A stretch of 64,000 nt of DNA from an uncultured Candidatus Rokubacteria bacterium (GTDB taxonomy: Bacteria; Methylomirabilota; Methylomirabilia; Rokubacteriales; DASRDR01), in the NCBI GenBank assembly GCA_963805625.1, contig CAWDVE010000010.1:1728001-1792000 (forward strand), given 5' to 3'. Each line of letters begins with the position of its first letter. Position 1 is the stretch's first letter. Below are positions 1-64,000 of the stretch, one piece after another. The notes below the pieces were generated by a model that was not told the DNA's origin, did no database searches, and saw only the letters and a list, made by a program, of their open reading frames with translations. A program made the position numbers and the translations under genes.

Positions 1-1
1 A

Positions 2-190
2 AACTTCCCAGTGATCTGGCGGCGGGCCGCCGTCTTCGTCGACAAGATCTTCAGGGGCGCGAAGCCCGCCGACCTCCCCGTGGAGCAGGCCTCCACGTTC
101 GAGTTCGTGATCAATCTCCCGACGGCGAAGGCGCTCGGGCTCACGATCCCGCCCTCGGTGCTGGCGCGGGCCGACGAGGTCATCCAGTAG
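2..190 (+). CDS. ABC transporter substrate-binding protein, 3' end only (cut by window edge)
   Basis: Frame 2 reads ...[50 protein letters not shown], paralogous to the next gene. Confidence 0.9.
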
Positions 191-1176
191 TGGATAGACG
201 AGCTTTCATCGCTAGCACCTTCGGCATCCTCGCCGCGCCGCTCGCCGCCGCCGCGCAGCCGGCGGGGAAGATCGCTCGAATAGGCTACCTGGCGGCCGAC
301 CTGGCGGGCAATCCGCTTGCGACAGAGGCCTTTCGTCAAGGGCTGCGCGACCTCGGCTACGTCGAGGGCCACAACCTCATGATCGAATATCGATCTGCGG
401 CGGGGACGCCCGAGCGGCTCCCCGCTCTCGCGGCCGAACTGGTTGCGCTCAAGGTTGAGGTCATCGTGGCTCCCAACACACCCGCCGCCCTGGCCGCGAA
501 ACAAGCGACCAGGATCCTCCCCATTGTCTTCATTGGTGCGGGCGATCCGGTGACGAGCGGGCTCGTCACCAGCCTGGCGCGGCCAGGCGGCAATGTCACG
601 GGGTTGTCCGTCCTCTCCACGGAGCTCGTGGGCAAGTGGCTGGAACTGCTCAAACAGGCCGTTCCGGGGGTCAGTCGGGTCGCTGTCCTCTGGCAGCCAG
701 GCGCCATGGACGAGCGCACGGACAAGGAGATGCAAGAGGGAGCAGAAGTCGCGGCACAGGCGCTGGGGGTGCGGCTTCAATTCGTTGAGGCGCGAGGTCC
801 CGCCGATTTCGACAGGGCCTTCTCGGACATGACGAGGGCGCGGGCGGGTGCGCTGACTGTGCGGCCAGCCCCCATGTTCATCAGTGAGCGAAGACGCCTC
901 GTGGACCTGGCGGCAAAGAACCGGCTGCCGGCACTGTACGCGTGGAAGGAGTTTGTCGATGCCGGGGGCCTTATGGCCTATGGACCGAACCTCTTTGATT
1001 TGTATCGGCGCGCCGCTACCTACGTGGACAAGATTCTCAAAGGCGCCAAGCCCGGCGACCTGCCCGTGGAGCAGCCGACGAAGTTCGAGCTGGTGCTGAA
1101 CCTAAAGACCGCCAGGGCCCTCGGCCTGACGATCCCGCCCTCGGTGCTCGCGCGGGCGGATGAGGTAATAGAGTGA
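190..1176 (+). CDS. ABC transporter substrate-binding protein (ABC_sub_bind type)
   Basis: MDRRAF signal-like N-terminus; SLARPGGNVTG and DLPVEQPTKFELVLNLKTARALGL motifs. Confidence 0.92.
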   Translation: MDRRAFIASTFGILAAPLAAAAQPAGKIARIGYLAADLAGNPLATEAFRQGLRDLGYVEGHNLMIEYRSAAGTPERLPALAAELVALKVEVIVAPNTPAALAAKQATRILPIVFIGAGDPVTSGLVTSLARPGGNVTGLSVLSTELVGKWLELLKQAVPGVSRVAVLWQPGAMDERTDKEMQEGAEVAAQALGVRLQFVEARGPADFDRAFSDMTRARAGALTVRPAPMFISERRRLVDLAAKNRLPALYAWKEFVDAGGLMAYGPNLFDLYRRAATYVDKILKGAKPGDLPVEQPTKFELVLNLKTARALGLTIPPSVLARADEVIE

Positions 1177-1215
1177 CACTGACAGCGACCCACTAGCAGA
1201 CCAGGAGGTTTTCCG

Positions 1216-1602
1216 ATGAAGACTATCGTGACGCACGTGCACCTGAGGCCAGACGCCGGACGAGACTGGGACGCCGCAATGCGTAAGCGTCTATCGGCCG
1301 CGAGGAAGCGACCAGGTTGGGTAGGAGGACAACTCCTCCGCCCCGCCGATAAGGACGACAAGCGAGTGATTGTCGGCACGTGGAGGACCCGCGCGGATTG
1401 GGACGGATGGCACCATGATCCGACATTCGCGGAGACGCGTCAGCGACTCGAAGGACTAGAGAGCGCACCCGCTGAGCACTGGTGGCACGACGTCGTGCTG
1501 GATGCTCGGAAAACGACAGCTCCTCCCCCGCCCACCTCCAAGTCCCCAAACAAGCGGAAGGCGAAGGGCAAGACAAAGAGTCCACGAAGGCGCTCGGCCT
1601 GA
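1216..1602 (+). CDS. Antibiotic biosynthesis monooxygenase (ABM) family protein
   Basis: AGGAGG RBS; ABM-like pattern (PGWVGGQLL...VIVGTW...W); basic C-terminal tail. Confidence 0.75.
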   Translation: MKTIVTHVHLRPDAGRDWDAAMRKRLSAARKRPGWVGGQLLRPADKDDKRVIVGTWRTRADWDGWHHDPTFAETRQRLEGLESAPAEHWWHDVVLDARKTTAPPPPTSKSPNKRKAKGKTKSPRRRSA

Positions 1603-2099
1603 CGAACCCGCTCGAGGCTGCCACCAGAGCACGTCGCCCTCCGCGCGACCCTCGACAAGGCGGCCTCTGAGTGCCGGGTCACCTTCCCGATCATCGTCCG
1701 GTACGAGATCGACCCGTTTGACCAGCTCGTCTACTACTACCGGGAAGACATGGGATATGAGGACCGCCAGCGGTTCCTCGACTGCGTGGCCGATCGCGTC
1801 CGCGGTGCGGGCGTCACACTGACCGGCGCCGGCGGTGGGACGTCTGTGCCGACGCTCGTCTACCCCGATGACCTACGGATCGTCACCCCTTCGGCCTCCC
1901 TGGCACCCGAGCGAACTGCCTACTCGGGGCACTGGGTCGGCGCGTTGAATATGCAGCGGTCACGGCGTGCACGGCGATCTCACCGAGAAAGCGGAGGGCC
2001 CACGCCTCGTGAGCGCGACCGCGACTGCAGGCCGAACGGAGCGCGACGTCGGGGTGGGCCAGCGGGGCGCGCGACATGCCAGCCCGTCTCGGATTCGCG

Positions 2100-4007
2100 T
2101 CAGCGCTCTGGCACCCCAGCCTTGCGTGCCCCCTCGACGATCCGCAGATATTCCTTGCGGAACGTTGGATTCTCGGAGTACCCGAATCCTTCCTGCACCA
2201 GGTTCTGGACCGTCAACCCCGGTCTCAGCTTCAGGAGTTCCCCAACTGCGGCCGCGGCCTCTGCGGTCTGCCCGCGCCAGGCATACGCGGAGGCGAGATC
2301 GACCCAGACGAACCAGTACGTCTTACCGGTCGCGATCGACTTGAGGCACCACTCGATCGCCGCGGCGTCGCGTGCCAGGTGACTATGCGCGTGGCAGAGC
2401 GCGTAATACCAGACATACAACTCAGGATCGCGCGGGCTCAGACGAATCGCCCTCTCCACCGGCGCTACGGCATCCGCGGCCCGACCCATCGTAATCAACA
2501 CTCGCGCCCTTTCCACGTGCGCGGCCGTATGGTTGCGATCGAGGGCGATCGCACGGTCATATGCCGCGAGCGCCGCATCGAACCGGTTCGACACGCTGAG
2601 AACCTGGGCCTTGACGTAATGAGCCTGCGCATTGTTGGGCGCGGTGGAGATCGCCCGCGTGGCTGCTTCGTCGGCCCGGACCAGGACCCTGGCGGGTTCC
2701 GGATCCCAACGGCTGCGGTAGATGGACGTGAGGGCCTGCGCCAGCCCGGCGTTCGCCTGGCTGTCGTCGGGATCGATGCGAAGGGCCTGCTCGAACCACG
2801 TCACGGACCTCTGCACGTCGTCTTTGTTCGACCCCGCATTCAGGACCGACCAGCCACGCATGGTGAGGTCCACCGCGTCCGGGTTGGCGCGCGGCGCCCG
2901 CCGACCCTCGACGTTGACGAGTTCGAAGCTGAGCGTCCTCGCCAGCCGGTTCGCGATGCCGAAGTTGTCCAGGGAGGTCGCGAGTGCGCCCTGATCGACG
3001 TCCATCTGCTCGGCCCAGAGATGCGCGCCGGTGCCCGCGTCGATGAGTTGTGCGTTGACGCGGACAGTGCCTCCCATTCGACGCACGCTCCCCTCGAGCA
3101 CATACCGGACGCCCAGCTCGCGGCCGATCTCCCGGACATCGACGGCCTTACCCTTGAACGTGAACGCAGTGTTCCTGGCGATCACGAAGCTTCCGGCAAT
3201 TCGCGAGAGATCAGTCGTGAGATCTTCGGTTATGCCATCGGCGAAGTAGTCCTGGCTCGGATCGCCACTGAGGTTCCTGAAGGGCAGCACGACGATCGAG
3301 AGGCGCGGCGCCTCCGTGCTGTCCGCTGGCTGACCTGGAGAGACGCGCGATCTGATCCACCAGGCCCCTGCCACCCCGAGGATGACCAGGAAGGCCACCA
3401 GGCCCCACACGGCCCAGGGCCTCCGGTTCGCTACGGCGGGGCGCGTGACGGGCGTGGCCAGCTCTCTGGAGGATGCTCCCGGAACTCGGAGTCGGTACAT
3501 TCGCAGGGGCTGCTCGATGTTCTTGACCTGCCGCTCGCCCACATCCTCGAAGGTGAACGGCAGCTTGCCACGGACCTGATCGTGGACGGTATTTGACACG
3601 AGCACGCCGCCCGGGTCGGCCAGCGCTTCGAGCCGCGCCGCGATGTTGATGCCGTCGCCGTAGATCCGGGTCTCGTCGTGGATCACATCCCCCAGATTGA
3701 TCCCGATACGGAACTGCATTCGGCGACTCTCAGGCACGTCGGCGTTGCGCTCGGCCATCACGCCCTGGATCTCGACCGCGCACTCGGTCGCGCCGATGAC
3801 GCTCGGAAACTCGGCCATGATGCCGTCTCCGGCGGTGTCGATGATCCGCCCGCCGTGACGGCCGATCAGCGGCAGGATCACGCTCTGATGGGCCTTGAGG
3901 TCCCGCACGGTGGCGGCCTCATCCGCGTGCATGAGCCGGCTGTAGCCGGCGATGTCGGCGGCAAGAATGGCGGCGAGCCGACGCGGCAACGAGGGCGCTT
4001 CGTCCAT
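2100..4007 (-). CDS. Class III adenylate/guanylate cyclase with TM, TolB-like and TPR domains
   Basis: RRLAAILAADIAGYSRLM, TAGDG and GDGINIAARLE; SIVVLPFRNLS..QDYFADGITEDL; TPR helices. Start reassigned to ATG 4007. Confidence 0.9.
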   Translation of the reverse strand: MDEAPSLPRRLAAILAADIAGYSRLMHADEAATVRDLKAHQSVILPLIGRHGGRIIDTAGDGIMAEFPSVIGATECAVEIQGVMAERNADVPESRRMQFRIGINLGDVIHDETRIYGDGINIAARLEALADPGGVLVSNTVHDQVRGKLPFTFEDVGERQVKNIEQPLRMYRLRVPGASSRELATPVTRPAVANRRPWAVWGLVAFLVILGVAGAWWIRSRVSPGQPADSTEAPRLSIVVLPFRNLSGDPSQDYFADGITEDLTTDLSRIAGSFVIARNTAFTFKGKAVDVREIGRELGVRYVLEGSVRRMGGTVRVNAQLIDAGTGAHLWAEQMDVDQGALATSLDNFGIANRLARTLSFELVNVEGRRAPRANPDAVDLTMRGWSVLNAGSNKDDVQRSVTWFEQALRIDPDDSQANAGLAQALTSIYRSRWDPEPARVLVRADEAATRAISTAPNNAQAHYVKAQVLSVSNRFDAALAAYDRAIALDRNHTAAHVERARVLITMGRAADAVAPVERAIRLSPRDPELYVWYYALCHAHSHLARDAAAIEWCLKSIATGKTYWFVWVDLASAYAWRGQTAEAAAAVGELLKLRPGLTVQNLVQEGFGYSENPTFRKEYLRIVEGARKAGVPER

Positions 4008-4389
4008 GACGCGGTCTCGCGCTCCCACTGGCGAGCGGGTGCTAGTGTTGCACATCGCCCTGCGGATCGCCAGCAGAGTGCCCCATCGCTGGCGGCGAGG
4101 CGCCAGCGGACATCGGCGCTGCTCCCCGTTCACCCTATGTCGTACGGACGCTGTATGGGCGTTGCGCTCCTCGCCGATGGGCGGACGTGTGAACAGGCGC
4201 TGGCCGAGAAGTACTGACCGCCGCGACGGCGACGGCCGGTGGCATGGCCCTCGCTCGAGCTGGCCCACCCCGGGGGCTCAGCGGCCTGGGCTGGTGCAGT
4301 GCCCGCGGCGCCGAGGAACGGCGGATCCAGGACGCCAACGGGTCCTGGCCTCGGTCAATCCGGGCTGTCCCGGGGACACAGCCGGGGCG

Positions 4390-4790
4390 GATCGAACCGG
4401 AATTGCTCGAGGGTCAGCGCATTGTCCAGCGCGGTAGGTAGAGGGAACCGCCCGAGCTCCAGCTCGAGCCGTCCGGCCTCCACCTTGGACAGGTCGAGGA
4501 TGTCGTTGATCAGGGAGAGCAGATGCCGGCCGGAGGACAGGATGTCCTGGAGGTACTCGGCCTGTTTCTCGTTCACCTCCCCGAACACCGCTCGGCCAGC
4601 ACCTCCGAGAAGCCGAGGATCGCGTTCAGCGGCGTCCGCAGCTCGTGGGACATGTTGGCGAGGAACTCGGACTTGTGGCGGCTGGCGGCTTCGAGCTGCC
4701 GGCTCTTCGCCTCGAGCTCCCGGAACAGGCGGGCGTTCTGGATGGCCAGGGCGGACTGGGTCCCGAACGTCCTCAGCAAGTCGACGACCG
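4390..4790 (-). pseudogene. GAF/histidine kinase fragment, frameshifted and truncated
   Basis: [38 protein letters not shown] continues in another frame as [39 protein letters not shown]; no HATPase domain. Confidence 0.85.
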
Positions 4791-4993
4791 CCGCCGCGAA
4801 ACTTTCGCGCGGAGGCTCATCATGGAACCCTCCTCCGGCCCGAGGGCCGTCGAGGGTCACATCACAAATGGCGCGGGCCTCCCGCTCGGTAACATTCTAG
4901 ATGGCGTGATTCGCAATCTTTACGCCGACGCTGGCGCCAATATATCTGGCGCGATCTTGCGCGCATCGTCCAGACTAGCGAGCGAAGCCTCGA

Positions 4994-5022
4994 TTGACAA
5001 TCGACGCGGCTGCGCTTAGCGT
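4994..5022 (+). promoter_or_regulatory. Sigma-70-type promoter
   Basis: TTGACA-17 nt-TAGCGT upstream of the small ORF at 5110. Confidence 0.6.
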
Positions 5023-5109
5023 CGGTACCTAGCGTCTGACTCTTGGGGATGGAATCGTGCTCCTTGAGGGACGACGTTCGCTGTTCATCTCCGTCTACTG
5101 GAGGGTTCT

Positions 5110-5292
5110 ATGGCAGTCAAGCCGAAGGGATTGGTGGTGGTGGCCATGTACGTCTCTCCGGGTGTGTCTCGGGGCGCCGGAGGCTTCGTGATCGTCAACG
5201 GAAAGCTCAAGAGGGTGCCGCCACGGGGCCCGGCCTTCAAGCAGCTCCAGGCGGCGATCCAGGCGGTCGCAAGCAAGCGCGGCGGGCGCTAG
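5110..5292 (+). CDS. Small hypothetical protein (60 aa)
   Basis: GGAGGG RBS, upstream promoter, GC-rich third codon positions. Confidence 0.65.
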   Translation: MAVKPKGLVVVAMYVSPGVSRGAGGFVIVNGKLKRVPPRGPAFKQLQAAIQAVASKRGGR

Positions 5293-5564
5293 CGCGCGGC
5301 CGGCCGAGAGGATGGGCCGGCGCCGTGTTGGCCTGCCCCCACTGGTCCATCATGAGCAACTGACCTCCTCCACTGATCTCCCAGCGGGCAAGGTCTCCCC
5401 AATCCACCGCGGGTCCCGCCAGCCGCGCCTCCCTGACCCCTCACCTGAGGAACGCCCAAGTCCAGAGCCCGGCGGGGCCCGCCGGTGCCGTTCTTGACAC
5501 CGTCCGCGCCGGCCGCGCACCATCGAGGTCGAGTGGGTCAGGGCGGCCTTCGTCCGCCAGCCCC

Positions 5565-5584
5565 CGGGGGAAACGGCCGAGAAG
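5565..5584 (+). repeat. 20-bp direct repeat, copy 1 (CGGGGGAAACGGCCGAGAAG)
   Basis: Identical to 8572-8591. Confidence 0.85.
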
Positions 5585-5738
5585 AGCCACTAGGTCGACT
5601 ACCCTCCCGGCCCGGACCGCTGGAGGGTAACGCTCCAGTGACGAGCTGGGTCACGCTGCGCTGTCTCTGGAAAGGAGCGACCGCTCGCGAGGCCGTCCGA
5701 AGCGTGGAGGCACGCTCTGGTGCTGTAGAGTTGGAAGC

Positions 5739-7217
5739 ATGGAGCCGGGGGAGCCTTCGCGCGGCTGCTTCTCCTGCGACCTTTCCGGGCCCGGAAGGGA
5801 CCTCTCGCACTTCTGGGAGCACGTGGTTGGCAGCGACCACGCCCCGGTCGCGCTGCGGGCCGACTGGCAGGCCCAGCTCCGGCGGTGCCGGCGCGAGTTG
5901 GGCCTGTGCGCGGTGCGCTTTCACGGGCTCCTCTCCGACGATGTCGGAACGTTCATCGTCCACGACCAGGCGCCACTCTATTCGTTCTTCAACGCCGACC
6001 AGATCGTGGACTTCCTGCTCTCGATCGGCATGCGGCCCTTCGTGGAGTTGAGCTTCATGCCCGCGGCCCTCGCGTCGGGCGACAGGACCGTCTTCCGCTA
6101 TCGCGGCAACGTCACCCCACCCATCGACTACGGAGCGTGGGGGGAGCTCGTCCGCGGGCTCGTCGCCCACTGGAAGCAACGCTACGGAACCGAGGAGGTG
6201 GAGCGCTGGCACTTCGAGGTCTGGAATGAGCCTAACCTCGAGGACTTCTGGGCAGGGACGCAGCAGGACTACTGGCGGCTGTATCGCCACGCGGCGCAGG
6301 CCGTCAAGTCGGTCGATCCCTCGTTCCGAGTCGGTGGGCCGGCCACGGCCAGGAACGAGTGGATCGCCGAGTTCCTCGACTTCTGCGAGCGGGAGGCCGT
6401 GCCCGCGGACTTCGTCAGCACCCATCACTACCCCACCGACGCGCTCGGGAACGAGAAGGACGACACCGAGAGCCAGCTTTCGCAGGGTCGCCGCGGCCTT
6501 CTCCGCGACCAGGCGCGCAGAGCGCGCCAGGAGGCGGGCCAGCGGCCGCTCCTGTACACCGAGTGGAACACCTCCTCGAACCCGCGCGACCGCCTCCATG
6601 ACCAGCCCTACGCCGCGGCCTTCATCGTCAAGACCGTGATGGAGATGAGCGGGCTGGTCGAGAGCTACGGCTTCTGGACCTTCACCGACCTGTTCGCCGA
6701 GAACTACTTCCCCTCGGTTCCCTTCCACGGAGGCTTCGGCCTCCTCAACCTCCACGGGATCGCGAAGCCCTCCTACCGTGCCTTCGAGCTGCTGCACCGG
6801 CTCGGTCGCCGCGAGCTGCGCGTCGAGGGCGCTCATCCGACGGTGGACGTCTGGGTCGTGCGCAAGGGCCAAGCGCTCACCGTGCTGCTCACCAACCACG
6901 CTCTGCCCCGCCACTCGATCGCGACCGAGTCGATCGAGGTCCGGCTGGGGAACGCGCCCGCGCCGCACGGGGCGCGGATCGAACGGATCGACGAAGACCA
7001 CGCCAATGCCAGGGTCGAGTGGCTCCACATGGGGAGCCCCGAATACCTTCGGCGCGCGGACATCGAGCGCTTGCAGGAGGCCTCGGTAATGACGACGCAG
7101 AGCTGTCCGCTCAGCTACGCCGATGGCACGATCGTCTTGCGGGTCGAGCTTCCGCCGCACGCCGTGGCCGCGGTCACGCTGGAGCTGGCCGCCGGCGTTA
7201 GGAGAGCGAGACGGTGA
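5739..7217 (+). CDS. Glycoside hydrolase family 39 (beta-xylosidase-like)
   Basis: VRFHGLLSDD, RPFVELSFMP, FEVWNEPN (acid/base), YTEWN (nucleophile), PFHGGFGLL. Confidence 0.92.
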   Translation: MEPGEPSRGCFSCDLSGPGRDLSHFWEHVVGSDHAPVALRADWQAQLRRCRRELGLCAVRFHGLLSDDVGTFIVHDQAPLYSFFNADQIVDFLLSIGMRPFVELSFMPAALASGDRTVFRYRGNVTPPIDYGAWGELVRGLVAHWKQRYGTEEVERWHFEVWNEPNLEDFWAGTQQDYWRLYRHAAQAVKSVDPSFRVGGPATARNEWIAEFLDFCEREAVPADFVSTHHYPTDALGNEKDDTESQLSQGRRGLLRDQARRARQEAGQRPLLYTEWNTSSNPRDRLHDQPYAAAFIVKTVMEMSGLVESYGFWTFTDLFAENYFPSVPFHGGFGLLNLHGIAKPSYRAFELLHRLGRRELRVEGAHPTVDVWVVRKGQALTVLLTNHALPRHSIATESIEVRLGNAPAPHGARIERIDEDHANARVEWLHMGSPEYLRRADIERLQEASVMTTQSCPLSYADGTIVLRVELPPHAVAAVTLELAAGVRRARR

Positions 7218-8527
7218 GGATCTCGCGCTCAGACCAGCGCTACCTCGACAAGCTGCAGCGCGACACATTCCAGTACTTCTGGAAGGAAGCCGATCCTCGA
7301 AGCGGCCTTGTGCCCGACAACACGAGCAAGGGTGCGCCCTCGAGCATCGCGGCCGTGGGACTGGCTCTCGCCACCTACACGGTCGGTGTCGAACGTCATT
7401 GCATCAGCCGCAAGCAGGGCATCGAGCGGACGCTGGCGACTCTGCGCTTCTTCGTCGAGAGTCCCCAAGGGCCTCAGGCCGACGCCACCGGCTACAGGGG
7501 CTTCTACTACCATTTCCTCGACATGCGGAGCGGACGCAGGGTGTGGAAGTGCGAGCTGTCCACGATCGACACCACGATCCTGCTCGCCGGCGGGCTCACC
7601 GCGGCTCGGTACTTCGACCGGCCGGCCGCCGCGGAGCGGGCCATCCGCGACCTGGCCGAAGAGCTGTACCGGCGCGCCGACTGGTCGTGGGCGCTCAATG
7701 GTGGACCCACGGTCTCGCACGGGTGGCGACCGGAGAGAGGGTTCATCCGTTACCGGTGGCAGGGCTACAATGAAGCGCTGATCCTGTACGTCCTGGGTCT
7801 GGGCTCGCCGACGCACCCCTTGCCCGAATCGAGCTATCCCGCCTGGACGTCGACGTACGTCTGGAAGAGGGTCTACGGACACGAGTACCTCTACGGCGCG
7901 CCGCTCTTCATCCATCAGTTGTCGCATCTCTGGCTCGACCTCCGCGGGATCCAGGACGATTACATGCGCCGCAGGGACAGCGACTACTTCGTCAACAGCC
8001 GCCGAGCGACTCACGTGCAGCAGCAGTACGCGGTCCGCAACCCCAGGAAGTTCGAGGGCTACAGCGCCTGTTCGTGGGGGTTCACGGCCAGCGATGGGCC
8101 CGGTCCGGCACGCCGCCGCATCCGCGGCGTGGCGCGCCTCTTCCACGCCTACAAGGCCCGCGGCGTGCCCTGGGGCCCCGACGACGGGACGCTGGCTCCG
8201 TGGGCGGCGGCGGCCTCGCTGCCGTTCGTACCGGACGTCGTCCTGTCCACGCTGCGCTACTTCGACGAGGCCTTTCCCGAGATGGTCAGCCGGTACGGCT
8301 TCAAGTGCAGCTTCAATCCTACGTTTCCCGCACGGACGGCCAAGGGCTGGATTTCGAAAGGCTACTACGGCCTCGACCAGGGCCCGGTCGTCCTCATGAT
8401 CGAGAACCAGCGCTCGGAGCTGATCTGGCGGCTCATGCGCGGGTGTCCGCACGTCGTGAGGGGGCTGCAACGGGCGGGGTTCGACGGAGGCTGGCTGGCC
8501 GCCACGACCCCGAGGTTGGCATCATAG
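7214..8527 (+). CDS. Glucoamylase-like family / GH144-like glycoside hydrolase
   Basis: SSIAAVG, GFYYHFLD, ELSTIDT, YNEALILYVL, PLFIHQ.SH, WGFTASDGP, GLDQGP; GTGA overlap with GH39. Confidence 0.88.
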   Translation: MRISRSDQRYLDKLQRDTFQYFWKEADPRSGLVPDNTSKGAPSSIAAVGLALATYTVGVERHCISRKQGIERTLATLRFFVESPQGPQADATGYRGFYYHFLDMRSGRRVWKCELSTIDTTILLAGGLTAARYFDRPAAAERAIRDLAEELYRRADWSWALNGGPTVSHGWRPERGFIRYRWQGYNEALILYVLGLGSPTHPLPESSYPAWTSTYVWKRVYGHEYLYGAPLFIHQLSHLWLDLRGIQDDYMRRRDSDYFVNSRRATHVQQQYAVRNPRKFEGYSACSWGFTASDGPGPARRRIRGVARLFHAYKARGVPWGPDDGTLAPWAAAASLPFVPDVVLSTLRYFDEAFPEMVSRYGFKCSFNPTFPARTAKGWISKGYYGLDQGPVVLMIENQRSELIWRLMRGCPHVVRGLQRAGFDGGWLAATTPRLAS

Positions 8528-8571
8528 GCCGGACCACCGGCCACAGGTGCTAACATCCGCCCCTTGGGGAA

Positions 8572-8591
8572 CGGGGGAAACGGCCGAGAAG
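8572..8591 (+). repeat. 20-bp direct repeat, copy 2
   Basis: Identical to 5565-5584; abuts the truncated YihY fragment. Confidence 0.85.
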
Positions 8592-8790
8592 GCTCCATAC
8601 GAGGAGCCGATGCTGGCACGGCCGAGGTATAGGCCGATCAAGACGCCGAAGAGCAGTGACGTGATGACCGCCCCGACCCATACGTCCGGCCAGTCGAGCC
8701 GAACATCGGGCAGGACCCGATACACCATCGCGATCAGAACCGAGATCACGAGCAACGAGACGAGTAAGTTCAGGATCTGCCACACTGTGC
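8592..8790 (-). pseudogene. YihY/virulence factor BrkB family internal fragment
   Basis: AMVYRVLPDVRLDWPDVWVGAVITSLLF...LYLG...SSYGA; both ends missing. Confidence 0.8.
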
Positions 8791-8845
8791 CACCGCCCGG
8801 GTTCGCTGCCGGCCGAGACCTGGTGTCGCCGAGAGGAGATCGCCG

Positions 8846-9460
8846 ATGAAGAAGTATGTGCTGCCTGACCTGGCATACGAGTACTCCGCACTGGAGCCGC
8901 ACTACGCCGCGCGGCCGCTCGAGGTGCATCATCGCAAGCATCACGCGGCGTACGTCGCTGGCGCGAACACGACGCTCGAGAAGCTCGCGACGGCCCGTGA
9001 GCGCCGGAATTTCGAAGCGATCAACCAGCTGCAGAAGAGTCTCGCCTTTCATGTCTCCGGGCACGTGCTGCACTCACTCTTCTGGCGCAACATGAGCCCG
9101 CACGGTGGTGGGCAGCCCGGGGGCGAGGTGACCGCCGCCATCCAAGAGTCGTTCGGTTCGTTCGACGCCCTCAAGAGCCAGCTGACCGAAGCGGCGCTCA
9201 ACGTTCAAGGCTCCGGCTGGGGGGCCCTGGCGTGGGAGCCCGTCGGTCAGCGCTTGGTCGTGGAGCAGGTCTACGACCACCAAGGCAATATCGGCAACGG
9301 CACGGTGCCGCTGCTCGTGCTCGACATGTGGGAACATGCCTACTACCTGCAGTATCAACACGCGAAGGGCGATTGGGTCACGGCCTTCTGGAAGGTGGTC
9401 AATTGGGAGGACGTCGCGCAGCGCTTTCAGAAGGTGCGCACACTGGACCTCGGGCTGTAG
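8846..9460 (+). CDS. Fe/Mn superoxide dismutase
   Basis: LPDLAYEYSALEPH, HHRKHHAAYV, GHVLHSLFW, GSGW, DMWEHAYYLQY. Confidence 0.96.
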   Translation: MKKYVLPDLAYEYSALEPHYAARPLEVHHRKHHAAYVAGANTTLEKLATARERRNFEAINQLQKSLAFHVSGHVLHSLFWRNMSPHGGGQPGGEVTAAIQESFGSFDALKSQLTEAALNVQGSGWGALAWEPVGQRLVVEQVYDHQGNIGNGTVPLLVLDMWEHAYYLQYQHAKGDWVTAFWKVVNWEDVAQRFQKVRTLDLGL

Positions 9461-9804
9461 CCTGGTTCCCCGGGCGCCGGCTCGCTTTGGTAGCGACTTC
9501 AGCGGGTGGGAGGGATCGGCCGCCACGTCGCCCTCAGGCGTGGGTTCCGAGGCTCTAGCGGTTCAACCGAGGCAGTGGGCGGGTACATTAGTCAGAGAAA
9601 GCACTCTCCGACATGCGGCGGCTCTACCGTCTGGGCTACGAGGCGGCGTTCCGCCTGCGGGTGAAACGGCCGAGAGCCGCCGACCGAGAGCCTGTCCGCC
9701 TTTTGTCCACACTCCGTCCGGCGGGCCAGCGGTTGATCCTTTGCGCTGATCCTGAGATAGAGCCCGGTCCACACGTCTTAAACGGTCTTGACTGGGAGAG
9801 ATGT

Positions 9805-10743
9805 CTAGCCCGGCGAGGCGCGGTGGCGACGGTGCGTTAGCTCGAACGCGCCCAACATGAGACTGCCAAAAACGAATGGAATCAGGAAATACATCGTGCG
9901 GAACGCGATCAGGGCGCCGATCACGTTGGCGCCCGGCACGAGCGACAGGATCACGGCCTCAATCACCCCGAGCCCGCCCGGCACGTGGCTCACGATCGCC
10001 ACAGTGTTGGCAATCACGTAGACTGCCGCCACCAGTAGGAAGCCGATCTCGGTCGAGGCCGAAAGCATCTGGTGCAGGACCGCCGAGACCAAGAGGAGGT
10101 CGCAGGTCCCGACCAGGATCTGACCGATGGCGAGCGTGAGCGGTGGCAAGTGCAGGGTGAAGTTCCGGATGTAGATCGTCCGGCGCACGACAATCGTGAA
10201 GGCCAGATAGGCTGCCGGAAGGACTAGGAGCACGACGCCTGCGGCAATCACCAGGCCGGAATCCACACCAAACATGTGCGCGACTAGCGGTGACTGCGTC
10301 AGGGCCGCGATGCCGCCGAGGGTAGCCAGACCGAGCAGCACGGTCGCGCCGCAGAACAGGATGATCCGGCCGACATCGCCGGCCGACAAGCCCCAGGCGG
10401 TGTAGAAACGGTAGCGCACGGCGCCACTACTGAATGCGGCCAGGCCCAGGGTATGGCCAATCGACAGGCTGATCAGCGAGGCGAGCGCGATCCTGCGATA
10501 TGCGAGGTCCCTCTTGGTGTAGCGGATTGCTAGCGTGTCGGCGGCGGTGAGGCACAGGTAGCTGCCTGCGGTGAAGGCCGCGCCGAGCGTCAGATGGGTC
10601 GAGGAAATCGCGCCCAGCGATTGGACAATCTCCTCTAGGCTGTGGCGTCTCAGTGCGCGAGACACCAGGAATGCGGCCAGCCCGAACACAGTCACGCCGA
10701 TCCAGGGAGATAAGCGCTTCAGCCGGGATGATGTCTCACTCAT
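9805..10743 (-). CDS. Lysylphosphatidylglycerol synthase TM-domain (MprF flippase-like) membrane protein
   Basis: Multiple TM helices; SSGAVRYRFY and SHVPGGLGVIEA motifs. Confidence 0.85.
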   Translation of the reverse strand: MSETSSRLKRLSPWIGVTVFGLAAFLVSRALRRHSLEEIVQSLGAISSTHLTLGAAFTAGSYLCLTAADTLAIRYTKRDLAYRRIALASLISLSIGHTLGLAAFSSGAVRYRFYTAWGLSAGDVGRIILFCGATVLLGLATLGGIAALTQSPLVAHMFGVDSGLVIAAGVVLLVLPAAYLAFTIVVRRTIYIRNFTLHLPPLTLAIGQILVGTCDLLLVSAVLHQMLSASTEIGFLLVAAVYVIANTVAIVSHVPGGLGVIEAVILSLVPGANVIGALIAFRTMYFLIPFVFGSLMLGAFELTHRRHRASPG

Positions 10744-10877
10744 TTACCGACAAAGGTCATCCAGCGAGATCGCGGGGCTGAAAGTGCAAGAAGGGTACCA
10801 GCGGTACGCGGGAGAGATTGGCAGTTCGAACGAGGCTGGAAATTGCCAGACATCAGTTGGGACGAATAAATGAAACG

Positions 10878-10990
10878 GGTTCATCCGGTAGTCCGCCACA
10901 GTGGAAGTAGATTGGCAGTTGAAGACTCCAGGTTGCGGAAGCCGTAGGCCATTTTCCTTGATGGTCTGGATCTTGGAGTTGAAACTCGTC
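10878..10990 (-). mobile_element. ISL3-family transposase C-terminal remnant with probable terminal IR
   Basis: Across frameshifts the minus strand reads FNSKIQTIK/MAYGFRNL/IYFHCGG, followed by the end sequence GGTTCATCCGG. Confidence 0.7.
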
Positions 10991-11476
10991 CTTCAGCGAT
11001 TGTGCCGTCAGATTCATCACCAATTCGCCTGCGCTACTACTCCGACGCCTAAGGTAGGGCTTTCCGGGGTTTCGATCGGATCAAGGCCTCGACCGGGAGC
11101 ATTCCCCTTTGGACTGCGACATCCCGTCGGCCTTGCGACCGAATGTCTCGACCGACGAGTGAAAGGGCTCGCCAATTGCTCCTCACTCTGGCACCGGTCG
11201 TGCGCTTCCTCGGGTGAGGTGACGAGGCGCGTCTTGGTGAAAACGGACGCGTCGACACGGGCGGCCATTCGTGCGCCGTCGGACGCGCGCTCCGAGGCGG
11301 CGCTCTTCGTGACATGCAGGTTCTCGTCGCCGGACGGGCGTTCCGCTCGAGCGAGCGACACCAATGTCAAGCCGGCGGGCAAGACGTCTGACGCGAGGAT
11401 GACGTCCTGGTTGAGGATTCTCAGCGGGCGGGCATGCGAATCCCCGCCACAGCGGATGAACGCGTTGCGGGCCCGC

Positions 11477-11887
11477 TTATCGGTAATGATCAGACTCGCC
11501 GAGCCCGATCCTCACCTCCTGGCCGAATCTGAAGAGCGATCCACCCAGCAGACCAACTGCTATCACGAAAAGAAGGCCGGCTCCGTATTCCTGCTGCAGC
11601 CGGAGGAACGCGCCCGCGAGCAACGTCGTGCACATCCCGCTGGCAAGTGCCAAGTGTGTAAAATTGTTCAAGAGTTTGGCCCGCGGCGGCATGCGCGGAA
11701 TATCAGACTTGAGGTGGGCCCGCGTGGTATCGTCGTCCGCGATCTCATTCAGGGTGCGGATGCGGTCGAGGACAGTCGTCATCCGTCCCAGCAGGATCGA
11801 AGTGAATCCGGCCACCGCACCGAACGAAGGCCGGTGCCATCGCCTGCGACATCGCCGCGAGAGCTGACCTGCGTCCGGAAGGTCCAT
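11477..11887 (-). pseudogene. DUF2721-like membrane protein, apparently degenerate
   Basis: GAVAGFTSILLGRMTTVLDRIR...F.QEVRIG pattern; N-terminus looks frameshifted. Confidence 0.55.
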
Positions 11888-12004
11888 GCGCGCGCTACCG
11901 CCGTCCGGAGAGTGGTGACTATGCCCGTGTGTGATTGCCGGGCGCGAGCCCCCCGCGGTGTGTGAGCCGTGTCGGATAAGAGCAGGCGGGCACGGTCTAT
12001 TCCT

Positions 12005-12403
12005 CTATGCGTTCGTCTCCGTGTCGCTGGTTGCGGCCCGAATCAAGAGGGCCGTCAGGATCAGGTGCAGGACGACTGCCGGCCACAGCAGTGGGCCAGT
12101 CAAGCCACCCGCGAAGCCCACGTAGGCGAGACACAGCGTGACGGCCGCGCTGTAGGTCAACATGCCGACCAGCGGCGGGCCCGGCCAGCAGGCGACCCCT
12201 AATGCGATCAGGGCGATGCCGGTCACACGCGCCACGGTGATCGCCATGCCGGTCAGTTCTGAGCCGAACAGCACTTGCCCGACCAGCGACGGGGCGATCA
12301 GCAACGCCACCCCGGTCGCGGCTTCACTGACCGCCGCGAGAACCAGCACCTTCTTCAGCGCGTCGATCTCTCGTCCTTTCGCGCTCGCGATCCCGGTGCG
12401 CAA
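12005..12403 (-). CDS. Hypothetical 4-TM membrane protein (start uncertain)
   Basis: EAATGVALLIAPSLVGQVLFG; directly downstream of the arylsulfatase. Confidence 0.7.
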   Translation of the reverse strand: MRTGIASAKGREIDALKKVLVLAAVSEAATGVALLIAPSLVGQVLFGSELTGMAITVARVTGIALIALGVACWPGPPLVGMLTYSAAVTLCLAYVGFAGGLTGPLLWPAVVLHLILTALLIRAATSDTETNA

Positions 12404-12416
12404 TGGCTGAACGCGG

Positions 12417-14879
12417 CTAGGGCTTCGGTGGTTCGAGCTTGAAGGTCAGCTTGTTGATCTTGCCGGTGAACTTGAACGGCGCCTCGTAGCGATACTCAAG
12501 CAGCGCGACGCCGGTGCGCGTGTCCTGGCCGACGTCGAAGGTTTCGTCCTCCGGGAACGTGACCGGGATGGTGTGTTCCATGGAATTCCTGGCCACTTCC
12601 CGACCGTCCACGGAGAGCACGCCCGTCCCCCCCTTGCCCAAACCCGGACCATCGGACTTGAAGTCGAAGACGATGGTGTGCTTGCCGGCCTTCAACTCAG
12701 GCCCCTCCCATGTGGTGCGCTTGAGATCGAGCAGGTTGTAGAGGAACACCGGCCTGCCCCCGCCGATGCCCAGTTCGCCCTTGCTCAGGAACAGGCCATA
12801 GCCGCCGAAGCGCCCGCCCTCGGTGACGATCATGCCTTCCCCGCCGCCTTCGGGGATCTCGACCTCGGCCGTGATGGTGTAGGACTTGTTGAGGATGCTC
12901 GGCGCCGCGCTGGCCGGCGTGCCGGCCAGCTCGCCCGAATACGTGAACACCGTTCGTCCCGCCGTGAGGTTCGGGCGCGGCGTATTCCACCGCGCGAGCG
13001 TCGAATTGTCGAGCGGCAGCACGTTGTACTTCTTCGCCTCGGCGTAGAAGAGAGCCTGCATCTGCTTGAGTTTCGTCGGCATCTTGGCCGCCAGGTCGTT
13101 GAATTGGGTGGGGTCGTCCTTCACGTTGTACAGCTCCCAGCTGTACCCGGTGATCACATCCGGGGGCGTCTTGGTGCTCAGCTCCCACGGGAGCGTCGCG
13201 GGCGTCGTGGCCGCGACCCAGCCGTCGTGATAGATGGCGCGATTGCCGAGCATCTCGAAGTACTGCGTCTTGCGCCGAGACGGGGCGTTGGCACTCGGCT
13301 TGTCCCACGTGTACGTCATGCTCACGCCTTCGATGGGGTGCTGCTTGATGCCGTTGATCGTATCGGGCGCCGGGATGCCGGCCGCCTGGAGGATGGTCGG
13401 CACAACGTCGATGACGTGATGGAATTGGCGGCGGATGCCGCCCACGTCCTTGACGTGGCCGGGCCAGGACATGGCCACACCCTGGGCCGTTCCGCCGAAG
13501 TGCGAGGGCACCTGCTTCACCCACTTGAACGGCGTGCCCATCGCCCACGCCCAGCCCGCCGCGAAGTGCGGGAAGGTCCGCTCGGACCCCCAGAATTCGT
13601 ACCAGAGGAACTGGTCCTTGACCGGCACGGCCACGCCATTGAAGGTGGTGAACTCGTTCGGGGTGCCGTTGATCATGCCTTCGGCACTCGCGCCGTTGTC
13701 GCCACCGATGTAGATGATCAGGGTGTTGTCGAGCTCGCCGAGGTCTTCGACGGCCTGGATGACCCGTCCGATCTCATGGTCGGCGTAGGCCAGGTAGGCC
13801 CCATAGACGTCCGCTTGCTTGACGAAGAGCTTCTTCTCCTCCCAGCTGAGCGAATCCCATTCCGGCAGTCCCTTCGGCCACGGGGTCAGCTGGGCGTTCG
13901 GCGGCATGATGCCCAGCCGCTTCTGGTTGGCGAAGATGGTCTCGCGCACCTTGTTCCAGCCCTCGTCGAAGAGATGCATATCGCTGATCTTCGTGACCCA
14001 CTCGGGCGTGGGGTGATGCGGCGCATGGGTGGCGCCCGGCACGTAATAGACGAGCCACGGCTTGCCGGGCGCGATCTCCTTGAGTTGCTTCATGTACTGG
14101 ATGGCCTCATCGGCCATCGCCGTCTCCAAGTTCCAGCTGGGATTGCCCTGGAAGGGGTAGATGGCCGTCGTATTGCGGTACAGGTTCGGTTGCCACTGGC
14201 TGGCGTCGCCGCCGACGAAGCCATAGAAGTACTCGAAACCCATGCCGTTCGGCCATTGACTGAACGGCCCGGCCTGGCTCGACTGATACGAGGGCGTGTT
14301 GTGGTTCTTGCCGAACCACGACGTGGCGTATCCGTTCTCCTTCAGGATGGTGCCCACGGTGCCCTTCTCAATCGGGATGATCGAGTCGTAGCCCGGGAAC
14401 CCCGTCGCGATCTCGCCGACCACCCCGGAGCCCACCGAGTGATGGTTGCGGCCCGTGATCAGCGCCGCCCGCGTCGGTGAGCACAGTGACGTCGAATGGA
14501 AGTTCGTGTAGCGCAGTCCATCCCGTGCGATGCGGTCCATGGCCGGAGTGGGGATGACGCCGCCGAAGGTGCTTGGCGCACCGAAACCTTGGTCATCCGT
14601 CATGATGAGCAGCACGTTGGGGGCGCCCTTCGGCGGCACGACGCGAGGCGCCCACCACGCTTTCGACTCCGAGGCCTTTTGCTTGATCACCCCGCCGAAC
14701 TTCGGAGCGGGCGGCGGAAGCTGTTTTCCGTGGATTGTGGTGGTGGCGCTGGGCGCACCCAGCTCACCGGTTACGTGCTGTGCGATGCCGGATGAGGGAT
14801 GGAATGCAAAGGCGACACCTGACACCGCGATGGCGACGACCTGCTTGACAGCCTTCATACGCTGCTTGACAGCCTTCAT
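12417..14879 (-). CDS. Arylsulfatase (Cys-type formylglycine sulfatase), exported
   Basis: PNVLLIMTDD, CSPTRAALITGR (CxPxR), GKNH, HAPHH, GDNG; beta-sandwich C-terminal extension. Confidence 0.95.
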   Translation of the reverse strand: MKAVKQRMKAVKQVVAIAVSGVAFAFHPSSGIAQHVTGELGAPSATTTIHGKQLPPPAPKFGGVIKQKASESKAWWAPRVVPPKGAPNVLLIMTDDQGFGAPSTFGGVIPTPAMDRIARDGLRYTNFHSTSLCSPTRAALITGRNHHSVGSGVVGEIATGFPGYDSIIPIEKGTVGTILKENGYATSWFGKNHNTPSYQSSQAGPFSQWPNGMGFEYFYGFVGGDASQWQPNLYRNTTAIYPFQGNPSWNLETAMADEAIQYMKQLKEIAPGKPWLVYYVPGATHAPHHPTPEWVTKISDMHLFDEGWNKVRETIFANQKRLGIMPPNAQLTPWPKGLPEWDSLSWEEKKLFVKQADVYGAYLAYADHEIGRVIQAVEDLGELDNTLIIYIGGDNGASAEGMINGTPNEFTTFNGVAVPVKDQFLWYEFWGSERTFPHFAAGWAWAMGTPFKWVKQVPSHFGGTAQGVAMSWPGHVKDVGGIRRQFHHVIDVVPTILQAAGIPAPDTINGIKQHPIEGVSMTYTWDKPSANAPSRRKTQYFEMLGNRAIYHDGWVAATTPATLPWELSTKTPPDVITGYSWELYNVKDDPTQFNDLAAKMPTKLKQMQALFYAEAKKYNVLPLDNSTLARWNTPRPNLTAGRTVFTYSGELAGTPASAAPSILNKSYTITAEVEIPEGGGEGMIVTEGGRFGGYGLFLSKGELGIGGGRPVFLYNLLDLKRTTWEGPELKAGKHTIVFDFKSDGPGLGKGGTGVLSVDGREVARNSMEHTIPVTFPEDETFDVGQDTRTGVALLEYRYEAPFKFTGKINKLTFKLEPPKP

Positions 14880-14882
14880 ACG
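14841..14882. repeat. Perfect 21-bp tandem duplication spanning the sulfatase start codon
   Basis: CTGCTTGACAGCCTTCATACG x2, giving MKAVKQR-MKAVKQV. Confidence 0.95.
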
Positions 14883-15049
14883 CGGCCCCTCCTTGTGGTG
14901 TTGTCGACCGCGACATTCGCAGGCCGCGACCCCGGTGGCCCCTGCATTTGGCTGGCGACGCTGCTATCACAGGCCGTAGACTGCTTCAGCAATTAGGCAG
15001 ACCGGACACTCTACGTGATCGCTGCGGTCGCCGGACCCGTCTCACTGCG

Positions 15050-15820
15050 TCATTCCACGATCTGATCCAGGAGTTTCTGGGACTCGGCCTGGTACTGGCT
15101 CTGGGTGATCAGCCCCTGCTTGAGCAGGCCCTTGAGCTCCTTGAGCTTCGCCACGGCGGCGGCCTGGCTCGTGGTCGCGCCCGCAGGCGCCGTGACCGTC
15201 ACGTTCACTGCGGGGGGCGGCTGGGGGGCCGTGTAGACGGGAGCAGCCGGTGCGGGAGGCGGGGGCGGGTGATAGGCGTGGGCCGCTGCACTCGCGCTCC
15301 CCATCGCCGCGCCGGCGGCGAACATTCTCCACCGCCCGAGGATGTCGATGAACAGCGACGACTCGCGGAAAGCGGACGGGAGAGAACCCTTCAGGACCTT
15401 GACCTGGTAGGACAGCGTGTTCTTCCTGAGCTTTGGCTCCGTCAGCTCGACCACCGCACTGTTCACGCCCTTGTCACCGAAGATGGAAAGCGTCCCATTC
15501 GGGGGATTCTCGGCAAAGTTGTCCGATCCCTTGTCCCAGTGACTGATGAACTCTGACGTGGTCACCTGTCCCGTCACCCGGTACGGCCGGTCCGAGAAGA
15601 AGATGGTGGGCCCTACCCCCACCAGCGTCAATCGCTTGCCGTCATAGGTACCGGACGTTCCATTCTGCACGAAGAGCAGCTCGACCGTCTCGGACGTCTG
15701 GCCCGTCTGGGGCTTCGGCTGGGCATCGACGCGGCCGATGCCGACAACGCCCAGGGCGAAGACCCCGAGGCTCAGGACCCCCACGGCGAGCAGGGACACC
15801 AGGCGAGGGTGGGTTTTCAT
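15050..15820 (-). CDS. Exported hypothetical protein (FSDRP/PPN family) with Pro-rich linker and C-terminal SHOCT-like domain
   Basis: Signal peptide; LLFVQ..FFSDRP..NPPNG..SLFID; KLKELKGLLKQGLITQSQYQ. Confidence 0.8.
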   Translation of the reverse strand: MKTHPRLVSLLAVGVLSLGVFALGVVGIGRVDAQPKPQTGQTSETVELLFVQNGTSGTYDGKRLTLVGVGPTIFFSDRPYRVTGQVTTSEFISHWDKGSDNFAENPPNGTLSIFGDKGVNSAVVELTEPKLRKNTLSYQVKVLKGSLPSAFRESSLFIDILGRWRMFAAGAAMGSASAAAHAYHPPPPPAPAAPVYTAPQPPPAVNVTVTAPAGATTSQAAAVAKLKELKGLLKQGLITQSQYQAESQKLLDQIVE

Positions 15821-15849
15821 CTGTCGATCTCCTTGCAGTACCGGAAGGG

Positions 15850-16060
15850 TTCACTCCCGCGTTGCGGTAGACCAGGTCGCCCACGGGCACGGTGAGCCCG
15901 AGTGACTCGCGCGCGAAGTCCAGCACCCCTCGATCGTCCCGGGCGCAGGCTCGACCGCATAGTCTGCCATCCGCTGCAGGATCCGCGCGGCGGCCGGATC
16001 CACCGCCGGCCCCTATGCCCCGGCCGCTGCGGCGAGGGTCGCCAGCAGTGCGAGTGCGCG
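15850..16060 (-). pseudogene. DUF2092 remnant (internally deleted paralogue of 22484-23263)
   Basis: PAVDPAAARILQRMADY joined directly to EPAPGTIEGVLDFARESLGLTVPVGDLVYR. Confidence 0.8.
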
Positions 16061-16173
16061 CGATCCTGACTCTGAGCAAGCTTATCCTCCTGACTTCATC
16101 TCCGCCTGGTGCCATCGACGGACCGTCCATGATCTAGCGACCATCGCCTACCTGACGCCTCCAGCTCCACCAG

Positions 16174-16734
16174 CTAGTAGATCCCGGGGCCGCGCAGGCC
16201 CACGCCGACGCCGTGGAACCCGCGGCCCACGCCGCCGCCGACCCCGATCCAATCGATGAACAGCGACGTCTCACCGCCACTGCCGGGCATTCTGCCGCTG
16301 ATAATCTTGTAGCGGTAGACGAGGTCCGCACCGTCGACAACCGGGTTGGTGATCTTGACCACGACGAGCGTATTGTTCGCCTGTCCCGGCTCATACACAG
16401 ATAGCGCGGCGTTCGGCGGGTCTGTGCCAAAATTATCCTTGCCGGCTGCTGCTGTCCATTCCTTGAGATAGTCGGCCATCTTAAGGTGCCCGGCCAACCG
16501 CTGTGGCCGATCCGAGAAGTACAGCGTCTGCTGGCTGACCTTCACCAGCCGAAAGGTGCTCGCGGCAGGATCGACCGTGATATTCTCCGCGCTCTGCACG
16601 AACATGAGCTGCGGCGATCCGGAGGAAGCCGTCGATGTCGTGCTGCACGCCGCCAGCGACAACACGGCGGCGGCCAGAAACAGCGGCAAGCAGACCGGGC
16701 GCAGGCCCCTGTAGAGCTCACTCAAGTCTTTCAT
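16174..16734 (-). CDS. Lipoprotein, FSDRP/PPN family, Gly-rich C-terminus
   Basis: Lipobox LAAC; close paralogue of 23421-23978. Confidence 0.85.
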   Translation of the reverse strand: MKDLSELYRGLRPVCLPLFLAAAVLSLAACSTTSTASSGSPQLMFVQSAENITVDPAASTFRLVKVSQQTLYFSDRPQRLAGHLKMADYLKEWTAAAGKDNFGTDPPNAALSVYEPGQANNTLVVVKITNPVVDGADLVYRYKIISGRMPGSGGETSLFIDWIGVGGGVGRGFHGVGVGLRGPGIY

Positions 16735-16859
16735 GGACGTGCTCTCCTCTCACTGCACGGTTCAGGGGTTCCGTGGCATGCGGCCATGGCTTGTAGCAGC
16801 GCCACGGCATCGACGTTGCCCCACACGGCCGCAGAGCAGTCTCCCTGTAGGTTAGGACG

Positions 16860-16990
16860 CCTGCCCCAGTTCCACCCGTTCCCGGCCGCCACCCACCCCT
16901 CCGTCAGCTTCACGGTGGCGTCGGGCTTCTCCGCTGCTGGGGGGCCTGGGCCAGGGTCGACCCGGCCATCAATGCCACGATCCCTGCGAT
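16860..16990 (-). pseudogene. N-terminal fragment of an exported protein
   Basis: AAEKPDATVKLTEGWVAAGNGWNWG, then coding character is lost. Confidence 0.4.
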
Positions 16991-17165
16991 AGCTACCCAC
17001 GCGGTCACTCGACGCGACATATCTCGGTTCCTCGTGTGTGGCGTGAGTGGATGATGCGACTAGAAGAGAGGTCCCGCCACCCTCGTCACCTCCGTCATTC
17101 CGCTGCCACCCGCCGCTCGCGTCGTGTTGACCGGATACCTGTCTAGCGCGGCTCTTCGATTCCCG

Positions 17166-17732
17166 CTAGTTCAGCGCGTCGTCCTTGTAGTACTTGGCGC
17201 CGGTGACGCTGACGCCGGCAATGGCGCCCTCTTGCGTGAGCTGATACATCGTCACCCCGGGGGACACCACGACACCGCCCGCGGCGCCGCCGCCCTGTGT
17301 GCCGCTCTTTGCCGCGGCCATCGCGTTGGCACCGAACTCCCAGCCGGAATTCACAAAGTCGCTGAACGCGTCCCTCGTGTCGAATATGAACACGTTCCGG
17401 AAATTCTCGATGCCGAAGCCGTACCCCGGCTGCAGCTCGATCATCTTCATGAAGGTGTCCTGCTTCGTGGCGTTGTTGACCGCGATGCCCCCGCCGTGGG
17501 CCGCGCCCCCGTAGAACATCTTCATGCCGATGTCGCTGAACACCGCGTAGCCCGCGGCCCCCCGGATCCTCGACTGGGTGCCCGGGTAGCTCTGGTAGAG
17601 CTGGGCGAGCGTGTCGCTCGCCATCTGGCGAATGGCGCTCCTCTGATCCGGCGCGCTGACCTGAGGGCCTGCGGCACAGGCCTGCAGGGTCAGACCGAGC
17701 GCAGTGACGGCGACTGCGATGGGTGCTCGCAT
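17166..17732 (-). CDS. Ysc84/SYLF-domain lipoprotein
   Basis: Lipobox LQAC; AAGYAVF..GGGIAV..TFMKM..G.G.G..GWEFGANA..G.KYYKD. Confidence 0.85.
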   Translation of the reverse strand: MRAPIAVAVTALGLTLQACAAGPQVSAPDQRSAIRQMASDTLAQLYQSYPGTQSRIRGAAGYAVFSDIGMKMFYGGAAHGGGIAVNNATKQDTFMKMIELQPGYGFGIENFRNVFIFDTRDAFSDFVNSGWEFGANAMAAAKSGTQGGGAAGGVVVSPGVTMYQLTQEGAIAGVSVTGAKYYKDDALN

Positions 17733-17833
17733 TCTGCTGCTCCTTCGGGTAAGGCCCTCGTTGAAGAAAGGCCCGCTCGTCTCACCCGTCCCTCCCCGAG
17801 GCTGCCGGCGCCGGAGGAGTCGCCTCGACGGCA

Positions 17834-18091
17834 TCAGGGCTCCTCCAGACCGAGGAGGAGCCTCAGGTAGCGGGAGATGCCCGTGACCTGCGCGCCATCG
17901 ATCAAGAGACGCCTGAGCGTCGCCACCCCCTGGTCGTCGGCACTCATCAGGTAGGTCACATCGAGGAACAATGGTCCCGATGCGTCCCGACAGACTCGGT
18001 CGAGCTCCCCAACCGCGGCGCCCGCGAGGCGACCGTGGATCCGGATGACCGCTCGGCCCGGTTCCGGGCACACGTCCAACCGACAATTCAC
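17834..18091 (-). CDS. Small STAS-like protein
   Basis: IRIHGRLAG..V.EL..LFLDVTYLMSADDQGVATLRRL; GGAGGGG RBS before GTG. Confidence 0.7.
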   Translation of the reverse strand: MNCRLDVCPEPGRAVIRIHGRLAGAAVGELDRVCRDASGPLFLDVTYLMSADDQGVATLRRLLIDGAQVTGISRYLRLLLGLEEP

Positions 18092-18454
18092 AGCCCCTCC
18101 CCTGCCGGGCATCAAGCAGCGATTCGTCTAAATTCAGATCTGCCGCAGACTCCTGTGCACCCGACGTACCAGTGGCCGGAATGAGCGCGGCAGATCCCTA
18201 ACTGCGCGCAGGACCGGATGATAAGTCCAGCTGTCGCAAGTCGGACCGGGATGCGATCGGTGGTGGCCACGGCCGGCCGCCGCGACATGTCGTGGGAGAC
18301 CCTTCTTGAAGTCCCCCAGAGCTTGGGGGAGTATGCCTGACAGGTGGCCGCCGGCGCTCGACGTCCAGGGCGGGGTCATTCGTTCGGTCGAGGCGGCAAG
18401 ACCCGACTGGCCACCGCCAGGGAGGAGCGATTCTCACGCGATGGGCCGCATGGG

Positions 18455-20611
<2,157 letters not shown>

Positions 20612-20619
20612 CGCGGGTC

Positions 20620-21220
20620 CGGGGTTCCTACCCACGCGAAGCATCTCCTCCACCACCGTCGCACAGCGATCGCGCCGAGACCGGGCCGCTCTCCGCATCG
20701 TCTCCTGCCGGGCGAGGTGTGCATCGATGTTCGCCGGGTCCACCAAGACGCCGGCGTTCCGAATCATGTCGGCCACCGCGCCGCACTTGCCGCAGCCTTG
20801 TCCGAGGAACTCGCGAAGCATGACATGACCCACGGCGGGCCAGAAGTGGGCGACGTCGAGGAACAGCGAGTCCATGGCATCGAACATCCCGACTCCGGAA
20901 AAGTCCCAGTACGGTCCGGCGTCGAGGAGCCACCCCAGGTTCACCCCGATCCCGAGCGCCAGCAAGCGGCGGGCTGACGCCGCGGATGCGTCGACCGGTC
21001 CGGCTCGCCGCTGGAGCCGCGTGCCCAGCGAGAAGTTGAAGACGATGGAGAACACGATGAGAGACAGGAACCGCCAATCCCACCACGCGTAGAAAGCCAA
21101 CGACGCGACGATCAGGAACGTCAGCACGGCGCGGCGCGTCCGCCAGCGGGCCAGCACCGCGAACCCCGCGAGCACAAACGGCAGGAACACGAACACGAAG
21201 GGATAGGAGTTGAAGAGCAC
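20620..21220 (-). pseudogene. MBOAT (AlgI/DltB-like) N-terminus fused by deletion to the C-terminus of another gene
   Basis: VLFNSYPFVFVFLP..ASLAFYAWWD..GIGVNLG jumps to YWDFSG...FLDVAHFWPAVG. Confidence 0.75.
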
Positions 21221-21739
21221 GACCCCCCGTCTTCTGAACATGTGCGGACTACTGGGCATCGCCGGGCCTTCGGTCCCAGGGCCACCACGAGCCCCGACCC
21301 GTCGACGCGGATAGACGATACTCCGATCAGGACACCCGGGGCGAGGGAAGATCAAGAGGCAGGCAAGGGATCGTGGCAAGGCGTGGCACGGATAGGAAGA
21401 CGAACAGCGCCCACACGATTCGGTGAAGCCACAACGATGACCCGACGCCGAGCGCATGCGGGACCACCAAGGGGCCGTAGAGGTGGACCACGACCCGCGC
21501 GCGGAGGCACCCGGCGTTATCCTGAGCTAGCGGCGGCGGCACGAGCGCCGTGCGCCACATCGCATGCGGCCCCATCTCGCCGTGATAGCTTCGCCACGGA
21601 CGGCCCCGCGCGGGCACCAGCGACGCCAGGGGCTCGGGCAGCTCGGAGGCTCGAGCACTCCCAGGTATCGTGAGAGGTCGCGAGATGACCGGGACAGCGC
21701 AAGCCGCCGTTACACCCCTGCCATCCCGCCGTCATGCGT

Positions 21740-21880
21740 GCAATTTCATGGATCGACCGATCCTGGCGATCCTCAAGCGCGCGATCAAGCACGATCTCGG
21801 GTTCTCCGACACCCAGCTGGGCGCCCTCTCGGGCCTGGCGTTCACGCTCTTCTACACGATGCTCGGCGTCCCCCAGGCCC
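21740..21880 (+). pseudogene. MFS transporter (spinster-like) N-terminal fragment
   Basis: NFMDRPILAIL..IKHDLGFSDTQLGALSGLAFTLFYTMLGVP. Confidence 0.75.
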
Positions 21881-21966
21881 ACGCGCTGCCGTGGGCGAGG
21901 CAACAGTACTCGCGAGCGTAACCCGGCGCGCTGTGAATCGAGCCACCAATTACCTCGCCTGCCTCT

Positions 21967-22464
21967 TCACTTCGGTTGTGCCGTTACATACACCAAGGTG
22001 TTACCCTGAAACATCGCGCGATAGAAGTTGCCACCGCAGTAGTAGTACTCCACGCCGCCGACCGGTGTGCTGACGCAACCTGCGGGAAGGGCGGACACCA
22101 CGGTGCCCAGCGGCAAAGCCGTGCCGGCGGCTGCAGACGGCGGAGCGGGAGGCGCCGCGGCAGCCTGCTGCTTGGCCGCGGCGGCCTGCTGCTGGGCCGC
22201 GGCCGTCTGCTGCTGAGCTACCGCAGTCTCCTGCTTGGCCGCGGCGGCCTGCTGCTGTGCCGCGGCCGTCTGCTGCTGGGCCTGGGCCATCTTGGCCGAA
22301 TCCGCAGCCTCGACTGAGGCCCCGACTATGACCGCAGTGCGGCGCCGGACGCCGAGGATCGCATGCGCGTCGGGGACCAACTGCACGGGCAGAAGTGGTG
22401 CATCGGCCATGAGCATCAAGCCGAGGGTCGCGATTACCACGGCGATCTTGAGTATCGTCTTCAT
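21967..22464 (-). CDS. Exported protein with Gln/Ala repeat and DUF6515-like C-terminus
   Basis: Signal peptide; AQQQTAAAQQQAAAAKQ x2; VSALPAGC..GVEYYYCGGNFY. Confidence 0.75.
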   Translation of the reverse strand: MKTILKIAVVIATLGLMLMADAPLLPVQLVPDAHAILGVRRRTAVIVGASVEAADSAKMAQAQQQTAAAQQQAAAAKQETAVAQQQTAAAQQQAAAAKQQAAAAPPAPPSAAAGTALPLGTVVSALPAGCVSTPVGGVEYYYCGGNFYRAMFQGNTLVYVTAQPK

Positions 22465-22483
22465 GAGTTTCCTCCGTTCGGTG

Positions 22484-23263
22484 TCAGCGGCCAAAGCTGG
22501 TTGCACCCATTCGCATGAACTCGATCCGCTTGGCCCCCGGGGGCGGCGCGAAAGCGAACCGGGCATCAGCCACGGCCGGAGCCACGTTCCAGTCGCTCAT
22601 GACCGTGACAACGCTCAGCAGCGCGGGAGTTCCTGTGTCGGTGACGACATACTTGCGCGGCAATGGCCGGCCGCCCTCGGCCACCCAGACCTGAAAGTCG
22701 ACCCCCGGGCGGCTGAAGACCACGTGATCACACTTGACCCCGCCGATGACGGATTTGCCGACCACGGCTGCAAAGGTCACATCCTGCATCAGCAGCCGGA
22801 AAGCGTCGCGGTACACCAGATCACTGACCGGGACGGCGAGGCCGAGCGATTCGCGCGCGAAGCCCAGCACCCCCTCGATCGTCCCGGGTGCAGGCTCCGT
22901 CGCATAGACCTTGTCGGACGGGTTGTACAACGTCAGGGTCTTGCCGTCATAGTAAAAGACCTGGCTGAGCAGATCACCCTTGCGCTCGGCGAGCAGCTTG
23001 TTCGGCCGGCTGATGATCACGTTCGCCGAGACGTCGAAATCGACCCTGTGCCCCGAGTCGAGCACGTCCTCGAGCGTGTTCTGCGTATGCACGCTGAACT
23101 GCTTCAGACTTGCCAGGTAGTCGGTCATCCGCTGCAGGATCTTCGTCGCGGCCGGATCCACCGCCGGTGTCTGTGCCCGGACCTCTGTGGCGACGGTCGC
23201 CGCGAGCGCGAGAGCCCCCAACGCGAACGATGCTGTGGCCATTCTGAACTTCAGTGTATTCAT
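22484..23263 (-). CDS. DUF2092 periplasmic protein (LolA-like)
   Basis: LQRMTDYL..FSV, RPNKL, YYDGKTLTLY, APGTIE, DFQVWV..PLPRKYVVT. Confidence 0.88.
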   Translation of the reverse strand: MNTLKFRMATASFALGALALAATVATEVRAQTPAVDPAATKILQRMTDYLASLKQFSVHTQNTLEDVLDSGHRVDFDVSANVIISRPNKLLAERKGDLLSQVFYYDGKTLTLYNPSDKVYATEPAPGTIEGVLGFARESLGLAVPVSDLVYRDAFRLLMQDVTFAAVVGKSVIGGVKCDHVVFSRPGVDFQVWVAEGGRPLPRKYVVTDTGTPALLSVVTVMSDWNVAPAVADARFAFAPPPGAKRIEFMRMGATSFGR

Positions 23264-23420
23264 CCTGGTCTCCTTCTCCGGTTGGTTCAACCGCGCCGGC
23301 GGCGCGGCGCCTGCCCAGCGGTAGGCACGCCCGTGCGCAGCGCGAGGACCGTAACCGCGCGCCGCTCTTCACTCATCGACACTCGCCGAGTGATCATGCA
23401 CACACCCTAGGCTACCTAAG

Positions 23421-23978
23421 CTAGCGGATACCCACACCGCGGCCGCCGACGCCGACGCCGTGGAAACCGGCTCCAACGCCGCCGCCGGCCCCGATCCAAT
23501 CGATGAACAGCGTGGTCGCGCCGCCATTGGTGGGCATCGTGCCGTTGATAATGCTGTAGCTGTAGACAAGGTCCGGACCATCGACAACGGGCTTGGTGAT
23601 CTTGACCACGACCAGCGTATTGTCAGGTTGTCCCGGCTCATAGACGGATAGCGTGGCGTTCGGTGGGTCCACGCCAAAATTGTCCTTGCCAGCCTTTGCC
23701 GTCCACTCCTTGAGATAGTCGGCCATCTTGATATGCCCGGCGATGCGCTGCGGCCGATCAGAGAAGTACAACGTCTGCTGGTTTACCTTCACCAGCCGGA
23801 TGGTGCTCGCGCCAGGGTCTACCGTGAGATCCTCCGCACTCTGCACGAACATGAGTTGGGGTACGTCGGAAGAGGCAGTCTTGCTTGTCGCACACGCCGC
23901 CAGCGACAGCATTACTGCCGCCAGGAGAAACGCCGATGGGCAGTGCTTCATACGTTTACTGAGGTCTCCGCTGTTCAT
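23421..23978 (-). CDS. Lipoprotein, FSDRP/PPN family, Gly-rich C-terminus
   Basis: Lipobox LAAC; paralogue of 16174-16734. Confidence 0.85.
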   Translation of the reverse strand: MNSGDLSKRMKHCPSAFLLAAVMLSLAACATSKTASSDVPQLMFVQSAEDLTVDPGASTIRLVKVNQQTLYFSDRPQRIAGHIKMADYLKEWTAKAGKDNFGVDPPNATLSVYEPGQPDNTLVVVKITKPVVDGPDLVYSYSIINGTMPTNGGATTLFIDWIGAGGGVGAGFHGVGVGGRGVGIR

Positions 23979-24220
23979 GGTTTGCCTCCTCATCCCTTGT
24001 CCCGCCGATGTCTGAGCGGCTGCGGCCGGCGGCAATCCTCGACACGATTGCTGCTCCGTATTCGTCTGCGCGCGTCCATTACTCAGTCAATCGCCTTGCC
24101 ACCGCGCACGGCCACACCTCGGCTATGGCTTGTAGCTGCATGCCGTCTCGAAGCACGCGTCATACGTGTTCTCCAGATCGTCCTGAACGATTCGCGCATG
24201 GCCGTCCACGGCTCGAATGA

Positions 24221-24580
24221 TCAGATCCCGATCCAGAACCTTGACCCGATACTTCCTACCTTCGCCCAAAGGGCCGCGGGGCACGTATCGCGGGGATTCG
24301 CCTTGTTGTTCAGGTCGGTGGTGTTGTAGAAGGCGGCCTGAAGATCCTTCGTCACGGCGTCGCCGCCGATGAGGAACACATCCGGCGCGTTCACGTTGGT
24401 CTGCTGGCGGCGGGCCATGTCGAACGTCACCAGCGGGTAGCCGTAGATGTAGGCCTCGGTAGCGATGCGGAGCGCCTCCACCGCGCCCAGCGACGGGGCC
24501 TCGTCCGCGCCGGCGACGAGCGGAGCTGTCGCCAGGGCCGCCAGGCACAGGGCGGTAGCTGTGCGTGCGATCGAGTTCAT
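24221..24580 (-). pseudogene. DUF1254 N-terminal fragment fused to unrelated sequence
   Basis: Signal peptide plus IATEAYIYGYPLVTFDMARRQQTNV, then similarity ends. Confidence 0.75.
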
Positions 24581-24701
24581 CCGTGCCCTCCGCTATTGCG
24601 AGCCGCCTTCGAATCGGACAGGTGCGCACGGCTCGGCCCCAAACGGGGCACGATGCCGACATCCTCGGCGCTCTGGCACCGTTCGTCCGCGTACACCCTG
24701 A

Positions 24702-25667
24702 TCAGAAGTGGAGGTCGAGGCCGAGGAACGGCCCCGACATTTCGATATCCGCATTGAGGGTGTGCCGTCCGCTACCCGTCTCGAGGTCGATGTTCATGTA
24801 CCGCCAGCCGGCCACGACGGACGCGCGGGGCCAGAAGCGCCATTCCAGCCCCCCGAGGAGGTTGTACGTGAGCTGCGTCTGGTTGTCCGAGATCCCGAAG
24901 CCCGCCACGTCCCCGCGGAACCAGAGCGCCACCGTGTCCGTGATGTGATAGGTGATGCGGCCGCCGAACATCGGGTCGATCACGCTGGCGCTCTCGGAGA
25001 CCTTCTGGTTCGGAAAGCCGAGCGACGCGTCCATCCAGATGAAGCGACCGCCCGCCAGCGGCTCGAACGTCAGGCGGCCCGCCCGGCCCAGCGACACGGG
25101 GCCGAGGCGGTACGTCCCCCCAAACTCGAAGAAGCCCTGCTGGAGGCCTGTGCTCACGGAGACGCCGTTCTGCGTCTCACTCTTCCCCACACTCATGTAG
25201 AGGAGATCGAGGAACCCGGTCCACTCCCGCCACGTGGCCTCGCCGTGAGCGGCGAAGACGAAATGGAACTGCGGGACGATATCCGCGAAGTCGATCGTGG
25301 TCGACCGGCTGAACTGGCCCACGTCGAGGGTCATCTTCGTACGCGGCGCCCAGAAATAGGGAGCCAGACGGAACTGCCACCCCTCGGCCGACGCCTCCGT
25401 TCCCATTCCGCCGGCCTGGGCGATCAGCACAGATCCCGGCATGAGCGACGCCACCAGGCGTCGATCGGCCACGGCAGCGCCATCGCTTTCCGCGCTCGAC
25501 TCGGACAGTCCAAATGGGCGGCCGGCCGCCCATCCGTCCTCGGCCCGCGCCGTCCACGGGGCGACCCCGATGATCAGGGTCACCAGCCCGAAGCCGGCCC
25601 ATCTCCGACTCCGTGCGAGGAAATACCCCGCGACTCGATCGAGCACGCCTCGTCGTGTGGCCGTCAC
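24702..25667 (-). CDS. Outer-membrane beta-barrel protein (hypothetical)
   Basis: WQFRLAPYFWAP, DPMFGGR, RGDVAGFG, GPFLG; terminal Phe; GGAGGTG RBS. Confidence 0.8.
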   Translation of the reverse strand: MTATRRGVLDRVAGYFLARSRRWAGFGLVTLIIGVAPWTARAEDGWAAGRPFGLSESSAESDGAAVADRRLVASLMPGSVLIAQAGGMGTEASAEGWQFRLAPYFWAPRTKMTLDVGQFSRSTTIDFADIVPQFHFVFAAHGEATWREWTGFLDLLYMSVGKSETQNGVSVSTGLQQGFFEFGGTYRLGPVSLGRAGRLTFEPLAGGRFIWMDASLGFPNQKVSESASVIDPMFGGRITYHITDTVALWFRGDVAGFGISDNQTQLTYNLLGGLEWRFWPRASVVAGWRYMNIDLETGSGRHTLNADIEMSGPFLGLDLHF

Positions 25668-25843
25668 TTGGACACCTCCCGGGTGCTGAGGGTTGACGAG
25701 GCTCCTCGCTCGCCGCGTTGCTCGCTGGGCCTGCCCGAGACGTTCTTCGGCTTCAGCGTCAGCCTCGGTCGGTCCGAGGCGGTCCTCGCAGGGCCCGCCC
25801 CGCGTGGAGGCGAGGCAGGCCCGCGACACTCCTGGGTCACGCG

Positions 25844-28295
25844 CTAGTCGGCCAGCCCCCTTCTTCAGGGCCGCGACCTTGTGGGCCTGCTCCGCCTCGT
25901 CGTGATCGGCGATCTTCACGTCCTTCAGCTCGATCGTCACCTTGGCGATCTTGCCGGTGAACTTGAACGGCACCTTGTAGGCCTCGGTGACCGGCGTGCC
26001 CTCATCCGCGCCGACGTCGGCGCCCTCGTCCGCCGAGAACGCGCAGCACTGGGTGCGGTCGATCCGGCCCGTCGCGACCTTCTGTCCCGTTGACGAAGAG
26101 CGTGCCCATGCCGCCCTTGCCGACGCCGCCGCCGTCATAGGCGAACTCGAAGCGGATGGTCGCCTTCCCGGCAGGCAACGCCTGCTTGGCGGCCACCGTG
26201 TACCGCTGGAGGCCCAGCCAGTTGTAGGTGTACGTCGGCTTGCCGTCCTTCACGTAGAGGCTCCAGCCGCCGAACCGCCCGGCCTGGGCCAGGATCACGC
26301 CGTTGGCCCCGCTCTTCGGGATCTCCACCTCGGCGGTGATCGTGTGCGACCGGTTCTTCACGTTGATGAAGACGTTCTCGGACATCCCGATCATGCCCTG
26401 GTAGACCGTCAGCGACGTGCGGCCGGCCATCAGGTCGGGCCGCCCGACCAGCGCGGCGTTGAGACGCTCCAGCGTCCGGTCATCGAGGGGCAGCACGGAG
26501 TACTTCACCGCTTCCTTCAGGAAGAGGTCCTGCAGCTCCTTGAGCTTCTCGGGGTTCTTCGCGGCCAGGTCGTTCGCCAGGCTGAAGTCCGTCGCGGGTG
26601 TCGTACAGCTCCCACGTGTCGTTCTCGAGCGTCGTCCGGGGCTTGAACTCCCAGGCCGCCCGGTGGACGGTGCCGGCCAGCCAGCCGTCGTGGTAGATGG
26701 CGCGGTTGCCGAAGATCTCGAAGTACTGGGTCGTGTGGCGGCTCGGCGCCTTGGGGTCGGCGAAGGTGTAGGCGAGGCTCACGCCCTCGATGGGGGTCTG
26801 GGGCGTGCCGTTCACGCTCTTCGGCTCGGGCAGGCCGGCCGCCTCCAGGATCGTCGGCGCGATGTCGATGACGTGGTGCCACTGCGATCGCAGCTCGCCC
26901 TTCGCCGTGATGCCGGTGGGCCAGTGGATCACCATCCCGTTGCGCGTGCCGCCGTAGCTCGAGGCGACCTGCTTCGTCCACGCGAAGGGCGTGTCGCCGG
27001 CGACGGCCCACCCGGCGGCGTAGTGCGGGTACGTCGCTGGACCGCCGAGCTCGTCGTAGTGCTTCAGGATGTCCTGGACGGTCTCGTTCACGCCGTTGAA
27101 GTACGTCATCTCGTTGTAGAGCCCGTTCATGCCGCCTTCGGCGCTCGCGCCGTTGTCGCCGACGATGTAGAAGATCGAGCGTGTTGTCGAGCTGGCCGGT
27201 CGCCTCGATGGCCTGGATCAGCCGGCCGATCTCCGTGTCGGCGTACTCGCCGAACCCGGCGAACACCTCCATCTGGCGGGCGAAGAGCTTCTTCTCATCG
27301 GGGGTCAGCGCGGCCCAGTCCTTGATGGCCGCCGGCTTCGGGGCGAGCTTCGTCTCCGGCGGCACCACGCCCAGCCGCTTCTGCCGCGCCAGCGTCTCCT
27401 CGCGCAGCGCGTCCCAGCCCTGGTCGAACTGGCCCTTGTACTTGGCGATCCACGCCTTCGGCACGTGGTGCGGCGCGTGGGTGGCGCCGGGCGCGAAGTA
27501 CATGAAGAACGGCTTGTCCGGCGTAAGGGATTTCTGGTACCCCATCCAGGCGATGGCCTGGTTGGTCATGTCGGTCATGAAATGGTAGTTCGGGTCGTTC
27601 GACGGCTCGACCTGGGTCATGCCGTCATAGAGCAGCGGCGCCCACTGGTTGGTCTCGCCGCCGATGAAGCCGTAGAACTTGTCGAAGCCCGAGCGGGTCG
27701 GCCAGCGGTCGGTCGGGCCGGACGGGCTGACCTCCCAGGCCGCGGTCTCGTGCGACTTGCCGAAGGCGGCGGTGCTGTAGCCGTTCAGCCGCAGCATCTC
27801 CGCCAGCGGCGCCACGCTGTTGGGGCGCTGACCGGTCTGGCCGGGGAAGGTGGTGGCGGTCTCGGCGATCGAGCCGAGGTTGTTCATGTGATGGTTGCGG
27901 CCGCTGAGCAAGGCCGAGCGGGTCGGCGAGCAGAGCGCCGTGGTGTGGAACTCGTTGTAGCGCAGCCCGCTCCGGGCCAGGCGCTCCACCGTCGGCATGT
28001 GGATGGGCCCGCCGAAGGCGCTCGACTGCCCGAACCCCATGTCGTCGATCAGCACGATGAGCACGTTGGGCGCCTTCGCGGGCGCCTTGACCTCGAACCG
28101 CGACGGCGGCGTGGCATTCCGCACGTCGAACACCGTGCTGTGCGGGTACTGGGGTTCCGGGATCGGCAGCACCGTGCGGTCGGTGGGCAGGACCACCTGC
28201 GCGGGGGCGGCCCCCTGGGCGGCCACGGGCGCCGCCGTTGGCGGGGCCAGCATCAGGAATAGGCTGACAGCACAGGTGGCCGACATCCATCTCAT
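25844..28295 (-). pseudogene. Second arylsulfatase, broken by about four single-base insertions (pseudogene or sequencing error)
   Basis: CSPTRSALLSGR motif; continuous homology to sulfatase 1 across frame changes near 27177, 26597, 26085 and 25858. Confidence 0.88.
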
Positions 28296-28472
28296 AGGTT
28301 CGCCCCTTTCTTACCGCGTGACTCATTCCCCGACGCCGGACCGGTCACCGTGTCGACACCTTTACGAGTCTGGACAGCCTGGACAGCACCTCGCAGTCCC
28401 GCTTTGCGCAGCCTGCGCTCACCGTCAACACCCGGGGTCGAGGAACGAGAGACCCACCCGTCCATGCCGCCG

Positions 28473-29162
28473 CTATCGGAACCGATAGCCGACGCCGAAC
28501 AGCACGGCATTTGTGTCGAGATCCACGTCGACGGTGGTCTTCTGGCCGTTCCTCCGCCCCTCGGGCGAGTCGTTCACGTGCGTGAACCGGTACTCCACGA
28601 ACAGGGCCCAGTTCGGCAGGAACTCGTAGGCCACTCCCGCTCGGAGGTCGACGCCCACTGCGAAGCCCTCGTCCGAGATATCGCCTGCGCCCGACCGTAA
28701 CTGCACCGTCGCCTTCTGGTGGAAGATGCCCGGCCCGATGCCGAGGTAGGGCTGCAGCCGGCCGTTCGGATGCTCCGGGCTGTCGAGCAACGGCCAGCGG
28801 AACATGGCCAGCGGGGTGACCGGCAGCGTCTGGATCTTCAGCTTCGCGACATTGCCGGTCCCGCCCGACGGGCTGTATTCCGGCTCGAAGTACGAGATGT
28901 CCAGGGCCACGCCGAGCCAGCGCACGCCCTGTCGGTCGAACCAGTAGCCGCCACGACCGCCCACGGTTGGGACGGTGTCCGAGTGGCCCCGCACCGTTTC
29001 CCGCGTCCCCCCCTCACTCGTGACCGTCAGGTCGGGGTCCATGGGGAACGCTGCCCCCCCATAGAGATCGAAGAACCACTCGGCGGAGGCGGAGCCGCCC
29101 CCGAGGACGAATACGAGAAATCCCACTCCAACAGCTACCCACGTGGTGCGCGCTCGTCTCAC
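28473..29162 (-). CDS. Outer-membrane beta-barrel (OmpA/porin-like) protein
   Basis: Signal peptide; LQPYLGIGPG, LFVEYRFTH, FGVGYRF. Confidence 0.85.
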   Translation of the reverse strand: MRRARTTWVAVGVGFLVFVLGGGSASAEWFFDLYGGAAFPMDPDLTVTSEGGTRETVRGHSDTVPTVGGRGGYWFDRQGVRWLGVALDISYFEPEYSPSGGTGNVAKLKIQTLPVTPLAMFRWPLLDSPEHPNGRLQPYLGIGPGIFHQKATVQLRSGAGDISDEGFAVGVDLRAGVAYEFLPNWALFVEYRFTHVNDSPEGRRNGQKTTVDVDLDTNAVLFGVGYRFR

Positions 29163-29342
29163 CAGAGGTCCTCCTCAGTTGGTTGTTTACGACTCACCCC
29201 AGCGCTCCGCGGCGAGCCCCGATCGCTCGCCCGTACGGCCGCTACGGGCCCGAAGCAGCTCGCCTCGCGCGTCCCGTGCTCGACCGTCCCGTATCGATGT
29301 CATATCTCGCACTCAATTTGTCGCACTCCGGAGGAGGGACAT

Positions 29343-29364
29343 CTACTGGACTTTGGTCCAGTAG
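29343..29364. promoter_or_regulatory. Palindromic operator CTACTGGAC-N4-GTCCAGTAG
   Basis: Perfect 9-bp inverted repeat in a divergent intergenic region next to the two-component genes. Confidence 0.65.
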
Positions 29365-29388
29365 CGGGCGCTTCGCGCATCTCTGATC

Positions 29389-29790
29389 ATGGTGTCCTGG
29401 GATGGTAGCCGAGTGAACGCACACACGGTCGCGCTCGTCGACGATGACGCGGCGGTCCGGAAGGCCCTCGCCCGCCTCCTCCGCGGCGCGGGTTTCACGG
29501 TGACGCCCTTCGCGTCTGCCGAGGAGTTCCTTGCGCACCCGGTCGGCTCCACGCCGGACTGTCTCGTCCTGGATGTCAACCTGACGGGGATGAGCGGCGT
29601 GGAACTCGGCCAGGCCGTGCACGAGACCGGCAGGACGATCCCGATCGTGTTCATCACGGCGGGCGACGACGCCCGCAGTCGCGAGGCATTGAGGAGCGCC
29701 GGAGTCGCCACCTGGCTGCGCAAGCCACTCGGTCGGTCCACGTTGATCGAGGCGGTCAGGCGCGCGATCGAATCAAAGGCGAGCGACTAG
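29389..29790 (+). CDS. Single-domain response regulator
   Basis: VALVDDD, CLVLDVNL, VFITA, LRKP. Confidence 0.9.
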   Translation: MVSWDGSRVNAHTVALVDDDAAVRKALARLLRGAGFTVTPFASAEEFLAHPVGSTPDCLVLDVNLTGMSGVELGQAVHETGRTIPIVFITAGDDARSREALRSAGVATWLRKPLGRSTLIEAVRRAIESKASD

Positions 29791-29905
29791 CAGCTCGGCA
29801 AGCTCGAGAGGTCTGGGGTATGCACGACCTGGCAACTCTGGAGCGCTCGCCGCCCCGGTGTCCGATCCGCGGAGGGCTGCCCGGTGTGCGAGAGCTCCGT
29901 GAAGG

Positions 29906-30503
29906 TCAGCCGAGACGGGCGCGGTCAACGAGGCGGACGAGCTCGGCGACCGAGCCGACGCCGAGCTTCTCCATGACGTGGGCGCGGTGCCACTTGGTGG
30001 TCTTCTCGCCGGTGCCCAGCTCGGCGGCGATCTGCTTGTTCAGCATGCCCGTCGCCACGAGGTCACAGACCTGACGCTCCCGCGGCGTCAGGCGTGCCAT
30101 GCGCGCCCGGGCCACGTCTCGTTCGGCTTGCTCGGCCCGTGCCGCCGCGGCGCGGGTCAGGGCCTGCTCGATAGCCCGGAGGAGGTCGCGGTTCTGTACC
30201 GGCTTGGTGAGAAAGTCGATCGCGCCGGCCTTCATGGCCTTCACGCTCGCCGGGATGTCCCCGTGGCCGCTGATGAAGACGACCGGGATGGTGTGACCCG
30301 CGCGCTCCAGGGCCTCCTGCAGCTCGAGACCGGTCATCTCCGGCATTCGCAGGTCGAGGACCAGACAGCCGGGCCCGTCGTACCGCTCGCGGGCGAGGAA
30401 CTCGCGCGCCGAGGCGAACGCCTCGACCGTGTGGCCAGCCGACCGGAGTAGCCGGACGAGCGCCTTGCGGACGCCCGCGTCGTCGTCAACCAGGAAGATC
30501 AGC
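29906..30503 (-). CDS. FixJ/LuxR-family response regulator (start codon anomalous)
   Basis: LIFLVDDDAGVRKAL..CLVLDLRMPEMTG..DFLTKP..LTPRERQV..NKQIA; in-frame TAG a few codons upstream with no ATG/GTG. Confidence 0.85.
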
Positions 30504-33440
30504 GGTCGGTCCCGGTGGCTCGGCTACGGCCAAACCGGCCGGCAGGCGGACCCGGAAGATCGCGCCCCCGGCGGCGGCGTTCTCGACGGCGATCCGGCCG
30601 CCGTACGCCTCGACGATCGACCGGCTGATGGAGAGCCCGACCCCGAGCCCCTCACCCTTGGTGGTGAAGAATGGCTCGAAGACCTGGCGGAGGTCGCTCT
30701 CGGCGATCCCCTTGCCCGAGTCCTGCACGGCCACCTCGAGGCCGCCGTCCACGTTCCTTGTGCGCACGACCAGCCGCCGCCGAGGCGGGGGTTCGTCGGC
30801 GATCGCGTGGAGCCCGTTGACGAGCAGGTTCAGCAGGACCTGCTGAAGCTGGACGGCATCGCCCCTGACCGTCGGCTCCGTGGGCGTCAGATCGAGCTCG
30901 ATCAAGGCCCCCCGGAGCAGGGCGTCGTTGGCGACCAGACGAGTGACCTCGCGGACGATCCCATTCAGGTCGACGACCTCCGAACGGAGCTCTCCCTTCT
31001 TGAGCAGCCCTCGCATCCGCCGGATCACCTCGCCCGCCCGGATGTCCTCGGCGATGATGTCGTCCACGGTCTCTCGGACCTCCGCGAGATCCGGGGACGG
31101 GGTCGCGAGCCACTGTTGCGCCGCCTCCGCGTTCGCCAGGATCGCGGTGAGCGGCTGGTTCAGCTCGTGGGCGAGCGCGGAGGCCAGCTCCCCCACGGCG
31201 GCGACGCGCTCCAGATGCGCCAGGGCGCCGAGAGTCCGTCGTGCTTCGGCTTCGGCGTGCTTCCGCTCGGTGATGTCCCGGTGCACGATGACGGCCTCCC
31301 CGCCGGCGTGTTCCAGCCGGCGGACCTGCATCTCGAACCAGCGGTCCTCTTCCGGCCCTCCGCCGAAGTACTCCAGCGTCTCCCCCTCGGTCCCGCCCTT
31401 CAAAACCGACTCGATCATGGCGAGCGCTCGGCCAGCGATCGGATCGGACGCCTGGGCGGCCCGGCGGCACACTTCCAGGTAGTTGGCGCCAACCGACAGC
31501 CGCGGGTTCCCCTCGCCGCCGTGCTGACGCGCGAAGGCCGACCACTCCTCGTTGACGTGGAGAATGACCCCGTCGCCGTCGATGACCGCCAGCTCGCTCG
31601 GGAGCGCGGCCAGCACCGCCCGGTTGAGGGCCTCGCTGCGATGCAGCGCGGCCTCCGCCTGCGTCCGGACCAGCGCGCCCGCGAACACTTCTCCGACCGT
31701 CCGGAGGCGCTGGACGACCTCGTCCGGCCACGCGCGCTCGCGTCCATAGGTCATGCAAGCGATCACGCCGGCCGCCGTGCCGTCGACGTCGAGGGGGACC
31801 GCGACCAGCGACCGGACCCCGCTCCTCGTGAAGCTCTGTCGGTCCACACTCGCCTCCGCCCGCAGCTCGTCCAGGCTCCGGAAGCGGAGCGTCTCGCCCC
31901 GCATCACGCTCGCTCGCAGGAACGGAAGGTCGTCGAGGGAGACCGAGGCGAGCGGGGTAACGTGGTCGTCGTCCCTCCAAGAGAGGGCGACAGGGGCGGC
32001 GCCGGCATGCTTCGGGATCTCCCAGAGGCTTGCGCCCTCCGCCTCGAGTACGCCGGCGACCCGGCGGAGACCCTCACGAACCGGGCCGTCGACGGACCTC
32101 GCAGGGACGGTCGGCGCCGGGCCAGGGTCGCGCAGCGCGCCACGCGGCAGCTCGGTGAAGCTCGCGGAGATCTCGGCCAGCAACGTCTCGAAGCGCAGGC
32201 GATCCTCGAGCGCGGCCTGCGCGCGCCGCCGCCGCCGCCGCTCGAAGAGCAGGCCCACGACGACGAGGGTCTGACTGACGAGCAACGCGAGCGCCGAGAC
32301 GATCCCCCACCGGTATTGCTCCCACAGGGTCGGCTCGCGGTAGAGCACGCGGCTGCCGGGCGGCAGCCGGTTCTCGTCGAGACGCCAGCGCCGGAGCTGC
32401 CGCCAGTCGACGACGACCTGCGGGCTCACCTGGCTGGCCCCCCACGGCGGCACCGCCTCGCCGCGAAGGACGCGCACCGCGACCCGGCCCGCTTCCGCGC
32501 TCAGCTCCTGGAGGTCGACCATCGAGCCCCCCACGGCGCCAGCCCCAACCGTCGGGCTGAACACGGAGAACACGGGGCAGTTGGCCGCGGCCGACACCCT
32601 GGGCAGGAAATCAAGCCCGACGAGGGATCGGCCGGCACCGTCGATCCAGACCTGGGACACCAAGAGGATCGAGCGTTCGGGAAGCGCGGCGACGCGCGTC
32701 AGCATCTCCTCGAGGCTCAGGCCGGCCAAGTCCATCAGCTCCAGCCGGTCGCCGAAGGCCCGAAGCCGCTCCCGGTGCAGATCGGCGAAGAGCCGATTCT
32801 CCGGCGACACGCCGCTGATCAACGCCACCCGCTGTGTCTTCGGCAGCAGCCGGAGAGCCAGGCGCACCGTGCCCTCAACGTCGTACCGCATCGGGATGGC
32901 GGCCATCGTTGGAGGAAGCTCGAGCCGGGTCAGCAAGAGCTCGTCCACCCCGGCCACCACGACCGGCACCCCAGGCCAGAGGCCACCGCCCCAGCGGGCC
33001 AGGAACCCGAGGGGAGAGGGTAGAAAGGTGACGATGGCATCGAGCGTCACGCCGTCGTACTTCGCGCGAAACGCATCACGAACCCTGCGCTCGACGTCTG
33101 CCCCCTGGTAGCGTTGGGTGTCCACGTGCTCGCTGTAGATGCTGACGCGGGACCCCCAGGTCGTGACGAGCGGCCCGCGCATCCCAGCCAGCAGGAGCTG
33201 GGTCCCCGGAAGGGTCGGCTGATCCGGGAGCAGGATGAGGACGGCCTTCGGGGATCCCGCCTCCTCCGCTACCAGGGCACCGGGGGCGAGTAGACCGAGC
33301 GCCATGAGGGCCGGGAGAGCCGACCGGGCGCTCCGGCCCACGAAGCGCAAGGAAACCAGACATGCGGAGACGACGACGCGGTGCGACCCACCCGCCGCAG
33401 GTCGTGGCACCCGCGGAATGTCCGGTGCAGCCACAAGCAT
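30486..33440 (-). CDS. Membrane sensor histidine kinase (periplasmic SBP-like, GAF and PAS domains; FixL/NodV-like)
   Basis: LAHELNQPL, QQVLLNLLVNG, DSGKGI, FFTTKGEGLGVGL; start uncertain. Confidence 0.92.
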   Translation of the reverse strand: MLVAAPDIPRVPRPAAGGSHRVVVSACLVSLRFVGRSARSALPALMALGLLAPGALVAEEAGSPKAVLILLPDQPTLPGTQLLLAGMRGPLVTTWGSRVSIYSEHVDTQRYQGADVERRVRDAFRAKYDGVTLDAIVTFLPSPLGFLARWGGGLWPGVPVVVAGVDELLLTRLELPPTMAAIPMRYDVEGTVRLALRLLPKTQRVALISGVSPENRLFADLHRERLRAFGDRLELMDLAGLSLEEMLTRVAALPERSILLVSQVWIDGAGRSLVGLDFLPRVSAAANCPVFSVFSPTVGAGAVGGSMVDLQELSAEAGRVAVRVLRGEAVPPWGASQVSPQVVVDWRQLRRWRLDENRLPPGSRVLYREPTLWEQYRWGIVSALALLVSQTLVVVGLLFERRRRRRAQAALEDRLRFETLLAEISASFTELPRGALRDPGPAPTVPARSVDGPVREGLRRVAGVLEAEGASLWEIPKHAGAAPVALSWRDDDHVTPLASVSLDDLPFLRASVMRGETLRFRSLDELRAEASVDRQSFTRSGVRSLVAVPLDVDGTAAGVIACMTYGRERAWPDEVVQRLRTVGEVFAGALVRTQAEAALHRSEALNRAVLAALPSELAVIDGDGVILHVNEEWSAFARQHGGEGNPRLSVGANYLEVCRRAAQASDPIAGRALAMIESVLKGGTEGETLEYFGGGPEEDRWFEMQVRRLEHAGGEAVIVHRDITERKHAEAEARRTLGALAHLERVAAVGELASALAHELNQPLTAILANAEAAQQWLATPSPDLAEVRETVDDIIAEDIRAGEVIRRMRGLLKKGELRSEVVDLNGIVREVTRLVANDALLRGALIELDLTPTEPTVRGDAVQLQQVLLNLLVNGLHAIADEPPPRRRLVVRTRNVDGGLEVAVQDSGKGIAESDLRQVFEPFFTTKGEGLGVGLSISRSIVEAYGGRIAVENAAAGGAIFRVRLPAGLAVAEPPGPTADLPG

Positions 33441-33877
33441 GTGTGAGGCGTAGCCCCCTTGGCCGTAGCCCCATGGCTTGTAGGGAGCCAGGGTGATCAT
33501 CAGCGACCGTGGCCGTGTCGGCCACCCCACCGGGATTATCGCAGAACTGTCACGAGAGCTCCAACCCGACGCCCAGAGCCCGCCGACGTCAGCAGGAACG
33601 CGGGGACTGACGGCCCAAGGCGCGGCAGATCGTAGGGGGGCGCCCGCCGAACAATACGTCCGACCCCGGGCATCACGCAGTGCGCTAGGCAGCACCGAGC
33701 CTGTGGACGAGCGAGAGACTCATCGACAGGCCGCGTCCGACGCCGACGAATCACTCGGATCATCCCGCGAATGACAGCGGTGACGATTACCTGCTGAGCT
33801 TGTGTCTCTAGGGCTGCCGAGGATGAGTGGCCGGTTGAGCTTCGCTGAATGCCAGTCGGGGAGTCTGGCAATCGCAC

Positions 33878-33907
33878 CGGGGGCTACGGTGTGCGCCGTA
33901 ACCCCCG
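33878..33907 (-). terminator. Hairpin immediately 3' of tRNA fragment 1
   Basis: CGGGGGTTACGG/CCGTAGCCCCCG stem; homologues at 39835-39865 and 51691-51726. Confidence 0.6.
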
Positions 33908-33915
33908 ATGGCCGT

Positions 33916-33960
33916 TGGAGCGGCCGACCGGAATCGAACCGGCGATGTCCAGCTTGGGAA
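33916..33960 (-). repeat. 3' half of tRNA-Gly(CCC), att core copy 1 (2 mismatches to copies 2 and 3)
   Basis: Minus strand TTCCCAAGCTGGACATCGCCGGTTCGATTCCGGTCGGCCGCTCCA: anticodon loop, T-arm and CCA; no 5' half. Confidence 0.9.
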
Positions 33961-34090
33961 TTTCCTTGCGGTCACCTCACGTCATGTCACTTCCCCTCAG
34001 AATTCATCACTTTCGGCCACCTTCACGATCCCCGGATCTCACGTCTTGTCATTCCTTCTCACGCCATTCGGGCAGCATCTTGGGCAGCAG
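33961..34090. repeat. att arm with 10-bp-phased TCAC repeats and 2x GGGCAGCA
   Basis: Aligns with 39918-40033 and partly with 51777-51810. Confidence 0.8.
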
Positions 34091-34526
34091 TCGCTGAGCG
34101 TCGCGTCAAGCAGGACACGTGCGTCGGAACCTCGGGGTGGCTCAATGTCGGATCGCCCGCGTCCAGAGCACTGTCGCGGATCCTGTGGTGTCCCACATTC
34201 TGACCGCATCCTCGTAAGGGCGCCCCGGCTCACCGCCACGAGTGATCCCCGCGGGCGAGCGTGACGGCTGGGCTGCTTTGATACCGTCCAAGACGTCCCC
34301 CTGCAATCCATCATACGAAGGCGGCCTCCTCCCCAGCGAGGAGGCTGCTCACTTTTGCACACCCCCTGACCAGGCGCGTTGCGAACCAGCCTCGGCGGGA
34401 GGCGCCCTTCACTGGCGACGCGCCCTGTTGTAGTCTTTCGGCTCGATAGCCCGACATCACGCCGGCAGTCTGGCCGTCGCGAGATGGAAGCGTCATGAAA
34501 GTGCGCTAACGGTGGTACGACGGGCA

Positions 34527-37500
34527 ATGGAGATACAGCCACCTCGAGGCCTGTGGTTCTCGCCCTTTCGGCTCGATCCGGATAATGCGCTGCTGTGGCG
34601 AGGCTCGGCAGAAATTCACCTGACACCCAAGGCCTTCGCCGTGCTGCACTGCCTCGTTGAGCGCCACGGCCAGCTTGTCACTAAGGACGTGTTGCTCGAG
34701 CGCGTCTGGCCCGGGACCGTGGTGGGCGACGCAGTGCTCAAGGTCTGCGTTCGGGAGATCCGGAAGGCTCTCGGCGATGAGGTCGGCGCACCCCGGTTCG
34801 TGGCCACGGTGCACCGTCGGGGGTACCGGTTCATCGCCGACGTCACCGACGTCGACCCGCGACCGCCGCGCGGTGAGGCGCCGGGGGGGTCGGCGGCGGC
34901 CGCCGCCCTCAGCAGCCGCGCCGGCTATCGCGGCCCGGCCCACTTCGTGGGCCGGGAGACGGCTTTGGGCAAGCTCCGGACAGGGCTCGATGCGGCGTGG
35001 CGCGGCGTGCGACAGATCGTCTTCGTGACCGGCGAGCCTGGCATCGGCAAGACGGGTGTGGTCGAGGCCTTTCTCGAGCGCGTCGCCTCCGACCCGCGCG
35101 TCTGGATCGCGCGAGGCCAGTGCGTCGAGACGTACGGGACTCAGGAACCATATCTGTCGCTGCTCGATGCCCTCGGCCGGCTGTGCCGCGAGACTGGGGG
35201 CGACTGGCTGGTCACCCTCTTGCGGCAGCATGCGCCCACCTGGCTGGTGCAGATGCCATGGCTCCTCGGTCCCGCCGACCGCGACGCGCTGCACCGGGAG
35301 TTGCTGGGCGCCACGCAAGAGCGCATGCTGCGCGAGATCGCCGAAGCGGTCGAGGCGCTGACTGCGGAAGCGCCTCTGGTCGTGGTCCTCGAAGACCTGC
35401 ACTGGAGTGACCCGGCGACCGTCGATCTGGTCTCACTCTTGGCGCGGCGCCCGCAGCCGGCGCGGTTGCTCCTGATCGGTACGTATCGTCCAGTCGATCT
35501 GATCGTCCGCCAGCACCCCCTCAAGGAAGTCAAGCTCGAGTTGCAGGCCGCCGGGCGATGCCAGGAAGTGTCGCTCGAGTTACTGGGTGTGGCCGCGGTG
35601 GCCGACTACCTGCGGGAACGTTTCGCCCACAACGCCTTCCCGTCAGGACTGGCGCAGGTCATCAGCCGGCGGACCGAGGGCAATCCGCTCTTCATGGTGA
35701 GCGTGATCGACGACCTCGTCGGGCGCGGACTGATCGCCATGCGCGACGACCGGTGGGAACTCCGCGCGGGGCTGGAGGAGGTCGAGGTCAGCGTGCCGGA
35801 GAGCCTGCGCCAGATGATCGAGCGGCGGATCGAGCAGCTCGGCGGCGAGGAGCGCCGCATCCTGGCGGCGGGCAGCGTGGCCGGCATGGAGTTCTCGGCG
35901 GCCTCGGTGGCGGCGGCCCTGAACCAAATGACGGCCGAGGTGGAGGAGCGGTGCGACGAGCTGGCGCGGCGGCAACTCTTCATCCGTTCGCTCGGAGCAC
36001 GCGAGTGGCCGGACCGGACGGTGGCGTCGAGCTACGGGTTCATGCATGCCCTGCATCAGAACGCGCTCTATCAGGGCATCACGCCGACGCGACGGCGGCA
36101 CTTGCACCAGGCGATCGGCGAGCGGGAGGAGATCGGCCACAGCGACCGGAGGGGGGATATCGCCGGCGCGCTCGCCGTGCACTTCCAGCAAGCGGGCGAT
36201 GACCGGCGAGCCGTGCGGTACCTGGCGGAGGCGGCGGACACGGCGAGTCGCCGACACGCCAACGCCGAGGCGGTCGGGTACGTCGCGCGCGCGCTCGAGA
36301 TCGCCGAGCGGTTACCGGACGGCGAGCGCGTGGCCTCGCACCTGGGGCTGCTCAAGCAGCTCGGCCTCCTCCGCCGCGCCATGGGCGACGTGCGCGGTTC
36401 GATTGAGGACTTCACGGCGCGCGCCCGCTACGCGCGGGAGCACGGCCGCGGCGATGAGGAGGTGCGGGCACTGTTGGAGCTGGGCGGCGCCCTCTCCTGG
36501 GTCGATCGCGACCGTAGCCTGGCCGCTGTCGAGCAGGCCCTCGCCCTCGTGCCTCAACTGCGTGACAAGGCATTGCAGGCGCACGTCAATGGTTCCCTCG
36601 CGTTCCAGCGCATCCTCTCGCGCGGATGGCGGGACGAGGACGCCAAGACGTGCCGTCTTTCGTTGGACATCGTGCGGCGCACCGGTGAGCGACGGCATCT
36701 CAGCCTACACGTTGGCCGCTATGCACTTCTGCAGAGCCACCGGTCGGAGTACCGGGCAGCGTGCCGCACGGCGGAGCAAGGCCTGCGGCTGGCGGTGGAG
36801 GTGCGCGACGCCTATCACTACATGACCGCTCAGTTCTATCGCGCGTGGGCGTTGCTGCATCTCGGGCAATGGGGGGAGCTGCGGCGCGTCCTCCGCGACG
36901 GACTCGAGATGGCGGAGCGCAACGGCCATCACCTGTGGGCGCGGGCATTCCGATTCCACACGGCATGGCTGCTCACGCACGCGGGTGACTTCGCGAGGGC
37001 TCGTGCGCTCTGCGAGCAGGAGCGGCAGCCCGGTGAGGAAGTCCAGCTGGGGGAGAACCTGGGCTCGATCGTCCTCGGGTTCGCCAATGTCGGGTCGAGC
37101 CGGTTCCCCGAAGCCCTGCGCGCCTTCAAGGAGGTCACCGGCCGGTTCGACAGCGGACCGGTCCTGATGGACTGGATCCTCAACATGCCGCTGCGTCTAG
37201 GACTGGGAGAGTACTGGCTCGTGCGCCGACAGTTCGGGCGGGCCCGCGAAGAGATGAAGGAGCTGTGTCGGCTCGCCACCGCCCCGGGTGAGCGCACGTA
37301 CCTCGCCCTCGGTCATCAGGGCCTGGCCGAGGCGGCTCTGGGCGAGGGCGACCGAGCCATGGCCGAACGCGAGGTGGCCGAGGCCCTCCGCGTGCTCGAC
37401 GGGTTCGAGGCGCCGGTGGCGGCGTGGCGAGTCTGCGCCACCGCCGCGCGTGTCGAGGAGGCACGTGGGAGCCTGTTGAGAGCGAAGGCCTACTGGGGGC

Positions 37501-37703
37501 GAGGTGCCGCGGTGCTCGAACGACTGGCAACCTGCCTAGAGGATGACGGCGATCTGTACCACTCCTTCCTGGCCCAACCCGCGGTTGAGGCCGTGCGCCG
37601 GAACGCGAAACGCTCGGCCGACGATGCGCCGGCAAAGAGCCTAGCCCCAGGCCGCGGCGGCCGGCGCCCCGGCTCGTCACGCCGCCGTCAGCGTCTGCCG
37701 TAG
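34527..37703 (+). CDS. Winged-helix (OmpR/CadC-type) + AAA/STAND ATPase + TPR-like transcriptional regulator
   Basis: LTPKAFAVL..EIRKALGD..FVATVHRRGYRF; FVGRE, GEPGIGKT, VLEDLHWSD, TEGNPLF. Confidence 0.92.
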   Translation: MEIQPPRGLWFSPFRLDPDNALLWRGSAEIHLTPKAFAVLHCLVERHGQLVTKDVLLERVWPGTVVGDAVLKVCVREIRKALGDEVGAPRFVATVHRRGYRFIADVTDVDPRPPRGEAPGGSAAAAALSSRAGYRGPAHFVGRETALGKLRTGLDAAWRGVRQIVFVTGEPGIGKTGVVEAFLERVASDPRVWIARGQCVETYGTQEPYLSLLDALGRLCRETGGDWLVTLLRQHAPTWLVQMPWLLGPADRDALHRELLGATQERMLREIAEAVEALTAEAPLVVVLEDLHWSDPATVDLVSLLARRPQPARLLLIGTYRPVDLIVRQHPLKEVKLELQAAGRCQEVSLELLGVAAVADYLRERFAHNAFPSGLAQVISRRTEGNPLFMVSVIDDLVGRGLIAMRDDRWELRAGLEEVEVSVPESLRQMIERRIEQLGGEERRILAAGSVAGMEFSAASVAAALNQMTAEVEERCDELARRQLFIRSLGAREWPDRTVASSYGFMHALHQNALYQGITPTRRRHLHQAIGEREEIGHSDRRGDIAGALAVHFQQAGDDRRAVRYLAEAADTASRRHANAEAVGYVARALEIAERLPDGERVASHLGLLKQLGLLRRAMGDVRGSIEDFTARARYAREHGRGDEEVRALLELGGALSWVDRDRSLAAVEQALALVPQLRDKALQAHVNGSLAFQRILSRGWRDEDAKTCRLSLDIVRRTGERRHLSLHVGRYALLQSHRSEYRAACRTAEQGLRLAVEVRDAYHYMTAQFYRAWALLHLGQWGELRRVLRDGLEMAERNGHHLWARAFRFHTAWLLTHAGDFARARALCEQERQPGEEVQLGENLGSIVLGFANVGSSRFPEALRAFKEVTGRFDSGPVLMDWILNMPLRLGLGEYWLVRRQFGRAREEMKELCRLATAPGERTYLALGHQGLAEAALGEGDRAMAEREVAEALRVLDGFEAPVAAWRVCATAARVEEARGSLLRAKAYWGRGAAVLERLATCLEDDGDLYHSFLAQPAVEAVRRNAKRSADDAPAKSLAPGRGGRRPGSSRRRQRLP

Positions 37704-38126
37704 CCCTCTCGGGCTGGGGAGCGTCGCAAGGGGCGCGACGGTCAGGTGACCGGTGGCGGGAGGCGAGCACGCCCGGGCCGCAGATGCTCGCCGGGGGCGG
37801 TCATCCCGAGCCGCTACAGTCGCCGCCCGGAGTCTCCGGGCGTCTGTGTTTGCGCGCCCAGGATCCGCCTGGCCGCCGTGCAGTGCGGAAGCGTCGCAGA
37901 TCGGAGGTGGAGCGTCTCCGACGCAATACGGCATTCACTAATTCCACCCTTGCTGACCAGGCGATCGGCCCTGGCTCCGAAAGGTCTACAGCACCGCCAA
38001 CGAATTTGGTGTGAGCGCCGTGTCCGCTCGCCCGATGAGCCGCGGTAGACCCGCGGTCGAGATTGCCATCCGTCTCCACGCCAGCGCCATTCCAGCCCGA
38101 CCAGGATAGCCGTGACACCCAGCTTC

Positions 38127-38165
38127 CTTACCCGATTCTAACCGAAACCTTACGCGGTCCTCATG
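38127..38165 (+). promoter_or_regulatory. Four direct repeats at 11-bp period (wHTH-type binding array)
   Basis: CTTACC-N5-CTAACC-N5-CTTACG-N5-CTCATG. Confidence 0.65.
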
Positions 38166-38224
38166 ACGGGGCCGCACGGGTTCCCTACCCTCGACGTCGA
38201 GTGCAATGACCAGAGAGAGCCCGA

Positions 38225-38446
38225 GTGACGCCCGCTGACGAGACCCGACGCGCGCTACCCGTGGAACGGGCGTTCGTCGTGCACCTGCGACCGGAGGCGC
38301 TCCCCGAGGAGGGGCTACTGGTGGGCCGCGTCGAGCACGTCGTGTCCGGCCGGAGCGAGCATTTCGATTCGCTGCCCGAGTTGCTCGCCTTCCTAGGCCG
38401 GACGGTGAGGGTAGCAGAGGGGCTCTGCTTCAAGGAAGCGAGGTGA
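38225..38446 (+). CDS. Small hypothetical protein (GRVEHV.SG motif)
   Basis: RAFVVHL..GRVEHVVSGRSEHFDSLPELLAFL. Confidence 0.75.
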   Translation: MTPADETRRALPVERAFVVHLRPEALPEEGLLVGRVEHVVSGRSEHFDSLPELLAFLGRTVRVAEGLCFKEAR

Positions 38447-38519
38447 GGGAACCAACGCGGGCCGACGTAATGACGCCACGTCCTCTTCACCACTCACACA
38501 GAGAGAGGAGCTTGCAACC

Positions 38520-39317
38520 ATGAAGAAGCAGATGGTCTTGTCCACCGTAGCCGCCGTTGGCGCGCTGTCGGTTCTGCTGTCACTCCCGGTTCGCCAGGCA
38601 CACGCACAAGCGGTATACCAGGCCGCCGGGCCGACCGCGGCCTCGATTCAGAGCACGGTGGACGAATTCCGTGATGCCCTGGGAGACAACCACGGCAACG
38701 TGGCGCAGCATTTCGACGGAGGTCGCCGCGAGATCAACTGGGACGGTAACCCTACGACGGACGTGACAACACCCCCGATCACGCCGTTCAACACGTTCCT
38801 GAACAGCCGCGGCGCTCAGTTCACCACGCCGGGGACCGGCCTTTCCCAGGCCCCTCCATCGGGCGGCCCTCAGGGCGGCCTTGCCGTGCTCTTCGACAAT
38901 CCCGCTTACGCCACCACCTTCAGCACGTTCAGCGCCCCGCGCCTGTTCACGCCGGTAGGCAGCCGGATCACCGAGGCCTTGTTCTTCGAGGCCGGCACCA
39001 ATGGAGCGAACCCGGCTGCGGTGACTGGCTTCGGCGCGGTCTTCACGGACGTTGACGGGCCGGAAGCGGGAAAGTCGGAGAAGCATAGTACCCGGATCGA
39101 GTACTTCGACGCCGATGGCCATCGGCTCTTCACCGGGCTCGTCCCGGCCTCGCCTGGCGATGGGACCTTCTCCTTCTTCGGCATCGTGTTCGACGACCCG
39201 CGCATCGCTCGGGTGCGGATCACGACCGGCGACTCGCGCCCGGGCCCGGATGACGATAAGAAGGACATCGTCATGATGGATGACTTCATCTACGGTGAGC
39301 CGCAACCTTTGCCATGA
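38520..39317 (+). CDS. Secreted hypothetical protein
   Basis: GAGGAG RBS; signal peptide ending AHA/QA; RREINWDG, GFGAVFTDVD, MDDFIYGEP. Confidence 0.85.
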   Translation: MKKQMVLSTVAAVGALSVLLSLPVRQAHAQAVYQAAGPTAASIQSTVDEFRDALGDNHGNVAQHFDGGRREINWDGNPTTDVTTPPITPFNTFLNSRGAQFTTPGTGLSQAPPSGGPQGGLAVLFDNPAYATTFSTFSAPRLFTPVGSRITEALFFEAGTNGANPAAVTGFGAVFTDVDGPEAGKSEKHSTRIEYFDADGHRLFTGLVPASPGDGTFSFFGIVFDDPRIARVRITTGDSRPGPDDDKKDIVMMDDFIYGEPQPLP

Positions 39318-39395
39318 GCGACGCGGCGGTGGAGCGGCCCAACAGGAGCTCGGGCGACTCCTGACGTTGGACCCCGCCTCTTATCCGACAGGCCT

Positions 39396-39420
39396 GGAGG
39401 GGGGCACTCTGCCCCCCTCC
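39396..39420. repeat. Perfect 11-bp-stem hairpin (REP-like or terminator)
   Basis: GGAGGGGGGCA-CTC-TGCCCCCCTCC. Confidence 0.6.
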
Positions 39421-39872
39421 CCCCTGCTTTCGGCGTCACTCCGGGCTTCCCCGCAGAACGCAGCGAGCCTCGAATCGGAAGGGGGAAGCACTGCTTTCGT
39501 ACCGTCCAAAGCCCCCCCGCAACCATGAACGGCACACAGTCCTCCGGCTGACGACGGCGTTGCTGCTCATCGAGCACGGAGCGTTCGACTTCGCCATGTA
39601 CAAGGACTGGAGTGGCTACGCCGCGACAATCGGGAGCAGCCCATTCTTGCTCGCTCACCATCCGCTCCGTCCCTTCGCCGCTGGTTCGAATGCGCCCGAC
39701 AGCGACGTCCAACCTCGAGTCTGGACGTCGCAGGTCGAGGGAGCTGCCCAAACGAGCTCATCTGCATGGGATCTCATTGGAAGCATGGGCGAAATTCGGT
39801 GTGAACGCAGGCGCAAAAGCAGCAGCAACGCGAACGCGGAGCTGCAGGTGCGCTGCAACCCCGCGTCGTCGT

Positions 39873-39917
39873 TGGAGCGGGCGACCGGAATCGAACCGGC
39901 GACGTCCAGCTTGGGAA
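39873..39917 (-). repeat. 3' half of tRNA-Gly(CCC), att core copy 2
   Basis: TTCCCAAGCTGGACGTCGCCGGTTCGATTCCGGTCGCCCGCTCCA; identical to copy 3. Confidence 0.92.
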
Positions 39918-40085
39918 TTTTCTTGCGTGGTCTCACGAAATGTCACTTGCCATCAGAATTCATCACTTGCGCCCATCGGCCCGATCCCGCGATCTCACAC
40001 CTTGTCACTCCTTCTCACGCCAGTTGGGCAGCAGCCGCCGGACGCCGCGTCATGCTGCCTAGTCGGCCCTCCACCGCTCCGTCCC

Positions 40086-40874
40086 TCACCTCATGCTTTC
40101 CCGCACGTCGACCAGCACCTGGTCGTAGACGCCGAGACGGACGAAGCCCAGGCGGGGAAACTCGAGATCGAGGATGACGGCCAGGGAAAGCGCCATGGTG
40201 GCCGCGAAGGCCGCCATGTGAACCCAGTTCCGCCCCCGACCCGCCGCCATACTGTGCCCGGAGAGCAGGGAGCTCACGAGCATCAGCGCGATGAGCATGG
40301 CGTAGATGATGCCCGGGGGGTGCGTCTGGGCGGCGACGGTCCGGGTGGTGGCGATGTCGATCATCGCGTTGAGAGCGGGAAGAACCAGCATCCGCGTGGG
40401 CTGGGAGCCCTCGCGTTGGCTAACGGCGACGGCCTGGGTCCAGATCTCTCCCTGCAGTGCCGCGGCCCGGGCCAGCTCCGCCCTCGCCGCCGAGACGTCC
40501 GGGAGGGCTCGGTACGCCGCGAGTCGCGCGTCGACGTATTGCCGGAACTTCTCCCGAAGCGCCGGCTGGGCCTCGGGCGGAAGCACGGCGAGCCGCAGGT
40601 AGGCGGTGCCGATCGCGTTGGCTTCCTCGACGACGAGCTGGCGCCTTGCATCCCATCGCGACGCGGCGCCCGAAAACGTGAACGCGATCAGGAGCCCCAG
40701 GAGGGCGAAGACCGCGCCGTCCATCACGCCGACCTCCGCCCGTGCCCCCTGAGGATCACCCGCCGCGCGCCATCGGCCGATACCGCGGCCGATCTCCAGG
40801 AAGAGGAGCATGCCGACGAACACGCCGACAGTCAAAGACAAGCCCAGAAGCACGGAGTGCCGGTACGCCATCAC
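40086..40874 (-). CDS. DUF4239/bestrophin-like membrane protein
   Basis: LLGLLIAFTFSGA..RRQLVVEEANAIGTAYLR; ILDLEFPRLGFVR. Confidence 0.85.
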   Translation of the reverse strand: MMAYRHSVLLGLSLTVGVFVGMLLFLEIGRGIGRWRAAGDPQGARAEVGVMDGAVFALLGLLIAFTFSGAASRWDARRQLVVEEANAIGTAYLRLAVLPPEAQPALREKFRQYVDARLAAYRALPDVSAARAELARAAALQGEIWTQAVAVSQREGSQPTRMLVLPALNAMIDIATTRTVAAQTHPPGIIYAMLIALMLVSSLLSGHSMAAGRGRNWVHMAAFAATMALSLAVILDLEFPRLGFVRLGVYDQVLVDVRESMR

Positions 40875-41169
40875 GGAGACGAGAGGCGGCTCGCCAAACC
40901 GGCTGCACGTGTCGCAGCGCGAAGGTCATCAAGGGCCGCTCGTTTCATGGTCTCCTCTCGTGGCGAGGGCGGTTTCATCGGCTCTGCCAACGGTTCTATG
41001 CCGGGTACCGAACGCAGGCTTCAATAGGGGGCGCAGCGCCTCACTGGATCGCCTGGTGCGATGCGCGTTGGTACGTTCCGGAGCGCCTCGGCTGTGAACG
41101 GCCTCCGCGCGGGCCGCCTCCTCGACCACGTCGTCGGCCAGCGCGCTTCACGAACGAACGCCTGGCATT

Positions 41170-41427
41170 ACTGCGCGTTGTTCTTGGCGTCTTGAGTCTT
41201 CTGCTGAAGAAACTGCTCCTCCGCGGTCGTCCGCCCCGGCAAGATCAGCTTGGGCGACTGGGGCTGATAGCACGTCTGCTGGCTTGCCCACATCTGGCAC
41301 TGCTGCTGGTTGACGACCTCTTGCTCCGGGCTCTGCCCCTGCGTCGGGTACACAAGGCCACGACCACCGCCGTGCTGAGGATGCGCGCGGTGTCCCTGGC
41401 CCATGTCCTCGATGGCGGCCGCGCCAT
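41170..41427 (-). pseudogene. Fragment of an exported protein (YPxQGQSxEQ motif)
   Basis: Signal-like start, then VYPTQGQSPEQ..QCQMWASQQT in another frame. Confidence 0.45.
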
Positions 41428-41531
41428 GTTCAGGATGGTTCGTCCACCTCCGGTGGAGGCAGGGTGAGCCAGCGACCCGCGTACAGTCCTCCATGATAGA
41501 CTGTGGGACTAAGTAAAACGAGTCGAGTGAG

Positions 41532-41762
41532 TTGACCACGACCAAGACCGTATTCACCGCCGTCCTCGAACGGGAAGGCGACGTCTATGTCGGGCTGTGC
41601 CCCGAACTCGACATCGCCAGCCAAGGGGCGACGATCGAAGAGGCCGCCGCGAACCTCCGGGAAGCAGTAGTCTTGTTCCTGGAGACGGCCGACTCCCGAG
41701 AGATCACCCACCGGTTGCGGTCTGGCGTGTTCGTGACGACGTTCGACGTCGTCGATGGGTAG
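41532..41762 (+). CDS. hicB: HicB-family antitoxin
   Basis: FTAVLEREGDVYVGLCPELDIASQGATIEEAAANLREAVVLFLE. Confidence 0.88.
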   Translation: MTTTKTVFTAVLEREGDVYVGLCPELDIASQGATIEEAAANLREAVVLFLETADSREITHRLRSGVFVTTFDVVDG

Positions 41763-41981
41763 ACTGCGGGTCCTCTCCGGCCGCGAAGCCTGCCGCATCC
41801 TGGAGCAACACGGATTCAGCGAGGTTCGGCGCCGAAGAAGCCACATGTCATGCAGCGTCGAACCTCCGAGGGCACGACTACGGTTCCGGTCCCGAACCAC
41901 GCCGAACTCGCCATCGGGACTCTGGCGTCAATCATCCGCCAGAGCGGCGCGCCTCGCGCGGCATTCGAGTCGCCGGAGTAG
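41755..41981 (+). pseudogene. hicA: HicA-family toxin, frameshifted
   Basis: LRVLSGREACRILEQHGF.EVRRRSH, 1-nt deletion near 41846, then MQRR..TVPVPNHAELAIGTLASIIRQSG. Confidence 0.85.
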
Positions 41982-42145
41982 CTCCCAGCCGTCACGCCGC
42001 CCTTCCTGGGGAGCGACGGAGGACCCGCCGTCCTCGGGAGATGCCTCCCAAGCCGAGGCGCACGCGATGTGACCTTGAACCCACGATAGCGCCAGGGCAT
42101 CCGGAACCCCAAGGAAACCCGGAACGAATTCATGATTCGGTGTAC

Positions 42146-42976
42146 TTAGATCGTGATCGTCCGGAACCGAAGGATGATGACGGCGAGGATGACGATGGTG
42201 AGACTGCCGAGGACCGGGTTCCCGTAGGAGCTGACCAGCACCTGCGCCCCGCCCAGGACCAACGCGGCGAGCGCGAGGTTGCCGAGCGACACCCCCGCCA
42301 CCAGGACGAGCATGAAGGCGTTGATGAGCCAGGGGACGCCGAGGTTGGGATGCACACTCACGAGTGGGGTGAGGAGCGCGCCGGCCAGGCTCGCCACGCC
42401 CGCGCCGAGGCAGAAGGTGACGAACCGGACGAGCCGCGTGTTGATGCCGAGCGCCTGCGCCAACTCCTCGTTCATGATCACCGCCTGGGCGACGACCCCG
42501 ATCTGCGTTCGTTGCATCACGAGCCAGACGAGGACGCCGAGGGCCACCGCGATCAGGAGAAGGACGAGCCGGTACTGGGAGTAGGTCACGCCGGCCACGC
42601 TGATCGGCTGCGCGATCGCGCTCTCGGCGAACCGGATCTCGCGCCCGAAGTAGAGCGTGAGGATCTGCACGACGATGATGTTGAGGCCCCAGGTGGCAAG
42701 GATCGTATCGAGCGGCCGCGCGTAGAGCGGGCGCAGGATCCGCCACTCGATCAGCGCCGCGACCGCCACCCCCATGACCGCCGCCAGGAGCAGCGCCGTC
42801 CAGGGGTTCCAGCCGGCCCAGGTCGTGAGGACCCCCGCATAGGCGCCCATGGCGAGGAACGCCCCGTGGGCGAGGTTGATGATCTTGAGGACCCCGTAGA
42901 CGACGAGGAGGCCGACCGCCACGATGTACAGCACGCCAGCCGTCGTGACGACGTCGAGCAGCTGCGTGGTGTACAT
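42146..42976 (-). CDS. Branched-chain amino acid/urea-type ABC permease (LivH/UrtB-like)
   Basis: GLLVVYGVLKIINLAHGAFLAMGAY; TILATWG. Confidence 0.9.
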   Translation of the reverse strand: MYTTQLLDVVTTAGVLYIVAVGLLVVYGVLKIINLAHGAFLAMGAYAGVLTTWAGWNPWTALLLAAVMGVAVAALIEWRILRPLYARPLDTILATWGLNIIVVQILTLYFGREIRFAESAIAQPISVAGVTYSQYRLVLLLIAVALGVLVWLVMQRTQIGVVAQAVIMNEELAQALGINTRLVRFVTFCLGAGVASLAGALLTPLVSVHPNLGVPWLINAFMLVLVAGVSLGNLALAALVLGGAQVLVSSYGNPVLGSLTIVILAVIILRFRTITI

Positions 42977-43017
42977 GGCGATCGGCCTCCCCCGGGGTCA
43001 GCTCTTTCCGTTTCCGT

Positions 43018-44193
43018 TTACTTGAGGTTCGGGCACTGGTTGCCCGGACCGACGAGCCCGAAGCTCTTGATGATCTTGGTCTTCCCGTCCGCCTGCACCT
43101 GGGCGAGGTAGACCGGCAGCGGCGCGTGGTGCTGCTTGTTCATCTGCACCGCTCCCCGCGGCCCCTTGAAGACGATCGTCGGCAGCACCGCCGCTACCTT
43201 GTCCGCGTCGGTGCTCGTCGCCTTCTCGACTGCCATGGCGTACGCGTGGATGCCGTCGTACTCCGGCTCGGAGAGCGAGTTCGGCGTCTTGAGATTGGCC
43301 CCGAACTTCTTCTTCATCGCCTCGAGGAAGGTCTTGTTCTCGGCGTTGTCGATACCGGTGAAGTAGTCGCCGGTATAGTAGACCCCCTCGGCCGCGTTGC
43401 CTCCCTGCTCGGCCGTCAGCTCGTCGATCGAGAGGCTCCCGACCGGCATCGTCAAGCCGGCCGCCTTGAACTGCTTCATGAAGTCGATGTTCGGCCCGCC
43501 GCCCGAGGTGGCGTACATGATGCCGTCCGGGTTGGCGGCGCGGATCTTGCTGATAATCGCCGTCCAGTCGGACTGCTGGAGCGGCTGGTACTCCTCGCCG
43601 AGGATCGTGCCGCCCAGTTCCTTGATCGTCTTCTTGGCCGGCTCGATCAACCCGCGCCCGAAGGCGTAGTCGCTGCCGAGCACGAACCACTTCTTGACTT
43701 TCTTCTCGTCGGTCATGAACTTCACGAGCGGCGACACGATCTGCTCGGGCACCCAGGCGTTGACGTAGAGGTACTTTCCGCAGGCACGCCCCTCGTAGAA
43801 GGAGGTGTAGATGAACAGCGTCTTCGCGCGGTCGGCGATCGGGGCGCCCGCGTTGCGCGCCGCGCTCGTCTCCATGGTGATGATCACGTCGGCCTTGTGC
43901 TGCCGGATCGCCGTGTTGAACGCTTTCGCGGCACCGGCCGGGCCGCTTTCGTCGTCGAGCGGGAGCAGCTTCACCGGCCGCCCCATGATGCCACCCTTGG
44001 CATTCAGCTCCTCGACCGCCAGTTCCGCCGACTGCACGACGGCCGGTGCCACGACGCTGTTTACGCCGGAGAGGCCGACCGGCACGGCGATGACGATTGG
44101 CTGCTTCGCGGCCGACTGCGCCGCGCCACCCGATGGCGTGGCGAGCCCCAGCATCAGTGCCAGGGCCCCGAGTGTTCTCGAACTCTTCCGCAT
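43018..44193 (-). CDS. ABC substrate-binding protein (UrtA/AmiC-like, amide/urea)
   Basis: ELNAKGGIMGR, YTSFYEG, GSDYAFGR, FKGPRG. Confidence 0.88.
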   Translation of the reverse strand: MRKSSRTLGALALMLGLATPSGGAAQSAAKQPIVIAVPVGLSGVNSVVAPAVVQSAELAVEELNAKGGIMGRPVKLLPLDDESGPAGAAKAFNTAIRQHKADVIITMETSAARNAGAPIADRAKTLFIYTSFYEGRACGKYLYVNAWVPEQIVSPLVKFMTDEKKVKKWFVLGSDYAFGRGLIEPAKKTIKELGGTILGEEYQPLQQSDWTAIISKIRAANPDGIMYATSGGGPNIDFMKQFKAAGLTMPVGSLSIDELTAEQGGNAAEGVYYTGDYFTGIDNAENKTFLEAMKKKFGANLKTPNSLSEPEYDGIHAYAMAVEKATSTDADKVAAVLPTIVFKGPRGAVQMNKQHHAPLPVYLAQVQADGKTKIIKSFGLVGPGNQCPNLK

Positions 44194-44213
44194 GGCTGTT
44201 CCCCCTTCCGGTT

Positions 44214-44909
44214 CTAGATGACCAGGTGTCGTTCGACGTGCTCCCGCGCGCCGGCATCGCTGGCGCGCCCGGTCTCGACGACCGTCCCCCCCTTTAGGAC
44301 GGCATAGCGGTCCGCCAGCGCCAGCGCGAACCCGACGTTTTGCTCCACGAGCACGATCGTGAGGCCGTGCGCCCGCCGCTCCTCCGCCAGGACCTCTGTG
44401 AGCCTCGTGATCATGGCGGGTTGGAGCCCTTCGCTAATCTCGTCCACGAGGACCAGACGCGGACGGGTGAGGAGCGCCCGTCCGATGAGGAGCATCTTCT
44501 GCTCCCCCCCCGAGAGCGTCCCCGCGCGCTGTTGCTGCCGCGCCTTCAACACCGGGAACCAGCGCGCGATCGTCTCGAGCCGCGCGTCGAAACTGGCCCC
44601 GTCTCGCAGCGCGAGGCGCAGGTTCTCCTCCACGGTCAGGTCCTGGAAGATCGACTTCTCCTGGGGGACGTAGCTCACCCCGAGGCGCGTGATGCGGTAG
44701 GGCGGCCATCCGGTGACGTCCTGCCCGAGAAGCTCCACGCGGCCTTTCTTGGCCGGCAGGAGCCCCATGATCGTCTTGAGGAGCGTCGTCTTCCCCATCC
44801 CGTTCTTCCCGAGGATGGCGAAGATCTCGCCGCGCGGGACGTCGAGGGCGACGCCGTGGAGAACCGGTGACTCGCCGTAGCCCCCCTCGAGGGCCTGGAT
44901 GGTGATCAT
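44214..44909 (-). CDS. ABC ATP-binding protein (LivF/UrtE-like)
   Basis: GKNGMGKT, LSGGEQKML, VDEISEGLQP, LVEQN. Confidence 0.92.
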   Translation of the reverse strand: MITIQALEGGYGESPVLHGVALDVPRGEIFAILGKNGMGKTTLLKTIMGLLPAKKGRVELLGQDVTGWPPYRITRLGVSYVPQEKSIFQDLTVEENLRLALRDGASFDARLETIARWFPVLKARQQQRAGTLSGGEQKMLLIGRALLTRPRLVLVDEISEGLQPAMITRLTEVLAEERRAHGLTIVLVEQNVGFALALADRYAVLKGGTVVETGRASDAGAREHVERHLVI

Positions 44910-46711
44910 GGCTTGCCGCCGATGTAGATCGTCCGGACCAGCTCCGAGTCGGCCACCTCCGCGAGCGGGCCATCGAGGAGGATCTTCCCCTGGTGGAGCA
45001 CCACGAGCCGCGTGCTGATCTCGCGGACGAAGTCGAGGTCGTGCTCGATGAGGAGCAGGCAGAGCCGGTGGCTCCGGGCCAGCTCCCGCAGCACGCTGCC
45101 GATCGCCGCCCGCTCGTCGCGCGTGAGCCCCGCCGTCGGCTCGTCGAGGAGGAGCACCGTCGGCTCGAGCGCGAGCACCATCGCAAGCTCCAGGGCCTGC
45201 TTCGCCCCGTGCGAGAGGTGGCCGGCCGGCTCGTTCAGGAGCGGCAGGAGCCCCGAGACCTCGACCGCGTGGAGGGCCGGCTCCGGCAGCGCCAGCGTCC
45301 GGGAGCGCCGCCAGGGCGACGCTGGCGTCCGGTAGGCGCGCGCCACGCGCAGGCAGTCGAGGACTGTCAGGGCGTCGAAGACGTTCGGCGTCTGGAACTT
45401 CCGGCTCACGCCCAGCGCCACGCACTCTTGCGGCGGCAGGCCGTCGATCCGGCGGCCGCCCACCCGCACCTCGCCGCTCGACTGCTCGCGGCCGTCCGCG
45501 ATGCAGCGGAGGAGTGTGGTCTTGCCGGCGCCGTTCGGCCCGACGATCCCCACGACCTCGCCCCGTCTCGCCTCGAGGTTCACCCTCTCGAGCACCTGCA
45601 GGCTCCCGAACCGCTTCGACACGCCACGCAACTCGAGGACCGGCCCGTCCTCGCTCGCGGTGGGGGCCGCGCCGTTCGCTCTGGGAAGGGCGCGCAGCGA
45701 GGCGGTGTGCGCCGCCGGGCGCGCGAGAACCGGCCTCCGCGTCTGCGCGAGCGCACGGACCAGCCGCGACACGCCAGTGACGAGCGCCGGCACGACCCCT
45801 TGTGGGAGGTAGACGACGACCAGCACGAAAGCGACGCCGACGAAGAGGAGCCAGACGAAAGGGAGGTTGCCGCCGAGGACCGCCGAGACGTAGTTGATGC
45901 CGATCGTGCCGAGGATCGGGCCGCCCAGCGTCCCGCGGCCGCCTAGCGCCGTCCAGACGACCATCTCCGTCCCGAAGGTGAAGTCGCCGTAGTTGTGAGC
46001 CGCGACCGTCCCGAAGAGCACGTAGAAGGCGCCGGCCAGCGCCGCCACCGCGCTGCAGACCGCCATCAGGCCGATCTTCAGGCGCGAGGTCCGGAGCCCC
46101 AGGTACCGGCAGCGCTCCTCGTTCTCGCGGATCGCGACCAGCATCCGCCCCGCGTCGCTCGTGACAAGCACGTAGGCGCCGACCGCCACGAGGAGGAGGA
46201 GCCCTCCCGAGATCCAGAACCACTCTTCGCCCGAGAGGAACGGCGCTGGGATCGGCAGCCCGCTGCTCGACCCCGTGTATGCGCCGCCGGAGAGGATGAT
46301 CTGCGTGAAGACCACCGGGAGCGCCAGCGTCACGATCGCCGCGTAGATCGGCGACGCGCGGTCGAAGAAGGCGAGCCACCCGACCCCTGCGCCCACCAGC
46401 GCCGCCGCCGCCATCGCCACGACGATCGCCCCCGCCGTCGCGAGCAGCCCCTCGACGTAGTAGGCGAGCGCGAGGGCCACCGTGTAGACGCCGATGCCGA
46501 AGAACGCCGACTGGCCGAACGTCAGGACGCCCGTATAGCCCCAGAGAAGGTCGACCGTGATCGCCGCGATCGCGAAGAAGAACGCCTGGGCGAGGATCTG
46601 CTGCGCGTAATCATCGAGAACAAACGGGCTCGCGGCCAGGGCCGCGGCCAGGAGCGTTGTAACGGTGAGTATGCCTTGCCACCGAGCGGCCATCCAAGTG
46701 TCCACTGGCAC
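44906..46711 (-). CDS. Fused ABC permease + ATP-binding protein (LivM-LivG / UrtC-UrtD-like)
   Basis: DLLWGYTGVLTFGQSAFFG, AIRENE, GPNGAGKT, LSHG, LLDEP, IEHD. Confidence 0.92.
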   Translation of the reverse strand: MPVDTWMAARWQGILTVTTLLAAALAASPFVLDDYAQQILAQAFFFAIAAITVDLLWGYTGVLTFGQSAFFGIGVYTVALALAYYVEGLLATAGAIVVAMAAAALVGAGVGWLAFFDRASPIYAAIVTLALPVVFTQIILSGGAYTGSSSGLPIPAPFLSGEEWFWISGGLLLLVAVGAYVLVTSDAGRMLVAIRENEERCRYLGLRTSRLKIGLMAVCSAVAALAGAFYVLFGTVAAHNYGDFTFGTEMVVWTALGGRGTLGGPILGTIGINYVSAVLGGNLPFVWLLFVGVAFVLVVVYLPQGVVPALVTGVSRLVRALAQTRRPVLARPAAHTASLRALPRANGAAPTASEDGPVLELRGVSKRFGSLQVLERVNLEARRGEVVGIVGPNGAGKTTLLRCIADGREQSSGEVRVGGRRIDGLPPQECVALGVSRKFQTPNVFDALTVLDCLRVARAYRTPASPWRRSRTLALPEPALHAVEVSGLLPLLNEPAGHLSHGAKQALELAMVLALEPTVLLLDEPTAGLTRDERAAIGSVLRELARSHRLCLLLIEHDLDFVREISTRLVVLHQGKILLDGPLAEVADSELVRTIYIGGKP

Positions 46712-46755
46712 TATAACTCGGTTTCGCGCGACAATGCGGAACGGCGGGGGTGTCT

Positions 46756-47640
46756 ATGAGCGATCGAAAGGGACGCGACGAGGCGGTCGTGAAGATCGCC
46801 TGTGTCCAGATGGCGCCGGTCGTCGGCGAGAAGGAGCGGAACGTCCGTCGGAGCGTCGAGCGGATCGAGGAGGCCGCCGGCGCGGGCGCCGGTCTGATCG
46901 TGCTGCCCGAGCTGTGCAATTCGGGATACGTGTTCGACTCCCGCGAGGAGGCCTTCGCGCTAGCCGAGGAGATCCCGGACGGCCCCACCTGCCAGGCCTG
47001 GATCGAGGTCGCCCGCAAGCACGGTCTCCACCTAGTCGCCGGCATCGCCGAGCGGTACGGGCAGGTCCTCTACAACGCCGCCGTCGTCATCGGGCCATCA
47101 GGCTTCGTCGGGAAGTTCCGGAAGAACCACCTCTGGAACGAGGAGAACCTCTTCTTCGAGCCGGGCAACCTCGGCTTCCCCGTCTTCAAGACGCCAGTAG
47201 GTCGTATCGGGACCTTCATCTGCTACGACGGCTGGTTCCCCGAGAGCTATCGGCTCTGCGCCCTGCAGGGCGCCGATATCGTCTGCATCCCCACCAACTG
47301 GGTACCCATCCCGGGGCAGGCGAAGAACCGAGAGGCGATGGCCAACATCCTCGTCATGGCCGCCGCCCACGCCAACTCCGTCTTCGTCGCCGCCGCCGAC
47401 CGGGTCGGCACCGAGCGGGGGCAGCCCTTCATCGGCCAGAGCCTCATCGCGTCGTATACCGGCTGGCCCATCGCCGGCCCCGCCAGCCCCGACACGGAGG
47501 AAATCCTCTACGCCGAGGCCAACCTCGCCGACGCCCGCCGCAAGCGCAACTGGACCGAGTACAACCAGGTGCTCCGCGACCGCCGCACCGACGTCTACGA
47601 TGAGATGCTCGGCGCCAAAACAACCAGGGGGTGGTACTGA
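46756..47640 (+). CDS. Nitrilase-superfamily carbon-nitrogen hydrolase
   Basis: E-K-C triad: LPELCNSGY, FRKNHLW, ICYDGWFPE. Confidence 0.92.
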   Translation: MSDRKGRDEAVVKIACVQMAPVVGEKERNVRRSVERIEEAAGAGAGLIVLPELCNSGYVFDSREEAFALAEEIPDGPTCQAWIEVARKHGLHLVAGIAERYGQVLYNAAVVIGPSGFVGKFRKNHLWNEENLFFEPGNLGFPVFKTPVGRIGTFICYDGWFPESYRLCALQGADIVCIPTNWVPIPGQAKNREAMANILVMAAAHANSVFVAAADRVGTERGQPFIGQSLIASYTGWPIAGPASPDTEEILYAEANLADARRKRNWTEYNQVLRDRRTDVYDEMLGAKTTRGWY

Positions 47641-47825
47641 TGACGTTGCCGCCGCTCAAACACGTGGCCGAACTGGCCGGCTACCCGCTGCCAGAAGCGG
47701 ATCTCAAGCAGGTCGCGTCGATCCTCGAGGGGATGATGGAGGACATCCAGAAGCTCCGTGATCTGGACTTGCCCGACGACGTCGAGCCGATCCTCACCTT
47801 TCAGGTCGACCCCTGGAAGGCGTGA
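47640..47825 (+). CDS. Small GatC/AtzG-like amidase partner (61 aa)
   Basis: Overlaps the upstream stop (TGATG) and ends 1 nt before the amidase start; helical, with LDL...EP..F tail. Confidence 0.65.
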   Translation: MTLPPLKHVAELAGYPLPEADLKQVASILEGMMEDIQKLRDLDLPDDVEPILTFQVDPWKA

Positions 47826-47826
47826 G

Positions 47827-49245
47827 ATGAGCGCTGCCGAGTGGCCCTGGCGATCTCTGGCCGCCGCCGCGAGCGCCGTCGAGTCGCGCGCCGTCTCGCC
47901 TGTTGAGCTGACCCAGGCCTGTCTCGACCGGATCGAGAAGGTCGACCGTGCCGTGCACGCCTTCGTCTCCGTCGATGCCGAGGGGGCGCTCGAGGCCGCC
48001 CGGGTCGCCGAGCGTGAAATATTGGCCGGCCGCTACCGAGGCCCCCTGCACGGCATCCCCATCGGCATCAAGGACAACTACGACACCGTCGGCGTCCCCA
48101 CCCGCAACGGCTCCCAGGTCTTCGTCGACCGGATGCCGTCGTCGGACTCGACGGCCTGGGCGCTCTTGCGCGACGCCGGCGCCGTGCTCCTCGGCAAGAC
48201 CGTGATGAGCGAGGCCGCCTGGGGCGTCGACTTCCCGCCTGTGCGGAACCCTTGGGACGTGCGGCGCAACCCCGGCCTGTCGTCCGGCGGCTCCGGAGCC
48301 GCCGTGGCCGCCGGGATGTGCTTCATGGCCATGGGGTCGGATACCGGCGGGTCCATCCGGATCCCCGCTGGGCTCTCGGGCGTCGTCGGGTTGAAGGCCA
48401 CCTACGGCCGCGTCTCGAAGGCCGGCGTGATGCCCCACACCTGGTCTCTGGACAGCGCCGGGCCGTTGACCCGGCGGGTCGAGGACGCCGCGTTGACGCT
48501 CCGGGTGATCGCCGGCTTCGACCCGCGCGATCCCGACTCGGCCAACATGCCCGTCGGCGACTACCTCGCCTCGTTGAAGAAGGGCATCCGCGGCCTGCGC
48601 GTCGGCGTGCCGCGCGAGCACTTCTGGGACCGGATGGAGTCTCGCGTCGAGCCTGTCGTCCGCCAGGCCCTACGCGATCTCGAGGGGGCCGGCGCGCGGG
48701 TGGAGGAGGGCTCCATCCCCCACATGGCCGGCGCCCTCGGCGCCATCCTCGTGACCGAGATGGCGTCGGTCACCGCCTGGCACGACACGTATCTGCGGCA
48801 GCCCGACCGGCGTGCCCGGTACACCCCAGAGGTGCGCGCCCTCATGGACGCCGGGAAGTTCATCTTCGCCACTGACTTCCTCAAGGCTCAGCGCCTGCGC
48901 CGGGTGCTGACTGATGAGGTGCGCGCCGCCTTCGCCGGCGTCGACGTCCTTGCGACGCCGACATTGCCCTTGTGCGGCTGGGAGGTTTCGCAGAGCCACG
49001 TCGAGATCGCCGGCCAGCCCGAGCACGTGCTCCACGCTTGCTGGCGTTACACGCACCCCTGGAACCTGACCGGGCTGCCCGCGCTGTCCGTGCCGTGCGG
49101 GTTCGCGGACGGGCTCCCCGTCGGCCTGCAGCTCGTCGGCAAGCCATTCGACGAGGCGACCATCTTACGGGTGGGGCAGGCGTATCAGCAGACCACCCGC
49201 TGGCACGAGCAGCATCCGGCCGACCCCGCGCCGGGCGCGGCCTGA
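47827..49245 (+). CDS. Amidase-signature family amidase
   Basis: GPLHGIPIGIKD, GLSSGGSGAAV, GSDTGGSIRIPA, GLPVGLQL. Confidence 0.95.
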   Translation: MSAAEWPWRSLAAAASAVESRAVSPVELTQACLDRIEKVDRAVHAFVSVDAEGALEAARVAEREILAGRYRGPLHGIPIGIKDNYDTVGVPTRNGSQVFVDRMPSSDSTAWALLRDAGAVLLGKTVMSEAAWGVDFPPVRNPWDVRRNPGLSSGGSGAAVAAGMCFMAMGSDTGGSIRIPAGLSGVVGLKATYGRVSKAGVMPHTWSLDSAGPLTRRVEDAALTLRVIAGFDPRDPDSANMPVGDYLASLKKGIRGLRVGVPREHFWDRMESRVEPVVRQALRDLEGAGARVEEGSIPHMAGALGAILVTEMASVTAWHDTYLRQPDRRARYTPEVRALMDAGKFIFATDFLKAQRLRRVLTDEVRAAFAGVDVLATPTLPLCGWEVSQSHVEIAGQPEHVLHACWRYTHPWNLTGLPALSVPCGFADGLPVGLQLVGKPFDEATILRVGQAYQQTTRWHEQHPADPAPGAA

Positions 49246-49265
49246 TTGTTGTTCGAGGAGTCGCA

Positions 49266-49985
49266 ATGTCCGACTGGAAGCTGGACCGGAAGAGCGCGTA
49301 CGTCCCCGACGTCATCCCCGACAGCGACCTCGCCATGTATCGCAAGGCGGGCTTCGGCCATCCCATCGGCTGGGGCCGCAAGGTCGGCATCGCCGTCGTC
49401 GACATGACCCGCGCCTTCACCGAGGACCGGTTCGCGTTGGGGAGCGCGAAGATGGGGCAGGTGGCGCTACGTGGGATCTCGCTGTTGCTCGCGGTGGCCC
49501 GGCCGGTCGGAGTGCCGATCTTCTTCACCAAGATGGCGCCGTTCAAGAACCGCACGGAGGCCGGCCGCTGGTTCGACTCCTGCCCCGGCATCTTCGGCCG
49601 GGACGACGACCCCGCCGCCCATGAGTCCGTCGAGATCCCGCCCGAGATCGCCCCACGTCCCGACGAGCCCGTGATCGTCAAGGGGAAGCCGAGCGCTTTC
49701 TTCGGGACGCAACTCCACAGCATGCTGACCTACCACAACGTCGACACGCTGATCATTACCGGCATGGTCACCTCCGGCTGCGTCCGGGCGACCGTCGACG
49801 ACGCCTTCTCATACGACTACCGGGTGATCATTCCCGAGGAGTGCGTCGCCGACCGCGCCGAGGTGCCGCACCGGGTGAACCTGTTCGATATGGAGATGAT
49901 CAGTGCGGATGTGATCGAACTGGAGGAAGTGCTGCGGCATCTGCGCGGGCTGAACCGTGCCGTGTACGCGGAGGCCAGGCTGTAG
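49266..49985 (+). CDS. Isochorismatase-family cysteine hydrolase (N-carbamoylsarcosine/maleamate amidase-like)
   Basis: VVDM, KGKPSAFFGT, TSGCVRATVDDA. Confidence 0.9.
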   Translation: MSDWKLDRKSAYVPDVIPDSDLAMYRKAGFGHPIGWGRKVGIAVVDMTRAFTEDRFALGSAKMGQVALRGISLLLAVARPVGVPIFFTKMAPFKNRTEAGRWFDSCPGIFGRDDDPAAHESVEIPPEIAPRPDEPVIVKGKPSAFFGTQLHSMLTYHNVDTLIITGMVTSGCVRATVDDAFSYDYRVIIPEECVADRAEVPHRVNLFDMEMISADVIELEEVLRHLRGLNRAVYAEARL

Positions 49986-50243
49986 TGCCGGTCCTCATTG
50001 CTCATGCTGCGACTGCGCCTTTTGCCCCAGGGCCGACTTTGTCGCCTTCTCCATGTCGGGGCGATTCACCTCGGTCTTCCTGCGCCTTGCGTCTGACACT
50101 CCACACGGAACACGTTGGTCCACGCGGGATGTTGTTCGGAGCCATGGCCCAGGCGCTTGACGAACGACCGCTGCTCTTCCACTGGATGGGTTAAACAGAA
50201 GGGACAGGGGGTCAATCTCGGGCCCGGACGGGAGCCGTGCACG

Positions 50244-50648
50244 TCACGGAATGATGGAGAAGCGTCCGAGCTTGGCGGGGCGATAAACACCGAAGTCCCG
50301 GTGGTCGAGCGTGAACACCTTGTTGACCCCATCGCGCTCCGCCACCGCCACCAGGCTCGCATCTGCGAGGTCCATGGGCAGATCCCGGTACTTCCGCATC
50401 AGCGCCCGCATGCGGGGCGCGTCCGATGCATCGAGTCCAAGGAGGTGCAAGCGCCCGCTCTCGATCAAGCTCCACAACTCGTCTTGCGCCTCCGTGGAGA
50501 ACCCGAGGAGGTACATGGCCTCGGTCACCACCGGCCAGGTTGTGCCCAACGGCGGCCGCAACGCGCGCAACGCCTGGACGCACTCGCGATGGCGCCTATC
50601 GTCCCGGTGGAGGATGGCCACCAGGGGGCCGGCATCAACGAGGATCAT
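50244..50648 (-). CDS. PIN-domain toxin (VapC-like)
   Basis: MILVDAGPLVA..VVTEA..PMDLADASLV..FTLDHRDF. Confidence 0.92.
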   Translation of the reverse strand: MILVDAGPLVAILHRDDRRHRECVQALRALRPPLGTTWPVVTEAMYLLGFSTEAQDELWSLIESGRLHLLGLDASDAPRMRALMRKYRDLPMDLADASLVAVAERDGVNKVFTLDHRDFGVYRPAKLGRFSIIP

Positions 50649-50905
50649 GCGCGGCGCTTGGACAGGAGGAGTGAACGGAAGTGGTCGCCGGTGCGCTCCG
50701 ATAGATCCGGCGGCCCGCCCTCGGCACACCCGATAGCGTCCTTCCACATCTCGAAGGCCATTGGTCCCTGTCGGGTCTCGGATTCCGCGGCGGCGAGGCG
50801 CTGAATGGCGTCACGGATGACCTGTGATCTGGTCCGCCCCGTGCGGCGCGCCAGGGAGCGGACCGCGCGCTCCGTCTTCGGATCGAGTCTCACACTGATC
50901 GGCAT
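50645..50905 (-). CDS. Ribbon-helix-helix antitoxin
   Basis: ISVRLD..LARRTGRTRSQVIRDAI; ATGA overlap with the PIN gene. Confidence 0.88.
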   Translation of the reverse strand: MPISVRLDPKTERAVRSLARRTGRTRSQVIRDAIQRLAAAESETRQGPMAFEMWKDAIGCAEGGPPDLSERTGDHFRSLLLSKRRA

Positions 50906-50915
50906 GGCCCCGCCC

Positions 50916-50949
50916 TCCTGTAGACGTATGACGGTATTGTACTACAGGA
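50916..50949. promoter_or_regulatory. Inverted repeat upstream of the TA operon (probable operator)
   Basis: TCCTGTAG-N18-CTACAGGA. Confidence 0.55.
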
Positions 50950-51556
50950 CAGGCGGGCACCGCCCCGCGGGAGGTCTCAGGCTCGCTCGCTGAGGACCAC
51001 CGAGAGCTGAGCGTCGTTCGCGCCGGTTACTCATCGGGTTCATGTCTTTGGACAGGCCGCCGCTCACCCTCGTCCATCATTGCGGCCGGCGCGCGTTCGG
51101 AGCGGGCGCGGGGGCTGCTCGCCGCACTGTTCTCTGGCGACGATCCAGCGCCTCAGGCTGGGGCGACACAAGACCCGTGAGACTTCCGCGCGACATCCCG
51201 GTGGCGAGTTCGCACGAGCCCCGGGCGATATCGGGTCCCGGGTAACCCGCCAGACCGGGAGCCAACTTCGCCAGACGACCTTTGAATCCAGTGAGCATCA
51301 CGTGACCATCCCACGTCATGACGCCTGTTCGGTCGGTAGGAAGTCCTTCCTCGTTTGCCCCCTCAACGGTATAAGTCCTCGGCAGCAAAGGCGGGAGGCG
51401 GGGACTGAAACTCCCGCTGTTGGGATCCCAACTTTCAAGCCGCACTTCTTCCGGCTGATCCTCGCCCGCGGGCCCAGAGCACAAGCTGAGAGCTCACGGA
51501 GAGAGCGCGCAGGGGGGGCCGTCCGCTAATAGTTGCCGTCGCGCGAGCGCTCCGCC

Positions 51557-51600
51557 GGTCACCAAACGGTCACCATCCGATGGTGACTTTCTTGGTGACC
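51557..51600. repeat. Integrase arm-type-like repeats
   Basis: GGTCACCA-N3-GGTCACCA, then inverted TGGTGAC-N5-TGGTGACC. Confidence 0.7.
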
Positions 51601-51731
51601 CAGTCGACTCCGTGTCCGGGAAGTGCGCGATAAACAAGGACGACGCGCTGGGCCAGAAGAATGAATGCCAGTCTGGAAAAATAGCAATCGCATCGGGGGC
51701 TACGGCGTGCGCCGTAACCCCCGATGACCAT

Positions 51732-51776
51732 TGGAGCGGGCGACCGGAATCGAACCGGCGACGTCCAGCTTGGGAA
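51732..51776 (-). repeat. 3' half of tRNA-Gly(CCC), att core copy 3
   Basis: Identical to copy 2; its flank 51662-51731 aligns with 33846-33915. Confidence 0.92.
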
Positions 51777-51814
51777 TTTCCTTATGCCTGCCTCACAAAC
51801 TGCCACTTTCTGAG

Positions 51815-52054
51815 CCGCCGGCGGGCAAACCCTTCCAGTGCGGTGGGCGAGAACACCACGCCGATCGCCGTGGGTTCACCATGGCGATTCAGCTCCGCAT
51901 AGCGCGACACCGTCCCCTTCCCGAGATCCGTCTGCCCTCCCAGGTGTCGGGCTGCTGGCGCGTCAGAGCGCCGGTCGAGTAACGCACACCCGGTCAGGAT
52001 CATCGCCACCAATAGGACAACTGCAAGGGAACCAACCATTCTGTGCCCCTCCAC
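51815..52054 (-). pseudogene. Lipoprotein N-terminal fragment, truncated at the att arm
   Basis: Lipobox LTGC; LGKGTVSRYAEL..GEPTAIGVVF..ALEG, then att arm sequence. Confidence 0.55.
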
Positions 52055-52325
52055 GTGTCAGGCAACGGGGTTCCAGAGCGCCTCGCTGGCGAGCGGTGCT
52101 GCGAGGACGGCGAGCATCAGGGTGAGGATGCGTCGGGACTGGGGGGGACATGAAGTCTCCCTTTCTCGGGCGTTTCCCACCAACGTGGCTCACGGACAAG
52201 GCAACCTGGCGGGTTGGGACACTTATGCCACGGGCTGGGGACCGGCTGACTCTGTCCCCGCCACGCCATGGGGGAAGAGAGTCAAATGCTGCACCGAACG
52301 TAATGCGCTCGCATCACAACCTCCC

Positions 52326-52341
52326 CGGCACAGCAATTGCT
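52326..52341 (+). promoter_or_regulatory. Sigma-54 promoter (-24/-12)
   Basis: CGGCAC-AGCAA-TTGCT, exact GG-N10-GC spacing, 30 bp before the operon. Confidence 0.75.
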
Positions 52342-52370
52342 GATCCGTGACCATGGGCGGGGGGTAGGCG

Positions 52371-52937
52371 GTGAGCCTGGGGACGGCCTTGGTAGTCGTG
52401 GCCATCGCGGTCGCCGGCGGCCTCGGTGGCTGGTTGTTGACGGGCGAGTCCGCGATCCTCCAGCCGGTCGCGTTTCCGCACAAGGCACACCTGGATCTCG
52501 AGGATCCCAAGTTCGAGTGCACCACCTGTCACGACCAGGCGACGAAGGGCCCCGTCGCCGGTCGGCCCTCGACCAAGAAATGCCTCTCCTGCCACAGCGG
52601 CGAGAGCAAGAGCGTCGAGGAGAAGAAGCTCCAGGCGTTCGGGGAAAAGGGCGGGGAGATTCCCTGGCGGCGCGTCTGGCGGCTGCCCGCTCATGTCTTC
52701 TTCTCCCACCGCGTCCATGTGGTCGCGGCGAAGGTGAAGTGCCAGACCTGCCACGGCCCCATGGAGACCCTGGATCGACCACCGGGCCGGCCCCTCAAAC
52801 AGCTCGCCATGAGCGATTGCATCGGCTGCCATCAGCAGTGGCGCTGGCCGGACGAGGGCGTCGCGCGGGAAGCAGAGCCGACGCGCGTCCCGACGGCGCG
52901 GCGAGTGTCGACCGACTGCAACGCGTGCCATAGATAG
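52371..52937 (+). CDS. Membrane-anchored pentaheme cytochrome c (ActA/QrcA-like)
   Basis: Five CxxCH (CTTCH, CLSCH, CQTCH, CIGCH, CNACH); IPWRRVWRLP.HVFFSH. Confidence 0.92.
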   Translation: MSLGTALVVVAIAVAGGLGGWLLTGESAILQPVAFPHKAHLDLEDPKFECTTCHDQATKGPVAGRPSTKKCLSCHSGESKSVEEKKLQAFGEKGGEIPWRRVWRLPAHVFFSHRVHVVAAKVKCQTCHGPMETLDRPPGRPLKQLAMSDCIGCHQQWRWPDEGVAREAEPTRVPTARRVSTDCNACHR

Positions 52938-52946
52938 GGTGACACG

Positions 52947-55358
52947 ATGCGCGTGACGCGGCGCCGTTTCCTCCAGGCCCTCGGCGCGTCTGCTGGGGCC
53001 GCGGCGGTTACCGGCAGTATGTTGACGCGGGCCGAGCAGGCCGGCCAGCGCCTCAAGACATGGGCCACGCCCGAGCAGACCGTGGTCCCCGCCATCTGCC
53101 AGCAGTGCCCCGGCGGATGCGGGGTCCTGGTCCGGGTGCTGGACGGCGAGGTCGCGGGGTTGTCGGGCAATCCGCTCCACCCGGTCAACCGGGGCGGACT
53201 GTGTCCGAAGGCCTACGGGGGCCTCCAGCTCCTCAACGACCCGAACCGCCTCCGAGGGCCGATGGTGCGGGACGGAGAGCGCGGGCGCTTCCGGCCCATT
53301 GGCTGGGATGAGGCCCTGGGCTTGGTGACGCGACGCCTCTCCGAGCTGCGAGCCCAGGGCCTCCCGCATACGGTGGCGATCCTAGGTGGACAGTACCGAG
53401 GCTACCGCGACACGCTCTGGCGACGGTTCGCCGAGGCATACGGGACCCCCAACTACGTTCGTGTCCGCTGCCTCGCTCCGGAGCGGCCGGCCCTGGCCCA
53501 CCAGCTCATGCAGGGCGTGACGGTTCCCCTCGGGTACGATCTCGGCGAAGCTCAGCTGATCCTGGCCTTCGGGACCGGCCTCCTGGAGTCGTGGCTCGGC
53601 CCGGTCCACGCCGCGCAAGCCTTCGCCCGTCTTCGCCGGAGCGCCGATCGGCCCCGCGGCCGGTTCATCCAGGTGGATCCCCGGCGCTCGCCGACCGCGA
53701 TCAAGGCGGACCGTTGGGTTCCGATCGTGCCGGGGACCGATGGGATCCTCGCGCTCGGAATCGCCAATGCCATGATCCGCGAGGGACTCTACGACCGGGA
53801 GTTCGTGGACCAGCACGCATTCGGCTTCGAGGACTGGGCCGACGCCGCCGGTGAGCACCCGGGCTTCAAGAATCTCGTGCTCAAGGAGTACGGGCTCCTC
53901 ACCGTGTCGGCGGCTACCGGGGTGCCGGTCAAGACCATTCTCGAGACCGCCCGGGACCTCGGCACCATCAGGCCGGCCGTCGTGCTCGGGGAGCGGGGCC
54001 CCGCGTTCGGGTCCGACGATCTCCACACCCGGATGGCGCTTCACAGCCTCAACGCGCTGGCCGGCAACCTCGGCGTCCGGGGGGGACTCCTGATCCAGGG
54101 GGACCTGCCGCTGACCGCGGTGCCCCGGGTGTCACGCGACGAGGTCGCGAGGCGCGGGCTCGACCACCCCCGGCTCGACGGCGCGGGACAGGGCGAGTAC
54201 CTACTGGCCTCCGACGCGCCCCAGGCGCTGCCGGAGCGGATCCTGGCCGGGACGCCGTACCCGATCAACGTCCTGTTCCTCTTCGCTACCAACCCCGTGG
54301 CCAACCACCCTGCGAAGGAGCGGTTTGCCGAGGCCATGCGCCGGATCCCGTTCAGCGTGAGCTTCTCCCCGTTCCTCGACGAGTCGAGCGCCCTGGCCGA
54401 CCTGATCTTGCCCGACCACACTTACCTCGAGCGCTGGCAGGACGACCAGGTCACGCACTTGGCTGGCTTCAGCTGCTTCAGCCTGGCCCGGCCGGCGGCC
54501 ACGCCCCTTCACCAGACGCGCAACACGGCCGACGTCCTGCTCCAGGTCGCCAGAGCGCTGGGCGGAGGGGTGACAGCGAGCCTCGCGTGGGAGAAGTTCG
54601 AGGACCTCCTCTACGAAGGCGCGCGCGGCCTGTACGACGCCGGACGAGGGTACGTGGTCGCGGCCCACACAGAGGAAGCGCTGCGGAAGATCCTCGAACG
54701 CCAAGGGTATTGGACGCCGGAGTTCGAGTCCTACGACGACTTCTGGGAGGCGCTCGGACGGCGTGGCGCCTGGTGGGACCCCACGAGCCTTCCGGTGAGC
54801 CGCAAGACGCTCCTCAAGACGCAGACAGGGAAGTTCGAATTCTACGCCCTGGGGCTCAAGCGGCTCCGGGAGAACGCCGTGAAGGGCGGGGCGAAGCTGG
54901 AGGCCGTCGCGCAAGCCCTCGGCCGGCGAGACCCGGATGATCTCGCCTTCCTGCCGGCCGTCGCGATCCCTCCCGCTCGGGAGTCGGGCTCGTTCCCCCT
55001 GCGCCTCAACACCTACCGTCTAATGAGCCGGCCCACGGGAGGCGGGAGGAACCAACCCTGGCTCCTCGAGCAGCCGGCCGTCCACGTCCGGGCGTCGTGG
55101 GAGGGCTGGGTGGAGATCCACCCGAAGACGGCGGTCGGGCTCGGGGTGAAGAGCGGCGACTGGGTCTGGGTCGAGTCGGCCAAGGGGCGGATCCGCCTGA
55201 AGGCCAAGCTCTATACCGGGACTCTCCCCGACATGGTCCACGTGCCGCTCTTCGGGGGCGAAGGACCGAACCCCAACGACCTGATCGCCAGCGAGGCGGA
55301 CCCGTTCAGGGGCTTTGGCCTTCTCAACACTACCCGGGTGCGGATCACGAAAGTCTGA
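52947..55358 (+). CDS. Tat-exported molybdopterin-oxidoreductase-family subunit (QrcB/PsrA-like)
   Basis: TRRRFLQ Tat motif; CQQCPGGC...LCPK FeS motif; ADLILPDHTYLERW; VEIHP..VWVES. Confidence 0.9.
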   Translation: MRVTRRRFLQALGASAGAAAVTGSMLTRAEQAGQRLKTWATPEQTVVPAICQQCPGGCGVLVRVLDGEVAGLSGNPLHPVNRGGLCPKAYGGLQLLNDPNRLRGPMVRDGERGRFRPIGWDEALGLVTRRLSELRAQGLPHTVAILGGQYRGYRDTLWRRFAEAYGTPNYVRVRCLAPERPALAHQLMQGVTVPLGYDLGEAQLILAFGTGLLESWLGPVHAAQAFARLRRSADRPRGRFIQVDPRRSPTAIKADRWVPIVPGTDGILALGIANAMIREGLYDREFVDQHAFGFEDWADAAGEHPGFKNLVLKEYGLLTVSAATGVPVKTILETARDLGTIRPAVVLGERGPAFGSDDLHTRMALHSLNALAGNLGVRGGLLIQGDLPLTAVPRVSRDEVARRGLDHPRLDGAGQGEYLLASDAPQALPERILAGTPYPINVLFLFATNPVANHPAKERFAEAMRRIPFSVSFSPFLDESSALADLILPDHTYLERWQDDQVTHLAGFSCFSLARPAATPLHQTRNTADVLLQVARALGGGVTASLAWEKFEDLLYEGARGLYDAGRGYVVAAHTEEALRKILERQGYWTPEFESYDDFWEALGRRGAWWDPTSLPVSRKTLLKTQTGKFEFYALGLKRLRENAVKGGAKLEAVAQALGRRDPDDLAFLPAVAIPPARESGSFPLRLNTYRLMSRPTGGGRNQPWLLEQPAVHVRASWEGWVEIHPKTAVGLGVKSGDWVWVESAKGRIRLKAKLYTGTLPDMVHVPLFGGEGPNPNDLIASEADPFRGFGLLNTTRVRITKV

Positions 55359-55359
55359 C

Positions 55360-56043
55360 ATGGCGCTCTGGGGGATGGTGATCGATCTCGACCGTTGCAC
55401 CGGCTGCCAGGCGTGCGTCATGGCGTGCAAGGCAGAGAACAACGTGCCCGCCGTCGGGGCGAGAGAGGCCGCACTCGGCCGGACCATCAGCTGGATGCAG
55501 GTGCTGACCGAGGAGGACGAGACGCGCCCCGGAGAGGTGAAGCGCTTCCTGCCCAGGCCGTGCCTCCAGTGCGATGATCCCCCGTGCACCAAGGTCTGCC
55601 CCGTCTACGCCACCTACCGCAACCCCGAGGGGATCGTCGCCCAGATCTACGCGCGCTGCATCGGGTGCCGCTTCTGCATGGCGGCTTGCCCGTACAACGC
55701 CAAGTACTTCAACTGGCGGGTCTACCAGAAGGAGGGGCCGGGGCAGAACCCGGACGTGTCGGTTCGTCCCAAGGGTGTCGTGGAAAAGTGCACCTTCTGC
55801 CATCACCGCCTCCAGAAGGCCCGGGAGCGTGCACTCGCTGAGCGGCGGGACCTGGCCCCCGGGGAGTACGTTACCGCCTGCGCCGAGGCCTGCCCAGCGC
55901 GCGCGATCACCTTCGGAGACCTCTCCGATCCCGGCAGCGAGGTCTCGCGCCTCGCGCGGAGTCCCCGCGCCTTCAGGCTCCAGGAGGAGCTGGGGACGAA
56001 GCCCAAGGTGATCTACCTGACCGAGGGCGAGAACCATGGGTGA
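55360..56043 (+). CDS. 4Fe-4S dicluster subunit (NrfC/QrcC-like)
   Basis: CTGCQACVMAC, CLQCDDPPC..CP, CIGCRFCMAACPY, CTFC..CAEACP. Confidence 0.95.
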   Translation: MALWGMVIDLDRCTGCQACVMACKAENNVPAVGAREAALGRTISWMQVLTEEDETRPGEVKRFLPRPCLQCDDPPCTKVCPVYATYRNPEGIVAQIYARCIGCRFCMAACPYNAKYFNWRVYQKEGPGQNPDVSVRPKGVVEKCTFCHHRLQKARERALAERRDLAPGEYVTACAEACPARAITFGDLSDPGSEVSRLARSPRAFRLQEELGTKPKVIYLTEGENHG

Positions 56044-57400
56044 GCCCCGGATCGGCCGCGGGGACCCGTACGAGGCCCCCCTGCTCGCCCCCATCGAGCG
56101 AACGGGACCCGGGTTCTACTGGGCCGTGGGCGCTCTCTCGCTGCTCATCGCCTGGGGAGCCGTGGCCTACTGGCGGCAGTTCACCGAGGGGCTCGGGGTG
56201 ACGGGGCTCCACCAGCCGGTGTCCTGGGGCTTCTACGTCACCAACTTCGTCTTCTTCATCGGGATCAGCCATGCCGGGACCCTGATCTCGGCGATCCTCC
56301 GGCTCTCGAAGGCGGAGTGGCGGCGCCCCATCACCCGCATGGCCGAGGTGATCACGGTGATGGTCCTCTTCATCGGGGCGGGACAGATCCTGGTGGACCT
56401 GGGCCGGCCCGACCGGATGCTGAACGTCATCCGCTACGGCCGCTACCAGTCCCCGCTTCTCTGGGACGCCACCAGCATCAGCGCGTACCTTACTGCCAGC
56501 ATCGTGTACCTCTACCTCCCGCTGATTCCCGACATCGCCATCCTCCGGGACCGACTCGACAAGCGGAAGCTCCTCTACGCGGTCCTGGCCCTGGGCTGGA
56601 CGGGCAGCGCGCGCCAGCAGAAGGTCCTGAACCGGGCGATCGCGATCATGGCCGTCCTGGTGATCCCAATCGCGGTCTCAGTCCACTCGGTGGTGTCCTT
56701 CGTCTTCTCCATGACGCTCCAGCCCATGTGGCACTCGACGATCTTCGGTCCCTACTTCGTCGTGGGCGCCATCTTCTCGGGCATCGCCGCCCTCATCGTG
56801 GCGATGATCGTCTTCCGGAAGGCTTACGGGCTCGAGGCCTACCTGAAGCCGGTCCACTTCCGCTATCTGGGGCAGCTCCTCCTGATCATGTCGCTTCTCT
56901 GGTTCTATTTCACCTTCGCCGAGTACCTGACCGGCTACTACGGAGCGGAGCCGGAAGAGATGCACGTCTTCTGGGCCAAGGTGACCGGACCCTTCCGGCT
57001 GTTCTTCTGGGGAATGGCCCTCACGAACTTCGTCGTTCCGGTGCTCTGCCTGGTGAGGCTGGGCCGCCACACGATCGGCAAGGTCCTCGCGGCTTCTCTG
57101 TCGGTCTCGGTGGGGATGTGGCTGGAGCGCTTCATCATCGTCGTCCCGACGCTCTCGAATCCCAGGCTTCCGTTCCCGGAGGGCCACTACTGGCCGACCT
57201 GGGTGGAGTGGGGGGAGATGACAGGCAGCTTCGCCCTGTTCGCTCTCTTCTACCTCCTCTTCACCAAGCTCTTCCCGATCATCTCCATCTGGGAGATCCG
57301 GGAGGGTCGGGAAGGGATCAAGGAGGTCCGCGAACGGCTCGACAGCTACCTTCCGGCCGCGGCCGAGGCGGAGCTGGCCGTGGCGGAGCCCAGGCGATGA
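56036..57400 (+). CDS. NrfD-family membrane subunit (ActC/QrcD-like)
   Basis: NFVFFIGISHAGTLISAIL, WRRPITRMAE, DLGRPDR, SVHSVVS, GMWLERF. Confidence 0.93.
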   Translation: MGEPRIGRGDPYEAPLLAPIERTGPGFYWAVGALSLLIAWGAVAYWRQFTEGLGVTGLHQPVSWGFYVTNFVFFIGISHAGTLISAILRLSKAEWRRPITRMAEVITVMVLFIGAGQILVDLGRPDRMLNVIRYGRYQSPLLWDATSISAYLTASIVYLYLPLIPDIAILRDRLDKRKLLYAVLALGWTGSARQQKVLNRAIAIMAVLVIPIAVSVHSVVSFVFSMTLQPMWHSTIFGPYFVVGAIFSGIAALIVAMIVFRKAYGLEAYLKPVHFRYLGQLLLIMSLLWFYFTFAEYLTGYYGAEPEEMHVFWAKVTGPFRLFFWGMALTNFVVPVLCLVRLGRHTIGKVLAASLSVSVGMWLERFIIVVPTLSNPRLPFPEGHYWPTWVEWGEMTGSFALFALFYLLFTKLFPIISIWEIREGREGIKEVRERLDSYLPAAAEAELAVAEPRR

Positions 57401-57720
57401 CGGGGAGCAGCCCGGGGCCGGTCGCCGAGCGAACCGTGAGGGCCCTCCAGTGGACGATGGCCGGGGCCGCCGTCCTCTTCATCGTCGGGATCATTACCTG
57501 GATCAGTCACCTGATCCGCACCGCCTGGCGGCTCCAGGACGTCCCGTCGGCCTCCATCGGGATCTCGCTGGTGGCGATACCGGTCTTCCTCACCCTGCTC
57601 GGAGTGGTCCTGTACGTCTTCTGGGGGCTCCTGGCGGACCCGGGGCGAGGGAGCGAGCCTCCCGCGCATCCGACGGCGCCTCCCGGGGGCGACCGTCAGA
57701 CCACCGGAGGCAGATCGTGA
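57397..57720 (+). CDS. Small 2-TM membrane protein
   Basis: ATGA/GTGA overlaps on both sides; two hydrophobic helices. Confidence 0.7.
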   Translation: MTGSSPGPVAERTVRALQWTMAGAAVLFIVGIITWISHLIRTAWRLQDVPSASIGISLVAIPVFLTLLGVVLYVFWGLLADPGRGSEPPAHPTAPPGGDRQTTGGRS

Positions 57721-58970
57721 AGCGGCGGGTTCTGGTCGTCGGCCTCGTGGCCCTCCTCGCGGGAGTGGGACCGGCACTCGCCGTCCGCCCGGCCTCCGGA
57801 GGTCACGAGGGCCTCTCCGCCATCCTCCCGGGCAATCCGCTGGAGGGAAGCCGGCTCTTCACCGGGAAGGGGTGCCTCAGCTGCCACTCCGTCCATGGCG
57901 TCGGCGGGACCACCGGGCCCGATCTCGGCCGCGGGATCCTGAACCGCCCCCTCCTCGATATCGCCGGCGTGATGTGGAACCACTCTCCGGGGATGGAGCA
58001 CGTCTTCCAGGAGAAGCGCCTCGCCAGGCCCCGGCTCGAGGTCGCAGAGATGGCGAGCCTGCTGGCGTTCCTCTACTACCTCGGCTCCCTTGATCCCCCC
58101 GGCAATGCGGAGGTCGGCGCCCGCCTCTTCCGGCAGAAGGGCTGCCAGACCTGCCACTCCGTGGGCGGACAGGGCGGCCACATCGGCCCGGAGCTGGACC
58201 AGTACAGCCGCTACGCCTCGCCTCTCCACCTCACGGCCGGCCTGTGGCGACGGGGAAAGGCCATGGCCGCGAAGATGGAAGAGCGGCGGGTCCCGCGCCC
58301 CAGCTTCGAGGGTACCGACATCCCGGATCTCCTCGCGTACATCCGGAGTGCGGGAGGCAGCTCGGAGCGGATCTACGTCCCGCCGGGGAACCCGAAGCAC
58401 GGGGAGGAGCTGTTCACCGCGAAGCGATGCGTGGAGTGCCACTCGGTGAGGGGCCACGGCGGGAAGGTGGGGCCTGACCTCGGGCTCACGGTCAAGGGAA
58501 GTCTCATGCGGATCGCCGGGACGATGTGGAACCACGGGCCCAGGATGTGGGCAAAGATGGCCGAGCGGGGCATCGAGGTCCCCTCGCTCGGCACCGGGGA
58601 GATGGGGGACCTGATCAGCTACCTCTACTTCTTCCAGTTCATCGATCCGGCCGGCGACCCCCGCCGGGGGTGGGTGGTGTACAAGGAGAAGCGGTGCGGC
58701 GCATGCCATGCCGCCACCGGGGCCGGCAAGCCGGTCGCCCCGCCGTTCGCCGATCTGGTCGAGAAGCTCGCCACTCCCCTCGAGGTGGTCACTGCGATGT
58801 GGAATCACGCGGGAAAGATGGAGGAGAAGATGTCGGAGGAGAACGTGGCCTGGCCGGTCCTCAAGGGCGGAGAGATGGCGGACCTGCTCGACTACCTCCT
58901 CTCCGGCCGGGGGGTCGCGGCGCCGTCCGACGGCTCCAAGGTGCCCGCGCCCAAGGGGCAGCCACGGTAG
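57717..58970 (+). CDS. Tetraheme cytochrome c with four repeated domains
   Basis: CLSCH, CQTCH, CVECH, CGACH; three are followed by MWNH..M. Confidence 0.9.
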   Translation: MKRRVLVVGLVALLAGVGPALAVRPASGGHEGLSAILPGNPLEGSRLFTGKGCLSCHSVHGVGGTTGPDLGRGILNRPLLDIAGVMWNHSPGMEHVFQEKRLARPRLEVAEMASLLAFLYYLGSLDPPGNAEVGARLFRQKGCQTCHSVGGQGGHIGPELDQYSRYASPLHLTAGLWRRGKAMAAKMEERRVPRPSFEGTDIPDLLAYIRSAGGSSERIYVPPGNPKHGEELFTAKRCVECHSVRGHGGKVGPDLGLTVKGSLMRIAGTMWNHGPRMWAKMAERGIEVPSLGTGEMGDLISYLYFFQFIDPAGDPRRGWVVYKEKRCGACHAATGAGKPVAPPFADLVEKLATPLEVVTAMWNHAGKMEEKMSEENVAWPVLKGGEMADLLDYLLSGRGVAAPSDGSKVPAPKGQPR

Positions 58971-58999
58971 GGAGACTCCGCAACACAAGGAGGTGCGCG

Positions 59000-59968
59000 A
59001 TGACGCGCTCAAGAGGCACGTTCGGGACGCTGTTGCTCGCCGTCTTGGTCGGGCTCGGGCCGGCCGCGGCCGACGAAATGGAGATCGCCGCCAAGAAGGT
59101 CACGGAGGCACCCGCGATCGACGGGAAGGTGGACAAGATCTGGGATGGCGTCAAGGCCACGAAAGTGACCGCGTCCGAGGGCCCGCAGGGCGACGTCGAG
59201 ATCAGCCTGAAGGTCCTCTACACGGACAAAGACGTTTACTTCCTGTTCCAGTGGCCCGACAAGACCCAGAGCCTCAACCGGCTCTACGAGTTCACCGGGA
59301 CCGAGTGGAAGAAGCTCAAGGGGGCCGAGGACCGGTTCAACCTCATGTGGGACATCGCCAACACAATGAAGGAGTTCCCCGCCAAGGGATGCACGGCCGC
59401 GTGCCACAAGCAGGACAAGAAGATCTGGCTCAGTACCAACGGACCCACCGAGCGGCTGGACGTGTGGCACTGGAAGGCGCAGCGCTCGAACCCGGTGGGC
59501 TATGCCGATGACCAGTGGCTGGGCCACGAGCTCCGCAAGGAGGGGGACGAGGAGATCGCCCGGGGTAACGACGCGAAGACCGCCGGGGGCTACTCGGACA
59601 ACTGGGACAAGGATGCCAAGCGCCCCAAGTACATGTTCAAAGAAGGAGTCAAGCCGGGGCCGATCCTCCTGAAGAAGGACGCGGTGGAGATCAAGGACGC
59701 GAAGTTCAAGGCGGGCGACCGACTGCCGCGTGAGGTGCTGGAGAAGCCAGTCGGGAGCCGCGGCGACATCGAGGCCAAGGGGGTATGGGACAAGGGTCGC
59801 TGGACCCTCGAACTCCGGCGGGCTCGCGACACCGGGGACAAGGAAAACGACATCCAGTTCACTGATCCGAACCGGCCATACTACTTCGGGATCTCGGTTC
59901 ACGACGACGCCGGCGACGAGGACCATTCTCACACCGGCCGCACGGCGATGAAGCTGCTCCTGAAGTGA
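59000..59968 (+). CDS. Ethylbenzene-dehydrogenase-gamma/DOMON-like heme-binding protein
   Basis: APAIDG, VYFLFQWPD, EDRF, CTAACH, DVWHWKAQR, WTLELRR..DIQF. Confidence 0.85.
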   Translation: MTRSRGTFGTLLLAVLVGLGPAAADEMEIAAKKVTEAPAIDGKVDKIWDGVKATKVTASEGPQGDVEISLKVLYTDKDVYFLFQWPDKTQSLNRLYEFTGTEWKKLKGAEDRFNLMWDIANTMKEFPAKGCTAACHKQDKKIWLSTNGPTERLDVWHWKAQRSNPVGYADDQWLGHELRKEGDEEIARGNDAKTAGGYSDNWDKDAKRPKYMFKEGVKPGPILLKKDAVEIKDAKFKAGDRLPREVLEKPVGSRGDIEAKGVWDKGRWTLELRRARDTGDKENDIQFTDPNRPYYFGISVHDDAGDEDHSHTGRTAMKLLLK

Positions 59969-60175
59969 CGGGGAGGGACGCTGGAGCGGGCGGTTCAGGA
60001 CTGACCCTGCGCGGGGGGAGGTATGCGTCAGCCGGCTCGGCGGCCGCCTTGGTGGGTGAGGGCCGCCCCGCCGGCGCCGCCGAGATCGACGAGGTGGCCG
60101 GGGTCCTATCGGCCACGCAGGGCACGGTGGTCGCCGGCAACATCGACGCGGTGCAGCAGGGGGTGGCCCCGAGCC

Positions 60176-61492
60176 TGTCCTTCGCCAAAACCTGTCCGGT
60201 GGATAAGCGGTTGATCTTTTGGCTCTGATCCGGAGACAATCGCCGCCCCATGATCACTACGCTGCTGCACCTGCTTCGACTCTTCCCGTTCCTCTGCGTC
60301 GGCCACCGCCAACTTGCTCTCGAGAACCTCGCCTTGCGCCAGCAGCTCGCCGTGTACAAGAGAACGGCGAAGCGGCCGCAACTGCGCCGCCGCGAGCGGC
60401 TCTTCTGGGTCTGCTTGTCCAGGGTGTGGACGAAATGGAGAGCGGCCCTCGTCATCGTGGCACCCGACACCGTCCTGCGCTGGCAGCGGCACCGCTTCCG
60501 TCTGCACTGGACCACGCTTTCCGGCCGGCCCGCCGGGGGCCGCCCGCCCGTCAGCCCCGAGATCAGAGCCCTTGTCAGACAAATGGCCGCGGCGAATCCG
60601 CTCTGGGGCGCCCCGAGAATCCATGGTGAGCTCCTGAAGCTCGGCATCGACATCGGCGAGCGCACTGTCTCCCGGCTGATCCCCAAGCGTCGCACCCCGC
60701 CGTCTCAGACCTGGCGCACGTTCCTCACCAACCATGTCCGCGACCTGGTCTCGATCGACTTCTTCACCGTGCCCACTGCTGGGTGGCGCGTCCTCTTCGT
60801 CCTCGTCGTGCTCGCTCACCATCGGCGGCGCGTCGTCCACTTCAACGTCACCGAGCATCCCACCGCCTGGACCGCCCAGCAGATCGTGGAGGCGTTCCCG
60901 GACGACACCGCGCCAGCCTATCTCCTCCGCGATCACGACACGATCTACGGTCACGCCTTCCGGCGACGGGTGAAGGGCCTGCAGATCCAGGAGGTCCTCA
61001 CGGCCGCCCGCTGCCCGTGGCAGAATCCCTTCGTGGAACGGCTCATCGGCTCGATACGGCGCGAGTGTCTGGACCATGTCCTCGTTCTGAGCGAGCCGCA
61101 CCTGCACCGCATCCTGACCCGCTACTTCGCGTACTGTCACCGCGCCCGAACGCATCTCTCACTCGAGAAGGATGCGCCAGACGTCAGGCCCATCGAGCGG
61201 CCGGCGATGGGCACGATCGTGCCGATCTCCGAGGTCGGGGGCCTGCATCATCGATACGTACGGCGGGCGGCATAACCCAGCATCGACCGGCTCGCGCCCC
61301 GCTACTCTTCGTCGTCCCGGCCGTCATCCGTCCTGCACGGACGATCACATCTTTCTGTGCTAGGCCCGATCGCCGGAGGATGCCGACTGCCTTGCGGCGG
61401 GCCAGCCGCTCACCTGTCGTCAGGCGTGCTGAGCCCGCCGGTCGCCCACGGAGCGTCGCCAGGCGAGTCGGCCGCGGTTTTGGCGAAGGACA
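60176..61492 (+). mobile_element. Complete IS (IS3/IS481-like, single ORF) with 17-bp TIRs and 3-bp TSD
   Basis: TGTCCTTCGCCAAAACC at 60176-60192 and its exact complement at 61476-61492; GCC on both flanks. Confidence 0.92.
60250..61275 (+). CDS. Transposase with integrase-core (rve) domain
   Basis: LALENLALRQQL, NPLWGAPRIHGEL, IDFFTV, LLRD.D, PWQN.FVERLIGSIRRECLDH. Confidence 0.93.
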   Translation: MITTLLHLLRLFPFLCVGHRQLALENLALRQQLAVYKRTAKRPQLRRRERLFWVCLSRVWTKWRAALVIVAPDTVLRWQRHRFRLHWTTLSGRPAGGRPPVSPEIRALVRQMAAANPLWGAPRIHGELLKLGIDIGERTVSRLIPKRRTPPSQTWRTFLTNHVRDLVSIDFFTVPTAGWRVLFVLVVLAHHRRRVVHFNVTEHPTAWTAQQIVEAFPDDTAPAYLLRDHDTIYGHAFRRRVKGLQIQEVLTAARCPWQNPFVERLIGSIRRECLDHVLVLSEPHLHRILTRYFAYCHRARTHLSLEKDAPDVRPIERPAMGTIVPISEVGGLHHRYVRRAA

Positions 61493-61628
61493 GCCCGCTC
61501 AGTGTCACCATCAACACGCGCCAAGGCACACAGGAATGGGACACGGCGACGCAAGTCGTCATGTGGTACCTCCCCGGTGGTCATGTCGACCTCGGTGTCC
61601 CTCCGATCGACGGCGCCTGGTTTGATGC

Positions 61629-62429
61629 CTATCGGGTGGCAGCCTTGATGGTCGGGAACGGGCCGTCGAAGAATGCCACGTTGTGGAACGCTTCGTTGAC
61701 CAGGGCCTCGGCGACAAGACGCGCCTGAGCACCGTCCCGACCGAAGACGACGATGCGGGTATTGTGATCCTCCATTGGGAGGCGACCGTCGTCCTTGGCC
61801 CGCTTCACCTCGCCAACGTCCTTTCCGGGCCTCAAGCCAGCGGCAGGCAACGTGCGGGCGCCGCTGATGGTCCCCGCTGAGAACTCCTCGCCACTCCTCG
61901 CGTCGAGGAACACGGCCGTCCGGTCGCTGGCGTGGACGTACGTGACTCCCTCGAGCCGGATCTGCGTGAGGCCGCCGAGCGCTCGCCAGACGGGAATGCC
62001 GAGTTGGTACCGGCGCACGCTGGTGAAGCCCGCGCCGAGAAGCTCCTCGGACAGGCGCTTGCTCTTACCGCAGTAAGGGCCGTTGCAGTACAGCACGAGC
62101 GACTTCGTCCGGTCGCCGCCGACCAGCCGCTCGATCTCTCGGACGTCCGACACGTAGACGGACATCGGGACGTCCGGCTTCGCGGACACGTTGAGCGCGC
62201 CGGGAATGTGGCTCACCGCATACTCCATGAACGGCCGCGCGTCGAGCACGAGACTGCTCTGGGCGCCGAGGACCTGCCTGAGCTCCTCGGTAGAGACCTC
62301 GGCCGTCTTCTGGTTGGGCTCCAGCAACGTTCCCTGGAATACGCTGAGGCCCGACTGAGCCGGAGCGATCGAGGTCACGAGGAGAGACGTGACCAGCACG
62401 GGGACGCTGGCTGTCCAAATCCTGTCCAT
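61629..62429 (-). CDS. Exported tandem rhodanese-like protein
   Basis: LDARPFMEYAVSHIPGA, YCNGPYCGKS; second domain LDARS..GTISGA. Confidence 0.88.
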   Translation of the reverse strand: MDRIWTASVPVLVTSLLVTSIAPAQSGLSVFQGTLLEPNQKTAEVSTEELRQVLGAQSSLVLDARPFMEYAVSHIPGALNVSAKPDVPMSVYVSDVREIERLVGGDRTKSLVLYCNGPYCGKSKRLSEELLGAGFTSVRRYQLGIPVWRALGGLTQIRLEGVTYVHASDRTAVFLDARSGEEFSAGTISGARTLPAAGLRPGKDVGEVKRAKDDGRLPMEDHNTRIVVFGRDGAQARLVAEALVNEAFHNVAFFDGPFPTIKAATR

Positions 62430-62552
62430 CCGTACCTCCCTTTCATGCGGCGTTGTCCCACGTCCGGGCGGCCTTGGAACGGGCATGCCCGCGACGAGTC
62501 AAGGCCACGTGGATGGCGGAAAAAACTGAAATACATAACACGCCGTATTGAT

Positions 62553-62567
62553 ATAATTTCTGGTTAT
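62553..62567. promoter_or_regulatory. LysR box (T-N11-A dyad)
   Basis: ATAA-N7-TTAT overlapping the LysR start codon. Confidence 0.6.
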
Positions 62568-63744
62568 GGACCTGGAAGCGCGGCTCCGTGCGTTCGCGGC
62601 CTTCGCGCGATGTCGTTCGTTCTCGGCGGCCGCGCAGGAGCTCCGCATCAGTCAACCCGCTGTCTCCAAGCACGTCGCCGACGTCGAGCGTTACGCCGGT
62701 GTGCAGCTCGTCGAGCGCCGTCCCCGTGGTGGCGATCTCACCCCCGCCGGCGAGTTCGTTGCCAATCACGTGCTCCGCGCCCAAGCCCTCTTGGCGCAGA
62801 CCGCCCGCGGCATCGCCCAGTTCCGTGAGCCCGCCACCGGATCCTTGACGATCGTCGCGTCGGGTGTCCCGGGCACCTACCTATTGCCGGAGGTCGTCGC
62901 GAGGTTTCAGCGCGCCCATCCCGGCGTGCGAGTGAGCATTGAGCTAGCGACATCCGCGAAAGCGGTGGAATCGCTGCGCTCGCATCGCGCCGAGCTCGGA
63001 GTGGTCGGCGGCTTTGCCGCCGCGCCCGAGATCGAATCGGAGCCGCTCGTGGAGGACAAGATCGTCGTCGTGGGGCCCCCGCAGCTCGCTCGCCGGACGC
63101 TGTCGCGGAAGCATGCGGAATCGATGACGTGGATCTCGAGAGAGGAGGGATCGGCCTCTCGAGCGTCGATCGAGGCAGCCTGGGCCGATTCCGGCATCAC
63201 CCCGAGTCGACGTCTCGAGCTCCCATCCTGGGAGGCGGTGAAGCTGGCCGTGTCCCGTGGTGATGGCGTGGCCGGGTGCAGCCGATTCGCGGTCGAAGGT
63301 GAGCTGCGCACCGGCTCCCTCGCGCTCGTTCGGCTTCGGGGCTGGAATGTTCGGCGGACGATCTCCATCATCCGGCTCCGGGATGCTACGTCTACGCCGT
63401 CGGCGCGCGAATTCCTGACGATGCTGCACGCGCAGTGGGGTCGCAAGCCGTCAGGACGAGCACACCGGCCTCCGGATCGCACCCCTCCCGGAGATTCAGG
63501 CTGGGCAGTGACGGCCCGCATGGTCCCGCCCGCCAGCTCTGACCGCATCTCTTACTGGGCGGACCACGCCGTCCACGAGCCTATCGGGCTCGCGATGCAC
63601 GGTTCACAGCGTGTCGCCTACGAGCGGACCGTCGCAGCGACGCGCGTCGCGTTGGGCGAGGAGCGCTTCGCGGCGACTTGGGCACAGGGGAAGGCGATGA
63701 CCACGGAACAAGCTGTCGAGTACGCCCTCTCGGCCGCCGATTGA
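62566..63744 (+). CDS. LysR-family regulator with a foreign C-terminal extension
   Basis: SFSAAAQELRISQPAVSKHV HTH; substrate domain with REEGSASR; about 90 extra residues. Confidence 0.88.
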   Translation: MDLEARLRAFAAFARCRSFSAAAQELRISQPAVSKHVADVERYAGVQLVERRPRGGDLTPAGEFVANHVLRAQALLAQTARGIAQFREPATGSLTIVASGVPGTYLLPEVVARFQRAHPGVRVSIELATSAKAVESLRSHRAELGVVGGFAAAPEIESEPLVEDKIVVVGPPQLARRTLSRKHAESMTWISREEGSASRASIEAAWADSGITPSRRLELPSWEAVKLAVSRGDGVAGCSRFAVEGELRTGSLALVRLRGWNVRRTISIIRLRDATSTPSAREFLTMLHAQWGRKPSGRAHRPPDRTPPGDSGWAVTARMVPPASSDRISYWADHAVHEPIGLAMHGSQRVAYERTVAATRVALGEERFAATWAQGKAMTTEQAVEYALSAAD

Positions 63745-63862
63745 TTGCGCCACGTCAATTCAGGAACCGGCCTCCTCTGGCTCTCCGCGCAAGGCCACCG
63801 ATCCCGTAGAGTCCTCCGTGATAGACTGCGGGAGCACGTAAGATGAGCCAGGTGAGTTGATC

Positions 63863-64000
63863 ATGACCAAGAGCGTATTCACCGCCATCCTCGAGCGGGA
63901 AGGCGACGTCTATGTCGCGCTGTGCCCCGAACTAGATATCGCCAGCCAAGGGGCGACGATCGAAGAGGCCACCGCGAACCTCCGGGAAGCAGTAGCCTTG
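63863..64000 (+). CDS. hicB: Second HicB-family antitoxin (cut by window edge)
   Basis: MTKSVFTAILEREGDVYVALCPELDIASQGATIEEATANLREAV; paralogue of 41532. Confidence 0.88.
   Translation, partial: MTKSVFTAILEREGDVYVALCPELDIASQGATIEEATANLREAVAL

What the first reader, a model, noticed from the sequence alone, without database searches (positions are those of the whole stretch)
33846..51810. Tandem array of integrase-less cargo cassettes delimited by tRNA-Gly(CCC) 3' halves
Seen: three same-orientation 45-bp tRNA-Gly 3' halves (33916, 39873, 51732). Each starts exactly at the anticodon loop and has homologous non-tRNA sequence on both sides. They bound units of 5957 and 11859 bp, each holding self-contained functional modules. 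I recognise no tyrosine/serine recombinase, replication or transfer gene anywhere in the window. Known: tyrosine integrases cross over in tRNA anticodon loops and duplicate the 3' half, and tandem insertion leaves attP-like junctions. Inference: this is a serially built array of related elements that are either non-autonomous (mobilised in trans, functionally integron-like with a tRNA half as the cassette boundary) or have lost their integrases. The intact tRNA should lie to the right of the window. The leftmost copy, farthest from it, is the one with 2 mutations, which fits an age gradient. Copy 1 still has the element-type flank on its left, so the array may continue leftwards.
Basis: partly seen in the sequence, partly recalled or inferred. 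Interest (0 to 1): 0.88.

Follow-up and report, generated by a model that had tools for sequence, protein, structure and literature searches.

The report
Integrase-less gene cassettes stacked at tRNA-Gly
Behind a glycine tRNA gene, this uncultured bacterium, likely a Rokubacterium, carries about 100 kb of metabolic gene blocks separated by spare copies of the tRNA's back half; the blocks have no detectable DNA-inserting enzyme of their own and are likely left-overs of integrating elements that visiting relatives would still move, a known kind of gene-collecting hotspot seen here on an unusual scale.

Summary
Observation confirmed and extended. Three 45-bp tRNA-Gly(CCC) 3' halves lie at 33916, 39873 and 51732. 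The intact tRNA is 660 bp right of the window and a fourth half lies 16.8 kb left of it; an arm remnant lies 31 kb left. No tyrosine or serine recombinase, whole or remnant, was found in the array. Relatives hold the parent: a tRNA-Gly(CCC) element with a PF12167/PF00589 integrase directly behind the same kinds of arm repeats. This genome has no member of that family. The units are therefore best read as integrase-deleted derivatives stacked by tandem accretion (CIME-like). Most ends are damaged or mismatched. Yet one integrase-less end is 95-98% identical over most of its length between genomes about 81% alike in neighbouring genes. Sister arrays at tRNA-Lys share whole att-to-att units in different neighbourhoods. 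A visiting integrase probably still moves units; this is inferred, not shown. Known in kind (CIMEs, Dehalococcoides ssrA islands, tycheposon islands). Unusual here: the scale, and integrase-less units in the tRNA-proximal slot. Interest 0.42.

The parts
51777..64000 (.). Unit 1 (12.9 kb in all; it runs 661 bp past the window's right end): Qrc-like cytochrome c / molybdopterin / Fe-S / NrfD cluster, IS481/IS3-like transposase, rhodanese, LysR, HicAB-like pair starting about 63805. Beyond the window lie its type-B proximal end (hairpin, one TGCTGCCC arm, an inverted repeat of the core's GCTGGACGTC, no integrase) and the intact tRNA-Gly(CCC), the integration target, at G000:C10:1792662-1792736, minus strand
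60250..61275 (+). DDE transposase (rve_3), an insertion sequence, not a site-specific recombinase
51777..51815 (-). Truncated distal arm of unit 1 (about 35 nt of the P_B arm family)
51732..51776 (-). Copy 3: exact tRNA-Gly(CCC) 3' half
51545..51731 (-). Type-A proximal end of unit 2: two hairpins and GGTGACCA-type arm repeats, the arm type of the intact element in G217
39918..51731 (.). Unit 2, 11.8 kb: VapBC, isochorismatase, amidase, CN-hydrolase, branched-chain ABC transporter, HicAB-like pair (41468-42074), bestrophin-like gene; its two ends carry different arm types
39918..40035 (-). Distal P_B arm of unit 2, one of the two TGCTGCCCA repeats missing
39873..39917 (-). Copy 2: exact tRNA-Gly(CCC) 3' half
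39700..39872 (-). Type-B proximal end of unit 3, arm degenerate; inverted repeat at about 39703-39730
33961..39872 (.). Unit 3, 5.9 kb: 1058-aa winged-helix/AAA regulator and two unassigned ORFs; the only unit whose two ends are of one arm family
33961..34090 (-). Complete distal P_B arm of unit 3 (tandem TGCTGCCC repeats about 110-130 bp from the core)
33916..33960 (-). Copy 1: tRNA-Gly(CCC) 3' half with two substitutions
33680..33915 (-). Type-A proximal end of unit 4: two hairpins and a TGCTGCCTAG arm; homologous to the sequence behind the tRNA in G009 and G008:C23
1..33915 (.). Unit 4 (50.6 kb in all; it starts 16.7 kb left of the window): sulfatases, sensor kinases, glycoside hydrolases, ABC transporter; probably several fused units. 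Left of the window lie a fourth 3' half (G000:C10:1711242-1711285, 1-bp deletion, distal arm replaced by an IS-like fragment) and a coreless arm remnant (about C10:1696642-1696728), about 250 bp beyond a glycine-reductase-like cargo that ends in an intact junction in G003:C8

Best explanation
This is a stack of integrase-less gene blocks behind tRNA-Gly(CCC), likely built by repeated site-specific insertion at the anticodon loop, whose blocks likely descend from tyrosine-integrase elements that lost the enzyme and would now move only when an intact relative visits the cell. Shown: the halves, the arms, the absence of recombinase, and the intact parent type in relatives (tRNA, hairpin, arm repeats, convergent PF12167/PF00589 integrase, cargo, matching arms, tRNA half). 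Inferred steps: (1) an intact element crosses over in the 7-nt anticodon loop, restores the tRNA and pushes older units outward; (2) its integrase is deleted while cargo and att ends stay; (3) a later intact element excises together with neighbouring units (cis accretion) or acts on their att ends in trans, the composite enters another cell and integrates, and the helper then leaves or decays, so that an integrase-less unit ends up next to the tRNA; (4) att-independent deletions and IS insertions fuse and erode units. The route between cells is not known; one intact parent carries terminase-like genes, which hints at phage packaging.
For: No PF00589 (24 hits genome-wide), PF00239 (9) or PF07508 (6) hit lies between C10:1.69 and 1.81 Mb; a profile of the cognate family finds nothing from 40 kb left of the window to 2 kb right of it (best E 4.2). 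G217:C11 is a complete 14.05-kb element with GGTGACCA arms at both ends and a full-length integrase; G195 has a full-length one behind the tRNA; G144 and G047 have TACTGCCCA arms followed by the integrase C-terminus. Decay series: among 37 tRNA-Gly(CCC) sites with 400 bp or more downstream in the own family, 0 intact, 1 frameshifted, 2 C-terminal remnants, 34 none. Site variability: the host gene piece 38.4 kb left of the window lies under 0.5 kb from the tRNA in G009 and 103 kb from it here; G014 inserts about 8 kb before the piece 39.1 kb left of the window. Movement without integrase: four of the five 200-nt bins behind the tRNA are 95-98% identical (fourth bin 88%) in both G012 and G003:C6, against 81-82% in the neighbouring backbone. 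Two adjacent tRNA-Lys units of G000:C7 occur separately, att to att, in G003 (95.8%) and G008 (93.4% plus 91.0%). Arm motifs are more conserved than their spacers by eye across 22 distinct distal arms, three or four of them truncated.
Against: No circle, empty junction or excision was seen; only assembled contigs were available. No full-length integrase with exactly the TGCTGCCCA arms was found: the G144 gene is cut by its contig start and only positions 319-383 of the family profile match in G047. No integrase remnant exists in this array itself, so descent rests on arm type and position. The att-to-att sharing comes from the tRNA-Lys arrays, not from the Gly units of the window, and could also arise by loss from a larger ancestral array; identity near the Lys tRNA reaches 82-89% (one 258-bp stretch 95%), so the margin there is smaller. 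G003 and G008 are 5-7% contaminated bins with two tRNA-Gly(CCC) loci each, so within-bin comparisons are not single lineages.
Confidence: 0.68

Rival explanations
1. A maintained integron-like system: the units are made and circulate as integrase-free cassettes, and an integrase supplied in trans inserts and excises them at tRNA anticodon loops, at several tRNAs across the lineage.
For: 15 of 16 tRNA-proximal units examined in the own family show no trace of the cognate integrase, contrary to the streptococcal rule that CIMEs lie farthest from the target (PMC7563491, passages). Only 4 of 57 tRNA halves in G000 have any integrase match within 2 kb downstream. The tRNA-Lys arrays hold 15 halves over 96 kb (G003) and 13 over 66 kb (G009), many 100% identical, with units of 1-6 kb common and one PF00589 remnant between them. 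Whole units recur between genomes.
Against: G000 has no member of the cognate family (0 of 1 for PF12167; no match at 1e-60; best 33% partial identity). Three of four Gly units have a truncated or mismatched end. Units are large and mosaic, and G003 shows deletions that ignore the cores. Frameshifted and remnant integrases sit in the expected slot in relatives.
Confidence: 0.2
2. The array is a dead relic. Units entered with their own integrases long ago; present differences between genomes come from homologous recombination at the 45-bp cores or in shared cargo, from IS activity and from deletion.
For: Damaged arms; deletions and fusions away from the cores in G003:C8 and C6; a 13.4-kb block 97-99% identical between G003:C6 and C8 that runs into a backbone gene and does not stop at an att site; recombination between identical cores would also give att-to-att deletions (established knowledge).
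Against: The jump in identity from about 81% to 95-98% at the tRNA, motif-wise conservation of arms, and different integrase-less units in the proximal slot of different genomes point to continued site-specific entry.
Confidence: 0.1
3. The repeats are an assembly artefact.
For: G000 is a 28-contig assembly with 6.26% estimated contamination; no laid contig spans the whole stretch; 4.2 kb of unit 4 is 99.5% identical to a stretch on contig C12.
Against: Each copy has different flanks and unique cargo. Run X1 holds 99-100% identical pieces across 33000-50725, one running from inside copy 2 into unit 2, and run X9, of another study, joins the copy-1 arm to unit-3 cargo (X1 may be the source sample). 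The same junction family occurs in other genomes and in 19 metagenome contigs.
Confidence: 0.02

Closest known systems
Cis-mobilizable elements (CIMEs) and tandem accretion of ICE/IME-derived islands in streptococci (PMC5704250 and PMC7563491, passages read)
   Same: Elements without integration or transfer genes that keep attL and attR, stacked in tandem at a tRNA 3' end, carrying metabolic cargo of 1-13 kb.
   Different: No ICE or IME parent is shown here (no relaxase among the genes examined of the intact parents). In S. salivarius CIMEs were always farthest from the target and tandems held 2-3 elements; here the proximal unit also lacks integrase and sister arrays reach 13-15 halves.
Tandem ssrA genomic islands of Dehalococcoides (PMC3146451, passages read)
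   Same: Many direct repeats of the target's 3' end within about 100 kb; 15 islands without integration module, proposed to be cis-mobilizable; strain-variable respiratory cargo.
   Different: tmRNA target, T-loop crossover, serine recombinase DsiB, 20-bp repeat; 16 islands there keep the module, whereas none of the 37 family-level sites here has an intact integrase.
Tycheposon islands of Prochlorococcus (bioRxiv 10.1101/2020.12.28.424599, passages read) and additive flexible islands of Alteromonas (PMC4898812, passages read)
   Same: tRNA-anchored islands built by successive insertion, with partial tRNA copies and fragmented integrases deeper in the island.
   Different: Tycheposons are defined by their own integrase, often with replication genes; the units here have neither, and keep 150-250-bp arm regions.
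Integrons (recalled)
   Same: An ordered, strain-variable row of recombinase-free gene units growing from one end.
   Different: No IntI was found near the array; boundaries are tRNA halves with direct-repeat arm sites and not attC hairpins; units are multi-gene blocks of 6-50 kb.

Membership tests
CIME | No functional integrase or other recombination gene | tested here: met
   no tyrosine or serine recombinase in the array
CIME | No conjugation or mobilisation module | tested here: inconclusive
   No relaxase or T4SS family among 63 window ORFs, one adjoining ORF and 19 flanking ORFs scanned against Pfam; no dedicated six-frame relaxase search was run
CIME | Retains attL and attR sites | tested here: inconclusive
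   Cores are kept at all four units; arms are of one family at both ends only in unit 3, truncated or mismatched in units 1, 2 and 4
CIME | Derived from an ICE or IME by deletion | tested here: inconclusive
   Parent-type integrative elements found; no relaxase among the 8 G217 genes scanned, terminase-like genes instead, so ICE/IME status is not shown
CIME | Mobilised by an adjacent functional element | not testable with these tools
   Needs an excision or transfer assay; indirect signs
Integron | Integron integrase next to attI | tested here: not met
   No PF00589 match within C10:1.69-1.81 Mb
Integron | attC sites as cassette boundaries | tested here: not met
   Boundaries are tRNA-Gly 3' halves with direct-repeat arms; no attC model search was run
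Tycheposon / autonomous tRNA island | Own tyrosine or large serine integrase at the proximal end | tested here: not met
tRNA anticodon-loop tyrosine-integrase islands | Direct repeat of the tRNA 3' part starting at the 7-nt anticodon loop, with arm-type repeats on both sides | tested here: met
   Copies match tRNA positions 31-75; same layout as the integrase-bearing G217 element

The most novel reading that the evidence does not exclude
Rokubacteria run a genome-wide, integron-like gene-collecting system built on tRNA genes: integrase-free cassettes with standardised arm ends circulate between species and are inserted at tRNA-Gly, -Lys, -Arg and -Asp by rare visiting helper elements, possibly phage-packaged. 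This would be a concrete mechanism for the unexplained cell-to-cell gene-content variation reported for this lineage.
Probability: 0.22. Interest if true: 0.78.

Novelty: new variant of a known kind. Interest (0 to 1): 0.42.

Why it matters
Rokubacteria were reported to have unusually variable gene content between cells, with causes left unclear (PMC5712423, passages read). This locus accounts for about 100 kb of variable DNA at one tRNA, and the same genome has 57 tRNA halves, so tRNA-anchored accretion may explain part of that variation. The parent integrase family and its arm types are now identified, which makes mobilisation of integrase-less units testable on plasmids without culturing the host. 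As a mechanism it lies close to CIMEs and tandem tRNA islands, so the gain is in scale, lineage and testability and not in a new chemistry.

Tried and rejected
Integrase remnants in the array: tblastn with 16 G000 integrases and candidates from relatives, and two home-made profiles, found nothing credible; one weak match (E 0.002-0.005) lies on the antisense strand of the sigma-54 regulator at 19523-21526 and was rejected. SSV-type split integrase: rejected, no integrase pieces flank the cores. The integrase next to a truncated core in G008:C5 was considered as cognate and set aside, because the core is cut and the gene's 3' end carries a different repeat. A 155-bp stretch at 50055-50209 that recurs near integrases and IS ends in G008 could not be assigned. 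Circles or empty junctions: two read-laying runs gave contigs only; the joints at the cores are explained by related junctions of other organisms. The pattern scan of viral contigs gave one unrelated phage-like contig with its own integrase. The arm-pattern search over 251 phylum genomes found 2 and missed known cases because of its spacing limits. Age gradient: only weakly supported. Literature: a search for Rokubacteria + genomic island + integrase + tRNA gave 0 papers; the searches listed nothing on such arrays in this lineage (listings only). The library lacks most subscription papers, and no supplements were read.
Full report
Observation. The three 45-bp copies are at 33916, 39873 and 51732 with 2, 0 and 0 mismatches and no match in 100 shuffles, spaced 5957 and 11859 bp. 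ARAGORN finds no tRNA in the window. The window is G000:C10:1728001-1792000; below, negative numbers and numbers above 64000 extend the window's coordinates along C10. On the genome, the intact tRNA-Gly(CCC) lies on the minus strand at 64662-64736, a fourth half at -16758 and a fifth on contig C17. The halves are positions 31-75 of the tRNA and begin at the first base of the anticodon loop. The organism is probably a Rokubacterium: of 5 public genome records with the same junction, 4 are titled Candidatus Rokubacteria and 1 Methylomirabilota. This is inference from relatives, not a label of G000.

Anatomy. Read from the tRNA outward there are four units of 12.9, 11.8, 5.9 and 50.6 kb, with GC 0.67-0.68 against 0.70-0.72 in the flanking backbone. 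Cargo is respiratory, catabolic, transport and regulatory, with a VapBC pair, two HicAB-like pairs and an IS transposase. Each junction has a distal arm before the core and a hairpin plus arm repeats after it. Unit 3 has ends of one arm family (TGCTGCCC; the proximal copy degenerate). Unit 2 has GGTGACCA arms at one end and a single TGCTGCCCA at the other. Units 1 and 4 have truncated distal arms. An arm remnant without core at -31358..-31272 lies just beyond a glycine-reductase-like cargo that ends in an intact junction in G003:C8. In G009 the tRNA is followed within 0.5 kb by the gene piece found here at -38407, so the variable region spans about 103 kb.

No recombinase. Six-frame family searches gave 24 PF00589, 9 PF00239 and 6 PF07508 matches in G000, none in C10:1.69-1.81 Mb. 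A profile of 70 of the 120 listed homologs of the cognate family found nothing in the array. PF12167 has no match in G000, and the best match to an intact parent integrase is 33% over part of the protein, at tRNA-Arg(TCT). G000 is 99.91% complete by marker genes but has 28 contigs, so an unassembled copy is not excluded.

The parent. A search with an intact homolog (P0001) matched 11 of 251 phylum genomes at E 1e-60 or better, not G000, and 1 of the 14 other genus members, where it is frameshifted. Some of these hits sit at tRNA-Val or tRNA-Leu or near no tRNA. G217:C11 shows the full layout: tRNA-Gly(CCC), three GGTGACCA repeats, a convergent integrase, cargo, matching repeats and a tRNA half 14.05 kb away. 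G195 has a full-length integrase in the same slot. G144 and G047 have TACTGCCCA repeats followed by the integrase C-terminus. The three full-length proteins scanned carry PF12167 and PF00589. Both arm types of the window therefore belong with this family, by sequence type and position. G217's element also carries terminase-like genes (weak Pfam matches).

Decay series. Of 38 tRNA-Gly(CCC) sites that I fetched in the own family, 37 had 400 bp or more downstream: none had an intact integrase, 1 had a frameshifted one, 2 had C-terminal remnants and 34 had nothing; 15 of 16 tRNA-proximal units had nothing. These are the sites I fetched, not all sites. In other families 11 of 29 sites had a match (one weak and distant), but five genomes there were picked through integrase or arm searches, so the rate is inflated.

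Signs of movement. Four of the five 200-nt bins behind the tRNA (type-B end plus HicAB-like pair) are 95-98% identical, the fourth 88%, in both G012 and G003:C6, while neighbouring backbone genes are 81-82% alike. G003:C8 carries other units before a cargo shared with G003:C6, with deletions that ignore the cores, so both site-specific and unspecific events occur. The same genome G000 has 57 tRNA halves, 4 of them with an integrase match within 2 kb downstream, against 9 of 63 tRNA calls (8 distinct genes). About 6 halves were examined on the wrong side because ARAGORN called their tRNA on the other strand, and one profile was built partly from G000's own integrases. At tRNA-Lys(CTT), arrays of 15 halves (G003), 13 (G009) and 9+4+3 (G000, three contigs) occur, with one PF00589 remnant in G009 and none in G003's array. 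Two adjacent G000 units recur separately and att to att in G003 and G008. This evidence concerns the sister arrays; loss from a larger ancestral array could also produce it.

Reads. Only assembled contigs were served. They support the assembly piecewise and show unit-3 cargo at 94-98% identity in several soil and unlabelled runs, but no specific circle or empty junction.

Mechanism. I commit to tandem accretion of integrase-deleted elements that are moved only with a visiting intact relative (0.68). A maintained integron-like cassette system gets 0.2, a dead relic 0.1 and misassembly 0.02. The halves, arms, missing recombinase, parent layout and variation among genomes are shown. Deletion of the integrase as origin, helper-driven movement and the transfer route are inferred.

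Comparison. It works like CIMEs (definition and accretion model in PMC5704250 and PMC7563491; passages read), like the Dehalococcoides ssrA islands, 15 of which lack the integration module (PMC3146451, passages), and like tycheposon and additive islands (bioRxiv 10.1101/2020.12.28.424599 and PMC4898812, passages). PMC9897764 notes that such tRNA fragments are expected to be pervasive (passages); PMC5812530 added nothing specific (passages). Strict CIME membership is unproven because an ICE or IME parent is not shown. It is not an integron by the tests run. It differs from the streptococcal case in that integrase-less units fill the proximal slot and sister arrays are much longer. No paper on such arrays in Rokubacteria was found in the searches; no supplements were read. 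This scan's notes list 58 similar findings in at least 56 genomes. They are unchecked and were used only to judge how common the pattern is. Only the tallies include G038, which is unpublished.

Verdict. Real, larger than reported, and a variant of a known class. Interest 0.42.

Noticed in passing
G000:C7:227-38007; C2:25-24918; C20:63853-66701; tRNA at C12:5135-5210: tRNA-Lys(CTT) array: 9 halves on C7 (spacings 570 bp to 13.8 kb), 4 on C2, 3 on C20, with recurring arm types and no PF00589 match on C7 or C2; an integrase C-terminal remnant sits behind the half at C20:65133. G003 and G009 have 15 and 13 halves. It is a better test case for cassette shuffling than the Gly array.
   Followed up: partly
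G000:C12:122799-159611; C16:7879-78048; C11, C10, C13, C14, C16, C17, C19: Further arrays: tRNA-Arg(TCT) with an intact integrase at its head and three halves behind; tRNA-Asp(GTC) with five halves and strongly conserved flanks; about 12 dispersed tRNA-Glu(CTC) halves.
   Followed up: no
G000:C17:21010-21375: A complete Gly junction (distal arm, exact core, type-B end) on another contig, near two tRNA-Arg(TCT) halves and IS copies, upstream of an integrase at tRNA-Phe; cargo nearby is 94% identical to cargo beside a Gly junction in G008.
   Followed up: partly
window 39703-39730 and G000:C10:1792491-1792518: Type-B ends carry an inverted repeat made of two copies of the tRNA core segment GCTGGACGTC around a 6-bp spacer, resembling a symmetric att site; also in G003, G012, C17 and three metagenome contigs. 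A terminator or a second recombination site; unexplained.
   Followed up: partly
window about 5480-9666 and G000:C12:179603-183776: A 4.2-kb block (glycoside hydrolase 39, glycoamylase, superoxide dismutase) is 99.5% identical to a stretch near the integrase at tRNA-Leu(CAG): a recent duplication between islands or an assembly duplicate.
   Followed up: no
window 52371-59968: Qrc-like respiratory cluster (multiheme cytochrome c, molybdopterin subunit, Fe-S protein, NrfD, cytochrome c, EB_dh-domain protein) carried as cargo in unit 1; the NCBIfam Qrc matches are below cut-off.
   Followed up: no
window 50055-50209: A 155-bp non-coding stretch, single in G000, recurs in five G008 loci next to integrase starts, an integrase remnant or IS ends.
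   Followed up: partly
L001:10133-14774 (21-26 kb left of the window): Glycine/sarcosine/betaine reductase component B genes as cargo, 87-92% identical to a junction-bounded unit in G003:C8.
   Followed up: partly
L142:11071-12890 (G217:C11): The intact parent-type element carries terminase-large-subunit-like and DUF5681 genes, a hint of a phage-satellite lifestyle.
   Followed up: partly
window 12417-14879 and 24702-28295; 15050-16734 and 22484-23978: Unit 4 holds two diverged copies of a sulfatase gene (the second apparently frameshifted) and of adjacent lipoprotein-like genes, 70-82% alike.
   Followed up: no
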